A stretch of 64,000 bases of DNA from Somniosus microcephalus (GCA_052327205.1 CM126206.1:257300001-257364000), one strand, 5' to 3'. Shown: positions 1 through 64,000, counted from the first letter of the stretch. Program-made: numbers and translations. The notes: generated from the sequence alone by a model not told the origin.

Positions 1-837
1 TTTCTGATTATGAAGTTCATCAGTGTCCTGTTAAAGGGACTTGCATGAAATTTTGCCAGAGCTGTCGATATAGTGAACATTGATGTGACTGGTGATGTGA
101 AAACTTATATCTTCCTTTCAGCTGAAAGGTAACCCGACATGTATTCAACAGGCATGGTGCTGAACCTAACGGCACAACACCTCCCTTCTCTTCCTAGGAC
201 TGATGACTTCTATTGGGAACACTGGCACCATTTCAGGTGTAACCCTCCACCGCCCGCCTATTCATTGCACAGCTGCTGAGTGTTTCAGGGTTTTTTTCCC
301 TCCCCATCTGCCGTTTACCGGCCTGTCTGTGTTGGAATATCACTGACACGCTGCCTGGTGTGCGGCATTTCTGCCATCAGTAACTGGGACTGCGGCTTTA
401 GTCCGGGTCCTGTCACAGGCCCAGCTGCCGTACTCAGTGAACGAAGCTTGGCTTGATCAGTCATTCCAAGGCTGACATGGCGGCTGCTTCCTACCCGGCC
501 CCAGCCCTACAAATCTCGTCTCCTCTCCCGGGATTCTCTTGTCAGATCGAGTCCCCGCTAATCCGGTTACGTGTCCATTTCCAGAGCTGCCCCAGCCCCA
601 GTGCCCGCCCAGTAATCGCTTACCAATGTCTTGCTGTGAGAGTGCAACAGGCCCCCAACCGGACATTGAACTCCCTGGTGCACGAGCTTGCGGCTGTGCC
701 GCTCGAACGGAAAAAGGCAATCACAGTAACGAACAACAGCGCACGCCCGACCCGCACCATCACAGCAACGGGTCCCAATCACATTACTTCACAGACACAC
801 TGGAAAGTCTCTACAGATCCCAGTTTGAGAACCACTG
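1..837. mobile_element. Right end of a probable hAT (Charlie-like) DNA transposon; left extent unknown
   Basis: CAGTTTGAGAACCACTG at 821-837 is the reverse complement of CAGTGGTTCTCAAACTG, a typical hAT-Charlie terminus. A GC-rich subterminal region precedes it. The partner TIR is not in the window. Confidence 0.45.
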
Positions 838-1140
838 CTCTAAATGACAGATGCAGTGTATGTAGGTGATGCAGTTATCACTTGCCTCTCTACCTTTGGA
901 GGCCTAGAGACACAAATGCCTTTAAGATGGCTTTTGAGACCAGTATCTCTTATATTTGACCGACCTAAACCTTGTGCACTTGCATGCAGCTTTGCACTGT
1001 TGCAATATCGGAAAGTAGTACAGCAGGATTTTATTCAGTAAGTGAAATTCCAGCACAGTATTTCATGGTTACTGCCAACTCAACAAAAGCATTTAAGCAG
1101 TGAAGACTGAAAGAATTTCAACATCTGTAGACTTGGTAGT

Positions 1141-1455
1141 GTTTCAGGTGAGACATTAAACCAAGGTCCTTTCTGCCCCCTCAGGTGGACGTAAAAGGTC
1201 CTATGGCACTATTTGAAGAAAAGAAGCAGCGGAGTTCTCCCAGTGTCATGGCCAATATTTATCCCTCAAACAGCTAATGACCAGATAATCTGATCATTAT
1301 CACGTTGCCGTTTGAGGGATCTTGCTGTGCGCAAATTGGCTACCACATTTTCTACATTACAACAGTGACTACACTTCAAAATTACTTCATTGGCTGTAAA
1401 GCGCTTTGGGGCATCCTGGGATTGTGAAAAGTACAAGTCTTTCCTCCTTTCTTTT
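1141..1455 (+). mobile_element. 5'-truncated Deu-domain SINE (SacSINE1-like)
   Basis: Body reads TGAGACATTAAACC...CTCAGGTGGACGTAAAAG...GGCACTATTTGAAGAA...TTGCTGTGCGCAAATTGGCT...GGCTGTAAAGCGCTTTGGG with a TCTTT tail. It matches many other copies in the window. Confidence 0.85.
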
Positions 1456-1497
1456 AGCTCCAAGTATTCATTTCACACTCAATTTGCTACCACCACA

Positions 1498-2055
1498 GTG
1501 TCAGCCATGGCTCAGTCGGTAGCGCGCCCACCAGAGTCAGAAGTTTGTGGGTTCAAGCCCCACTCCAGAGACTGGAGAACACAAAAATCTAGTACTGAGG
1601 GATTGCTGCACTGTCTAAGGTGCTATCTTTCGAATGAAACCTTAAATCGAAGCCCAGTCTGTCCCCTCAGGTACTATTTCAAAGAGCAGGAGAGTTATCC
1701 CCGGCGTCCTGGCCAATATTTATCCCTTAATCAACATCACTATTAAAAAAATCATCTGGTCATTATCACATTGCTGTTTGTGGGAGCTTGCTATGCGCAA
1801 ATTGGCTGCCACGTTTCCTAGACTACAACACTTCAAATGTACTTAATTGGCTGTAAAGCACTTTGGAATGTCCTGATCAATGTTCTCTCTAAGCTGCGTG
1901 ACCGCGTGCCTCTCTGCTGGTCCCGTGCAGCCCGGGACCGGCTTTTTCAATGTTAAATTTTGTGCATGCGCGAAACTGTGAATGGGCCGCACACAAAAAA
2001 AAGACAGGAACATTGGTCCCAAGGTCATGAAAAGGTGCTATATAAATGTCTTTTT
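1498..2055 (+). mobile_element. Near full-length SacSINE1-like Deu-SINE with tRNA-derived head, interrupted by a MITE
   Basis: A-box TGGCTCAGTCGG (~1508) and B-box GGTTCAAGCCC (~1550) are followed by the Deu body. The tail GCTATATAAATG resumes after the MITE. Confidence 0.85.
1878..2015 (+). mobile_element. hAT-type MITE (CAATGTTC...GGAACATTG family)
   Basis: TIRs are CAATGTTC / GGAACATTG, with degenerate 8-bp flanks GTCCTGAT / GTCCCAAG. The interior is nearly identical to 49686-49840. Confidence 0.75.
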
Positions 2056-5000
2056 CACCCAAGGAGAATATTGCGAATATAATAGACAATAACCAGCTTA
2101 ACCTTATTAGTAGCAGACTACATTTTGCCTACATGTGCACTGTCCTGGGTTGGAGTGGAGAAGTCCCAGAAACAGTCACTAAAGAAGCATCATTAAAAAC
2201 ATTGCTGGCTGTTCTGTTATTACAGCTTGAAATCAGAGTATGACAGCTGCTGGGGGCCATCAGGTATTTTAGGAAGACTTGTCATTTTTAAACAGCTTTT
2301 TTTTTTATATAAAGTGCATCAATAAAACTGTGCAATAACAAATCTCAAACAATTTATCCTCATCCCGAAGGGAGGAAAGATCAAGATGTTAACATTCTTC
2401 ACTGTATACGGTTGACCGTGTATGCAAATGTCTCCCCCAAAGGCTCTCTCTAGCCGACCAAAATCCAGACATTCAGCAAAAAAGAAATTGAAGTTGCTCC
2501 AAGATTCCTGTCCTGCAATACACAGACCATCATAATGATTTGAAAACACAAACACAAGGGCATATTCCATGGATGAGGTCAGTTCTTCTCCGTTGCTAGA
2601 GACAACAGTTTGATAAAATCCAGCACTACATAATATTCACTCAGGTTCAGACTTCCTAAATCAATGGAGATTTGATGCAAGAAATTAGGATCCAAATTTT
2701 CTGCACACTACATAAATACAGTAGAATGAATAATGGCTGTACTGTAAGTAGAGCCTGTGAATAGCTCCTCCTACCTCTGACAGTCAGACTGCATTGAAAT
2801 TTTGAACCGACTCACTCAAGACCCGGATCGATGATCACTTTCAGGACTGAACTAAGAGGAGTTTTGAGGACAGACAGCTGCCAAAGTTAGAGATGCACAT
2901 CAAGGTGGGCACATTTGCCTGTGAAAATCTAATGTATAGTGTATTTGCATTTGTCTAGAGTGCATAACTCAGCATGCAAACTGATGAAATGAGTACTTAA
3001 TGCCTCCAAGTGCTCCAGGTATTTGTGAAGGAGAGCAGATATCCTAATCTGTGCACTCTAACCTGACAACTGGACTTAGTCATTCACTTCTGATACTTCC
3101 TCCCCTTTCCTCATCAGGTTTCCAATGAAGAATTGTATGTGTTTAAGCCAGCAACTTAAAAACTTCCTGGGACGGGACACTGGAGGTGGGGTAACAAAAG
3201 CACTTAGGGAGACTAGGACAGCAGGTACAACTACAACTGGCATTTATGAAACACTTTTAACATAGTGCATATTCCAAGATGCTTCACAGAGGAGAAACTG
3301 ACAGCAAGCAACAACAGAATAATTAAATTAATGGCATGGGCCAGGAGGTAGGCTTTCAAGAAGGCTTTTCAAGATGGAGAGAGGGGCAGCATGCCAAGGG
3401 TTTTTTTTTTGTTTTTTTATTAAAGAGAGTTGGACAGTAGAGCAGAGGTGGCTAAAAGTGCACCAGGAGAGACTTTACAGCAACACACCCAATCTGAAGA
3501 AAACCGCGCTGAAGACTAGTTGAAGAGCCCATGAGCGGAGACTGATGCAGGCAACCTTCCTTGTGTGGATACTGGAATATAGGATTTCCCTTAATACATG
3601 GGAGACAAAAAATAAGTTTGTTCATCTCACTGCTGATCCTCATGTTTCTCACTAGAAAATAGGTGGTTTGCCTTCTGTCTGATTATATGGATTTTAATAC
3701 GAGTTCAGCTGACCTCTCAAAACCACGTTTATCTTGCATTGTGCCAGTCAGTAATGTCTCCCCGCCAGAGGTCTCCTTTCTCTTTCCTGCCCATCCGAAA
3801 CTCCAGGTCTTAATTAAACGCAAAGAGAAAAAAAAGCTAACTGTTGAATTATCATTCAGTGCCATCTGTCATGCTGATATGGATAGCCTGGGCAAAACCT
3901 GTAGCTGCTGCACCACAGCTCCCAGAATAGTCAGGCACAAGCTCATCCATAGATTAGCAATGTGAAGCCCAATTTCAAAATATCCTATTACAATCTGAAG
4001 TATTATCGAGGTCAGTAAACTCCCAAGTACAAGTGAGATAAATTTGGAATGTCAGATTAAAATACCCAATCAGGATCTATACAGCACAGTAATAAAATGA
4101 GAGCAGGTTTGTTACATTTTGGAGGGGTGCCTTGAGAGAAGTTTGAATTAAAAAAAGACTGATGAATAAAGTCCATGGTTGGACAACAATAGGATCAGGA
4201 TGAATGTTTTATCCCATTAACTGCTGGAAAAAGAGAGAAACATCTTAGCTCCCAATTCTCCCATAGCTAAATTCTCTCTGTATATTTTATTACATAATGA
4301 CAGGTTTAAATGCTGTCTTGACAAGATGACTAAATCCTTAGCTCTAGGCATTGAAACTGCTGCAGTCAGGGTCTGCAAGGATTTTTTTTAAACTCAAGAT
4401 GATCAAAAACATTTCCCGTACTCCCTCAAAACCCTTTCAGGGTCAACGACAATCTATACCTACACAGCACCCCACTGAGAGATGAGAGTTAGGTGGGTGG
4501 CAAGTACAGCTTGATTCCTTATTTTTGTACAATGAATTTACTACATTAGCACGTATTGAAAATCTTGCTTTGAACCAGGCTTTCATTGTGCTCATAAAAA
4601 TATCATTTACAATTTAAAAATCCAAAAGGCTTTTATTAGGTATTGTTAAATCTGGGTGTACAAATTGTACTCCTATTTTACAGATAACCAGATTTAACCC
4701 CCCCCCCCCACCTTCCTTTAATCAGGCTGCTATACAAGTCACTTCTCCTTGGAACTTTTCTACATTGCTAAATAACTTTTTCACTCTGTAAACTGGAATC
4801 CGAAAATATTCACTGTTGTTGCAGGGAAAGAGCTTTTGCACAGGATCAAAGTTTGAATACTTTGTACGCTCACCGTTAAGAACTTGAGCTGCAAAAGATC
4901 ATTTTGTGTCATTTCCTCAGTCTTTAAATCCTTAAAAGTCATTAAGAGAAAAATCTAATCCAGCTCCTCATTTGACTGATCAGCAAATTAGGAGTTTAGT

Positions 5001-5721
5001 CCAACTATCAATCACTGTCAGCAACATTTAATCTGCTCACACAATGCACAGCTGAAATCCATCAGTGGCCAGTGAGGAAGAGCAAGAACATGTGTGAGCA
5101 GGCTTTAATTAATATACAATCCCTCCAGTTTGTTTCACTGCAGGCCATTTAACATCCTCTGATAAAATCTTTCCTTTTGGAAAAATTTGGAGCCCTCAAT
5201 GCGTTCATCTATATGCAAATTTATCCTTTTATGGAACATACCTCAAGTATTTTTTAAAATTACATTTTTTTCAGAAAAGCAGAACAGCACCATAACATTT
5301 TGTTGTTTAGCAGATTTTAAGGCATCAGAGGCACTCTCTCCAGCGGATGGTTTGGAGAAAAGAGCCTATTTTGTAATTAGCTTGATCTACATATTCAAAT
5401 TGAATCGAATTACGCACAACCAATAAGCCCTCCAGTTTATGTTAAGAATTTGCTTTGAGCTACAGTAACCACCTTGTAATTAACTTAATCTGCATATGCA
5501 AATCCAGTTTAATTCACATATTTGAAGGTTATACATGAAGTATACCCACCATTCAAGTAGGAGGGCTGAAAAAGTATATGCATGTTACTACAGGTAGGGC
5601 ATAGCAGTGGGGTCAGCTCAACCTGGCGTGCTTGGACAGATATGGCGTGGTTGCATACAGCCATCACTGAGCTACTCCAGCAACTCCGGGGAGAAGATGC
5701 ATCCAAACAACTTTTCTATTT

Positions 5722-6190
5722 GAACATAGGAACAGGAGTAGGCCATTCGGCCCCTCAAGCCTGTTCCACCATTCACTTAGACCGTGGCTGATCTGTACCT
5801 CAACTCCATCTACAGGAAACTATTATCCGGCACCAACGGGACCGGCGTGGTGCCGGTTTATCAAAAAGTCCGGATTACAGAGCGATATAGTGAAAAGGTA
5901 CGAGAGCTCCGTACGCAGCAACAAATCCAGGCTTCCCTGTTGCTTAGCAACATGTGCAGGAACTCCGGCCACAGACCAAGCGTCCCTGTTGCTTAGCAAC
6001 AAGTGCACGAATCCCAGTTACACAGCCACAGATCTAGGAACTGCTACTAATATGAAATAAAACTTACCTGAACCTACTCCTGAATTTTGCCGGTGAACAG
6101 AAATTTCCGGTTATTTAGGTGCCGGTTAAAGAGAGTTTCCTGTACCTACCTTGGTTTCACAACCCTCAATACCCTTTGCCCAGCAAAAAG
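5722..6190 (-). mobile_element. CR1 LINE 3'-end fragment split by a MITE
   Basis: AACATAGGAACAGGAGTAGGCCATTCGGCCCCTCAAGCCTG is the same 3' end seen at 12411 and 62793. The sequence continues after 6144. Confidence 0.8.
5813..6142 (+). mobile_element. Tc1/mariner (Tigger/pogo-like) MITE
   Basis: TA|CAGGAAACT...AGTTTCCTG|TA: TIRs with a TA duplication (5811-5812, 6143-6144) and subterminal CCGG-rich motifs. A related copy lies at 58348-58690. Confidence 0.85.
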
Positions 6191-7169
6191 TTAAAATTAA
6201 TTATTTTTTCGCTGGTGAAATAAGATAGGAATGTGCATATACTTTGGGGGGGGGGGGGGGGGGGGGGCTAGGAAGGGAACGGTTGGAAAAGTGCACAATT
6301 GGGAAGAGTTGAGGAAGGGGTCATCAGAAAAACTGACGAGTTGAACCCTGGACCCTTCAATAATGTTGGCCTATCAGCATAGCTGGAGTCACTAACAAAG
6401 AAAAAGACTAAGAACAGATCATCAGGCACAAGCTTGCTCTTTTTTCATAGATAATCCACACTTAACTACGTTTCTCAATCCCTTCTCTTCCCAAAACACA
6501 CACATATTGAAATCATTTATTCGTCGTCCTCATTCTCTAAAGTGATTAAATGAATGAGGAAGAAAATGGAAAATTCACAAAGCCACTACACAACCATCGG
6601 AAGAGGACAAAGATGCAAATCTTGAGACTGGACAAGGTAGTTGACAGTCTCTCAAGAACATTTCCTCCAAAACTTGCTGTTTCCTCAGACTATCACTGCC
6701 ATGTCTCTCAGTCACTTAGTTTAATCCAGCTACATTTACAGGAGCTAAATACTTCAAATATTCTGCAATCTGCTTCTCACTGGCAGCTAGTAGCAAGCCC
6801 AAGTCAGTGGTCAAATGACCTCTAACCAGCCCCACCCAGTACACAATATAACTTGCCTCTCAATCTTCTAGCTTTAAAAAGATAAAAGCAATTCTAGTCC
6901 AATTACAACTGGAACCAAGATACAAAATCTGCACCATTAATTACCAACTTTGACCATGTTTCTTCTCTTGTGTAGAAGTACAATTTTGACCACTGCTTTT
7001 ATGATAATTTCAGATCAAGAACAGTATGCAGTCTTTGAAATGGCTTTCAAAAAATGTTCCAATTTAAAATTTATACAATTTTAAGTTGCTTAGGCTTGAG
7101 TTTTGAGCAATTTCATAAGGCAAGGTGAATATTCAAACAGTGGCAAGCTTCTGACAGCCAATGACCCCT

Positions 7170-7228
7170 TCCCGCGCACATACACACAAACATGCACCCT
7201 CCCGCGCACATACACACAAACATGCACC
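7170..7228 (+). repeat. Perfect 30-bp tandem duplication
   Basis: TCCCGCGCACATACACACAAACATGCACC occurs at 7170 and at 7200. Confidence 0.95.
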
Positions 7229-7334
7229 AAGTTAATAGTTACTTTTTTTAAAAAAAAGAGGCAGTTCACTAAATGTAATCTTCAAGCTCGCTTCACTGTG
7301 CGTGGTGCAATTTGAGTACAAGTGTAACAAACGG

Positions 7335-7555
7335 TTCCTGTTGAATTTGAATGTAGAACAAGGAGTAGTTGAGGCGAATAGTATAGGTGCATTTAAGCGG
7401 AAGCTAGATAAGTACATGAGGGAGAAAGGAATAGAAGGTTATGCTGATAAGAGTTAGAAGAAGTAGGGTGGGAGGTGGCTCGTGTGGAGCATAATCTCTG
7501 GTGTAGACCAGTTGGGCCGAATGGCCTGTTTCTGTACTGCAAGATCTATGTAATG
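7335..7555 (+). mobile_element. CR1 3'-end fragment
   Basis: GCATTTAAGCGGAAGCTAGATAAGTACATGAGGGAGAAAGGAATAGAAGG...GGGCCGAATGGCCTGTTTCTG, similar to 49440-49900. Confidence 0.8.
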
Positions 7556-7989
7556 TTTTCTTTACAATACTTGATTTTGGAACTCTGTCAAGCACAGAAT
7601 CCAAATTTTTGTAACCAGAATTCAGCAATTTCCTTGAACATCTAAACTATGGCCCCATCATAGCAATCTGGCCTTTAAAGCCTATGCAACTCAGTCACCT
7701 ATTTGTGCTCGATGTTTTGTTAGCTGATTTGCCCTGCTTGAATTCCATATACAAGGAGGAATTGACAGTCTATTCTTAGTGCTGTTGCCTCATTGGTAAG
7801 AAAGTCTTCATTCTGAACACCAAGATCTGTTAGTGACAGCAATTTGAGAAAGATGAAAATTAGTGGATTAAACTTTATATGGCCACCAAGTCTCTGTGGT
7901 ACACACCAGTAAGGCCCACAAAGACAAAGAATTTAGACAGCCCTGTTCTACAATAAAACCCTATTCCAAAGAATATTGGCGACATCTAG

Positions 7990-8625
7990 TGTAAAAGGTA
8001 CATCAACTATTAGAGAATTGTCAACAAAGGACTAAGCAAATGGATAAAGCCATAATAGCTAATGGTTTTATAGCAAGAGCTATAAAATATACAAATTGAG
8101 ATATAATGGTGGATCTATTAAAATCTTAGTAAGACCACAGTTGTGCAATTATAGGAAGGATGTTGAGACAATAGAAAGGGCCTGGTGTGAGAAACTAGAA
8201 ATACAAAGAAATGCTTGAAAAATAAGGGCGGTTTTCATTAAAAGAGCACATTACAGGGTGATTTGGTAATGGTGTTTAAAAATGATGGAGATGGGACAGA
8301 GTAGATGGAAACAGACAGTTCCAGTGATTTAAGGATCTTGAACAAGAGGACATAGAAATAAGATTAAATGAGAGATTTAGGATAGAGACCAGGAGAATTT
8401 TTTTTTTTTTTTTTTTAAAACACAGGTTTATAAAAGTTGTTGAATGCACTCTCAAAGAGTTAGTAATTGAAGCAGAAACTATGTCCATAGTTAAGACTAG
8501 GTTCAATAGGGTGAAGGAATAAAAGGGACACGGGAACAAAGCAGGCACACAGGATTAGGCAACTGCTGATACGGAGGATAAACACCAACATGGACTGCTT
8601 AGAAACAGATTGTTTCAGTGTTGTA
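7990..8625 (+). mobile_element. Old degenerate CR1 ORF2 C-terminus and 3' UTR
   Basis: Decayed 'KAN..LGFIAR.IEYK', 'LVRPQL' and 'SRTRGH' codons plus a CR1-like 3' end. Confidence 0.65.
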
Positions 8626-9474
8626 ATTTCAAAGTAAAAACCAACATGAATATCCTAATCTTTCATAACAAACAGCCATTCCTACCTGAGCCAAAGAATT
8701 CTAGCACTATTTCTCTATCCAATTGTGTTAGCATTTGAATAAACATCAAGTTTACAGGGCAACTGGACGACGCAAGGAGAGAAGGACATACTTGCATTTA
8801 TACAGCGCTTTTCACAGCTAATACAATACAAAATGAACTGTTGCGATGTTTTAACTTGGACATTACCGAATCTTCGTATCATCAGCGACATCATCCGAAA
8901 ACACAGCATCAGGTTCCCCATGTACGCTGACGACATCCAGCTCTAACTCACCACCACCTCTCTCGACCCTTCCACTGTCTCTAAATTGTCAGACTGCTTG
9001 TCCAACATCCAGTAATGGACAAGCAAAAATTTCCTCAACATTGGGAAGACCAAAGCCATTGTCTTCGGTCCCTGCTGCAAAGTCCGTTCCCCAGCCACCG
9101 ACTCCATCCCTCTCCCTGGCAACTGAGGCTGAACCGGACTGTTTACAACTTTGGTGTCGTATTTGACCCCGAGGTGAGCTTCCAACCACATATCCACTAC
9201 ATCACTAAGACTGTCTATTTCTACATCTGTAACATCGCCCGACTCTGCCCCTGCCTCAAGTCATCTGCTGCTGAAACCCTCATCCATGCCTTCATTAGCT
9301 CTAGACTTGACTATTCCAACGCACTCCTGGCCGGCCTCTCATCCTCCACCCTCTGTAAACTTGAGGTAATCCAAAACTCTGCTGCTCGTGTCTTAACACA
9401 CAAGTCAGGTTCACCCATCACCCCTGTGCTCGCTGACCTACACTGGCTCCCAGTTAAGCAATGCCTCAATTTTA

Positions 9475-10067
9475 GTGACCGCTTTGCGGAACACCTCCGT
9501 TCAGTCCGTAAGGGTGACCCCGAGCTTCCGGTCGCCTGTCATTTTAATTCACCGCTCCATTCCCACTCGGACCTCACTGTCCTTGGCCTCTTGCATTGTT
9601 CCACGGAAGCTCAACGTAAACTCGAGGAACAGCACCTCATCTTCCAATTAGGCACGTTGCAGCCTTCCGGACTCAATATCGAGTTCAACAATTTCAGATC
9701 ATAACCTCGGCCCCTATTACATTTTTACTTATTTTTTTTTCCACCCTTTTGTTTTGGGTCTTCCCTTTCCCCCACCCACCCCTTTCCTTTTTTTTCTCTC
9801 TCCCACATGGCAGCTGTCTCTCATCCTGCCAGTACACTTCACACCTAAACTGAGCCGTCTTTGTCTCCTCTGTCCTATTACCATCTCGTCTGGTTTTGAA
9901 TACCTCTTAATGTCTCTTTACTTCTTTTGTTCTATCGCAGCCTTGCCTTCGATCTATTTCATTTCCTTTCCAGTTTTGAAAAAGGGTTTCGACCCGAAAC
10001 GTCGACTCTATTTTCTCTCCACGGATGTTGCCTGGCCTGCTGAGTTTTTCCAGCATTTTCTGTTGTT
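9475..10067 (+). mobile_element. 5'-truncated Penelope-like element (family B): GIY-YIG C-terminal half, 3' UTR and pLTR with hammerhead
   Basis: 'DRFAEHLRSV...LPVACHFNS..HSHSDL...RKLEEQHLIFQLGTLQPSGLN' is a PLE endonuclease C-terminus. A hammerhead-like motif sits at 9972-10007. A second copy lies at 63749. Confidence 0.88.
9972..10007 (+). ncRNA. Minimal type I hammerhead ribozyme motif, U3/A8 core variant
   Basis: AGTT-TTGAAAA-A-GGGT(TTCG)ACCC-GAAA-CG-TC-GACT: stem I AGUU/GACU, stem II GGGU/ACCC, palindromic ACGU stem III and a GUC cleavage triplet. Confidence 0.65.
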
Positions 10068-10574
10068 ATTTAAAATTCTCATCCTCATTTTCAAATCCCT
10101 CCATTGCCACCCTATCTCCTTACTAGTCTGGAATACAAGCAAACTGTGAAATTTAAATATACTAACAGATCTCCTATGGCATTACTCAGAGACAGAGGGT
10201 ATGCTGTTTTATTATTATAGGGGTGTTGTTCCATGTAACACAAAATGCACAGATTTTTCTAGCTACATTCCTTTGCATTTGATTTGTACGTTCCATGCCT
10301 CTCCACTTCTGATTTGCTGTTGTTTTACTTCGAGCCAAAGTGTGACATGAAGGAAATGTGATGCTTATAGAAAGTGTATGCAGTACACAAAATATTGCAT
10401 ATATTCTTGAAATTCCAACACACACTCATTGTAATTACTGCAAGCACCCCAGGGAGTACCTTGCAAAATTCAGTAAACAGCTGCATCCATGTATGTTCTC
10501 CCCTTCCCCCACCCACCCCCCCCCCAAAAAAAAATGTTCCCCTCATCAATGTTTCTGCTTCCCTCCCTGGGTAT

Positions 10575-10900
10575 AGTACCACAGCGCTGCTCACCCTCCT
10601 GTACCTTACCCAAGTGGCCCTTATTCACGGAAGAGCCTGGGCAAAAAAAATCAGAAGCCTAAATGACTGTGGACTACATCACTGTCAAGCGAAGTCTTTG
10701 TCGGGCACTGGAATGTGTACTTCCAGTGTGGGTCACTGGACATTAGAGGTGGCTGATCTTCCCCTCCCTAACTCAAGAGTGCTGAAGCCCGCTGCAGCTC
10801 CCCCACTATCGCCAGACCGAGATGAGCTAATTTACCACAGACTGGTAATTGGACCTGGGAGGACCAAACCAGTCTGTGTGATTTTAGCTTCACTTGAGCC
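10575..10900 (-). mobile_element. Old unclassified SINE-like repeat fragment
   Basis: Reverse complement of the CCAGGTCC...AATTAGCT...GATC...CCACTTGGGTAAGGTAC family seen at 23640, 40480, 53275 and 59050. Confidence 0.55.
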
Positions 10901-12284
10901 AACAGGGGGACCTTGTAATGAATTACATAACAGGCAGTAGTTTTAAATGTGAAACTAACTCAATGGACATCAGCAAAAAATCCTGATAAACATGGTAAAC
11001 CAGATCAACAGCACTTAACTTGCAAATGCAGCAGCATGTGGTTTGTGCCACATAGCTATCTATAATAATATTTTTTAAACTATGTATTGACACATTTCCC
11101 GTCTGTCATGCTTCAGATGTCCATCACAGTCTAATGCAAATTTCTGTGTCACTTGAAAAAATGTATAAAGAAACAAAGGCAATCATTAGGAATGTCATGC
11201 TATCCAGCCTCATACTCAAGCCACATACTAGAGCCACAATGTCTCCATCCTCTTAATTGATCTATGTAGGAACAACCCAGTATTTATCAATTAGCCATTA
11301 AGGACAAATAACTACATATTAGCATAATAATGCATCGTGCTCCTGTCACTACAGGAGATTATAGAAACTGTAGGATCAAGCACTTATTTCTTGCCTATCA
11401 CACTAAGATTTGAGTGTCCACACTTCAACACAAAAAGGTATACAGAAACAAAGACAGTCATTTGACACAGGAGCCAGAATGTCTGTAACCTCAATGACGT
11501 TACAAATTACATTTGTTCTTTGGGGCAGGTGGAAGAAAAATCAGAAAGCAATGCAGGGCTGTGGCCTGCAACACTAATCCATGGTTTATTTAACAGCAAT
11601 TAGTGGCCTTAAAGAGACAGAAGTTCACCTTGACAGCAGAATATATAGTGCATTACATGATATAACATGGTGTTTATAAAAAAGGTACAGTGTACTGATG
11701 AGACCCTGATGAATGCCAAATTCTGCACAATACACCTCCCCCATATACATTCCAAAAAAACATACCAAGTCCACCAAAAACAAGTAGTAGACAACAACGG
11801 CTGGATCAAATGGAAATCAATAGAAACCTACCCTTAACTACTTGATTAGGCTTTTCTTGGCTGGTAAAATTTAAACTGCCCGTGCAGCCAAGTCCCCCAA
11901 CATTACAAAACTGCAATTTTTAAGCAACAAGCATCCATAAAGTGGGACTCCAGACATCAGGTATAGAAACTGTAAGTGATATATGAACTGGGATATCCTT
12001 TGATTTGCTAAAGTAACAAAAAAAGTGCTAAACCTAAATATTTGCCATTAAATAATAAAGTATGCTAGATACACCTCGTGGTAAAGGGGTATGCCAACTC
12101 TTTAGAAACAGTGAAGAATTATTAATGGAGACAGTGCTAATGGCAACATAAGCAAGTTGCAGCCAACAATCAGTTTTCCTAAAATTTGACCAAAAGCGAA
12201 AGCAACAGTGAGATGTTGAGCACTAATCTGATCCAAGAACAGGAAATTAGATCTTGAATGATTAATTGTAATCCAATAAAAATA

Positions 12285-13810
12285 TTTGCATTTATATATG
12301 GTCTTTCCAATTGAAACATTAACATTTTATGCCATTTTTAAAATTATAAAGTAAAGTAGTGACTATTATGTAGCTAAACATGGCAGCCAGCTGCACACAG
12401 CTATGTTTTGCATAAGAACATAAGAATTAGGAGCAGGAATAGGCCATACGGCCCCTCGAGCCTGCTCCACCATTCAATAAGATCATGGCTGATCTACGAC
12501 CTCAACACCACTTTCCTGCCCAATCCCCATATTCCTCGATTCCCCTAGAGTTCAAAAATCTATCTATCTCAACCTTGAATATACTCACGACTGAGCATCC
12601 ACAGCCCTCTTGGGCAGAGAATTCCAAAGATTCACAACCCTCTGAGTGAAGAAGTTCCTCCTCGTCTCAGTCTTAAAAGGCCGACCCCTTATCCTGAGAC
12701 TATGCCCCCTAGTTCTGGACTCTCTAGCTGTGGGAAACAATCTCTCAGCATCTATCCTGTCAATCCCCCTCGGAATCTTTTCAATGAGATCCCTCATTCT
12801 TCTAAATTCTAAAGAGTATAGGCCTAATCTACTCCAGGAGAACCCTCTCATCCCAGGGATTAGTCCAGTGAACCTTTGTTGAACCGCCGCCACAGCAAGT
12901 ATATCCTTCCTTAGATAAGGAGACCAAAGCTGTGCACAGTACTCCAGGTGTGGTCTTACCAAGGCCCTGTACAATGGTAGCAAGACTTCCTTACTCTTGT
13001 ACTCCAACCCCCTAGTAATAAAGGCCAACATGCCATTTACCTTCCTCATTGCTTGCTGTACCTGCAATGCTAACTCTGGGTTCCCTGTACGAGGACACCG
13101 AACTCTCTCTGAACACCAACATTTAATAGTTTCTCACCATTTAAAAATTTTTTCCGTTTTTCTATTCTTCCTACCAAAGTGAATAACCTCATATTTCTCC
13201 ATCTGCCACCTTATTGCTCGCTCACTTAATCTGTCTATATCCCTTTGCAAGTTCTGTGTCCTCCTCACAGCTTACTATCCTACCTAGCTTTGTATCATCG
13301 GCAAACTTGGATACATTACACTCTGTCCCTTCATCGAAGTCATTAATATAGATTATAAATAGCTGAGGCCCGAGCACTGATCCTTGCAGCACCCCACTAG
13401 TAGCAGCCTGCCAATCTGAAAAAGACCCGTTTATCCCAACTCTCCGCTTTCTGTCCATTAACCAATTCTCTATCCAAGCTATTACCCCCAACCCCATGAG
13501 CCCTTATCTTGTGCAAAGAGCCATAAAATGAATGTCCAGTCAATTGGCATTAGGGGTTGTGAAAAGAATGTGTGCCAAGATGTCTACTCTTCTTCAAACA
13601 GTGTCATGGGACATCCAACTGAAATCAGTGAAATAGGCAGACAGAACTCTGGGTCAACATCTCATCTGAAGGATGGCATCTCCAAATAACCGATCATTCA
13701 GGGAGTACTGCACTGAACTGTCTGCCTAAACTATGTGCCCTAGCCTTGGTGTGTGGCTTGGATCCACAACCTTCTGACCAAGAGGCACGTGTGTTACCAA
13801 ATGAGCCAAG
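12285..13810 (-). mobile_element. Old Deu-SINE split by a CR1 insertion
   Basis: Tail TTTGCATTTATATA at ~12285. The body resumes at ~13515 (ACATCTCATCTGAAGGATGGC...CCACAACCTTCTGAC...GAGCCAAG). Confidence 0.65.
12411..13515 (-). mobile_element. 5'-truncated CR1 LINE (RT C-terminal half and 3' UTR), frameshifted
   Basis: ORFs 13222-13497 (GVLQGSVLGPQLFIIYIND...KFADDTKL) and 12585-13067 (LYRALVRPHLEYCAQLWSP...RRNFFTQRVVNLWNSLP). 3' tail is (TTCTTATG)n. Confidence 0.95.
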
Positions 13811-15225
13811 CAGTTTGTACGCAGCATTTGACCTTCCAAACTCATCTTAACATGGCTGTAAACAGAGCTAACATTGTACGGCACTTAGCACCAGAATTTG
13901 AACTTAAGTAGGCTTCCCTGAAACTTCAGAGATTTGAGGTAACCCTAACAGATAGGGATGGGTTGGAAATCTCACCATTGCTCAAATTACCCTTCTGCGA
14001 AGTTGGGATGATGATTTGCTTTCTTCTTCCCATAGATTCCAAGAGGAAGTAGGTGAAAAGCAGCATTCCACATCAGGGACAAAAATACCCACTTTAGAAG
14101 AAAAAAAGCCTGCTGATATTCCTGGGGTGAGATAGATCTTACTACCCTAGCTGGAGGAAGCCAAGTGAAATAAAACATTGTGGGGTGAAGGAAAACAAAA
14201 AAGTCACAGATCAGAATCATTTCTATGTCCAACAGATCCAAATGCACTAGTGATTTTAATGACCAAAGTTAAAACGTTCAAAATGAGTCACTACTACGGA
14301 AAATGATCACTACTGCACCGATATTGCAGAAGTTTCATTCAAAAAGAAACCTTAAAACTAGCAATCAACACACACTGCAGAGGATGGCATTCTTCCAGTG
14401 TCCAGACTAACATTCCTCCCTCAACCGATACCAGCACATTCATTGGTTTTTGTGGGAGCTTGTGGTGCATAAATTGGCTACTGCATTTGCCTACATAACA
14501 GCAGCTACACTTCAAAAGTAATCTATTGGCTGTGAAGCGATTTGGAACATCTTACTACTGCACTCCGCTGAATTACAAAATGTACAACAGTTCAGATATG
14601 CAGAATTCAACTCCTTTAAAAAGCACTATGTGAAGGCTGCAGGTTGTTAACTGGTAGCTTAATGGATGCTGTGACAGTAATAAGAATCATGCTGCATTAT
14701 AAAGATAACGGTATTACTGCATGCTTTATTTAAACCTCCAATTGAGACAGCATTAGATGAATTTGAAAAACCAAAGCACTGGAGCAAGTACTGAAGCTGC
14801 ATGATGTGATACTATACTCCAATAGGAAGGCACAGGGGACAAGTTTCACTCAGCATAAAATAGAGGGGCAGTGTCCCAAAACACACAGCTGCTGCAATTT
14901 TTTAAAATACAGACACCTGAAATTACTAGGAAAGAAAAAAAAATACTGTGCACGATTCTCTTTTTTCTGTGTAGTGTGTGTGTTCTGAATCAGCATTACT
15001 GGCTTTCTTCCAAGACTCCAGTGGGTTTTCCCCTGTTGAAGTACCCTACCTTAGCCTCTTTCCTGGGATCTCTCTAGCAATGTAACCAGCAGCTGGGCTG
15101 TTGTGCAGTGATTACACCATTACACAGCTACATTCACAGGCATCATTCTCCCCAGAGTTTTGCACCCGACATATGGAGGTCAAGCAATGTGCCAGTACGA
15201 ATCTCAGTATAACAAGTTTGTGTGC

Positions 15226-15265
<40 letters not shown>

Positions 15266-15334
15266 CATTTGAGCTTTTTACCATTTAAATTTGTGCTTTT
15301 TACCATTTAAGTGCTTGAAAACCATGAAGGAAAA

Positions 15335-15680
15335 AGAAAGAGACTTGCATTTCTGTAGCACTTTCAAACATCTCAAAGCAGTTCACACAATGAATTACTC
15401 AAGTACAGTGGCTGTTATGTGGACAAATGCAGCAACCATTTTTGTACACAGCCAGATCCCACCAATAGGAATGAGATGTATCTGTTTTTTGGCAGTGTTA
15501 GTTGAGGGACAAATTTTGGCCACGACAACAAGAAAGTGTTGCTCCTTCAAATAGTGCCATGGGGATTGTCAAAACCTTCCTCAAACAAAGAGCCTTTTTT
15601 TTTTAACAAAAAAAAGAGGACGGCACCTCCAGCAACGCAGCATTCGCTCAGTACTACATTGGTGTGTCAGCCTTGATTAC
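15335..15680 (-). mobile_element. Deu-SINE fragment
   Basis: AAAGAAAGAGACTTGCATTT...CTTCAAATAGTGCCATGGG...GGCACCTCC...CTCAGTACT, reverse of the SacSINE1-like body. Confidence 0.7.
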
Positions 15681-16606
15681 ATACTTTGCATTCCATCAAT
15701 CTCCTGGAATTTGTTAACATTTAACACATGTAAGATTAAGAATCTAATCCATCACTCCAAAGATCACCATTCTCCACTTCTTCTCCCTGCCCAAAACCAC
15801 AGTTTACCATGTGACCATTCGAACACAGCAACATGACTGTCCCCAGGATACTATAATAAATTCCAGTTATATGTAGTGTATCTAAATAAATAACTCTCTG
15901 TCCTACAGAACAACCAATAAAAAGCGTTAACTCGGTTAATGCCAAATGGGCACAGATGCATTAAGAGTACATTTACTGTTCAGAATAAACATCTGAAAAT
16001 AACAAAACTACGATTAATAATCCAGTGGTTAATTATGTGCTGATTGGTTTCAGGCAGATGTTGCCCATCACACTGGATTGTGACTGTTCAAAACCTTAAA
16101 AGGATTAGAAGGACTAGATTTCAGAGCAATTTAATAGGCTACACCAGTAACTATAATCAACTTAATAGAACACAGTACCCAAATTTCTTGCAGTTCAATA
16201 AGCTTAAGTGTATTTGCTTTCAACTTCATTTACCCCAATTTTTCAAGTCATTCTTCTCTTCCTTTCATCCCGAACAAAACAAAATCGCTCAGCAGCCATG
16301 TCGCAACTTTGCCTCATCTGAGAGCAGCCAGAGGCACTTGTAGGCTTCAAGGTTGAAGTCATGCAAAAAATATGTAAATAGCAGTAAACGTCCATTTAAA
16401 AAAATTAACAAATCGAGCAAGGCCATTGTGAACTGAGAAGATTACCCCAAGGCTTTGTAAATTGTTCTCATTATTCCTTGCAAGTGCCTTGGGACATCTT
16501 GCATGTTAAAGGTGCTATACAAATGCAAGTCATCATCTTACTAACCAACTCGATATCTTGCACCAGCACTGAGTGACAACACATTCTCAAACTTTAAATG
16601 TTGCTG

Positions 16607-16704
16607 CTGTCTGATGAAAGGTCATCGACCAGAAACTTTAACTATTTCTCTCTCCACAAATGCTGCCTGACCTGCCGAGTGTTTCCAGCATTTTCTGTTT
16701 TTAT
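16607..16704 (+). mobile_element. ~100-bp non-autonomous PLE-derived element beginning at a hammerhead core
   Basis: CTGATGA-A-AGGTC-ATC-GACCA-GAAA-CTT-TAACT, then the tail TTTCTCTCTCCACAAATGCTGCCTGACCTGCCGAG. TSD TTTAAATGTTG at 16593-16603 and 16705-16715. Confidence 0.8.
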
Positions 16705-17267
16705 TTTAAATGTTGGTGTCGGACTTGACTGCTACTAGTGAAAAGTTGCAAGAACTGGCATTTTGATCAAAGCACCATCACAGCCGGGCACAATCCAGCC
16801 TTCCACATGCACACATCCAGCAGGTGGCTGTACCTTCAGGGAGGAGGGAAGGAGGCAAAATTTAAATTCCAAAAGCAGGGTTTTTTTTGCCGACGTGTTG
16901 CACAGGATACTGGACGGTTCAAAGTGCATTTGCAATTCGAGGGAAAAACATGTGCAAATACTAAGTGGTGGTGACCACACTAGGCTTTGCAATGGCCATA
17001 AATGAATGAAATTATGTTTCATGAAAACTGTCCCTCAAGAAGAGCAGAGGGTTAAGATCCAAATCTGCCAGAGATCATCTGCAATAGGTTTAGTTTAATG
17101 GTGATTTTAAATTGCTAGTTAATAGACAGATATGCTTCTGCAGTAAGGATTGCTTTGAGAAATATGAATAGAACAGTTTTTGAAAATCAAACTAAAAGGG
17201 GACCTCTACCTGAAAGTTCATTCTTTTCTAAATACAATTCTAGTTTATCACAGGCCCATTTAATTCT

Positions 17268-18257
17268 TTGGTCGGATCTGCGGGTAACTGTCTGTAGTGT
17301 TCCTGGTTGTCCAGTTGTCGGTATACTTCTTTGCAATAGTCCGTTCTGTATGACGATGGCACCTCCTTTGTCTGCTGGTTTGATGACGATGTTGCGGTTG
17401 GTCTTGAGAGCGTGGATGGCGTTGCGTTGTGCTCGGGTGACATTCTGGACTGTCTTGTGAGTGCGGCTGATGAATCTGGCGTTGATGCATCTCCTGACAG
17501 CTTGAGCATACATGTCAAGCTTAGGGCAGCGACCCTCCGGAGGGGTCCAATTTGACTCTTTCTTCTTCGGTAGCTGCACTGCGGATCCCTCTGTCTGCTG
17601 TTCCGGATCATTGATTGTCTCATTGGGTTCGCTGCTGACATCTTGGGATTTGTGGAAGAATTCCCGGAGCCTCATTCTCCTGATGAATTCCTCTGTGTCT
17701 GCCGCGAGACCGATGGGGTCCATTTTGGTGGTGGGGCAGAAATTGAGCCCTCGGCTGAGAACTTCAATTTCGTCTGGTTGAAGGGTGTGGTCGGACAGGT
17801 TGACGATAGATTTCCCTGTGGTTTCAACCGTGGTACCAGGGGAGGCTTGGTTGCTGCTGGTGGTGATGCCAAGTTTCTCAAGCTTCCTGTTCTTGGCGTG
17901 CATGTAGGTAGCGTAGTTCCGTTGCCTTGTTTGTTTGGCGGTGTCTCGTAGCTGGTCTGCTGCGTCCTGAGCACAGGCCGAGAACATGGACTCCATCTCG
18001 GTTTCAAGGTTGCGGCGTCTGCTGTAGAGCTGGTGTACGAGATGGTTGAGGAGTGTGCGAGAGGTACGATGGCAGAGTCTCTCAGCGTAGTCTGTGTTGT
18101 AGGTCGACTTGAGTGGGTTAGTGATCTGTAGTCCTTTCGGGATCTTGTCTGCTTTCTTGCATCTCTGTAGAAACTTGATGTCTGTGTCAATATGCGCGAT
18201 CTTCTTGGAGATCCTCTCCACTTTGAGCCGGCAGTTTGTGGTGTCGATAGTAGTCAT
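17268..18257 (-). pseudogene. PLE ORF N-terminal region (MTTIDTTNCRLKVE...IKPADKGGAIV...YRQLPADPTKE), frameshifted and truncated
   Basis: Contains the PLE motifs 'IVNLS..L...E.EVLSRGLNFCPT' and 'IVIKPADKGGAIVI'. The frame shifts near 17340 into 'RTDYCKEVYRQLD'. The ATG at 18257 directly follows the pLTR. The run-on of the tracked ORF to 17187 is flanking DNA. Confidence 0.9.
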
Positions 18258-18428
18258 GGTGTGGAGATGCCGGAGTTGGACTGGGGTGGACAAATGTAAG
18301 AAGTCACACAACACCAGGTTATAGTCCAACAGCTTTATTTGAAATCACAAGCTTTCAGAGCGCTGCTCCTTCTTCAGGTGAAGTGGAGAAATGCATAAAG
18401 ACACAGCTTATATAGTCAGAGAATCATG
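18256..18428 (-). repeat. 5' pseudo-LTR copy (inverted), 173 bp
   Basis: Reverse complement of 19871-20043, with one mismatch seen (in hammerhead stem II). Confidence 0.95.
18345..18381 (-). ncRNA. Minimal type I hammerhead ribozyme in the inverted pLTR
   Basis: Minus strand reads TCAC-CTGAAGA-A-GGAGC-AGC-GCTCT-GAAA-GC-TT-GTGA. Confidence 0.75.
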
Positions 18429-19569
18429 CACAAGTTCGAGCAAGACTTCTTCACTGCACAGGATCTCCAACCAACGCTATACACCAGATACATCGACGAC
18501 ATTTTCTTCCTATGGACCCACGGCGAAGAATCACTGAAAAGACTACACGATAATCAACAAGTTCCATCCCACCATCAAACTCACCATGGACTACTCCTCA
18601 GAATCGGTCTCATTCCTGGACACACGAATCTCCATCAAAGACGGACACCTCAGCACTTCACTCTACCGCAAGCCCACGGACAACCTCACGATGCTTCACT
18701 TCTCCAGCTTCCACCCTAACCACGTTAAAGAAGCCATCCCCTATGGACAAGCCCTGCGAATACACAAGATCTGCTCAGACGAGGAGGAACGCGATGGACA
18801 CCTACAGACACTGAAAGACGCCCTTGTAAGAACGGGATATGACGCTCGACTCGTCGATCGACAGTTCCGACAGGCCACAGCGAAAAATCGCATAGACCTC
18901 CTCAGAAGACAAACACGGGACACAACCAACAGAGTACCCTTCGTCGTCCAGTACTTCCCCGGAGCGGAGAAACTACGCCATGTTCTTCGCAGCCTTCAAC
19001 ATGTCATCGATGACGACGAACACCTCGCTAAGGCCATCCCCACGCCTCCACTACTCGCTTTCAAACAGCCGCCTAACCTCAAACAGACCATCGTTCGCAG
19101 CAAATTACCCAGCTTTCAGGAGAACAGCGACCACGACACCACACAACCCTGCCACAGCAACCTCTGCAAGACATGCCAGATCATCAACACAGATACCATC
19201 ATCACACGTGAGGACACCACCCACCAGGTACATGGTACATACTCATGTGACTCGGCCAACGTTGTCTACCTCATACGTTGCAGGAAAGGATGCCCCGGAG
19301 CATGGTACATCGGCGAGACCATGCAGACACTGCGACAACGGATGAACGGACACCGCGCAACAATCACCAGGCAGGAGTGTTCCCTCCCAGTCGGGGAACA
19401 CTTCAGCAGTCAAGGACATTCAGCCTCCGATCTTCGGGTAAGCATTCTCCAAGGCGGCCTTCGAGACACACGACAACGCAAAATCGTCGAGCAGAAACTG
19501 ATAGCCAAGTTCCGCACCCATGAGGACGGCCTCAACAGAGATCTTGGGTTCATGTCACGCTACATGTAA
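18426..19569 (+). pseudogene. PLE reverse transcriptase C-terminal half plus GIY-YIG endonuclease, one frameshift (~18555)
   Basis: 'MHKFEQDFF...YTRYIDDIFFLW' continues after a shift into 'NKFHPTIKLTMDYSSESVSFLD...LYRKPTD...SFHP...IPYGQALR', 'CHSNLCKTC', 'NVVYLIRC...YIGET...LRQRMNGH...PVGEHF...GLNRD'. Confidence 0.93.
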
Positions 19570-19575
19570 CCCCAC

Positions 19576-19728
19576 CTGACGCAGGGTCATCCAGACTCGA
19601 GTCGACATTGGCTTGTTCTCTCTACACAGATGCGGCCGGACCTGCTGTGATTTCCAGCCAAAAAAAATGTTTTTTGTCTGCTTTTTTGTTTTTCATACAG
19701 ACCCCAGCATCTGCAATATTTTACCCCT
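19576..19728 (+). mobile_element. Degenerate hammerhead mini-element embedded just after the PLE stop codon
   Basis: CTGACGCA-GGGTC-ATCCA-GACTC-GA... plus the tail CTCTCTACACAGATGCGGCCGGACCTGCTG...CCAGCATCTGCAATATTT. Flanked by TGTAACCCCACCT (19565-19577) and TGTGACCCCACCT (19729-19741). Confidence 0.6.
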
Positions 19729-19870
19729 TGTGACCCCACCTCATTGTTCTTTGATGTAATGTTTCCCCGACTGACCTGTTTGGACACCATTCACACCTTT
19801 GACTGCTGTGATTATCTCTCTGCCGAGGTGTGATAAATGGCAGTTGGAAAGGTTACCTGTAAACATCTGA

Positions 19871-20043
19871 CATGATTCTCTGACTATATAAGCTGTGTCT
19901 TTATGCATTTCTCCACTTCACCTGAAGAAGGAGCAGCGCTCCGAAAGCTTGTGATTTCAAATAAAGCTGTTGGACTATAACCTGGTGTTGTGTGACTTCT
20001 TACATTTGTCCACCCCAGTCCAACTCCGGCATCTCCACACCAT
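19871..20043 (+). repeat. 3' pseudo-LTR segment, 173 bp
   Basis: Matches 18256-18428. Contains TATATAA (~19885), a hammerhead (19918-19954) and AATAAA (~19960), and ends at the ORF start context ACACCAT. Confidence 0.95.
19918..19954 (+). ncRNA. Minimal type I hammerhead ribozyme in the 3' pLTR
   Basis: TCAC-CTGAAGA-A-GGAGC-AGC-GCTCC-GAAA-GC-TT-GTGA: intact CUGANGA/GAAA core, stem I UCAC/GUGA, 5-bp stem II and palindromic AGCU stem III. Confidence 0.8.
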
Positions 20044-20547
20044 TTAATTCTCAACAAGGAGAAAATCTTTTGAGGGGAACTATAATGAGGTGCCACCTTT
20101 CAAATGTCCTGCTCATTTAAAACGATCAGTGGCATCAAATGAAAAGTATATGCAGAGCTGCAGTGCGGGATATGGATGGTGAATCTACATAGAATGGTGT
20201 GACCTCTCCAGTTATTTATGTAATCTATACAATGAGTGAGCAAAATGCTAGTTACATTTTCAGGCTCCTAAATGAAAGATACCGTAAGTCACTAAGAGAA
20301 GTTGTGTATGCGGGTTTGTAGCATCAACAGTACAAAAAGTAGTTACAATTAGAATTTTCTAAATGAGAAAACAGCAATCGTTGCCATCTGCACTAGAACA
20401 GTATGGGTAAAATAAGAGAAGTTTACACGCAACAGTCAAGTAGATGCAGGTAACCAGTGTTGCATTTAAGGAGCAGACCCAAGTCACTACACAACAGGAG
20501 AACTGGAAAGTGATGCCACTCAAGATTTCAGCCTAGTTCTGAAAAGA

Positions 20548-20745
20548 AAACTACAAATGCTGGTAATTTCAAAATGCTGAAAAATACTGAGCAGGCCTAT
20601 CAGCATCTGTGCAAAAATACAGGTGACTCTTTTGGGTCTTCTCAGGATGGATTCCACACCCGAAAGGTTAACCGGTCTTTTGTTTTTACAGATGCTGACT
20701 GGCCTACTGTAACTCCAGCATTTTCTATTTTTAGTTTCAGCGAAT
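20548..20745. mobile_element. Old palindromic PLE-derived mini-element
   Basis: Inverted arms AAAATGCTG...CAGCATCTGT / ACAGATGCTG...CAGCATTTTCT with a residual CCCGAAAGGTTAAC. Confidence 0.6.
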
Positions 20746-20799
20746 GTTGCAATTTCAATTGCTTCGTACCATCAAGTAGCTCAGAACCAAACAGCTCTG

Positions 20800-21365
20800 C
20801 TCCCCCTGATGGCTAAGTGGGTAAATACACTGCCCATTGTGGCACTAACTCTCACAGGGCACAAAAGGCTTCTTATTCAGTTTCTGAACTGCACATTCAG
20901 CGGGGGAAAGCAGCGAGAGCAGCGCAGCCGACACTGCCACTGGATTGGAGAAGAGAAAGCTGTTGTGCGGAATCAGAATCCTGCTCACTATCCAGCCACC
21001 TCTGCCAGAAAGACAAAGTCAATATCAGATGGGGTTAGAATCCAACTTGGCTGCCCTCCCCACCCATCATATATTCAAGAAGGAGTTGGATATATTTCTT
21101 AAGGCTAAAGGGATCAAGGGATATGGGGAGAAGGCAGGGACAGGGTACTGAATTTGGATGATCAGCCATGATCTCATTGAATGGTGGAGCAGGCTCGAGG
21201 GGCCGAATGGCCTACTCCTGCTCCTATCTTCTATGTTTCTGTCATCGAATAACCTGCCGCCACATGCATCATGGTGACCTGGGTGAAGTAGTGGTAGGTA
21301 ACCAGCATCAATGAGACCATATCCCTGCAGGTAAACACCTTCAGGAGAGGATGACAGAAAATTGG
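20800..21365 (+). mobile_element. Unclassified SINE-like repeat interrupted by a CR1 3' end (21067-21240)
   Basis: Head GGCTAAGTGGGTAAATACACTG and tail CCTTCAGGAGAGG. The inserted CR1 end reads GATCAGCCATGATCTCATTGAATGGTGGAGCAGGCTCGAGGGGCCGAATGGCCTACTCCTGCTCCT. Confidence 0.7.
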
Positions 21366-23639
21366 GAAGGAAATTCACAGATAGGAACTTCCTTTTTTTT
21401 TTAAAAAGGAAGCCATTAATCTCAATTGATTGGCATGAAAAAAAATGGTCAAGTATTAGAACAGTGCAGCAGATACATTTCAGAAAGCAACATGAATCAC
21501 ACCCTTTCAATTTCAAAATTTTTACTTTTCAACAAAAAAAATTAAAAACTGAACTTTGATGATCTCTTCACACACAACCATAATCTGGGTTTCTTGGACT
21601 GAAAACCCCAATTAATGTGAAGTCTGCTTAAAATGTCACTAAGAAAAATACACAAACCTTCTCAAAAAGAGACAACTGTCGGAAATACCCTAAAAATGAG
21701 TAATTTTCACCATTATGGCACAACATGGCAGAATGAATTAGAAAGATTTAACCACTCTGCCAGGGAATAAGATTAAAATGAAAAGTACACAAAAGTGCAA
21801 CTAATGACCATATGAAATGTTGCACATTTTACAAATGAACGGAGTCACAAAAATGTGTGGTAAAGAGCGGCAAATGGGGATGGTAGCCTAGGACAAAGGG
21901 CCCCCTCCTCTGGGTCGTCACACTTCGATGTTGAACAAGTAGCAAAAAAGCTGAAAATTGTACAGCCACTGGAACAGGCAGATATAAGTTTGGTTTACGT
22001 CTCATCAGAAGGATGCTGCCTTTGATAGTGCAGCACCTGCTCAGTACCGCATGGGCATCAGCTTAAATTACATGCTCAAGTCCTCAAGTGAGGCATGCAC
22101 CCTTCACAACCTTCCAAACTTGAACCAAGTCTCCTACTGACTTAACCAAGTTGAAAGAATGCTGGGGCACATAGCCAGAATAGTGGAACACAGTCTGGAG
22201 GTTATACTGTGGTTTTATTATGCACTGGTCAGACCAGACTTGTGATAACCAAAAGAGAACACATTACCCCATCACAAAAAAAGATTACCTTTTCTAACTA
22301 ATAAAAGTGTCAGAAAAGACCAAGGCTTCTCCGTAGAGTATTTTAACCTGACTCTCCCAAAACAGTGCAAGTTATCAGTTTAAGAGGAAATAGACACAAC
22401 TGGCATCAACCACTAAAATAGTGCTGCTTTTGCATTCCCTAGCCCCAGTAAGTCCAACCTTCAGTCTCTGTGGTCCACAGAAGAGTATACCATTAAGCCT
22501 CAGGGGCCACATATATAGTTTAAATCCACGTTCCTTTCGATATGCATATATCTCAAGTTGCTGATACCAACATATCTTAGGTTTGTGATCTAGTGTTTAT
22601 TCAACAATGAAGCAGCAGTACTACAACAGCCCTTTCCAAACTTTCCAGCCCATGAAATTCAAACAGGTTAAACTGGCAAATAAGGAACGTAAACTCCAAA
22701 CTGAACAGAATTGTCTGGGTTTCGAAGCCTGGATTGTAAGGGTTTGCACATTACACGTGGCCCTAGGCTGAACACTCCTAACCTAAGCCACTGTAAATAC
22801 CTTGCATCACAACAAAAAAAGGCAAAGATGTTACTGTATAAGAGCTCACTCCATAGCCAAAAGAGAAATTTGAAATGTTGAAACATAATTTGACATAAAT
22901 TGGACCCGTTGAATTTAGACCACCGACTAAGTTTCCTCCTCCCCTCCCCTGCTTCCGATGTCTAACTCAATAGACACCCACAACACCAATGACTGTGCAC
23001 AGTGATTGTTATTAAACTCCTAAAAAAACAGCAGAGCTGCTATTACCAGAGAGGTAATGAAGAGGAAAAAAAAATCTGTCATCAATTTCCAGAGGGTTAC
23101 TTGTGAAGTTTTAAATGTCTCGATTGCTTCCAGCTCCTAAACCTTTCCGCTTTGAATTCACATCTGGTCAGAAGTGTAGCCTGGAATCCAGTGCTTTCAA
23201 ATGCCAAACATTCGGGAAGCCCTCGAGTCTCAACTGATTTGTTTCCTTACATTACAACAGACTACTCATGGAGTGGAGTGCAGTCATTTGTCTTTAGACA
23301 TGAGGGGGAAGGAACAACCCATTCCCATCTGTGTATATCTATTGGTCTCCCCTGCAGCCAGTGTTGATCAGAAAAACCTGGGAATTGCACATCTTCCACC
23401 CATTCTATTCACCGAGGAAAAAAGGTAAGAGTCAGGCCATTAACAAAAAAGTTTCTCTGGCTTCCATTCTACACGATGTAGAGGTTTTAGGAGCAAGAAA
23501 AAAATTTGGGAATGAGAAAATACTGGTTCTAATTATTTCTGCGTTAAACATATTTGAAAGAACATTTTGTCCCACATTTTCTTTATGTATTTTGAATTTA
23601 GGGTCTTCTCACTGTATACAATACACTTTTTGTATTAAT

Positions 23640-24030
23640 GGACCGTCACCTGGCCTCTCCTGATGGTTCAGCTGGATGCCAAGCCACACAGGAAGGTCCC
23701 AGGTTTGTTCTGCATACTGAATTAGCTGATCTGAGCTGCAGTGGCAGCAAGGCTGCCACAATTGGTCTCAGGACCTGGGGGAAGGGGGGGGGCTGGGGGA
23801 CAAGTAAAACCGGGGGAAAAAGTCAAGATTCCTGCTCTTGATCACAACTCAGTGACCCCTGTGGGATATCAGGATCAAGCCTGGCCAACTTGTCCCCAGT
23901 GGTAAAATAGGCTGTCAAAACTGTGTCTCGGCTCCACAAAGAAGACCCATTTGGGCAAATTACAAGACGGAAATCAGGGCCAGTGGAAACATCCTAGCGC
24001 AGAATCGATGGCATCAGGGCAGGATGCAAT
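23640..24030 (+). mobile_element. Unclassified SINE-like repeat
   Basis: CAGGAAGGTCCCAGGTTTG...AATTAGCTGATCTGAGC...ACAATTGGTCTCAG...CAGTGACCCCTG. Related copies at 24440-24700 (-), 24760-25035, 25490-25715, 36740-36960, 40480-40740, 53275-53640 and 59050-59380. Confidence 0.65.
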
Positions 24031-25039
24031 GAGCATACATCACTGGTTCATTACTAAAAACAAACTGGTTTCAGTCTAGCAGAGTCATAATGGAGCTTGA
24101 AATAGTAAAAAAAACACAGATGAAATGCACATCACATATGGTTGTGATGAGGAAAATGCTGATTTTAAATAGAAATTGCTTTGTGTGTTTCATGCTGGGA
24201 AATAGTTAAAACAGAAAACAAACAACAGATCACACAGCAACAAAATACTCTGCTCCCTTCCTCACGTGAAGGCCTCAGTTTAAAATCTCATCCGAAAGAC
24301 AGCACCTCCGACAAAGCTGCACTCCTCATTACTGCACTGAAGCGTCTGCCTAGATTGTGCGCTCAAATCCTCGACTGCGGCTTCAAACCCACAACTGAGA
24401 AGAGACAGCACAACTGAGCGAAGCTGACATTTGTAAATAAGTGGCCATTATTAAGGCGCAAGTCCTAGCGAGCCATCAGGCTGCAGAAGACATCACAATC
24501 ATGCCAAATCTGCCCTCACCCAACATCCGCACATGTGGATTTACACAAGGATCACTGTACAGAAATCAAGAGCAGGAAGCCTGGCTGATTTTTTCCCCCT
24601 TCCCGAACTCATGGTCATGGGCTAAATTTCTACTATTGCTGCAGCCGAGATCAGCGAACCCAGCAGAGATTGGGTGTCGAACCTGGGAACTTCCCACGAT
24701 GAACAGCTCAAAGTTGGTGACGTTACTTAAAAGGAACTGTTCAGCTACATTTGTCAATTGTGAACGAGCCAGAAGTTTTTTCACCTCAAAAGGTCCCAGG
24801 TTGGCAACCTGGTCTATGCTGAGTTTGCTGATTGGTCTCAATATCTCCAGCTACAGGGGAGTGAGAAATCAAGTCAGTCAGAGGTCATACCCTAATCGCC
24901 ATCTAGTAACTCTTGCTGCACATGTATTGGCGTCAGATCAAGTTGGACTGTCTCCCCACATCAACGAACAACCCATCAAGTCATTATGTAGGCAAGGTAT
25001 AGGAGGGCTGCAGCTCCCTATGGGATTGTACCCCAGCAC

Positions 25040-25155
25040 CAGTGTTCCCTTTAAGCTGTGCAGCGCTGTGGAAGTCCTGCGCAGCTGGTGAGCGGCTTTT
25101 AAATGGAAAAACTGCATATGCGTGGAATTTTGCACGGGCCTTAGAAGGAACATTG
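25040..25155 (+). mobile_element. hAT-type MITE
   Basis: TIRs CAGTGTTCC / GGAACATTG; 8-bp TSD CCCAGCAC / TCCAGCAC. Confidence 0.8.
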
Positions 25156-26562
25156 TCCAGCACAGTCTGTACTTTCAGAAAAAGGAGAAAACTAGACCAA
25201 CAGATAACAAGAATAACCAAAACAGAAGTTTCTAACACTAAACAGGCTAGAGCTGTAGTGGAGTCGCTCTACCAAGAGGGAATAATCTATACTTAAAAAC
25301 AGAAACTTCAAATACCAAGTAATAGATTTTGGCATCTGATGGCGTATGGACAAGCATGACTACTTTTTGAAATATATACACATAAATTGTAATCCTTTTC
25401 ACACCAGGTTTCAAAAGCCCTAGAACATGGGTAGACATGCAAGCTAGATTCAATTTGTGTTAATCATATATAAAAAGACCCCTGTCAATGAATTGGAGTT
25501 GAGCCAGTGAATCACTAAGCAATACAAACCAGGAAAATCCCAAGTTTGATCGCCAGTCTGTTGCTCAGTTTTACTGATCTCAGCCAGGATGGTTACAATT
25601 TGGCATCAGCACCTAAGTTAGGTAAGGGGAAAATGTCAGAGTCAGGATTCCCATTCCCCATAGTGTCCAGGAACCCCTGCTGGAAGTGCAAGGGTTATGA
25701 AATGGGGTAAAAATGGAGATGGGCACATTTGGGTTTTTTTTTAAACAAATAAATAATCTATAAAAGGCTAAAGGAAAACACTCAGTATTAATTTTAATAC
25801 ACAGTACTTTCATTGTTTTGACACCATCTCTTTGTACAGATACAGTAAAGAGACCCTGCAAATTAACACTGATGAAGCTTTTAATGGTTGTCCCAAAATC
25901 ACCATTCTAGGATCTGCCTCAAGGTCTTTGCATACTTTCTAACCCCAAGCACCTGTATAGCTATTTGCAACCTTTAGTGGAGTATAAAAACAAACTGTGT
26001 AATGAAGCTCTGGACTGGCCTTCTGTTCCCCGGTCTTGACAGGTGGGATTAATGACAGATGAAGCTTCAAAGGCTGAATGTGAAGAACGCCTGAAGTTTC
26101 AAAGCCCTGTTTCAACTTAGCTTTTAAATTAGTTTTCTTGCTCCTTTTGATTGCTTAAACTTTCCTGAACAGAATGTTAACCATAGGCTGACGTCAAAAC
26201 AAGCCCATTAATGAGATTTTACTGAAACAGGTGCACATGCAAACTTTTTCAAACATGAAGCACTGGTTACTGATTAGACTAAATTCTCACTTCCAGCAAT
26301 GTCATCAGCAAGGTCCCGCGCAGGCCGCTCACCGGTTTTTCCAATGTAGATACCGTGGGTGAGCAAAAATCTGAATGGGCCACGCATTGGGGGAAGCGGG
26401 CCGCGCAGGAGGCAGTGCAACTAACAGGGGACCAGCACCCCAGAGGTGAAGGACATGTGAGCATAGATTGAGTAAAAAAAAATAAATCGATTGCCTGCCG
26501 TTTCCACAAATCTCAAATTGCTTGCTACAACCTACCATTCAATGGAACTTATTACACAGGCA

Positions 26563-26653
26563 GATCATTTGATCATCATGCTACATACTACAACTACAGC
26601 AAGTGGATATTATGAGGATATGTTGTAGTATGTAGCATGATGATCAAATGATC
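26563..26653. repeat. Perfect 32-bp inverted repeat with 27-nt spacer
   Basis: GATCATTTGATCATCATGCTACATACTACAAC (26563-26594) and its exact reverse complement (26622-26653). Confidence 0.95.
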
Positions 26654-27809
26654 CCCGTGTGTAGCAAAGATAAAGATAAAGATAGAGAAACATGTGGGTT
26701 AAATAATTTCAATGGTTTTTTTTCCCCCTTGAAGCACAGACTAGCTTAAATTATGAGGAAGCAATACCATCGAGAAATGTTGTACTCTCCCTTTCATCCC
26801 TCCCCCAGTATTAGCTGTATGAGTATATACACTGCCTTTACCACCAGCGTCATTAGAGAGCCCATCAAATTGGTCTTTTTAAGCAGCACTCTGAACAAAT
26901 GCCACCTTTCCCACTTTTGCTCAAATTGCATTTGTACATCAGGAGTGAGCTTTTTATTTTGCCTTTTGGCAAGTCCTTTGCATCAGAGGATGCGGCTTGC
27001 AATGCAGGCTTTGAACACATCCCTGCCCAGCATTTTCCCTGCATCCATCCACTAAACCTAAGCAAACTGGTTTGTTAACAAGAAGCAGGCCTCTCTCTAC
27101 ACTTGTCCACTAAGGGCATGATTACATCACGTGACTAGCCACAGTGTCAAATATCAATAAGTACACAGGACCCTCTCCATAAAGCTGTCTTCAGTAGCTA
27201 TACGAGAAACAGGTTACAGCAAAGACCATGTTGCAGACGGAGTTTTATATGTTCTCTGTATTAATAAGAGCCATAAACACTGCATGTTATATCACAAGCT
27301 ATGGTATAATGATGAACAAATGGGCCATTTTCATTAACCAATAGTTGCCATTTCTGAACAGCAAAGCTGTTGCACATTTATAAATACATTATACAACACG
27401 AAAATATTCAAAATATTGAAATGCTCCTACCAATTACATTAGTGAAAGCAATTCATGGGACCTGAATACGGTAGATTCTTCCTCCCCAATACACCACAGT
27501 GGTAATAAATGGGTGGTCCGGTTCCGCCAAGCACCAAGAGCACCCTACACAGATCAAATTCACAATACGAAAATCTGAACTGCACAATATAATAAAGCCA
27601 AGGACCAGCACCCTTTATCTTGAGATACAGTAGTGGCTGAACAGGGAGCAGAGCCTAACAATGATGACCCATATTCTCTAAATTGGGGTGTCTGTGAGCT
27701 ACATAGCTGCGTATCAATGAACCTCAGTAGCCACATATATAAAGTTTCAATCCATGTTCCCAGTAATTTACACACATCTCAAGTTGCTGACAGATTAACA
27801 GATCTTGGG

Positions 27810-27904
27810 TAAAAACAGAAAATGCTGGGCACACTCAGCAGGTCAGGCAGCATCTGTGGAGAGAGAAACAGAGTTAATGTTTCAGGTCGATGATCCTTCG
27901 TCAG
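27810..27904 (-). mobile_element. ~95-bp hammerhead-headed PLE-derived mini-element
   Basis: Minus strand reads CTGACGA-A-GGATC-ATC-GACCT-GAAA-CA-TT-AACT plus tail. TSD AACAGATCTTGGG / AACAGATTTTGGG (27797-27809, 27905-27917). Confidence 0.8.
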
Positions 27905-28299
27905 AACAGATTTTGGGGTTCTGATTAAGGATTTAACTACCAATGCGAAAAACAACCCTTTGCAAACCTCCAGGCCAACAAAATTCAAAAAAGGACAAAC
28001 CAGCAAATAAATAGAAGCGGAAATAGGATCGAGTTGCCTGGGTCTTTCGACTAGAGAACCATAGCTCCAATTCTCCACAGGGCAAGCCCCCAGTCTCATT
28101 GTACCATTAATGGAATAGAGGAGGCAAGAATAAATTAAGCAACATCTGGGTAGTTCTCCTTCTGCTATCAGCATATCACTGGGTGCAGTGTGTACCAAAA
28201 GAACGAGGGGTTGGGGGGAAGAGAAAGAAAGAGCCAGAACGCTAGAGAGAAGGGGGAGTGAAAAGAGGGAAAGCAATGTCCTGGATTTGTGACGGCGGC

Positions 28300-28648
28300 G
28301 ACAACAACTTGTATTTATACAGCACCTTTAACGTAGTAAAACGACCCAAGGTGCTTCATAGGAGCGTTATCAAACAAAATTTGACTCCGAACCGCATATG
28401 GAGATATTAGGGCAGGTGAAAGAGGTAGGTTTTAAGGAGTGTCTTAAAGGAGGAAAGAGAGGTAGAGAGGTGGAGAGATTTAGGGAGGGAACACAAGAGC
28501 TTAGGGCCTTAGCAGCCAATGGTTGAGCGATTAAAATCGGGGGTGCTCAAGAGGCCAGAATTAGAAGAGCGTAGATATCTCGGAGGGTTGTGGGGCTGGA
28601 GGAGATTACAGAGATAGGGAGGGCAAGGACATGGAGGGATTTGAAAAT
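28300..28648 (-). mobile_element. L2 LINE 3' end
   Basis: ACAACAACTTGTATTTATACAGCACCTTTAACGTAGTAAAAC...GGAGGGATTTGAAAA. Same family as 59617-60230 and 54075-54300. Confidence 0.8.
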
Positions 28649-28989
28649 ATCAGAGTGACAGCAGCCAGAAAACCATAACATTGAGCAGGGCTATCCCAGC
28701 ATTCATAACAATGAATGAAAATCTCCTTCAACAAATGGCTCGCCAACAAGAGATGCGAAAGCAAATGGCACTCGCTGGCACTCTCATACACAGCCAGTGA
28801 AGACAAACAAAGAAAGGGAGGAAAATTGATGAACAGATAGATTAATTTTTGATAGCTGTAGTATTGCTTCAGTATTGACAATGGTGCAAGCAGAAGCCAT
28901 GTTTTCAGTTCTTGCCCTGCTGTGAAGTTGCAGCAAGTAGGTCTCCACACGTAGATTCAAAAAACAAACCTGCAAGGCAATCTTTATAT

Positions 28990-30200
28990 TGTAAAGACCA
29001 AAGCCCTGCCGCAAAGTCTGTTCCTGCATCACCAAATAACTCTCCCGCCCTGGCAATTGGCTCAGGCTGTACCAGACTGTTGGCAATTTTGGCATCCCAT
29101 TTGACCCCAAGCGGAGCTTCCAACCCCATATCCTCTATCACAAAGACTGCCTTTCACTTCTGCAACATCACCATCTCCACATCTGCCTTCGCCCATCTGC
29201 TGCTAAAGTTATGCTTTTGTAATCTCCAGACCTGGCTATTTCATGCTCTTCTGGCTGTCCCACTCCTTTCGCCCCTGGCAGCCGTGCCTACTGGAATTCC
29301 CTCTCAACCGCTCGACCACTCTCTCGCCCTACATACCCACCTTAAACCCCATCATTCTGACCAGGTTTTTGGTCACCCCTCCTAATGGGCCATAATTTGC
29401 TGCCCCTACAGGCACATAAGTGCTGCGTACGCACCCATAAGTGCACCGCAAGTTCCCGGTTTTCATGCGCAAAGCGCATGCGCGAAAACCCGGAACTTGC
29501 AATGTCAGGAAAAGGACATCCGCGGGCGGAGAGTTGGGCTATTTACCCAACTTCTGCCCAGCGAATGCTCGTGAAATTCTTACACCTGGACTCCTGCTTT
29601 TACTAGTGTAAGAGTTTTTTTAAAAACATACATTTTTATCAATCATTTATACATTAAAAACCCTGTCCAACAAGGTACGTTTATTTTTAGCCCTTTTAAG
29701 AGTTAAATTTATTTTTCAAAAAATTAAATGTTTTAAATATTTAATTAAATGGAATTTTAATTAATTTTAAATATGTAAAAAAAATTGATGTGTACATGTA
29801 TCTTTTTGGGGGGGTATTCCCATTCATGCTTATGGGTTTCCATACATGTGGAATCCCCATAAGCATGAATGAGGATCCCCTTCTTTCATTGGTTGGGCCA
29901 CCCCACGTGATCCCAGGGGCGCTTGCGAAACGTGCGCGCCCCAGGATACGTGGGCCTCTGCCCGCGGGTACCCAGAGAGGCCCAGGACCGCGAATCTCCG
30001 GACCTCCCGGACCACCAGGTACGCGGGCATTTTATTTGTGGATCGGAGGCACTTCCCTGCAGGAAGCCTCCGACCGGACCGCAAATTCAGGGCCAATATT
30101 TCCTCCTTTGGCTCGGTATCAATTATTGTCTGCTTGTGCTGCTGTGAATGGCCTTGGGACGTTTCCCTATGTTAAAGGCGCTATGTAAATGTAAATTGTT
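28990..30200 (+). mobile_element. Degenerate L2 fragment (RT C-terminus and 3' tail) split by a Harbinger-type element
   Basis: AAGACCAAAGCC...TTTGACCCC...AAGACTGCCTTTCACTTC resembles 9046-9240. The tail TTTGGTCACCCCTCCTAAT|...|AATATTTCCTCCTTTGGCTCGG...GGCGCTATGTAAATG is split by the insertion. Confidence 0.75.
29387..30094. mobile_element. Non-autonomous PIF/Harbinger-like DNA transposon
   Basis: Imperfect TIRs GGGCCATAATTTGC / GCAAATTCAGGGCC with a 3-bp AAT duplication. GC-rich ends flank an AT-rich core. Confidence 0.7.
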
Positions 30201-31639
30201 GGTGGTGGTGGTGGGGTGATACGATGCCTCAGGTAGAAGGTTGACTCCTAGTTTGCGTACAGTTCTATCAATATGGAGTTAGCAAAGTGATTGCAATTTC
30301 AAATTGGTGAACTTCGAGAGTACAACATTCATCCGAAAACTAAAGCCTACAAAGAATGCAGGTATTGAAGTAGCGAGAAAAAGCACTAGCTTGGAAATCC
30401 ATTTATCAAAATAGAATTAATTACAGCACGCTTCACAAATTAACAGCAGCAATCTCAGCGTGTAGGCGGAAGAATCGATCCTCTACTCCCTAATTTAAAT
30501 GTGATTATTTCCAGTGGGATTGTTTTGACTTGAGCAAATAATCTAGGCCGGAGGATCAGTGCTGCATTGTCAGAGGTGCCATCTTTTAAATGAGATGTTA
30601 GACTGAGTCCTGTCTGCCTGTGCAATTGTACGTAAATGATGCCATGGCACTAGTCAAAGAGGAGCAAAGGAAGTCTCCCTGTGCCCTGGCCAACAATGGT
30701 CTCTCAACCACCACCACCAAATACCAATTGAACTGTTCATCATCGCAGTGGGATCTTGCAGTGCACAAATTGACTGCCGTATTTGCCTACATAATAACAG
30801 GACTATACTTCAAAAAAAATTAATTGCCTATGAAGTCACTTTGGGACATTGAAACATAGGAGCAGGAGTAGACCATTCGGCCCTTCGAGCCTAATTTGAG
30901 GACATGAAAGATGAACACACACATATACATGTCTTTCCTTCATCAAACCAGTTCAGTCGTGTGCCCAGAAAGTTTTATGAAGCTGGGAAAGATAGCAAGA
31001 GCAAGACTGCACCAGAAACAGAGAAGGTGAAGAGAGAGCAAAGAAAACTCACAGACGGTAATACTAGCTTATTGAAACAAATAATTTGATTTCCGCAACA
31101 TATGCTAAAAAGCAAGCAGGTTTTGACGGTCATATTACTAGATGTAAAATATAATTTCCTTTTGGCACTAAAATGTAAACTTTGCCTGTAGCAAGTGCTG
31201 TAAAGCACTTTTTACTATTGGCAATTGCAGCCTCAAGTACATTCGTACACTTCCCTTGTGTGCATACAGCAAGACATTTACCCAACAGTATTTTGGCAAG
31301 CAAATTACTTTAAACCCACTACCCAGTAATGCCATGAACTAATTGCAAGCCTGATTTGCTTTAGGTACCTGCCACTTTCAAAATGCTGAATTTCAGCAAA
31401 GTACAGATAGTGCAACACACACACACACGATAAAATTACATTATACACCAAAAAAAAACTCATCAGCACTAATTACTGGCAATAACTATCTTCAGCTACA
31501 TAGACGTGTAGATACCACGACTAAATTCACTGACAAATGAACCATTTTCAGATTCTGGACAAAGTTTCCTCTGTAGAATGCGCCCAAACTTAGGGAAGGA
31601 AAGAAAAAATAAAATAAACCATGCACCAGTAGAAAAGGT

Positions 31640-31921
31640 GCTTAATGTAGCCAATTTAATAAAATATGCAACATAGTGGGGGAGGGAGTGGAATATGCGC
31701 CCGAATCCCCTTGACCGTCATCAGTTCCATTTTACAATCAAGTAGGAGAGGTACTTCGTAGGGCAAGCATTCCCTCCCCCGCTAAAACACTCAGTTGCTG
31801 CAATTTTCTTGGAAGGCGCAGTAGCAGGATCTTGTCAAGTAGAATGGTTTGGGTGAGGGGCATCAAGTCGCAGCATAGATTCTTCTACCGAAAAACTAGA
31901 TCACGTCCATTGAAAATCCTC
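31640..31921 (-). other. Candidate alternative terminal exon of an unidentified host gene
   Basis: Minus-strand acceptor TATTGTGTCTTGTTTTAG|GAGG at 31922/31921. All three frames stop within 12 codons. ATTAAA at 31660-31655 is followed by a U-rich tract. The sequence is unique and contains CpGs. Confidence 0.3.
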
Positions 31922-32554
31922 CTAAAACAAGACACAATATTCACAAACACAAGGCAGCTTTTGGGAGGCACAAACTCTGCTTGCTGCTTAGACGGCATTC
32001 ACGTAGAAAATACGGTCTGATAACAGAGGCCGCCACTACAAAAGACACAGCAAAGGTCACCTATTCCCCTGACAAGTAGAGAACAGACTTGCAGCCCTGA
32101 GCAGAATGTCTGTGCTCGAGTTACGGATCCACAACACATCACTAGTACTAGGCTGCAGCACAGGCAGCTAACCTAATTCTTTACACTGTGTGTATGTTTA
32201 GGCCCCACTGGCAAGCAAGCCCAGGAGAAGCAAGCAGAGAGGGGTTTGGGTTTTAGCATCTGCTCACTTTGAGCTGGTTCCTGCTGCTTAAACCAACTGC
32301 CTTGCCTTAAATGGTTGGATACAGAAACTTATACATTTCTGGTGGAAAATAGTCTTCAATTAAAGCCAATTTTTCCAAGAGTCTCTGCAACTGTTTGTTG
32401 GCAAGCCTGCAGCTTTTAACTTTTTGGGGGGGAACTGCAGACCAATACTCTGGAAACGATTAGGTTTCTTACTGAAAGTCACAATATAAAGTTTTTAAAA
32501 TGCCAAGATTTTTCAGTAGAATGAAGGGTAAAAAAACCCAAAAGTGTGTGTGTA

Positions 32555-32915
32555 TATACACCTCAAAACGTCCCAAAGCCCTTTACAGACAATCAAGTAC
32601 TTTTTTGAAGTGTAGTCACTGTTGTAATGTGAGAAACGCAGCAGCCAATTTGCGTACAGCAAGCTCCCACAAACAGTAATGTGATAATGACCAGATAATC
32701 TAATTTAGTGATGTTAGTTAAGGGATAAATATTGGGAAGGACACCTGGGAGAACTCCCTGCTCTTCTTCAAAATAGTGCCCCGGGATCTTTTATGTCACC
32801 TGAGAGGGCAGATGTCAGTTTAATGTATCTGAAATGGTTGAATCCCTGAAGTGGGACTTGAACCCACAACCTGCTGACAGAGGCAACAGTGCTATCACTG
32901 AGCCATGGCTGACAC
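32555..32915 (-). mobile_element. SacSINE1-like Deu-SINE
   Basis: GAAGTGTAGTCACTGTTGTAATG...GCAGCCAATTTGCG...CTTCAAAATAGTGCC...GGGACTTGAACCCACAACC...CTGAGCCATGGCTGACAC. Confidence 0.85.
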
Positions 32916-34139
32916 TAGTTAGAAATCGGACACTTTTTAGGTCCTGCATGACCATACTGCTGTGCAACTGTTCAGAATCACCCTGCTCAGGCAAAAATGA
33001 AAACTAACCTGCAAGGAGATCGTTCCAATGAGCCACTATTGCTCTTTGTACAAGAATGGCCTGTACTATACAAGCGCTTTGCAGATGATAGGAAAAAAGT
33101 GCATTAGAATCATTTAATGAAATATTTGGGATAGAATTCTAAATATGTACTTCTGTACAGAGGGACGACAAGAATGGAACACTTTGGGCTCTTCGGTCAT
33201 CAATTGTTCCCAGGCCAGATAAAGAACGAGCAAAATATACAAAATAATGGTCCCTCTACTCTGCTCCAACTTGGCTCAACCTCGGAAGAGCAAGTCATTC
33301 CCTACCACTGCATCAGTGTAACGTGCCAACTCCCCACACCACACCACCCATTCTTGTGGCCCAAGTGAAATTTCGTACCAAATCAAGGATTTATTTTCAT
33401 CAACGAGCAGAGTTCTACCCCATCAATTTAGGCTGGATTTAAATGCCCTTGACCTCCAATATGAGCGCGCAATGCTGTGTCTAACCCATTGCATTTTCCG
33501 GTCAACTTAAAGAGATATACTTAACATTAAAACACATGCCAGATTGGAGAAGATGCCTAACCAAAGAATATGCATTATCTGTGCAGACCAGAAAATAGAC
33601 ACAAATTCATTTCTTCTACAGTGAAGCCCACAGGCACCTGGGAAATGTATAGAACAAATTTAGCATGCAAATTCTGCGACAATCAACCCAAAAGTTATGA
33701 TTAAAAATACACAAGTCAGACATTCTGCACATTTTATAGTAACATGAGGCGAGTACTTTCAAAAAGAAATTCTGTATTTTTAAATATCTGCCTTGAAGTC
33801 ACCTCACGTACAAATAAAATTAGTCACCACAAAGACAATTGGGTTACCAAGTCAATTTTACAATGGAGTAAGAAACATCAACCATTACAGAAAAGTAATG
33901 CCAGATTATCATGTGTTAAGAGTCAAATTGATGATGTTAAAAAAAAACTCTCACTTCCTCAGGATGTACCAAAGCACTTTACAACTAATTATTAGACACT
34001 TATGTAGGGAAACTCAGCAACCAATCTGGACACAGCAAGGTCCCACAAATAGAACCACTCTACTTTGGCTGGACTGTAGGTAAATAATTGGCTTTTTTTT
34101 TTAAAAAGGTGCAGAATTATTTTACAAGAGCATAATACT

Positions 34140-34335
34140 GTGGTGCTGGAAATCGGAAATAAAACAGAAAATGCTGTAAATACTCAGCAGGTCAGGCAGC
34201 ATCTGTGGAGAGAGAAACAGAGTTAACATTTCCGGTTGATGACCTTGCATCAGAACTGGAAGAAAGGTCATCGAGTTGAAATGTTAACTGTTTCTCTCTC
34301 TCCACAGATGACCTGTTGAGTATTTCATTATTTTG
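34140..34335. mobile_element. Palindromic PLE-derived mini-element with two decayed hammerheads
   Basis: Arms ...CATCTGTGGAGAGAGAAACAGAGTTAACATTTCCGGTTGATGACCTTGCATCAGAACT / GAAAGGTCATCGAGTTGAAATGTTAACTGTTTCTCTCTCTCCACAGATG. Confidence 0.75.
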
Positions 34336-34734
34336 GTTGTGCTATCCCATGTCAGGCTAGCTAAATAAAAAAAATATCTATCACCACCAGACAGCAACAA
34401 AAATGGTAATTTAAGCACCTCTTGCCCTGCATAATTCTTTTTAAAATGCCATTATCTTAATCTGACTCTCAAGACTTCAATAGAATGTATAAATTCAAAA
34501 GCAATGTTCTTTTAGAAGATTGAGTCTAGCAGTAAGCAGTGTTAAAATTCAATTTTCATAGCTATAAAACTTGGGCGGCACTCTAGATAGTCGTTTTGAA
34601 TTGCACGTTATAGTGCCCAGCTGGCGCTCAGCAACACTGCAATCCAGAACTTTCCATGACTAATGCAGTTTTTAATTTACATACAGTATGCAGACAGTAA
34701 ATGGCTCCACTACTTGATCCAGTAGTGTCATTTT

Positions 34735-36075
34735 GGTTCAGTCGGTATCACTCTTGCCTTTTAGTAAAAAGGTTGTGGGTTCAAGCCCCACTCCAGGACT
34801 TGAGCACATAATCTGAGCCATCACTTCAATGCAGTATTGAGGGTGTGCTCTGCATTGTTGGATGTACCAGTAAATGTTAAACCGATTCCCCATCATATCC
34901 CATGCCACTATTTCTACAACCAGAGGACATAGGCTCAAATTGAGAAAGGGGACGGTACAGTCTATATTTAACTACTTGATGCAGGGGGCAGTGAATATAA
35001 AGAACAGACTGCCGAGGAACACAGTGGAGACAGATAGTGTGAAAAAGTTTAAGGGAGAATTGGATAGATATTTAGGAGAATGCAAGGTTAAGAAATATTA
35101 GTTGTTCTGAGACTGGCCAGTTACACTGGCTTACAGATAGGGAGAGTTAAGGGAGAGTTAAAAAGTTAGGGTTTATTAAAAAAAAAACTCGTGCTGAGAA
35201 TATTAAGAGGTTGCCTGATTGAGATTATATGAAGGGTTACAGAGCTGAATAGTGATGGTTTGTTTGCACTGGTTGAGGAGATGGTAACAAAAGCGTGCAT
35301 ATTCAAGATATGAACAATGACATAAAGGAAAGAACCTTCTGGTCGGTCCCACACAATTGTGATGATACTTTGTGCATCACAATATATACACTCCTCACCC
35401 CATCTGAAACCATGTGGTCTCCTGGGAAAGGCAGAAAAACAGATAAAAACCCAGGCCAATTTGAGGGGGGTGGGGGGGGGGGGGGGGGCGGGGAGACTGG
35501 AAAATTCCTCTCAGACCCCCTTAGGCAACCAAAACTAGTCCAAGAGATCACAGAAAGAATTAGAGTGAGATTATAAATTATTTCTTTACACAAGAGGGTG
35601 GTTAGAATGTGGAATTCTCTGCCACATTGTCGACGTACAATCCACAAATTCTTTTAAAAATGAATTAGATAATTGCTTGAAGAGGAAGAATATTAAAGGG
35701 TATGGGGACAAGCAAGAAAATAGGATTGGATTAGGTTTCTCATGTGGGGAAAACCACTGGCAGACGTGTGTTGTAACAAGCAACTGGTCTGTGGCTACAG
35801 TCTTCAGATCCAGTACTCTCATGTTCTTATTTGAAGAGCAGCACAGGCCCTATCCTGGCCAACATTCCTCCCCTCAACCAACACCACTTAAAAACAGATT
35901 AACTGGCCAATTTGCTTCTTTGCCTGTCGTCAGACCTGGGTGTGGTGCAATTGGCTGCTGTGTTTGGCTACAAAACAGTGAATGCACCTCAGGAGTAATT
36001 CACTGGAGCTGAAACACTTTGGAATGTCCTGAAGGATTTGATAAGTTGCTATATAAATGCACGGTCTTTACTTTT
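34735..36075. mobile_element. Cluster of a Deu-SINE head, old CR1 3' fragments, an inserted LINE 3' end (35318-35555) and a Deu-SINE tail
   Basis: SINE head GGTTCAAGCCCCACTCCAGGACTTGAGCAC; CR1 'TRGHRLKL' and TTCTTTACACAAGAGGGTGGTTAGAATGTGGAATTC; tail GCTATATAAATGC. Confidence 0.65.
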
Positions 36076-37734
36076 CTTGCTTCCTCACTCTAGATATGCA
36101 ATAATTTGCAGAAGAAAGAAAAGATTAAATCAAAACTGTGCCAAGTCTGAAGAACTGCAAGGACACTGCTGAGTACCACACGAAGCAGCAGGCCTCCGTG
36201 GCTGAACTGCAGCAGGCACACTTGTCTAAAGGGAAAGGGCATAGTCAATCAGTTCAGGATTGTTGCGTCTGTTTAAACCATTCCGGCTCCACAGTAATTA
36301 CACTCCAGCACTCAGCAGATTGATATGGTCAAGCTTAAACTTGCAGTACATTAGTCATAATCAAAAATGTATCATACCGGTCATTTTGGACTGTGTCCAA
36401 CAATCTGTCCTGTTAACTTGCTGCACAATCTCCCCACCAATCCCCACAATCATTATTGCTTGAACATAGCAGTAAGAATTGTGTCTGACACCCTCAGTTA
36501 GGCCTTTGATAAGTGTACAATTTTACACTAAAATAAGAGCAAAATATGCCAGTGTAGCAAAATTCATGCAAGGCTTTTGGCCCAGAAACTAATCTCCAAT
36601 CCTGTTCAGACAGTAAACTTCAAAAGATCAGCAATCCAGCGTCACTGCCTGCAGCTGTGCAATACACACGCGCAAGTGTGCTCAACATACTACACTTGCA
36701 ATTAACAAAGCGGCCCCAGAAACCAGTCAACTGAAACAGGTTAAAAATTTGTCGTGTAGCTCCAGGTTCCAAGCTAGCGAAGCTCAGTCAGGGCAGCGAT
36801 AGAGGTGCTACAACTGAACTCAACAACTCAGTTTAAGGAAAGGAATAAAAAAGTGTCCCTAACCCATATCAACTGGCCTCCCACTGATGCTTGTGTGGAC
36901 AGAGGGTGAAGACAAGATTAGGAGTTCAACGTCAAGGCTCATGCATCAATTTTGGCCATATGGGAAGGGAGAGATGGGGGAAGGGGGAAAATGAGATGAG
37001 AGGAGTAGAGATGGAGAAGGAGAAGGAGCAAAGGAGGAAAAGGAATGCAAAGGTACATCTATATACTGTAGCACCTTTTAAGACCTCAGGACACCCCAAA
37101 GTGTTTCATAGTCACTCAATTACTTTGTTGAAGTGTACTCACTGTAAGCAAACCAATTTGAGCACAAAGTCCCACAAACAGCAAATGAGGGAAGTGTTTG
37201 AGATACTTAAACACCACAAAGGTCTCACTGCTGCCAGTGCAACACTTTTGCTGACCACAATTAGCCCAGGGGCATGTGCCAAGGCCCAGGCAAATAAGGG
37301 TCTTCCTGGCTGCTGATCTAAAAAGCTATTTGGCAGTTTTACATTTCTCTGGCCACTATCTGCAGGAGAGCTGGGCTACAGAAGCACAGCAGTCGAAGAA
37401 TAATATAAAAGCAGCTTTTGTCTAGTGAATAGGCTGAAGCCATTGCAACAGTACAAAGTCACTTGCTTCATTCTGCTCATCATTTCTAGCAGTTGTGAAA
37501 ATCTGCTCTATTAAAATGGCACCTGTGAAGTCAGAACGGACTTCAAAACACCCCAATCATATAGGTGGTTCAGAGTTTAACACAAGGCTCTATTACAATG
37601 TTAGTCAAATAGGAGGAGAGATTTAAAATGCTACAAGTAACCCTCTAAAAGCTGTAATATATACCTTATGTAATTGAGTTTCAATCACAGCTTAGAGAGC
37701 AGCATTCAAAATCTCTCTCTCTCTCAAATGGAGA

Positions 37735-38110
37735 CGGATTCCAGAATCTCATTTGTAAAACATCCAATTTTGACTCCTGTGATAGGCAAATGTGGCAGCC
37801 AATGTGCACACAGAAAGGTCCCCACAAATAGCAAATGCAACGATGTCCAGCTAATCTGTTTTTGGTATTGGCTGAGGGCAAATGTTTGACGGGAAATGGG
37901 GAGAATTCCTCTGCTCTTCTTCAAATAGCGAGATCTTTTACGGCCAGCTGAACAGGCTAACCAGCCTTGGGTTAATATTTCGTCTGAAAGACAGCACCTC
38001 CAACAATACAGCCCTCCATCAGAACAGCATTGAAATATCAGTCTAAGTCCATAGTTGGATTCCAACCCATAATATTCTATGTCAAAGGCAAGAGTGCTAC
38101 TGCTGAACTG
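37735..38110 (-). mobile_element. Deu-SINE fragment
   Basis: GGCAGCCAATGTGCACACAG...CTCTTCTTCAAATAG...TCTGAAAGACAGCACCTCC...GGCAAGAGTGCTAC. Confidence 0.75.
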
Positions 38111-40984
38111 AATCGGAATTGGTGGTTGCGGCCAAGTCTAGAGATTGCAGCACAGAAGGAAAATAACGCATAAAAATTTGATCAAAAACTTCTTCGAAGT
38201 TATTCACTGTAGAGCCTGCCTATTTATTCACCAGAGGCATTCTACTGCTCACCATTCAGTTGAAAATACAATTCCCTTCAAACACTATACCCCACTAATG
38301 GGTGGCGTTTCACTCACTCGGCCCTATTCTTTACTCAATGGAGCAGGACTCGCTGAAACATTTTACAATGCAAGTAGAACAATGAATGAAGAGCAGGACT
38401 GGTAAAAGTTGCACAAGTCGATGCAAATTTTTGTAAATATACAGTTAATGTTTTCCTGCCAAGCAGGCCCTGTACCACAGTATATCTTGTTTTCTTTTCT
38501 CATGTCTAGGTTAAATGAGAAATGATCCTTCAGATATGTAGCAAAACAAAGGTTTTTGATTTCACTTCCAATTTGCTGAACTTGTGGTGATTGCATTTAC
38601 AAATTCTGCGAATGTGTGCTTTTCAGAAAATACCCAAGGAACACGAATTGAACCCAGTGTTTGAATTTCCTTTTTGGCTTTCAAAATAACCCAACACACA
38701 CAGTTTCTAATTTCCATCATGTATAGTAGCTCCTGTGCATTTAGAATGTTAAACATGCGAAGCATAATTAAACACCCTGCACGGAATCATAGAATGCTTA
38801 AAATTCAGTATTCTAACTATCCAAATAATCTCAACACCCTAAAACCAGCCTAATGATGTAAAGGAGTCAAAGCAACATCAGTGACTGAAAAATTATCTTC
38901 CCTCTTCTCCCACATCCCCAACCATACTTCCTTACAGACTCCTGTTGTAAAGCAGTAAATGAGGTTCAACTACCACGTCCTTTTATTACTGTACTTTTCA
39001 CCCAAATAATTATAAAAATGAAATTATAAGGGCTGTCAGTTTGTTTGTAGTTCAATCCATTGGGATAGCAGAAAATGACAAAACAAAGATTTAAGTCAAT
39101 CGAATTATACATAAATTACAAGTGTATTCATCTCGTCGCAAGTGGATGCAGGTTAGTCCTCAAAGGGTTAAGGAAAGAAATATCCAATGTGATCACTAGG
39201 ATTAGCAGCACACTTAAGACAGGGAAGTATGAGTCATATTGAGAGCAGGTGGCCTTTAAAGCAATGCTGCTATAGGAAGCTGCCATCTCTTCCATGGGTC
39301 AGATGGTTTACTTAAAAGAGTTGTCAGTCAGGACTCATTTTCTGTGATGAATGAAGCCAAGCATTCTGCAATACCGTCTTTAGGCTCAACCTAATTGAAC
39401 ACCAAATCTTTTTGCATCTGTAACCTAGAATGTTATTAAAGCTGCATTATAAAGTTATTATCAAAACTTAGCATTTACCTTTCACAAATACAGGTTGATC
39501 CATTTCATCAGAATGAAACTTTAACAACCTGCTTCACAGATAAAGTTCCTTAAGAAGGCAGAAAGTAATATTATGCAGTCAGTATTGGATAACCAGGATT
39601 AGCTGCAATGTTTCAGAAAACAAAGGCACATACAGTACACAAAACAAAGAGATGCACATCAGTGCAGTTTAAACAGGAGACTGCCAGATGGCTTTCCAAT
39701 GGAAAACACTCCATTTTGCTGGAGCTATGTTGGCTCTGTTTTATAATGATTCTACAAATAGAGCAAATCATGAACCTGGAAAGATTCCCAGTTATTTAAT
39801 TTTACATGCTGCCATTGCCCCGCTCCATTTTTTTTTAAATAAAGGGAGCAGCATTTCTATACAAGTTTAAGATAAACATAAAAAGATTTAAAGGCGGTTT
39901 GAAAAAAAAGTCTTTACATGGAGGGTGTTTATAACTGTTGACACAGAGTCCATAAGTTACTTTAAAAAATAATTTGATATTTGCATGAAAAATTAGAAGC
40001 AAGCAGGAATATGGGATTAGACGAAGTGGCTCATGTAAAGAAAAACACTGCCTCAGTAGAGCTGACCAATGTCCAGATAACACTTCACATCTCTTGTGTC
40101 AACCTACCATTCTACAGAATTCTTCCTCACTTATCAAGATAAAATTAAATATTAATTGGCCTATGCAAGTTGTGCTGAAGAAACGTTTTATTACAATGTA
40201 GCCTGCCGCCATTCTAATGATTGGGACGGTCAGCTGTAACTATTACAAAATAATATGCTCGCACTGCATTTATACTGGTGTACCTACAGCAGACCAGATC
40301 AATACTAGACTTAAAGACTGTTTTATAAGTGCACAAGTCAATGACTACACTCTGTTCATTTTAAATCAGCCGTATTTCCTCTATGTTTTTCCCATATTTC
40401 TTTTGCTCATTCGCCACCAATTGATTCTCCACATTTGAAATGCTGCCCACTTATGGACATTACACAATTTTCTGGCTTAGGACCAATAAGTCAAGCGGGC
40501 CAGAAGCTTCCACGGTTGATTCTTGACCTGGGGTGAGTTAGTTAATCTCAGCACCCCTGCTGCCTCCTGATGTAGGGCAGGATTGATTGAGATCAGCTGT
40601 AATGTCCTACACAGTTGAATAGATGGTCAACATTCATTGTACAGGCTCACACATGAAGAATAGCCACTTGGATGAGGTTTAGGTGGACTGCTGGCATCCA
40701 TTGAATTATACTCTTTCTCCACCACCCCCCACCCCACCCCCACTCAGAGGTTGGTGGTTTTAGGAACAGACGGAGAAAGCAACAGAATTATTATTTTTAA
40801 GAACCTTCTTTGGAAAGTCTAAATGGCTTACTTGCATGGTGCCATGCATCCTTTTCTCCAAAACAATTCTGGGAATGTGCAGGAGGACTATCCTTTCGGA
40901 GAGAAGGGGAAAAGAGGAAAAGCAGAAGAATGAGACTGAGACCAGAGGTTGCTGCTGTAAAGGTGGACTTAAACAAAAAAAAAA

Positions 40985-41240
40985 CTCAGCACTATTCGAA
41001 AACAGAGCAGGGAGTTTTCCCAGTGTCCTAGCCAAGATTCCTCCCTTAACCAACACTATCCGAGGGCAGGTTATCTGGTCATTCGTTCATTTACTATTTC
41101 TGAGATCCTGCTGTGTGCACATTGACGGTCACATTTACCTAATTCACAGTGGCTGCACTCAGAAATTCAGCATTTGTAAAGCACTTTGGAACATCCTGAG
41201 GACCCAATGAGACATTCTATAAATACAACTTCTTTCTTTC
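40985..41240 (+). mobile_element. Deu-SINE 3' fragment
   Basis: GCACTATTCGAAAACAGAGCAGGGAG...CTGCTGTGTGCACATTG...GTAAAGCACTTTGGAACATCCTGAGG...TATAAAT. Confidence 0.75.
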
Positions 41241-41893
41241 CAAACTTTAATTGGACCCACTAGTGTCTATAAATCAGCTTCCTCGTATCTCACCTCCAAC
41301 TACCAGATAGCTACAACCAAGTACACAGGTACCATAAAACATTGACTCCTACTGCTGGATCTAACCCAACACAAAAAATAGCCACCAATAACAGTAGGAA
41401 TCTTAGAAAATCAGAATACACTAATTTCTCTCATCTAGAACATTTCAGACCAGTCAGATCTGGTTACCACCACAATTTCTTTTTAAGTTTGTCATTTGGA
41501 ACAAATTCTGGGATTTAATTTTTTTTAACCCCAGATGGTTTCATTGACAATGGTTGAGCCCCTAGTGGTGAAACTATCAGTGCTCAAAAATGTAACCACC
41601 ACATTCTGGATAAAGATGATGCAGGTGCAAAGACCAATAATAAATTTAGATACATTTCAGAAAGTTGGTCAAAGTATCTTCTTGTAATGCAGCTGCATTT
41701 AATCTATACAACAGCAAATAATTCATTAGTGATTAAAGGAGCAGCGTGATTAGTTAGGATGCAGAATCATTTGTTAAGGGTCTTTCTTAATCCAGCTGCA
41801 GAGGCTGTAGTTTTGCTCAGCAGATAACTTTGCATGGGAGAATGCTGCTGGGCCCTTACTTCCAAGTTAGTTTCATAAACAACATTCTACAAA

Positions 41894-42240
41894 CGGTGGC
41901 ATAGTGGTTAGCACTGTTGCTCACAGCGCCAGGGACCCGGGTTTGAATCCGGCCTCGGGTGACTGTCTGTGTGGAGTTTGCACATTCTCCCCGTGTTTGC
42001 GTGGGTTTCCTCCGGGTGCTCCGGTTTCCTCCCACAGTCCAAAGATGTGCGGGTTAGGATGATTGGCTATGATAAATTGACCCTTAGTGTTACGGGGATT
42101 AAATACGTGGGGTTACGGGGATAGGGTGGGATATGTGTTGGTGTAGGGGTTACGGGGATCGGGTGGGATATGTGTCGGTGCAGGCTCGATGGGCCGAAAT
42201 GGCCTCTATCTGCACTGTGGGGTTTCTGTGATTCTGTGAA
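41894..42240 (+). mobile_element. V-SINE (HE1-like), near full length
   Basis: tRNA head GTGGCATAGTGGTTAGCACTG...GGTTTGAATCC; V-domain TGTGTGGAGTTTGCACATTCTCCCCGTG...GGTTTCCTCCCACAGTCCAAAGATGTG; CR1-like tail GGGCCGAAATGGCC...TTCTGTGA. Confidence 0.92.
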
Positions 42241-42704
42241 ATTGACTGGCTCACGGAAGACAGCGTGTTCTTTTCAGTCAGCTGTTCAAACACACACTAA
42301 TCACAGTCAACAAGCCAGAGTGGAACCAACTTTGTTAAAATTCAGAGGTAAATTATGCTGGATAAACAAAGCTGTTCCACAGCAGAGCCAAACTTTGTAG
42401 CAGTTGAGGGGGGAAAATGATAGAGTGAACAATTATACGCCCTGCAGCATGCCTAGGAGGGACTACAAACTACTCCTTTAATTGCTGCATCTGCATGGCC
42501 ATCATCTTTTGCATCTTACCTGCCACTCTAAACTCTTTGGGGTGGAATGGGGAAACACTCAGAAGTTCCCACCTTCAAAGACACTGATGGGGAAGGTAGA
42601 ACAGAACAGAAGTGCAAGTCCCTAGCATCACCAGTGCGGGCACGTCAAATGTCAGTAGGTGCCAAATCCAGAGGGGATAAATATGGGGCAACAGCAAGTG
42701 AGAA

Positions 42705-42952
42705 TATAAACAGAAAATACTGGAAACACTAAGACAGGCAGCTCGTCACATTCCCCTCCCCCCCTCATTCCCTGGCTCTGCACTTGCTTAAAAACTGTTA
42801 AATCTCTAACTTCTTCTAGTTCGGATGAAAGGTCATCGACCTGAAACGTTAACTCCTTTTCTCTCTCTATGATTGCTGCCTGACCTGCAAAGTGTTTCCA
42901 GCATTTTCTGTTTTTATTTCAGATTTCCAGCATCTCCGGTATTTTGCTTTTG
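42705..42952 (+). mobile_element. PLE pLTR-derived element with hammerhead (42818-42854) and short inverted 5' arm
   Basis: AGTT-CGGATGA-A-AGGTC-ATC-GACCT-GAAA-CG-TT-AACT plus tail. The upstream AAACAGAAAATACTGGAAACACT is the reverse complement of that tail. Confidence 0.8.
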
Positions 42953-43589
42953 AGCAAGGTTCCATGAGCCCGCTGTCTCAGTCTTTCATTATGAGATACC
43001 AACACAACAAACCCTGAACCTTTAATTTAATTTACACTTCTTCAAAATTAGAGATCTTAATGATACAACAAATAAAGACACAGGATTCTTTTTATCTTTG
43101 TTTATCTACTTCTAGATCGGCGCCTGATGGCTATCATTTAAACGAGGGCGAGCAAGGTACAAAAACCACACCCTCCATACCAGAACAGAGTGAAGTGTGG
43201 GAGTCCCTGATGCAATTTTTGCAACTTACAAACCTATATTGGAAGAATTTCCTATCCCAATATTACAATCAACTCAAGTTTAAGCCAGTGAACATCACTG
43301 CTGTAAGACTTTGAGCTTTCATTTCCAAGGTGGATTTTTAAAAATCTCTTAAATTTTTTTAACTTTCTCATCCTCGAATACGGTTTCCCAGTAGCGACCA
43401 CGGGCAGCTGACTTGCTCTTCTCAGGCCAATTCTGCTTTTTGAGGAAGACACTAGGTTAAGTACACAAGAGCAGTTCTTTTACATTGGCCTCAGAGCCAT
43501 TTGACACATGGGCAAACCACTCCCAGCAGCAACCCCAATATAAAGCTGCCAGATTTGCTACTGGGAAGACTAATTTGTGACCAGGTTAT

Positions 43590-43870
43590 TCACAGAAATC
43601 ACAGAAACCCCACAGTGCAGATAGAGGCCATTTCGGCCCATCGAGCCTGCACCGACACATATCCCACCCGATCCCCGTAACCCCAACACATATCCCACCC
43701 TATCCCTGTAACCCCACCTATTTAATCCCCCTAACACTAAGGGTCAATTTATCATAGCCAATCAACCTAACCCGCACATCTTTGGACTGTGGGAGGAAAC
43801 CGGAGCACCCGGAGAAAACCCACGCAAACACGGGGAGAATGTGCAAACTCCACACAGACAGTCGCCGGAG
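43590..43870 (-). mobile_element. V-SINE (HE1-like), 5'-truncated, inverted relative to 41894-42240
   Basis: Near-identical reverse complement of ~41955-42240, including the same duplicated GGGGTTAC..GGGAT..GGGTGGGATATGTGT segment. Confidence 0.92.
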
Positions 43871-46799
43871 GTCAGTAAACCTGCACTAGAACAGTATACA
43901 CTAAACCAATGCTGTTTATCACAGGCATTTTCAAAATAGAGCCAATCACTTATATTTGGCAAAGATATGGAAACTAAGTTACAAGAAAGCTGCTTTTAAA
44001 TAGAAAGTAGAACTTTAACGATTGACAGGACAATGACCATTAAAGGCATATCCTTTTGTAAAAAAAAATGGAAATATAGAGTTTCATTACGGTTAAAATC
44101 TAACCGAGCATTTCTACACAGTTGGTAAATTAGTGTTCACAGCAAGAAACAAGCCTCTTCCACCCCCCTGATAAAGAAACAGAAAAATATAAGCCTTTTC
44201 TCTCAAGATTTTTTTTTTTTTTTAATTAAGTACAGAGCATTGTCAAACCTCTGGCCTCACTGCATTTCATAGTCATGGTGGTGCAAGTTAAAAAAAAATG
44301 TGCAGGGAACCCATCACGTCTGTTCCTGTACCATGTGCTGCCAGAGAAACTGGGTCAGGCTGTAGTCAGGCAGAACATACAGCTGCAGTCCTCTAGGCTG
44401 GCAGAGCTCCAAAACAGCAGGCCTGGCAAAGGGGGAAGAGACACGCTGGCCTCTCCTTCACTATTTTGTTGTGAAATGAGAGAGGATTTTTTTTTTGGCT
44501 CATCTTCTCCACCCCCTTCCCCTAAGAAAAAAGGAAAAAGAAAACCTGCAGTTTGGTTTTTGTTATTAACAATAGAATTCTTGGATGGCTCTTTTATAGT
44601 TCCTTCTTTCCAAGTGGTGCCGACCATCACAGCTCTGATGTTTTTTTGAAACGCATTCGGCAAAAGAGCCTTGGCACCTGGGCGAGAGTGTGTTACAAGG
44701 ACGTAACATAATCGAGGGGCTCAGATGACATGAACCAGAGGCTGAGGTACAGCTTTGTAGCACATAGTGCAAGCTAGCTTTCTTCTCTATTCATATAAAA
44801 ATACACACCAATCATCATGAGAAAGGAGTTAAGAGTCCATTGAGATTGCTGCAGTGTACCAATGTATGATTTGCGTCAATAATTGAAAAGATACCAATTT
44901 TCAGTGATAAAATACTACAAATATTCAGAAACTAGAATTTAAAATGTGTGTGTTTAAACATTTGTGCTGTATATAAGTCTAAGACTGTTCTCTTACTGTC
45001 AAGAGAAAGTTGTTTAGACTTAGGTGGCTCATGTGGAGAAATGCACTAGTACAGATCTAATGGGCCAAATGGCCTGTTTTTGAGCCGTAAGATTCTACGG
45101 TTTGTAGCCCCTTTCAGAATTACAAGATCAAGTGATGCCGGGCAACCATTAACTAGAAGAATTAGCAACTTTGTTTTTTAAACGTTCTTGCATTACCAAG
45201 TATTGGACCAAAATGACAATAGGCAACGAATCAGGGAATCCTGGATCCTTAAACAGAATATCCTTTTATAAAGGGATTTCCTATATTTGCTATTGAATCA
45301 GCTATGAGAACAAATTGTAATCAGAGTTTGTAATGTGCCATACAGTGTTTAGAGATTACACATACAGTACCAACTGGGCCTAGTAAATCAATGGAAGGAG
45401 CTGCTGCGTGTGGAGCTACTGATTCAACAGCAGCTTCTGAACAGGCCAAAAGGTCACCAACTTCATCAAAGAGTCTTCAAAATATAGCTTTGTTTGGGGA
45501 GAAGCAGCAAAACCCTGTGCAGCCTTTTCCTCAGTGATAATGACGTGGACAAGTACTGCATCATACATCTTATTCTAATTATCTGTTTCTAAACATCTGT
45601 TACCATGTTGTTACTTGGGGCCAATGGCCCAACTATGTGACCTCAGAACGGGGATACTTGTACAGTCATGCTCACCCAGCTCCCTGGCCTCTTTCCTGCC
45701 CCCTCCTCCAATGACAGAGCCATCCCTGGCCCAGACAGCCTCAGCTTGCACCCAACCAGCTCCCTTCCCACATCCAGGCAGCCCCAGTGCAGTATCACTT
45801 GTTCTGCAACTCCTCTCAACCCTTCAAATACACTCTGCCCTAAACCCAGCAGGGGCCCTACCTCCCCACACTCTCTCTCAAATGTTGCAGTACTGGGTGC
45901 ACCATCTCAGGCTATGCCCACAGGATTGGATTCGGGCACAATTGTGACAGGAAAACCATACAGCACAAATCAGAGGCACAACCCAGCCTCAGCCCACCCC
46001 CCTCATTTCCATTCTTTATACCCAGGGACAGATTTAATCATTTCTGCAACTATCAGAGGGTTAACCACCACTCTCTTCTGCACCCCCAAGTCCAAGTCTC
46101 GATGAGAAGAGAGGAGCGAAAGAGTCGTATATGCAGGGAGATATACAAGGCATACAGTGGGAAAAGGAGGGAAGAGACATAGAAAGAGGGAGAATGAAAG
46201 TGAGCCTTGGAGTCAGAAAAAGAGAGATAAAATGAAAAAGTCTGTGAGGCATAAAGGTGGTGGCTGAGGGGGGGGGGGAACGAGAAAGAGAGGAGGGAAA
46301 GAAACTAAGTAGAAGACGCACAAAGACGGAGAGGGGCAGATGGAAAAAATTAGAGTAGAAGACAAGCAGTTACAGGGAATTTTTTTTAAAATTCCCCATG
46401 AGTAACGCCACAAGACATTTTTTTGTGTTTTATTTTCAAAAGTGGAAAATGGAGACTGGGTCTCTTTAACTAGTTGGAATAAATGACACAAATTGCTACA
46501 AGCTTCCACGAATAGTACAACTTTAACTACCTGACAGCACAAAAGATGTCCGAGAACCTGAGATCTGATAGGAGTTTATACTGCCCAAGTCTGCTATTTG
46601 TGTTTCTATCCCTGATCCAACTGGAGCAGACTCTATGGACCAACAACTGGAGGTCTGAGAGAAGCTGTTCCGCAGGCAGGCATCGATGGTATAAACTGGA
46701 TAATCTGGAAATTGGATGTAGCATTTTTTTTTAATGGGGTGGGGGGGCGGTTACTTAAAACAACTTGGGCACGAACAGCAAACTGCTCTTTGCAAAGTA

Positions 46800-47026
46800 A
46801 CAACAGAAAATGCTGGAAAAACTCAGGTCAGGCAACATCCGTGGAGAGAAATTTGAGTTGACGTTTTGGGTTGGACCCTTCTTCAAAAGGGTCCAGTTTT
46901 GAAGAAGGGTCCAACCCGAAACGTCAACTCAAATTTCTCTCCACGGATGTTGCCTGACCTGCTGAGTTTTTCCAGCATTTTCTGTTGTTATTTCGGATTT
47001 CCAACATCTGCGGTATTTTGCTATCG
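46800..47026. mobile_element. Young palindromic PLE family-B pLTR insertion with head-to-head hammerhead motifs
   Basis: ~90-bp arms (46798-46888 / 46897-46990) differ by one substitution and a 3-nt gap. Perfect 16-bp TSD TGCTCTTTGCAAAGTA (46784-46799, 47027-47042). Confidence 0.9.
46895..46929 (+). ncRNA. Minimal type I hammerhead motif, U3/G8 variant
   Basis: AGTT-TTGAAGA-A-GGGT-CCA-ACCC-GAAA-CG-TC-AACT with a GUC cleavage triplet. Confidence 0.7.
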
Positions 47027-47224
47027 TGCTCTTTGCAAAGTACTGATTAAATTGGGGGTGGGGAAGTTGCATTTATATAGCACCTGGACATCTCAAAGTG
47101 CTTTACAACCATTAGATTAAATGCAGCAGCCAATTTGCACTTAGGAAAGTCCCACAAACAGCAAGTGAGATGAACAGCCAGTTAATCTGTTGTTGATGGT
47201 GTTGTCCAGGCCGCCTAGATTTCT

Positions 47225-47324
47225 CCGTTTCTCTCTCCACAGGTGCTGCCTGATCTGCTGAGTATCTCCAGCATTTTCTGTTATTTTCAGATTTCCAGCA
47301 TCTGCAGTATTTTCTTTTTGTTCT
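47225..47324 (+). mobile_element. pLTR-tail-only mini-element without hammerhead core
   Basis: CCGTTTCTCTCTCCACAGGTGCTGCCTGATCTGCTGAG...CCAGCATCTGCAGTATTTT with 12-bp TSD GCCTAGATTTCT (47213-47224, 47325-47336). Confidence 0.85.
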
Positions 47325-47959
47325 GCCTAGATTTCTGTTAGGTAAGGGTATCCAGGGATATGGAGCAAAGACAGGTAAATGGAGTGGAGATACAGATCAG
47401 CCATGATCTAATAGAATGGCAGCAGGCTTGAGGTGCTGAATAGCCTACTGCTGTTCCTACGCCATTGGAAATTCAGCTGAATAGGCAAATGAGGCCTTGG
47501 TTTCTAGCACCTCTAACAATGCAACACACCCTTAGGGAGGAGGAGAAGGGGAGGGTGGGGCAGCAGAAGCAAGCCTTTAATGCAATAAGCCTGTTCTAGG
47601 CAGATAAAACAAGATCATGGTAATATAAAGAGCCATGGGAAATAATCTATTCAAGTTAAATACTGGATAGCAATAACTGGATAGTAGTACAGTAACTTAC
47701 TATTTTTATGAACTGTGCCAATAGTTTTTAGATCTTATAAGATAATAGTGGGCCAAATTTCATTGTTTCCCCCCACCTATAGCCCATAACCAGTGCTTTA
47801 TGTGGAGATAAATTTCCATCGACACTGGACCTCACTCAAATAGTCTTTCCCAAGCCTCAGACCTGTAGCCAAAGTATAGAACTCAAAATGCGACATCAGC
47901 TTGGATCAGCTATCTCAGTACAGATCAGGCATTGAAACAAAAACCTTCCTAGTCCAACA

Positions 47960-48170
47960 GAGGATGTTACAAATATACAGCTCATCAGTCAGCATCTGTA
48001 AAGAGAAAAGATATTTTGGGTACAACACCCTTCCCCAGAAATCAGACCAATGTTTTTGGCTGCAAGGATGCCAAGTTCTGATGAAAGGTAACACCTGAAA
48101 CATTAACCCGTTTTCTGATTGATCTGCTGTGCGTTTCCACAATGTTTTGTTTTTATGAGATTTCCAAATT
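47960..48170. mobile_element. Old palindromic mini-element; plus-strand hammerhead at 48074-48108 has an intact core
   Basis: AGTT-CTGATGA-A-AGGT-AAC-ACCT-GAAA-CA-TT-AACC. An upstream inverted arm reads CAGCATCTGTAAAGAGAAA...CCCTTCCCCAGAA. Confidence 0.6.
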
Positions 48171-49264
48171 TGTGATTTTTTTTTTTAAACCTTGCTTGTC
48201 TATATGGCTTAGTACTACAGCGGGCAGTGTGATTACCCTAGGGAGGAATGTATAGAACAGAATCAATTTGTTAGCCTTCCCAAAAGGACGCTGTAAGCCA
48301 CATCTTTTAAGAATACGACTGTACAAGGTGCACTAACGATCTTCACTTGTTTCCAAGCCATCAATTCCATACTCCAAACAAGCTTTACACTGGTCAAACC
48401 CCTCTCTCTTGGGTGAATAAAGTCTCCAGCAGGAGATTAGCACAACACACCAAACAGAACTCCCTAGCAGAATATCCGTTAGAGATTAGGTTTCGGAATT
48501 TAGATGAGCACCCATTTCAGTTTTATGGAGCGCCTAATGCTTATTGGCTGACAAGGCCCTAAATACTGGCATGGCAGAGAATCATTTCCTGAAAACCTGA
48601 ATGAGCCAGGTAAATAGCACTTCATGTTCACCTTCAAACAGATCTATTTGTACATAACAGCAAATTGCTGTATAGACTTGGAAGCAACATGAACTCAGTG
48701 AAACCACTGAGGAGGCTTTGATATCCTGCATCTTCCCTCACTCACTGGAAGGGAAACATCATCGAAGTTTAACACTAAAGTTAAAGGTGTGTTAACTTCA
48801 ACTGCACAATGACTGGACCCTCAAGAAACTAGAACTAGAACATGTCACACCTTAAGAGACAATCTGATTAACAACCCAGAGCTGCAACAGCGAATCGGTG
48901 TGAAAGATAACTGAAGGACAGACAGGTCAAAGCAGACTCCTGCACACATATTTGGCACCTCTCTAGCTACCACCCCACCCCAATCTATTCATATTCCAGG
49001 CCAAATCCACTGACGTTACACCTTTCGACCTTGCAATTTCTTAGGTAATTAAGGTGGGCATCTGAGGTTCATATCTGTGTCGAGGGAAGTTGGGCAATTC
49101 TTCAGAGCACCAGTCTCTTTCGTGTCATCCCTGTTGAAGAGGCTGTTCTATTTTGGAACACGGAAATACCAATTTCAGGCTATTCTCATTGGAAAGAACA
49201 TCTGTGTGCCCCTGGAAACAAAGAGATTCTTCGCAAAATTGTGAACAAAATAACAAATATGTAA

Positions 49265-49915
49265 TGGAGACAAAACATCATGGCGTAGGGAAGATGAAAC
49301 TTCCATTTGTGAGGGAGTCCAAATCTAGGGGGCATAAATACAAGATAGTCACTAATAAAACCAATAAGGAATTCAGGAGAAACTTCTTTACTCAGAGGTG
49401 TTGAGAATGTAGAACTTGCTACAACATGGAATAGTTGAGGTGAATAGCATAGATGCATTCAAGCAGAAGCTAGATAAGTACATGGAGGGAGAAAGGAATA
49501 GAAAGTTATATTGATATGGTTAAATGAAGAGGGGGAGGCAATGTTCCGTTATTTTTGGGGGGGGGGGGGGGGGGGGGGGCTGCGTAGGCTATTCAAAATA
49601 CTGCACATGCTCGATTTCTGCACTGAAAAGCCGGCAAGCCAGCTGCGTGGGATCCCTGGAGCGCTTAGAGAACTTTGGAGGGAGGCAACATTACCTCTAA
49701 GCTGCATAGCTCTCTGCCGGTTCCACACAGCCCAGGACCGGCTTTTTCAGTGTTAAATTTTATGCATGTGCAAAACTGTGACTGGGCCGCGCAGCCCCTT
49801 AAAGGGGCCGTGCATCCAAAAAGAATTAGAGGGAACATTGGTGGGAGGAGACTCGTGAAGCATAAATGCTGTCATAGACCAGTTGGGCCAAATGGTCTAA
49901 ACCATGCCATACTGT
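49265..49915 (+). mobile_element. CR1 3' fragment carrying a double MITE
   Basis: 'ESKSRGHKYKIVTNK..KEFRRNFFTQR' plus a CR1 3' UTR that resumes at 49841. Confidence 0.85.
49539..49840. mobile_element. Two hAT-type MITEs in opposite orientation (49539-49677 and 49686-49840)
   Basis: GGGGGAGG|CAATGTTCC...CTTAGAGAACTTTG|GAGGGAGG|CAACATTACCTCTAAGCTG...GGGAACATTG|GTGGGAGG. Confidence 0.75.
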
Positions 49916-51273
49916 AGAAAAGGGTGGACAATGTGGACAAGGTACTGAAAGGCAGTCATAATGAACACTGAGCTGCCTTAAAAATTTTTTTTTTTTTTTT
50001 TTTTAATTAAAAAGAGCAGCCCAGTTGGCAATGCTTCTAATATTAGTTGGTTCAGTCATATTCCTTACAACTATTTAGTTTGCGGTTTTTGAAAGTAAAT
50101 ATTTAGTATCAGCATCAAAATTAATGAATCCCTTTAAAATAATACCAAATTAGTTCACAGGTATGTACAAAAGAGAGAAAAAGAGCATGAGACAGAGGAG
50201 AGAGAGAGAGAAAGAGAAAATCAGCACTGCACGTAGCATTTCCCTCTGCCATTCATTCAAATGCTAACTGGAGCTGTAAATTTAATAATGTGCAAATGAG
50301 TGGCAATAAATCTACGCATCTTTGCCGGCTGATGCTTTTCTGGGTTGACAATCCCTTCACATGAATAACTGTTTAGTCAAACAATGGAGAACGCCACTTC
50401 AGCATGGGATCAGGCACCCACATTGGGACATTGAAGATTCCAGCACACTCCAGGTTCGGGGTTTCCACTCCCTGTCTATTAGAATGATCTGCTTCTCATT
50501 ATCTGAGCGGCAACTGCAATCAGAAACTCCAGGGAGACGTACATGTAACAAGACCGAAGCTCCTAAAGACAATGGCTTCATCTTTACTGCAAGGTGCCAA
50601 TAAGCTCTCATTAACAGGAGCAGTCAGTCTTATTTTAAAAGGAACCCTTCCATACAGAACAGAATTAGATTTAGAAAAAATGACTAATTCAGTATCAGTA
50701 AATGTGATCACTTCACAAAGGACAGCGAGATAGACAGACTCTGCAAGTGTGATAGAATGCTCCCTTTTGGAACGGAGATTTACAATCTTCAATTCCGTTC
50801 CCTGCGCTCCCATTTTAACATTCTGCCCAGGGCTGCTGGAATGGTCATTCCAGACTTGAAAACATTACAGAACACCTTAGTTGATTTATGATGCTGTAAT
50901 TTTTCTGATTCTGTAGTGGGGAAATGGGATTACAGCATCTAAAGAGTTAGCACCAGCATGGGCACAATGGGCCAAACAGTCTTCTCCTGTGCTGTACTTT
51001 CTATGAAGAATATGTCCAATCAATATATCAATAAATCTGCATCAACATGGTTCAAAAGGATTACAAGTCAGAAACACTTTTTTTTTAAACCCCGTCCTAT
51101 CTCTCTCCCACTTCCCCAAATTTCTAAAACTTTGTTCAGGATGTGGAAGACACAGACAAGGCTACATTTGCTGCCCATCTCTAGTTGAAACGTGACTTTT
51201 TTTTTAAAACTGAATGGCTTGCTAGGCAATTTCAAAGGGTTTTTAAAGAGAGTTAACATAGCATGGACTAAAG

Positions 51274-52041
51274 CAGTGGCGGGAAATATACGGCCCGTGG
51301 GTCGTATCCGTCCCACCAATGGATTCTATCCCGCCCGCCAAGGCCTGGCTTCGAGCTGCGAATGTCCACCGCACCGGACCCCTAGCCTGGCCCTGCCCCA
51401 CGTGACATCAGGAGGCGGGTCATCGTCTCTGAGGCAGCAAGGCGGCCTAGCAATGGGCCTTGACGGGAGGAGAAGATACGGAGACTTGTGGTTGAGGTGG
51501 ACAGAAGGCGGCCGGGAGTCACTGATTGGGTCACCCCGCCCCCCTCCTGGTGAGAGCCTTTTACCTATAGCAGCGCAGCCCCTAAACACCGGTGGAGCGT
51601 GATGAGTGTAGCAACGGTGAGGGCGCAGGCCCGTCCCACCCAGCCCAGGCCCAACCTCCCAGTGATGGGGTGACTGGTGAATGATATCTGTTAACCAGGT
51701 ATTAACTCCCACCTAACTAATTAATGCAAAACTGATGTGTTTACCAATTAGCATTTTAATTATCTCAAATTTAATCTGATTATTTATACTAACTGATAAT
51801 TAGTAAATTGGTTAACAGATTTATTCACTAACTTAACACCCTCTGCTCATTAGGCAATTGGTGAGCCACTTAATTGTGCTCATTACTGTACTAACTACAC
51901 AGCTATTCATTTAAAAGCCGCAGTGCGGCCTGCATGGGACCTCCAGACCGCTGTGCAGCCTAACGGGAACATTGGTGTGCGGCCATCAACAGCTCACCAA
52001 AACTTATGTGGCCCTCCATCCCAAATAATTGCCCATCCCTG
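51274..52041. mobile_element. Non-autonomous hAT transposon inserted in an older SINE-like repeat (51150-52230, minus)
   Basis: TIRs CAGTGGCGGGAAA / TTGCCCATCCCTG; 8-bp TSD GACTAAAG / GACTAGAG; subterminal CGGCCC motifs. Confidence 0.85.
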
Positions 52042-52659
52042 GACTAGAGTCATACGTAGGCCAGACTGGGAATGACATTAGTGAATTGGTTGTTGTGTTT
52101 TTACGACAGTCTGGCAGCTTTTAAGGTCATATTTATCTGGTACCAGAATTATTTAAGTCAATTTCACAACTTGCCATCGTAGGATTTGTACTCCTCACCT
52201 CGATTCGTAGTCCAGTACCATAACCTACACCACTTATTCACTTTAGAACAGCAGTTCACCACACTGGGGTTTCACCAGGTTACAGAGATCAACATAATAT
52301 TTCAAAGATGCTGGCATTGCAAAGATATTTCATCTTTTTTTTTTAAACTTTACCGAATGTTTCAATGTAATGGATTGTGATTTTCTGCTGGAAACCCTTC
52401 CTGCATCACTATTATTACAGTACTGTTGTGTAGTGGCCTTACATTTTTAACCACTCAACAACAGTTGGTTGTAATTAACTTCAAATTTATACTTGATACA
52501 ATGAGACTAGTCAATAATGTATAACGTTGTTCGCTATGGCACTGAATTCATGACAAGGTCTGTTTTTCACCAATGATTGATACTACAGCTATGTTGTGAA
52601 GTTATATGTACTGGTATTTAAATGATGTGGTCATTTGGTGTTATCTGTAGATTGCATGA

Positions 52660-53160
52660 TAATTACAGATGGAGGAAGGTTATTCAGCCCACCTTAGCTC
52701 ATCCATCCGGAAAGACCCGAAAGAGCCCCCCACTGTTGCATCCAATTGGTTCTAAATAATTCCAGGATTTTCACCTCTGCTACTCTAGCTGGAAGTCTAT
52801 CCCATCACTCTTTGTATGAAGAACTTCCGGATATCTGTCCTAAATCAATATTTTTAGTCTGAACCTGCGTCCCCACTCTTGCAATTTAGTTTGAATAACA
52901 TTTTCCAGATCTACCTTTTTCTGTACCATTTACTATCTTCTTTACCTCCAAGATCACCTCTCAGATGCCTCTTTTCTAGGCTGAAAAGCCCACATTTATC
53001 CAGTCTTTCTTCTTAACTCAAACATGGGATCAGCCTCTTGGCATTTCTCTGCACTGCCTCCAATGTTTAAATGTGTCCTTGTACCTGTGTAACCAGAGCT
53101 GGACACAGTACTCAAGGTGTGGTCTCGCCAGAGTTATATACAGTTGGAGCATGAGTTCCT
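52660..53160 (-). mobile_element. Old CR1 fragment
   Basis: GGACACAGTACTCAAGGTGTGGTCT is the reverse of RPHLEYCVQ. Also CACTCTTTGTATGAAGAACTT and a 3'-end-like TATTCAGCCCA. Confidence 0.7.
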
Positions 53161-54944
53161 CTCCTCCTCAGGAGATATCCTCAGACTGGGTTAGCAATGA
53201 TTGCAACAAAATGTTACAGCGCAGACATCAAGCAAGTTATTGAAATGCAACTAGACAAGTGTGGTTTACAAACGCTCCCCCTATGGGCTCAATAGATAGA
53301 TATGACTGGGCCGCACAATCCAGGAAGGTCCTAGGTTCATTCCTTGGCCCATTCCAAGTTAGCTGGTCTCAGCCAGGGCACGGCCCCAGTTCTCTCTCCT
53401 GATAGCTAATCAATCATCCTTTGCAAGGGATGTGTATTTGAGTGATCAGGCAAGGACAGAATACCCCAGGTTGCAATTCCCTCTTTGCCCAACCTCGATC
53501 AAACAGTCTGCCAACACTCACCAAAAGGCACACACATGAAAAATGGATACTTGGCTAAAGGACCAGAGGGCAAATTGCACTTATGTATAGGTGACTACAT
53601 ACCTTTGTAGGAGTCATTATCTTCAGGAGAGATGGAGAGGAAAGTGGGAACATTTAAGAAAAATATCAGATTCTGGTTATTTTATTACACGCTCTGGTTA
53701 CACTCACATGAGTTACTGGAAGTTATTGTCAATATGATAAGCAAGTCTCAATTCAGTTACACAGTATCAGAGGACATCAGTGGGTCATCTATTCCTGTAC
53801 TTTTCTCAGTTTAAAGAATACACCATTGTGGTCGCAAAGGAAAGACCGCCCCGCCCCCACCACACACACACACGCCTTTTCCATTCTTCTCACCATGCCA
53901 TGTACAGTGGGAATGTTTATAATGATGATTTTGTTTGAAGCGCTTTTGATTTTCCCAATCAGAAAACCACCCAAAAGCAGTCAAATAAACAAGTGCACCT
54001 GGAAATCTGCCTCTGTTCTTTGCCACTCAGCAAGCCACTTCTCCAAGCACCAATGTCCAGTTGAAATAAAAGAATTAACAGCTTGCATTTATATAATGCC
54101 TTTAATATAGTAAAACGTCCCAAGGCTCTTCACAGCAATCTGACAAAAATTGTCACTAAGTCAAAGTAGTAGACAATGGGACAGGTGACCAAAAGCTTAC
54201 TTAAGGAGGTTTTAAGGAGCATCATAAAAGGAGGGAGCAGTGGAGAAGTAGAGAGGCAGAGAGGTTTAAGGAGGAAATTCAAGAATTAGGGCCTAGATAG
54301 CATAACCCTAACAGTTCTATCTTTTCACACACATAGTTTTCGTAAACTGTCTTCTATCTATAAAGGAACATATATATGAACAGCTACCCTGTTAGCTATC
54401 TGCTCGTTTCAGGAGTGGGGGAGGAGAAGAGGATGGGAGAGGAGGTGCAGAAGGGGTGTTGAAGAAAAGTCACAATGCTAAGTAATGGGAGTAAATACAA
54501 AGAACAATGACACAATCAGTCCCCCTTGCATGTGCTAGATCAACAGAGATGCTAAAATTAGATTGTTTAAAAATATCTCCACCCTTGATTTCTATTTTAA
54601 TGGTAATCCTTCTCATTCTGATGGCAAAATGCCAAAGGTGCCACAGGAAATTTGGACCTCCACACTTCCCGTCAACAATTCAGCTACCACAAAAAATAGT
54701 GCAGATTGTCTGCCAGACACAAAAATAAAGGTTTCGGATACATTTAAACCTCACTACAGTACAAATAAATGGGTACTGAAATTCAACACTTTTTTCTTTT
54801 TACATTGGTGGTACTACAGTATTTAGGATCAGTCGATAGGAAATTCAAAACATACACTACGTTAGGAATTCCGTGCACTATTTGCACCTTCCCACTGTGT
54901 GTGCTGGGGTTGGGGGGGGGGGGAGGCGGGAGGAGAACGAGAGA

Positions 54945-55430
54945 AAGAAAGAACGAACGAGAGAAAGAAAGACTTGCATTTATATAGCGCCTTTCACGAC
55001 CACTGGACATCTCAAAGTGCTTTACAGCCAATGAAGTACTTTTTGAAGTGTAGTCACTGTTGTAATGTGGGAAACGGGGCTGCCAATTTGCGCACAGCAA
55101 GCTCCCACAAACAGCAATTTGATAATGACCAGGTACTCTGTTTTTCTGTTATGTTGGCTGAGGGATAAATATTGTCCAGGATACTGGGGATAACTCCCCT
55201 ACTCTTCTTCAAAATAGTGCCATGGGATCTTTTACATCCACCTGAGAGAGCAGACAGGGCCTCGGTTTAATGTCTCATCCGAAAGACAGCACCTCCGACA
55301 ATACAGCACTCCCTCAGTCCTGCACTGAAGTGTCAGCCTAGCTTAATGTGCTGAAGTCCCTGGAGTGGGACTTGAACCCACAACCTTCTGCCTCAGGAGA
55401 GTGTGCTACCAACTGAGCCACAGCTGACAC
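54945..55430 (-). mobile_element. Full-length SacSINE1-like Deu-SINE
   Basis: Complete from head (minus strand GTGTCAGCTGTGGCTCAGTTGGTAGCAC...GGGTTCAAGTCCCAC) through the Deu domain to the tail GGCGCTATATAAATGCAAGTCTTTCTTTC. Confidence 0.92.
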
Positions 55431-58347
55431 TAGGATAGAGAAGAGTGTTGGGAGGGAAGTGGAGGACAGTTACTTGAACAGCAATTTCACCAAGCGTTTT
55501 TGTTGAAAAAAATTTAAGTCACCAAACCATCCAAGTACTGATTCGTCTTGGCACTTCACGTAAAGCAGGTTTGTGTTCCATTACCATTCTACAAGCAGGG
55601 CCCAAAATCACTTACTCACATTCAAAGCAATGTATGGTAGAAATATGAGCTCTACTGACTTGAATCAAATTGGAAGAGGTAGGAAGACAAATGGCTTCCT
55701 CACTTATTACAGAAATCGGTTAGTAGAATTGAAACACAATGATTGAACTTCAGTGAAGTCAGCGTGCTTTAAGAAAAATTCTGTCAAGCACTCACAAGTT
55801 TCTTTTAAAAAAAGCTAATTATCTTAATTCTATATATACAAAATACTATTTGTTGTATAGATGCTTCAAACTACAGTTCTGGCAGGCTTTTAAATATCAA
55901 GAGCCTAAACAGACAGCACAAAATCTAGATCGCTTTTTCACTCAGTGCTGTACCACAACCTGTGAAACACTGACCTACAATTATCACGATGGTGTGTGTG
56001 TACGTGTGTGTTGGGGATTGGGGGGGGGGGGGGGGGAGAAAGAGTGGGAGGAGCAAAATCAAGTTTACATAGAAAACACAGGACTTTCCACTGAGAACCT
56101 GACTACATAAAATCACCTAGCAACAAAGTTCTAATTATATGAACAGCACAGAGATCACAAACCATTGGGAGTAATGCAAACTATTTCTACCACACAGGAT
56201 CACATTTATTTTTTAAAAAAGGTAAAAATACAGCAGGACTTACAAGAACCACTTAGACAGCAGAGAAATTTGCTCCATTTTGATTATACATCATTTGACT
56301 ATAGAGCCTTCAGCTCTCTCAGCCACACTCCCTCCGCCTTTAAAAGTCTCCTGAAAACCCCATCTATTTGACCAAGTCCCCCACTAGAGATCGAGATAGT
56401 CTCTTGCTTTATTCCTCTGAAGCGCCGTGGGACACTTTCCTATGTTGAAGGCACTATATAAATGCAAAAAGTTGCTGTTATAAATCATACACAGCCTACA
56501 CATGTAAGCTGCAATAAAAGTATACTCCTTCCCTTTCTGCCCACCCCTGATACATGACATCACAGGAGGAGTATTTAGATAATAAAGCCAGTGTCTGAGC
56601 CTGGATCTCCAGGAAGTGTCAGTGTCAGTACACACAAAGCCTGCAATCAGTGTTCCATCATTAAGCTTAAATAGTGCCACACTGAAAAATACATCATATG
56701 CCTGGTCAATTTATAGCATACAGCTATCAAGGGCTATGCATTGCTTATGGGCATTTTATGCTCCCTCATCATCTCTTACCACCCCCGCACCCCGCCCACC
56801 CACCCCACCCTACCCTACTCTGACCAACTACACATTTCTGCTGAATGTTCCATAGCTTCTCATTCAGCCAACCAACACCAAATCTTTAAATTCAGAGATC
56901 CGTTATTTCAGAAACATTGTGTTTTTTAAAAGCACTGCTGTTTTCGGAAGGGGAGGGTGGAGAGAGAGGAAATAGTGAACCAATCAACAGCTTTCAAGAG
57001 CACAATAGAAGCCAGCAAAACATGCCTGGGATACAGTACATTAGATGTCCTCATTCTCCTTAGCTTAGAAGAGATCACCAACACGCACCACTGCATTACA
57101 CCGTCTTTCAGGCTCATCCACTCTGCCAATATGCATGCTCTGTAGTGGCTACACTCCTTGTCCATTTCCCCCTACAGAAAAAACAAGGCTCTGAATAGTG
57201 CCTTTTACACACAACTGCTTTCATTAAAACACTACAGCTCTGTCTGGCCAACTGCTATTTTAAAAGAAACAAGAGCCCATGAAGCAACTGAAGTTTGAAA
57301 GCGTTCTTATAATTCCAAGGACTGGCACAAGCTATTGCACAGATGGCCCCAAACAAAAATAAAAGCACAAAAAGGAGAGACACACACACAAACACAGTCA
57401 CTGGAAAGAAAGATCATCCTGGTGTGCACTTACAAAATGCTAAATGGAACTTGAGGTATTCGACCAATAAGCTTTCTACTGCACATCAGATGACTGAAAA
57501 AGTCGCCACAGTTCAGACACGGAGAGAACATTTCTGCAGAGGGAGGTGAAATTTCAAACTTCCCAAAGCAGCTTCTGCAGTGTTTCCACTCCAGGTTTTG
57601 CACTCTCCCATCCCAAGAACAGCGTAGTCAGCATTATTAAGTTGGAACATATACATTAAAAACTTTATTGGGATTGTCCAAACTCACTTTCAGGACCAGT
57701 TTCCTTCACAAAGTCAGTTCAATCCCACTGAGCGGTCAGATCACACATGGTTTTCCTATACTGGCTTAGTTCTTCACCTTTGGAAGGGAATCCGTTTTTT
57801 TTGTTAAAAGTCCTTTAAGTGTCTAAATTATGAAACTACTGCACAAAACAAAATTGAACAGGACGCCCATTCATTTCTCAAATCAGCATGTGAAGCCCCA
57901 CGGGGAATTCGAGATCAAAAGGGCTCCCTTCAGCTGTGAAGCGGGTGTCCCCACCCCCACGGCCTGGCTAAGTTCGAGCTAAGTGCATGTAGTGATCCTG
58001 GGCACTAAATAGCATGCTACCAACGTGACAGGTCCGTACAGCCATGGGTTGCACTGGTAGACCATCCACGGTGGCAAGATAATGATAAGTTTGTTATAGC
58101 TTCAACCTGAATTTGAGCTCAGCTTTCTTGGCTGCTTGTCTGTAAACTAACTGTGTACATTTAAAATATTACTGCAAGCACAGATCACACTTTACAGAGG
58201 TTTCAAAAAAATCATCACCTTTGAGTAAATTATCACCTGTGCTGCCACAAGGAAGTAAAGTAAAAGGCCCTTTCTTACTGAGAAGGAAAGGAAGTGAAAA
58301 GGAAAAATGCCCCAGCTCTGCCAAGCAAATAGAAACAGATATGAATA

Positions 58348-58690
58348 CAAGAAACTCTTGTTTAAACGGCACCTAAATATCCGGCATTCTCTATTAACCG
58401 GCAAAATTCACACTCCAAAAGCAACACCTCAATAACCGGAAATGTTGCCGAGTCAGAGTCAGAGTCTCCCGCGGTGGCCGAGTTAGTCAGTGGGGGTAGT
58501 TCTCCAAACTGCTACTACTCGGCTTCTTGGGCGGTCGGAAATCCAATTACTGTATACTGCAAATTTCTTGATTTTTTAATTTTTGTTAGTTAAAAATAGC
58601 CTTGGTAGATAACCCTCTCCGTTATCCGGAATTTTTAATCAACCGGCATCATCCCGGTCTTGTCGGTGCCGGATACCAAAGAGTTTCCTG
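58348..58690 (-). mobile_element. Tigger/pogo-like MITE, same ends as 5813-6142 in opposite orientation
   Basis: TA|CAAGAAACTC...GAGTTTCCTG|TA. GGCACCTAAATATCCGG and CCGGCAAAATTCA mirror 6080-6125. Confidence 0.8.
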
Positions 58691-59499
58691 TAGTTAACAC
58701 TCAGCAGCTTTGGTACAATTTGCCGAGTTTCACATCCCGCTTTGGCATGTTAGTCCACCCATGTCTGCAAGTGTGGATACAATCTAAAATTATCAAACTG
58801 AGTGCCAAACACATTGTGAAGTTTGAGCTCCCCTGACACGGAGTACAGGCACCACCTGGTGCAGCACGAGGCTGCACAAAATTAAAGGTCCCAGGCTCAA
58901 CTCTTCAAATAGTTTCATGGTTTAGACATTTACAGGACTTTTTTTTTAATGATTCCCGTCCAAAGGCAACAAACTAAGCCAGTATAAGTAAACTGGATGT
59001 AATCAGGCCACTCTGAGGAGGATTGAACTAACTGAGAAAAGAGAGCTCTGAATGCAAGATCGCACAGTAACTTCACTCAGACACGGCAGCAGTTTGTGTG
59101 TTGCAACTAAGTGAAGGGGAGGGAGGGCAAAGAGAGAAACAGCCAGGATAGGGTCCCTGTCCCTGCAATTGCTATCCAATGACTCTTGCTGGAAAGTGCA
59201 TGTGTGCATTCATGGTGAGTGGAATAACTGGATCGAGCTCAGTTGCAATGCCATTGTGGTTGAATAGTCTGCGACTCAGTCTAGGTTCTCACATAAAGAA
59301 CAGGTACTTGGATGAGGTGCCAGAGAATGGTTGGCATTCTACTCCAGAAAGACTCGAGCGTCCAGGAAAGGGGAACAAAGTTGAGATTACTTTAAAATAT
59401 GAAATGAGAACAAACTTTTCTAAAACGTGTGGATGTTTACATGAGCATTCAACTTCCTCTTCTCATGGTAGATGCTGGCCCCACCACCCCGTCTCAGTC

Positions 59500-60305
59500 T
59501 CAATGCCCGCCTCTCCACCTCCTTCAAGACATTCCTCAAAACCTACCTCTTTGACCAAGCTTTTGGTCACCTGACCTAATGTCTCCTTCTTTGGCTCAGT
59601 GTCAATTTTTGTGCGATAACAACTTGCATTTATATAGCGCCTTTAACATAATAAAATGTTTCACGGTGCTTCACAAGAATGTTATCAAACAAAATTTGAC
59701 GCAGAGCCACATGAGATATTAAGGCAAAAGAGGTAGGTTTTTTTTTTAAGGAGCGTCTTAAGGAGGAAAGAGGTGGGGATGTTTAGGGAGGGTGTTCCAG
59801 TAGGGCCTCAGCAGCTGAAGGTATGGCTGCCAATGGTGGAGCAATTAAAATCAGGATGCGAAAGAGGCCAGAATTGGAGGAGCACCGATATCTTGGAGGG
59901 TTGTAGGGCTGGAGGAGTTACAGAGATAGGATGGGGCGAGGCCATGGAGGAATAAGGATGAGAATTTTATCCTTGACCAGGAGCCAATGTAGGTCAGCGA
60001 GCACAGGGGTGACAGGTGAACGGGCGTGGTGCGAGTTAGGGTATGGGCAGCAGAGTTTTGGAGGAGTTTAGGTTTATGTAGGGTGAAAGATGGGAGGCTG
60101 GCCAGGTGTGCGTTGGAATAGTCAAGTCTAGAGGTAACAAAGTCATGGATGAGGGTTTCGGCAACTGAGTTGAGGCAGGGGCGGAGTCGGGCGAAGTTAT
60201 GGAGGTGAAATTGGGCTGTCTTAGTGATGGCATGTTCCTGTGATGCGCCTTATGACATCTTACTGTGTTAAGGGCAGTATATAAATGCAATTTGTTGTTG
60301 CAGTG
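59500..60305. mobile_element. L2 3' end (plus, 59500-59615 and 60240-60305) split by an inverted L2 fragment (59617-60230, minus)
   Basis: CTCAAAACCTACCTCTTTGACCAAGCTTTTGGTCACCTG; the minus strand carries ACCTCTAGACTTGACTATTCCAACGCAC (SRLDYSNA). Confidence 0.8.
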
Positions 60306-61139
60306 GAACAAAGAGGAAACTATTTAACATCACTCATCTTTCTACTTTCTATGTTGCTACAGCAGTGAATCTGAATATTGCTGCACCTGGAAATCTGCAG
60401 AACCACCACCCCACTCGAATCCCTTGAGCTACTTTTTTTTAAAAACTTTATGATGGTGTATAACTTACACTTTTTGAGTCATGATCTACTGTAGTACCAA
60501 AAAGGTCATGCGGTCGTTTCCTTCACTGCTACAGTTGGGTTTAAGCATTCAGGAAAGGAAACCTGCTACGCCAATCCGGTCTGGTCTACACGGACTCCAG
60601 TCAAATCTAAATGCCCTCGCAACTGTCCCAGCAAGCCAATCAGTTGGGGAATAATTGCTACTCAAGAGGAGAGCCCGCCAGCACTTTCTCTGCCCATCTC
60701 AGGGATGGGCAACAAAGAACAAATATTTATTTAAATATAAAGCAGTACATTGAGAGACTAATCCAAACCCAAAGTGACTCATCCAACAGTATCCATCCTG
60801 ATGGAATAATGGATTTTTACCCTCGCCTCCCCGAGAGTATTTTGGAGACACGCCTTTAACATGTTAATGAAATTAAGCCTGCACAACTAGAGTAGGCCGC
60901 AGGAAGAGCAAACACAAAGTCCTGACTGAGATGACACATCACACAATCACTCGGAATTAAGCTCATTCAGCAGCTCAGCAAGTTTATACAGTAAAGTAGC
61001 TGAACCATTCACAACAGAAGGTGCCTGGTTTGATCCCAGTATTTGTTACATTAACTGTTGCAGTGGGGGCAGTGATAGAGCTGCTTCTTCCTTTGCTATA
61101 ACCAATTCCTTTGCTTTAAACTTAAACTAGGTAGCTCAT

Positions 61140-61700
61140 AGATTCTAAGACAAAGACTATCCATTTTACACTGCCTCAGCCTCCTCTTCTGCCAAGTCCC
61201 CCACCTCCTCCTTCAACCTTTCCCATAACTCAGTTCTGACCTCATATCACTAAACACCTGTTCGCTGTTCTCATCAACTCCTCCTCGAGACCTACTTCCT
61301 GCAATCTCAACCCCTCCCAGCCAGACTTCTGACCACACAACTTCTCCCTGTCCCAATCCTTGATATCAATGGCTTCCTTTCAGCAAGCTGCACTTCTTCA
61401 AAACTGCAATCACCCACCTCTTCAAAAAATCCCTTGATCCCTCTGTGCTCTCCAACTACCATCCACATAACTTCCTTTTCCTCTCTATACGCCTCAATTG
61501 AGTGGTCAGCAGAGACTCTGTGCTCATCGCTCCCATAATTAAATCTCTCGCTCCCTTCCACCGTAGTGACAAAACCCTCAGCTGTCTTGCCCCACCCGCC
61601 CCCACCAACGTGGAAAGTTTCTCCCAAAACCACAAGACTTGCAACCTCCCTATTTACAAAAGCCTTTAAAAATCTACCACTTTTCCTGCAGCTTTGGTCA
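61140..61700 (+). mobile_element. Old L2 internal fragment
   Basis: Decayed 'PIPARLLTTQL..L.PIL.DING', 'FKTAITHLFKKSLDPS.LSNY.PI..LPFLS' pattern. Confidence 0.6.
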
Positions 61701-62792
61701 CAGCTGTTTGTGGGACTTTGCTGCTTGCCTACAAAAGGTAAAGCAATTTGTGTAAGATAAAGGATGTGAAAGGCACTAACTAAATGCTAGTTCTTCCTTT
61801 CTTATAGCCCATGGGCCAATTACAACTCTTTTCCTCACCCAATCATTTTGTCCTTTTATACAAGTTTTAATGTACAGATAATAAACATGTACACAAAAAC
61901 TCGGACACCAGTACTTAAATACATATACGCAAGACAAGCCCATAAACAAATCCAAACAATGTGCCTCTAATGTTAACAAATGGACATTCTGTGTGTAACA
62001 GATGCAAGTAGGAGTTATCTCCCTAAGCATACAATACTCTACTCCTGGATGTTGTACAAACATCTAGATAAAAAGACACCCAACACCAACACACTATTCA
62101 ACAATCCCACCAATTAAAGTCAGCAGGGACTGGGTTACTGACAAAGGCGCAAATCATTTCCATTCCGTGACAAATTAAAAAGCCCCACCCAGATAAATCC
62201 AGCTCATTGCGGTTTACAGATTGTTTGTGATGGAAGAGATAGGCCAGGGCCAATTTACACATTACTCAAGACTCCTCTATAACCACCCATTCAGTCGCAA
62301 AGCACCTGTTCATACAGATAATGTTATGGGCACCCCCACTCTTTCAACAACTTACTATACTGTATATACTTGTTAACTATACAGACACCAACAACCAGTC
62401 AGCCTTCTAACAAAAGTCACAACCTATACAGAAATCTTCAGAGATTATCTTTTTTAAAAATGTGAACATATCACCATGGACTTTTACTGAACTTTTAAAA
62501 GTCCAAAGCCTGCAATTTGATAGATTTGTATGGTGACGACCTTGGATTCATTAAATTTTTATAGGTGGAGTCTGATGTACAAATCTTTTAATACCCAACA
62601 GGATCAAAATGTATATTAAAGTGATAAATTCAATTTCCAAATGGGTTGATTTTTTTTTTGCTTATGTACAACGTTACTTCCAAAGCAGACTAGTTGTAAT
62701 TTGACTGCTTCAACAGGGACACAGGATAATAACGACTTGCATTTATATAACACTTTTAACATAGCAAAAACATCCCACGGTGCTTCAAAGGA

Positions 62793-63752
62793 ACATAAGA
62801 AATAGGAACAGGACTAGGCCATTCTGCCCCTCGAGCCTGCTTCGCCATTCAATAAGATCATGGCTGATCTTCTACCTCAACTCCACGTTCCTGCACTATC
62901 CCCATATCCCTGGATTCCCTTAATATCCAAAAATCTATTTATCTCTGTCTCAACGACCACAGCCTTCTGGGCTAGAGAATTCCAAGATTCACCACCCTTT
63001 GAAGCAATGTCTCCTCATCTCAGTCCTAAATGGCCAACTCCTTACTCCGAGACTGTGATCCCTGGTTCTAGACTCCCCAACCAGGGGAAACATCCGCCCA
63101 GCATCTACCCTGTCGAGCCCTGTAAGAATTTTGTATGTTTCAATGAGATCACCCCTCATTCTTCTAAACTCGAGAATATAGGCCCAGTCTACACAATCTC
63201 TCCTCATAGGACAATCCCCCCATCCCAGGAATCAGTCTGGTGAACCTTTGTTGCACTCTCTCTATGGCAGTATATCCTTCCTTAGGTAAGGAGACCAAAA
63301 CTGTACACAATACTCCAGGTGTGGTCTCACCATGACCCTATATAATTGCAGTAGGACGTCTTTACTCTTATACTCAAATCCTCTTGTAATAAAGGCCAAC
63401 ATACCATTTGCTTTCCTAACTGCTTGCTGTACCTGCATGTTAACTTTCAGTAATTCGTGTACAAGGACACTCGGGTCCCTCTGAACACCAACATTTCCCG
63501 AGCTCTCACCATTTCTATTTTTCCTACCAAAGTGGATAACTTCACATTTCTCCACATTATATTCCATTTGCCATGTTCTTGCCCACTCACTTAGCCTGGC
63601 TATATCTCCTTGAAGCCTCATTGTATCCTCCTCACAACTTACATTCCCACCTAGCTTTGTATCATCAGCAAACTTGGATATATTGCATTTGGTCCCCTCA
63701 TCCAAATCATTGATATAGATTGTGAATAGCGGAGACCCAAGCACTGATCCTT
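62793..63752 (-). mobile_element. CR1 LINE RT C-terminal half and 3' UTR
   Basis: ORF 63262-63777 (GSVLGSPLFTIYINDLDEG...KFADDTKLGG...LYRVMVRPHLEYCVQFWSP) and ORF 62989-63207 (RRMRGDLIETYKIL...SRTRDH). Confidence 0.95.
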
Positions 63753-63956
63753 CCGGACTCAATATTGAGTTCAACAATTTCAGATCATAACCTTGGCCCC
63801 TATTACATTTTCACTTGTAATTTTTCCACTCCTTTCCCCCCCCCGCCTTTCCTTTTGTTTCTCTCACACACCTGGCAGCTATCTCTTGCCCTGCCAGTAC
63901 ACTTCACACCTAATCTCAGCCTATTACCATCTCGTCTAGCTTCGTATACCTTTTAT
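63749..63956 (+). mobile_element. Second fragment of PLE family B, abutting the CR1
   Basis: CCTTCCGGACTCAATATTGAGTTCAACAATTTCAGATCATAACC...CTGCCAGTACACTTCACACCTAA matches 9663-9890. Confidence 0.88.
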
Positions 63957-64000
63957 TGGCCTAGAAATTGAGTTGGTGCCGCGCCAGGGCTTTAGCGCCG

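What the first reader, a model, noticed from the sequence alone, without database searches (positions are those of the whole stretch)
9475..48170. Dense family of small non-coding mobile elements carrying hammerhead ribozymes, found alongside their Penelope-like parents
Seen: about a dozen motifs of the form stemI-(C/T)TGANGA-A-stemII-GAAA-NN-T(T/C)-stemI' at 9972, 16611, 18345(-), 19576, 19918, ~20650, 27872(-), 34221(-)/34255, 42818, 46856(-)/46895 and 48074. Most sit in 100-250 bp units sharing the tail TTTCTCTCTCCACAGATGCTGCCTGACCTGCTGAG...CCAGCATTTTCTG. Several units have their own 11-16 bp TSDs. Stem II differs between families (GGAGC/GCTCC, AGGTC/GACCT, GGGT/ACCC, AGGT/ACCT) but stays paired, and stem I co-varies (TCAC/GTGA vs AGTT/AACT). 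Established: PLE pseudo-LTRs carry minimal type I hammerheads with a palindromic stem III that are thought to cleave as dimers. Inference: the PLE RT/GIY-YIG protein mobilises ribozyme-bearing mini-RNAs, forming a SINE-like or retrozyme-like system at high density in this genome.
Basis: partly seen in the sequence, partly recalled or inferred. Interest (0 to 1): 0.8.

Follow-up and report, generated by a model that had tools for sequence, protein, structure and literature searches.

The report
Hammerhead-headed stubs of Penelope retroelements
The short hammerhead-bearing repeats are real, but they are the end pieces of two ordinary Penelope-like jumping genes, and about half of them begin right at the front edge of the ribozyme rather than at its cut site, which hints at where the jumping gene's RNA starts.

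Summary
The motifs exist, but only 4 of the 13 listed meet a strict minimal-hammerhead descriptor. They belong to two RT/GIY-YIG Penelope-like element (PLE) families. In family A the hammerhead plus "tail" is both the 3' end (23 of 30 RT-bearing loci) and the 5' leader (8 of 16 ORF-start loci) of the autonomous element. Short copies show 9-17 bp TSDs, two 3' ends 36 nt apart and head-to-head pairs, the published PLE insertion pattern. They interleave with long copies on a low-resolution tree, lack Pol III boxes and form no tandem arrays. A separate SINE or retrozyme family is therefore not supported. One feature is not random truncation: 5' ends pile up at -8..+6 of the core (20 of 37, 1.6 expected; 39 of 73, 2.7 expected), not at the cut site (+29). 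Best model (inferred): run-off cDNA from a transcript that starts at the hammerhead's edge, copied from an internal start 100-135 nt downstream on uncleaved RNA. No RNA data could test this. The scan noted the same pattern on other genomes (e1-7858714). Interest is modest.

The parts
9475..10080 (+). 5'-truncated family-A PLE (GGGT/ACCC subfamily): GIY-YIG C-terminal coding part, pLTR, minimal hammerhead (core 9976, U3-A8 variant), short tail; no convincing TSD
16593..16715 (+). short family-A copy starting at -1 of the core, 6-nt filler, short tail, 11-bp TSD (16593-16603, 16705-16715); hammerhead incomplete
17256..20051 (.). family-B PLE insertion with 12-bp TSD (17256-17267, 20040-20051): inverted arm 18428 to about 17268 (pLTR from -51, hammerhead 18377, ORF N-terminus) joined head-to-head to the forward arm (RT YIDD, Cys linker, GIY-YIG to 19569, pLTR, hammerhead 19922, tail to 20043)
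   Evidence: TSD read by eye
19565..19741 (+). old, decayed family-A-type short copy nested in the family-B pLTR, 13-bp TSD; same insertion in L042 and L153
19885..19954 (+). family-B TATA-like box (-37), initiator-like motif (A at -7) and intact minimal hammerhead with palindromic AGCU stem III
   Evidence: promoter role inferred
20539..20736 (.). old, divergent head-to-head pair related to the family-A tail; core decayed
27797..27917 (-). short family-A copy starting at -3, short tail, 13-bp TSD overlapping the element by 3 nt
34116..34334 (.). head-to-head family-A pair: long-tail arm on minus, short-tail arm on plus; 8-bp low-complexity TSD candidate
42755..42952 (+). family-A copy truncated at -67 in the pLTR, long tail, core U4 changed; no TSD found
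46784..47042 (.). head-to-head pair of the GGGT/ACCC subfamily (arms from -7 and -2; long and short tail), 16-bp TSD; plus arm meets the descriptor (core 46899)
48074..48166 (+). decayed short family-A copy starting at -4; no convincing TSD

Best explanation
The units are dead-on-arrival insertions of the terminal module of autonomous endonuclease-positive PLEs (Neptune-type Cys linker). Shown: a family-A element reads pLTR - hammerhead - about 135 nt of leader - ORF - pLTR - hammerhead - tail. Copies end 3' at two sites (+97, +133) and carry 9-17 bp TSDs. About half stop 5' within -8..+6 of the core; the rest stop at a flat rate of about 0.3% per base. Inferred: the element's protein nicks the target and starts cDNA inside the leader. 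On the downstream repeat of a long or read-through RNA this gives ordinary truncated copies. On the upstream repeat of an RNA that starts at about -4 (initiator-like motif, AT-rich box 30 nt before it), the RT runs off the RNA's 5' end after 100-135 nt. The product is joined by microhomology after a few bases of trimming. Priming on both target strands gives the head-to-head pairs. The RNA is not cut by the hammerhead when it is copied.
For: Module at both ends of the autonomous element (23 of 30; 8 of 16). 5' pile-up: 20 of 37 arms (expected 1.6) and 9 of 26 single copies. Replicated with the bin fixed beforehand: 39 of 73 (expected 2.7), singles 25 of 55 (expected 1.55). The histogram is steep upstream of -5 and smears downstream. 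TSD near the border in 14 of 24 short singles against 1 of 60 flank-swapped controls; 8 of 11 TSDs in the replicate overlap the element by 1-5 nt. 15 of 17 pairs have one long and one short tail. Short and long copies interleave. Contigs of four public runs (four studies) break off at -5..+1 and at +96/97 (table 7). TTAAAA is the majority at -34..-29 in 52 long copies; family B has a TATA-like box at the same spacing from its initiator-like A. The 100 nt upstream of the border are mostly unpaired. Internal RT start at two sites on unprocessed RNA was shown in vitro for an anole PLE (PMC11167929).
Against: No RNA 5' end was observed. A cap-derived extra G is not established: G precedes 11 of 23 ends at -4/-3 against 26 of 130 elsewhere (p=0.018), but 7 of 7 are inverted arms, where the partner may template it, and only 4 of 16 are singles. 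The GGGT subfamily has border copies but no TATA-like box at -30 (L159). Only 1 of 6 family-B arms seen starts at the border. In D. virilis Penelope the start lies about 120 nt upstream of the hammerhead (combining PMC2377424 and PMC4209133). The tree has 96 columns and 76 of 121 inner branches are open. 10 of 24 and 14 of 25 short singles have no clear TSD, so a few could be unrecognised subfamilies with a different pLTR.
Confidence: 0.6

Rival explanations
1. Same parent elements and insertion route, but the border is an RT stop on longer RNA (U-rich tract, the small hairpin at -14..-1, a bound protein or spliceosome parts at the acceptor-like CAG at -5..-3), not an RNA end.
For: The border lies at a polypyrimidine-CAG motif present in both A subfamilies. 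In D. virilis an intron ends at helix I (PMC4209133). Cap-G is unproven.
Against: No strong structure upstream. RT pauses usually fall at the 3' foot of a structure, not after it (own knowledge). About half of the copies pass the border and then stop at a flat rate. Fillers share no common exon sequence (by eye).
Confidence: 0.25
2. Independent non-autonomous masters (SINE-like or retrozyme-like) that are re-transcribed and mobilised in trans.
For: Uniform short unit, TSDs, roughly 10^5 copies by extrapolation. Non-autonomous PLE derivatives exist (MRC1, PMC8557442; vertebrate retrozymes, bioRxiv 10.64898/2026.07.22.740005).
Against: No clustering of short copies. 0 of 47 with Pol III boxes or an A-tail. 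No tandem arrays. 5' ends are smeared over 15 nt and 3' ends use both parental sites.
Confidence: 0.08
3. Templates are made by hammerhead self-cleavage (linear monomers or circles).
For: Core, stem II and the palindromic stem III are kept across subfamilies and families. 2 of 26 singles start at +26 and +31.
Against: A cut template would start at +29; 9 of 26 singles start about 30 nt further upstream and only 2 near the cut. Hammerhead mutants did not change insertion in vitro (PMC11167929).
Confidence: 0.05
4. Plain random 5' truncation; the pile-up is an alignment artefact of divergent pLTR subfamilies.
For: Single-reference BLAST does break at the hammerhead for the GGGT subfamily (window 9967).
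Against: Panels of 16 natural references removed that artefact. TSDs sit at or within about 35 nt of the border. Head-to-head junctions fall in the same place.
Confidence: 0.02

Closest known systems
Minimal hammerheads in pLTRs of metazoan PLEs (Cervera & De la Pena 2014, PMC4209133; abstract, results, discussion and start of methods read)
   Same: Type I, no stable stem III, palindromic 15.2-16.2, unpaired base before stem II, U3-A8 variant; mostly single dispersed motifs 'probably related to truncated PLEs'; pairs on opposite strands.
   Different: Cartilaginous fishes and the position of copy ends are not treated in the parts read.
Insertion units of EN+ PLEs: partial tandem, inverted 5' copy, 30-40 bp tail on one end (Craig et al. 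2021, PMC8557442; Arkhipova et al. 2013, PMC3846280; passages read)
   Same: Partial tandems, head-to-head arms, tail on one arm (15 of 17 pairs), TSDs, microhomology at 5' joints, TATA and Inr-like motifs in a pLTR.
   Different: Here both arms often shrink to the hammerhead-headed module; a 15-fold excess of ends at the hammerhead border is not in the passages read.
PAc (Poseidon, Anolis) internal RT initiation (Frangieh et al. 2024, PMC11167929; main text and start of methods read)
   Same: Two 3' ends downstream of the hammerhead that define the tail; uncleaved RNA as template; both strands nicked and extended.
   Different: In PAc the ORF starts inside the hammerhead; in family A it starts about 175 nt downstream. 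The elements here have a Neptune-type linker. Run-off copies are not discussed in the parts read.
Non-LTR retrozymes (Cervera & De la Pena 2020, PMC7229834, passages; Li et al. 2026 bioRxiv 10.64898/2026.07.22.740005, text through discussion; supplements closed)
   Same: Small, non-coding, type I hammerhead, related to PLE pLTRs, TSDs longer than 4 bp, dispersed monomers; reported in one chondrichthyan.
   Different: Retrozymes are defined by tandem units with two or more hammerheads and circular RNA; here the units are single or head-to-head, minimal-type and identical in kind to the parent's end.

Membership tests
EN+ Penelope-like elements | single ORF with RT and C-terminal GIY-YIG | tested here: met
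   YIDD and GIY-YIG-type motifs in translations; Atlas score 0.96 to a GIY-YIG/HTH_animal cluster; Pfam and NCBIfam gave nothing relevant
EN+ Penelope-like elements | partial tandem forming a pLTR with a hammerhead | tested here: met
   8 of 16 ORF-start loci carry hammerhead-tail directly upstream, 7 of them with pLTR sequence
EN+ Penelope-like elements | inverted 5' copy and 30-40 bp tail on one end | tested here: met
   15 of 17 pairs long plus short; 3' ends near +97 and +133
Neptune clade | CX2-5CxxC linker between RT and EN; RT phylogeny | tested here: inconclusive
   linker present in B and A (read by eye); shared with Nematis; no RT tree built
minimal type I hammerhead | core, stems I and II, palindromic stem III | tested here: met
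   4 of 13 listed motifs; 18 hits in 664 kb; core columns invariant in 10 hand-picked copies
minimal type I hammerhead | self-cleavage as a dimer | not testable with these tools
   family-A monomers fold with the core paired off; needs an assay
non-LTR retrozymes | tandem units with two or more hammerheads | tested here: not met
   no array in the window; 2 same-strand neighbours under 500 nt among 150 arms, the window pair being two insertions with separate TSDs
non-LTR retrozymes | abundant circular RNA | not testable with these tools
   only contigs available
SINE | Pol III head (A and B boxes) and A or simple-repeat tail | tested here: not met
   0 of 47 short arms
SINE or non-autonomous PLE | own lineage apart from the autonomous partner | tested here: not met
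   38 changes against a shuffled mean of 35.3; 469 of 500 shuffles as low; low resolution

The most novel reading that the evidence does not exclude
A PLE whose capped RNA begins at the first base of its own hammerhead makes a strong-stop-like cDNA of 100-135 nt and inserts it directly, so the element supplies its own SINE-like class without a separate master. The head-to-head pairs record a dimeric protein priming both target strands, one at each internal start site. About 10^5 such inserts would then be a genomic record of the unresolved steps of PLE integration, and would show that copied RNA is uncleaved in vivo.
Probability: 0.35. Interest if true: 0.6.

Novelty: new member of a known kind. 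Interest (0 to 1): 0.33.

Why it matters
As a family it is ordinary: PLE hammerheads and their dispersed remnants have been known since 2014. The useful part is mechanistic. How PLEs finish an insertion and what their hammerhead does are open questions (stated in PMC8557442 and PMC11167929). The sharp 5' border, the two 3' ends and the long-plus-short pairs give a large natural data set and a precise prediction (a capped start at about -4; no use of the +29 cut) that one CAGE experiment can test. For annotation, these units should be filed as PLE fragments, not SINEs.

Tried and rejected
Rfam: no hammerhead family at E<=1; the miRNA hits at 46850-46935 reflect the fold-back. Pfam: 0 families for 4 ORFs; NCBIfam: one chance hit. 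Sequencing runs: no RNA holder listed. The contigs laid gave no molecule starts, and none of the 15 of 155 joints shown had GT..AG ends; their depths cannot rank parts. None of this bears on expression. Cap-derived G: inconclusive. Three acceptor-like tracts in the leader: the first two are absent in the GGGT subfamily (L159), so I do not argue for them. A type III cut upstream of stem I: no NUH in register (by eye). The set was meant to be tail-only but spans +4..+84, so it shows the pile-up (18 of 34) but cannot test starts at the cut site; the set requires +21 onward and has the same limit. Family-B border pile-up remains open (1 of 6 arms). Literature: 7 answered searches showed no paper on shark PLE stubs or on a 5' pile-up at the hammerhead. 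The library lacks most subscription papers and Repbase, and Lunse et al. 2017 was seen only as cited in PMC6765202.

Full report
Setting. The window lies in a 6.45-Gb genome of 2,112 contigs. Its repeats look like those of a cartilaginous fish; that label is recalled and comes from no call. Positions below are relative to the first base of the hammerhead core (C3 = 0). The predicted cut lies between +28 and +29.

Observation. All listed places hold the stated kind of sequence. A strict minimal-hammerhead descriptor finds 5 hits in the window and none in 30 random sequences of the same dinucleotide make-up. Four of the five are among the 13 listed (9976, 18377, 19922, 46899). The other nine listed motifs are decayed or clipped. 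TSDs of 11-16 bp are real for five units, and one more has an 8-bp low-complexity candidate.

Two families. Family B (GGAGC/GCTCC) is a young PLE; its copies are 97.5-99% alike and its hammerhead pattern occurs 16,866 times. The window copy spans about 17268-20043 between 12-bp repeats (read). It encodes an RT YIDD motif, a cysteine linker and a GIY-YIG domain. Family A carries the shared tail, and one exact 38-mer of it occurs 8,874 times. The two proteins are about 30% identical. The unit at 19576 is an old A-type insertion fixed in a family-B master: it recurs at the same place in L042 and L153.

The unit is the parent's own end. Loci found with the hammerhead-tail query extend upstream to varied lengths, several into GIY-YIG or RT coding DNA. 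Of 30 loci chosen by RT sequence, 23 have a hammerhead or tail match downstream within the 1.5-kb flank; this count includes the query's own locus and three partial matches. Of 16 loci chosen by the ORF's 5' part (16 of 40 hits fetched), 8 carry hammerhead-tail directly in front of the ORF start, 7 of them with pLTR sequence. This is the partial tandem described for PLEs (PMC8557442, passages).

Copy ends. I sampled 60 arbitrary 10-kb stretches plus the window and found 49 arms at E<=1e-6. I dropped five: one at a locus edge, two nested in family B, one divergent, one unalignable. For the remaining 44, 5' ends were mapped against 16 natural references. Upstream of -9 they stop at about 0.003 per base. 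In -8..+6, 20 of 37 stop, against 1.6 expected. Among single copies 9 of 26 stop there and 2 of 26 near the cut site. That bin was chosen after seeing the data and paired arms are not independent, so I repeated the test. I took 77 of the first 100 listed matches of the 38-mer (3 left out as the second arm of a pair or a locus already held, 20 not delivered). The result was 39 of 73 against 2.7 expected, and for singles 25 of 55 against 1.55. This set cannot show starts beyond +21. A TSD lies near the border in 14 of 24 short singles against 1 of 60 flank-swapped controls, and in 11 of 25 in the replicate, 8 of them overlapping the element by 1-5 nt. TSD lengths run from 9 to 17 bp with a mode of 13, paired arms counted twice. 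3' ends fall near +97 or +133, and 15 of 17 head-to-head pairs have one of each. Contigs of four public runs break off at -5..+1 and +96/97 of the same module, so the pattern is not confined to this assembly. Extrapolating 37 arms per 599 kb gives about 4 x 10^5 arms, roughly half of them short.

No separate lineage. On a tree of 126 arms (41 short, 85 long; 96 columns, most branches unresolved) the label needs 38 changes against a shuffled mean of 35.3. The resolved subfamilies, such as the GGGT type of 9972 and 46895, hold short, long and tandem copies together. No short arm has Pol III boxes or an A-tail (0 of 47), and there are no tandem arrays.

Mechanism. The steps shown are the anatomy, the two 3' ends, the TSDs, the 5' border and the shared ancestry. 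For an anole PLE, reverse transcription starts at two internal sites downstream of the hammerhead, both strands are nicked and extended, and hammerhead mutants insert normally (PMC11167929). I infer the same here. If the RNA begins at about -4, priming in its first leader gives a run-off product of 100-135 nt, which fits the steep upstream edge and the downstream smear. In support, the border sits in an initiator-like motif (consensus recalled) with TTAAAA 30 nt before it in most of 52 long copies, family B shows a TATA-like box at the same spacing, and the upstream RNA is mostly unpaired. Against, a cap-derived G is unproven (11 of 23 against 26 of 130, driven by inverted arms), one subfamily lacks the box, only 1 of 6 family-B arms starts at the border, and no RNA ends could be read. 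An RT stop on longer RNA remains the main rival. Either way, most short copies were made from RNA that had not been cut at +29.

Known context. Minimal hammerheads in PLE repeats, dispersed single motifs and opposite-strand pairs were described in 2014 (PMC4209133). Inverted arms, tails, TSDs and TATA/Inr-like motifs are described in PMC3846280. Tandem retrozymes have been proposed as non-autonomous PLE derivatives; supplements of that preprint were closed and may list chondrichthyan families. Seven answered searches showed no paper on the 5' pile-up. Five earlier notes of this scan on other genomes reach the same reading. I had noted the run-off idea before seeing them, and they are not independent evidence.

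Verdict. A real, abundant set of PLE end-module insertions; a new member of a known kind, not a new mobile system. The hammerhead-border pile-up is solid and gives a cheap test of where PLE RNA starts and whether the ribozyme acts before copying. Interest 0.33.

Noticed in passing
window 19565-19741; L042:4141-4286; L153:960-1107: A family-B master carries an old family-A-type stub inside its pLTR and has spread it, so one PLE family transports another's decayed hammerhead module.
   Followed up: partly
window 17268-18428: The inverted arm of the family-B copy ends about 1.1 kb inside the ORF, not at a tail site, and starts at -51; it looks like internal second priming on a read-through RNA.
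   Followed up: partly
L164:590-780: Polypyrimidine-AG tracts at -3, +51, +103 and just before the ORF's ATG; the first and last are the better kept. A possible leader intron was not seen in contigs.
   Followed up: partly
L164:654-726: The tail folds into a hairpin; the +97 end lies inside it and the +133 end just past it. Candidate protein-binding site.
   Followed up: no
window 41953-42233 and 43597-43871: Two SINE-like copies (V-SINE type, label recalled) in inverted orientation 1.4 kb apart are 96-99% alike, far more than other repeats here; they flank the 42755 copy.
   Followed up: no
G000:C5:3151519-3157620: Five or more equally scoring copies of the family-A ORF 5' part at a 1,451-bp period: a PLE-derived tandem array.
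   Followed up: no
L059:2081-2200: A short family-B copy from -2 to +117 with a 10-bp TSD, the family-B counterpart of the family-A stubs.
   Followed up: partly
window 63749-63817: A fragment of family-A pLTR near the window's end.
   Followed up: no
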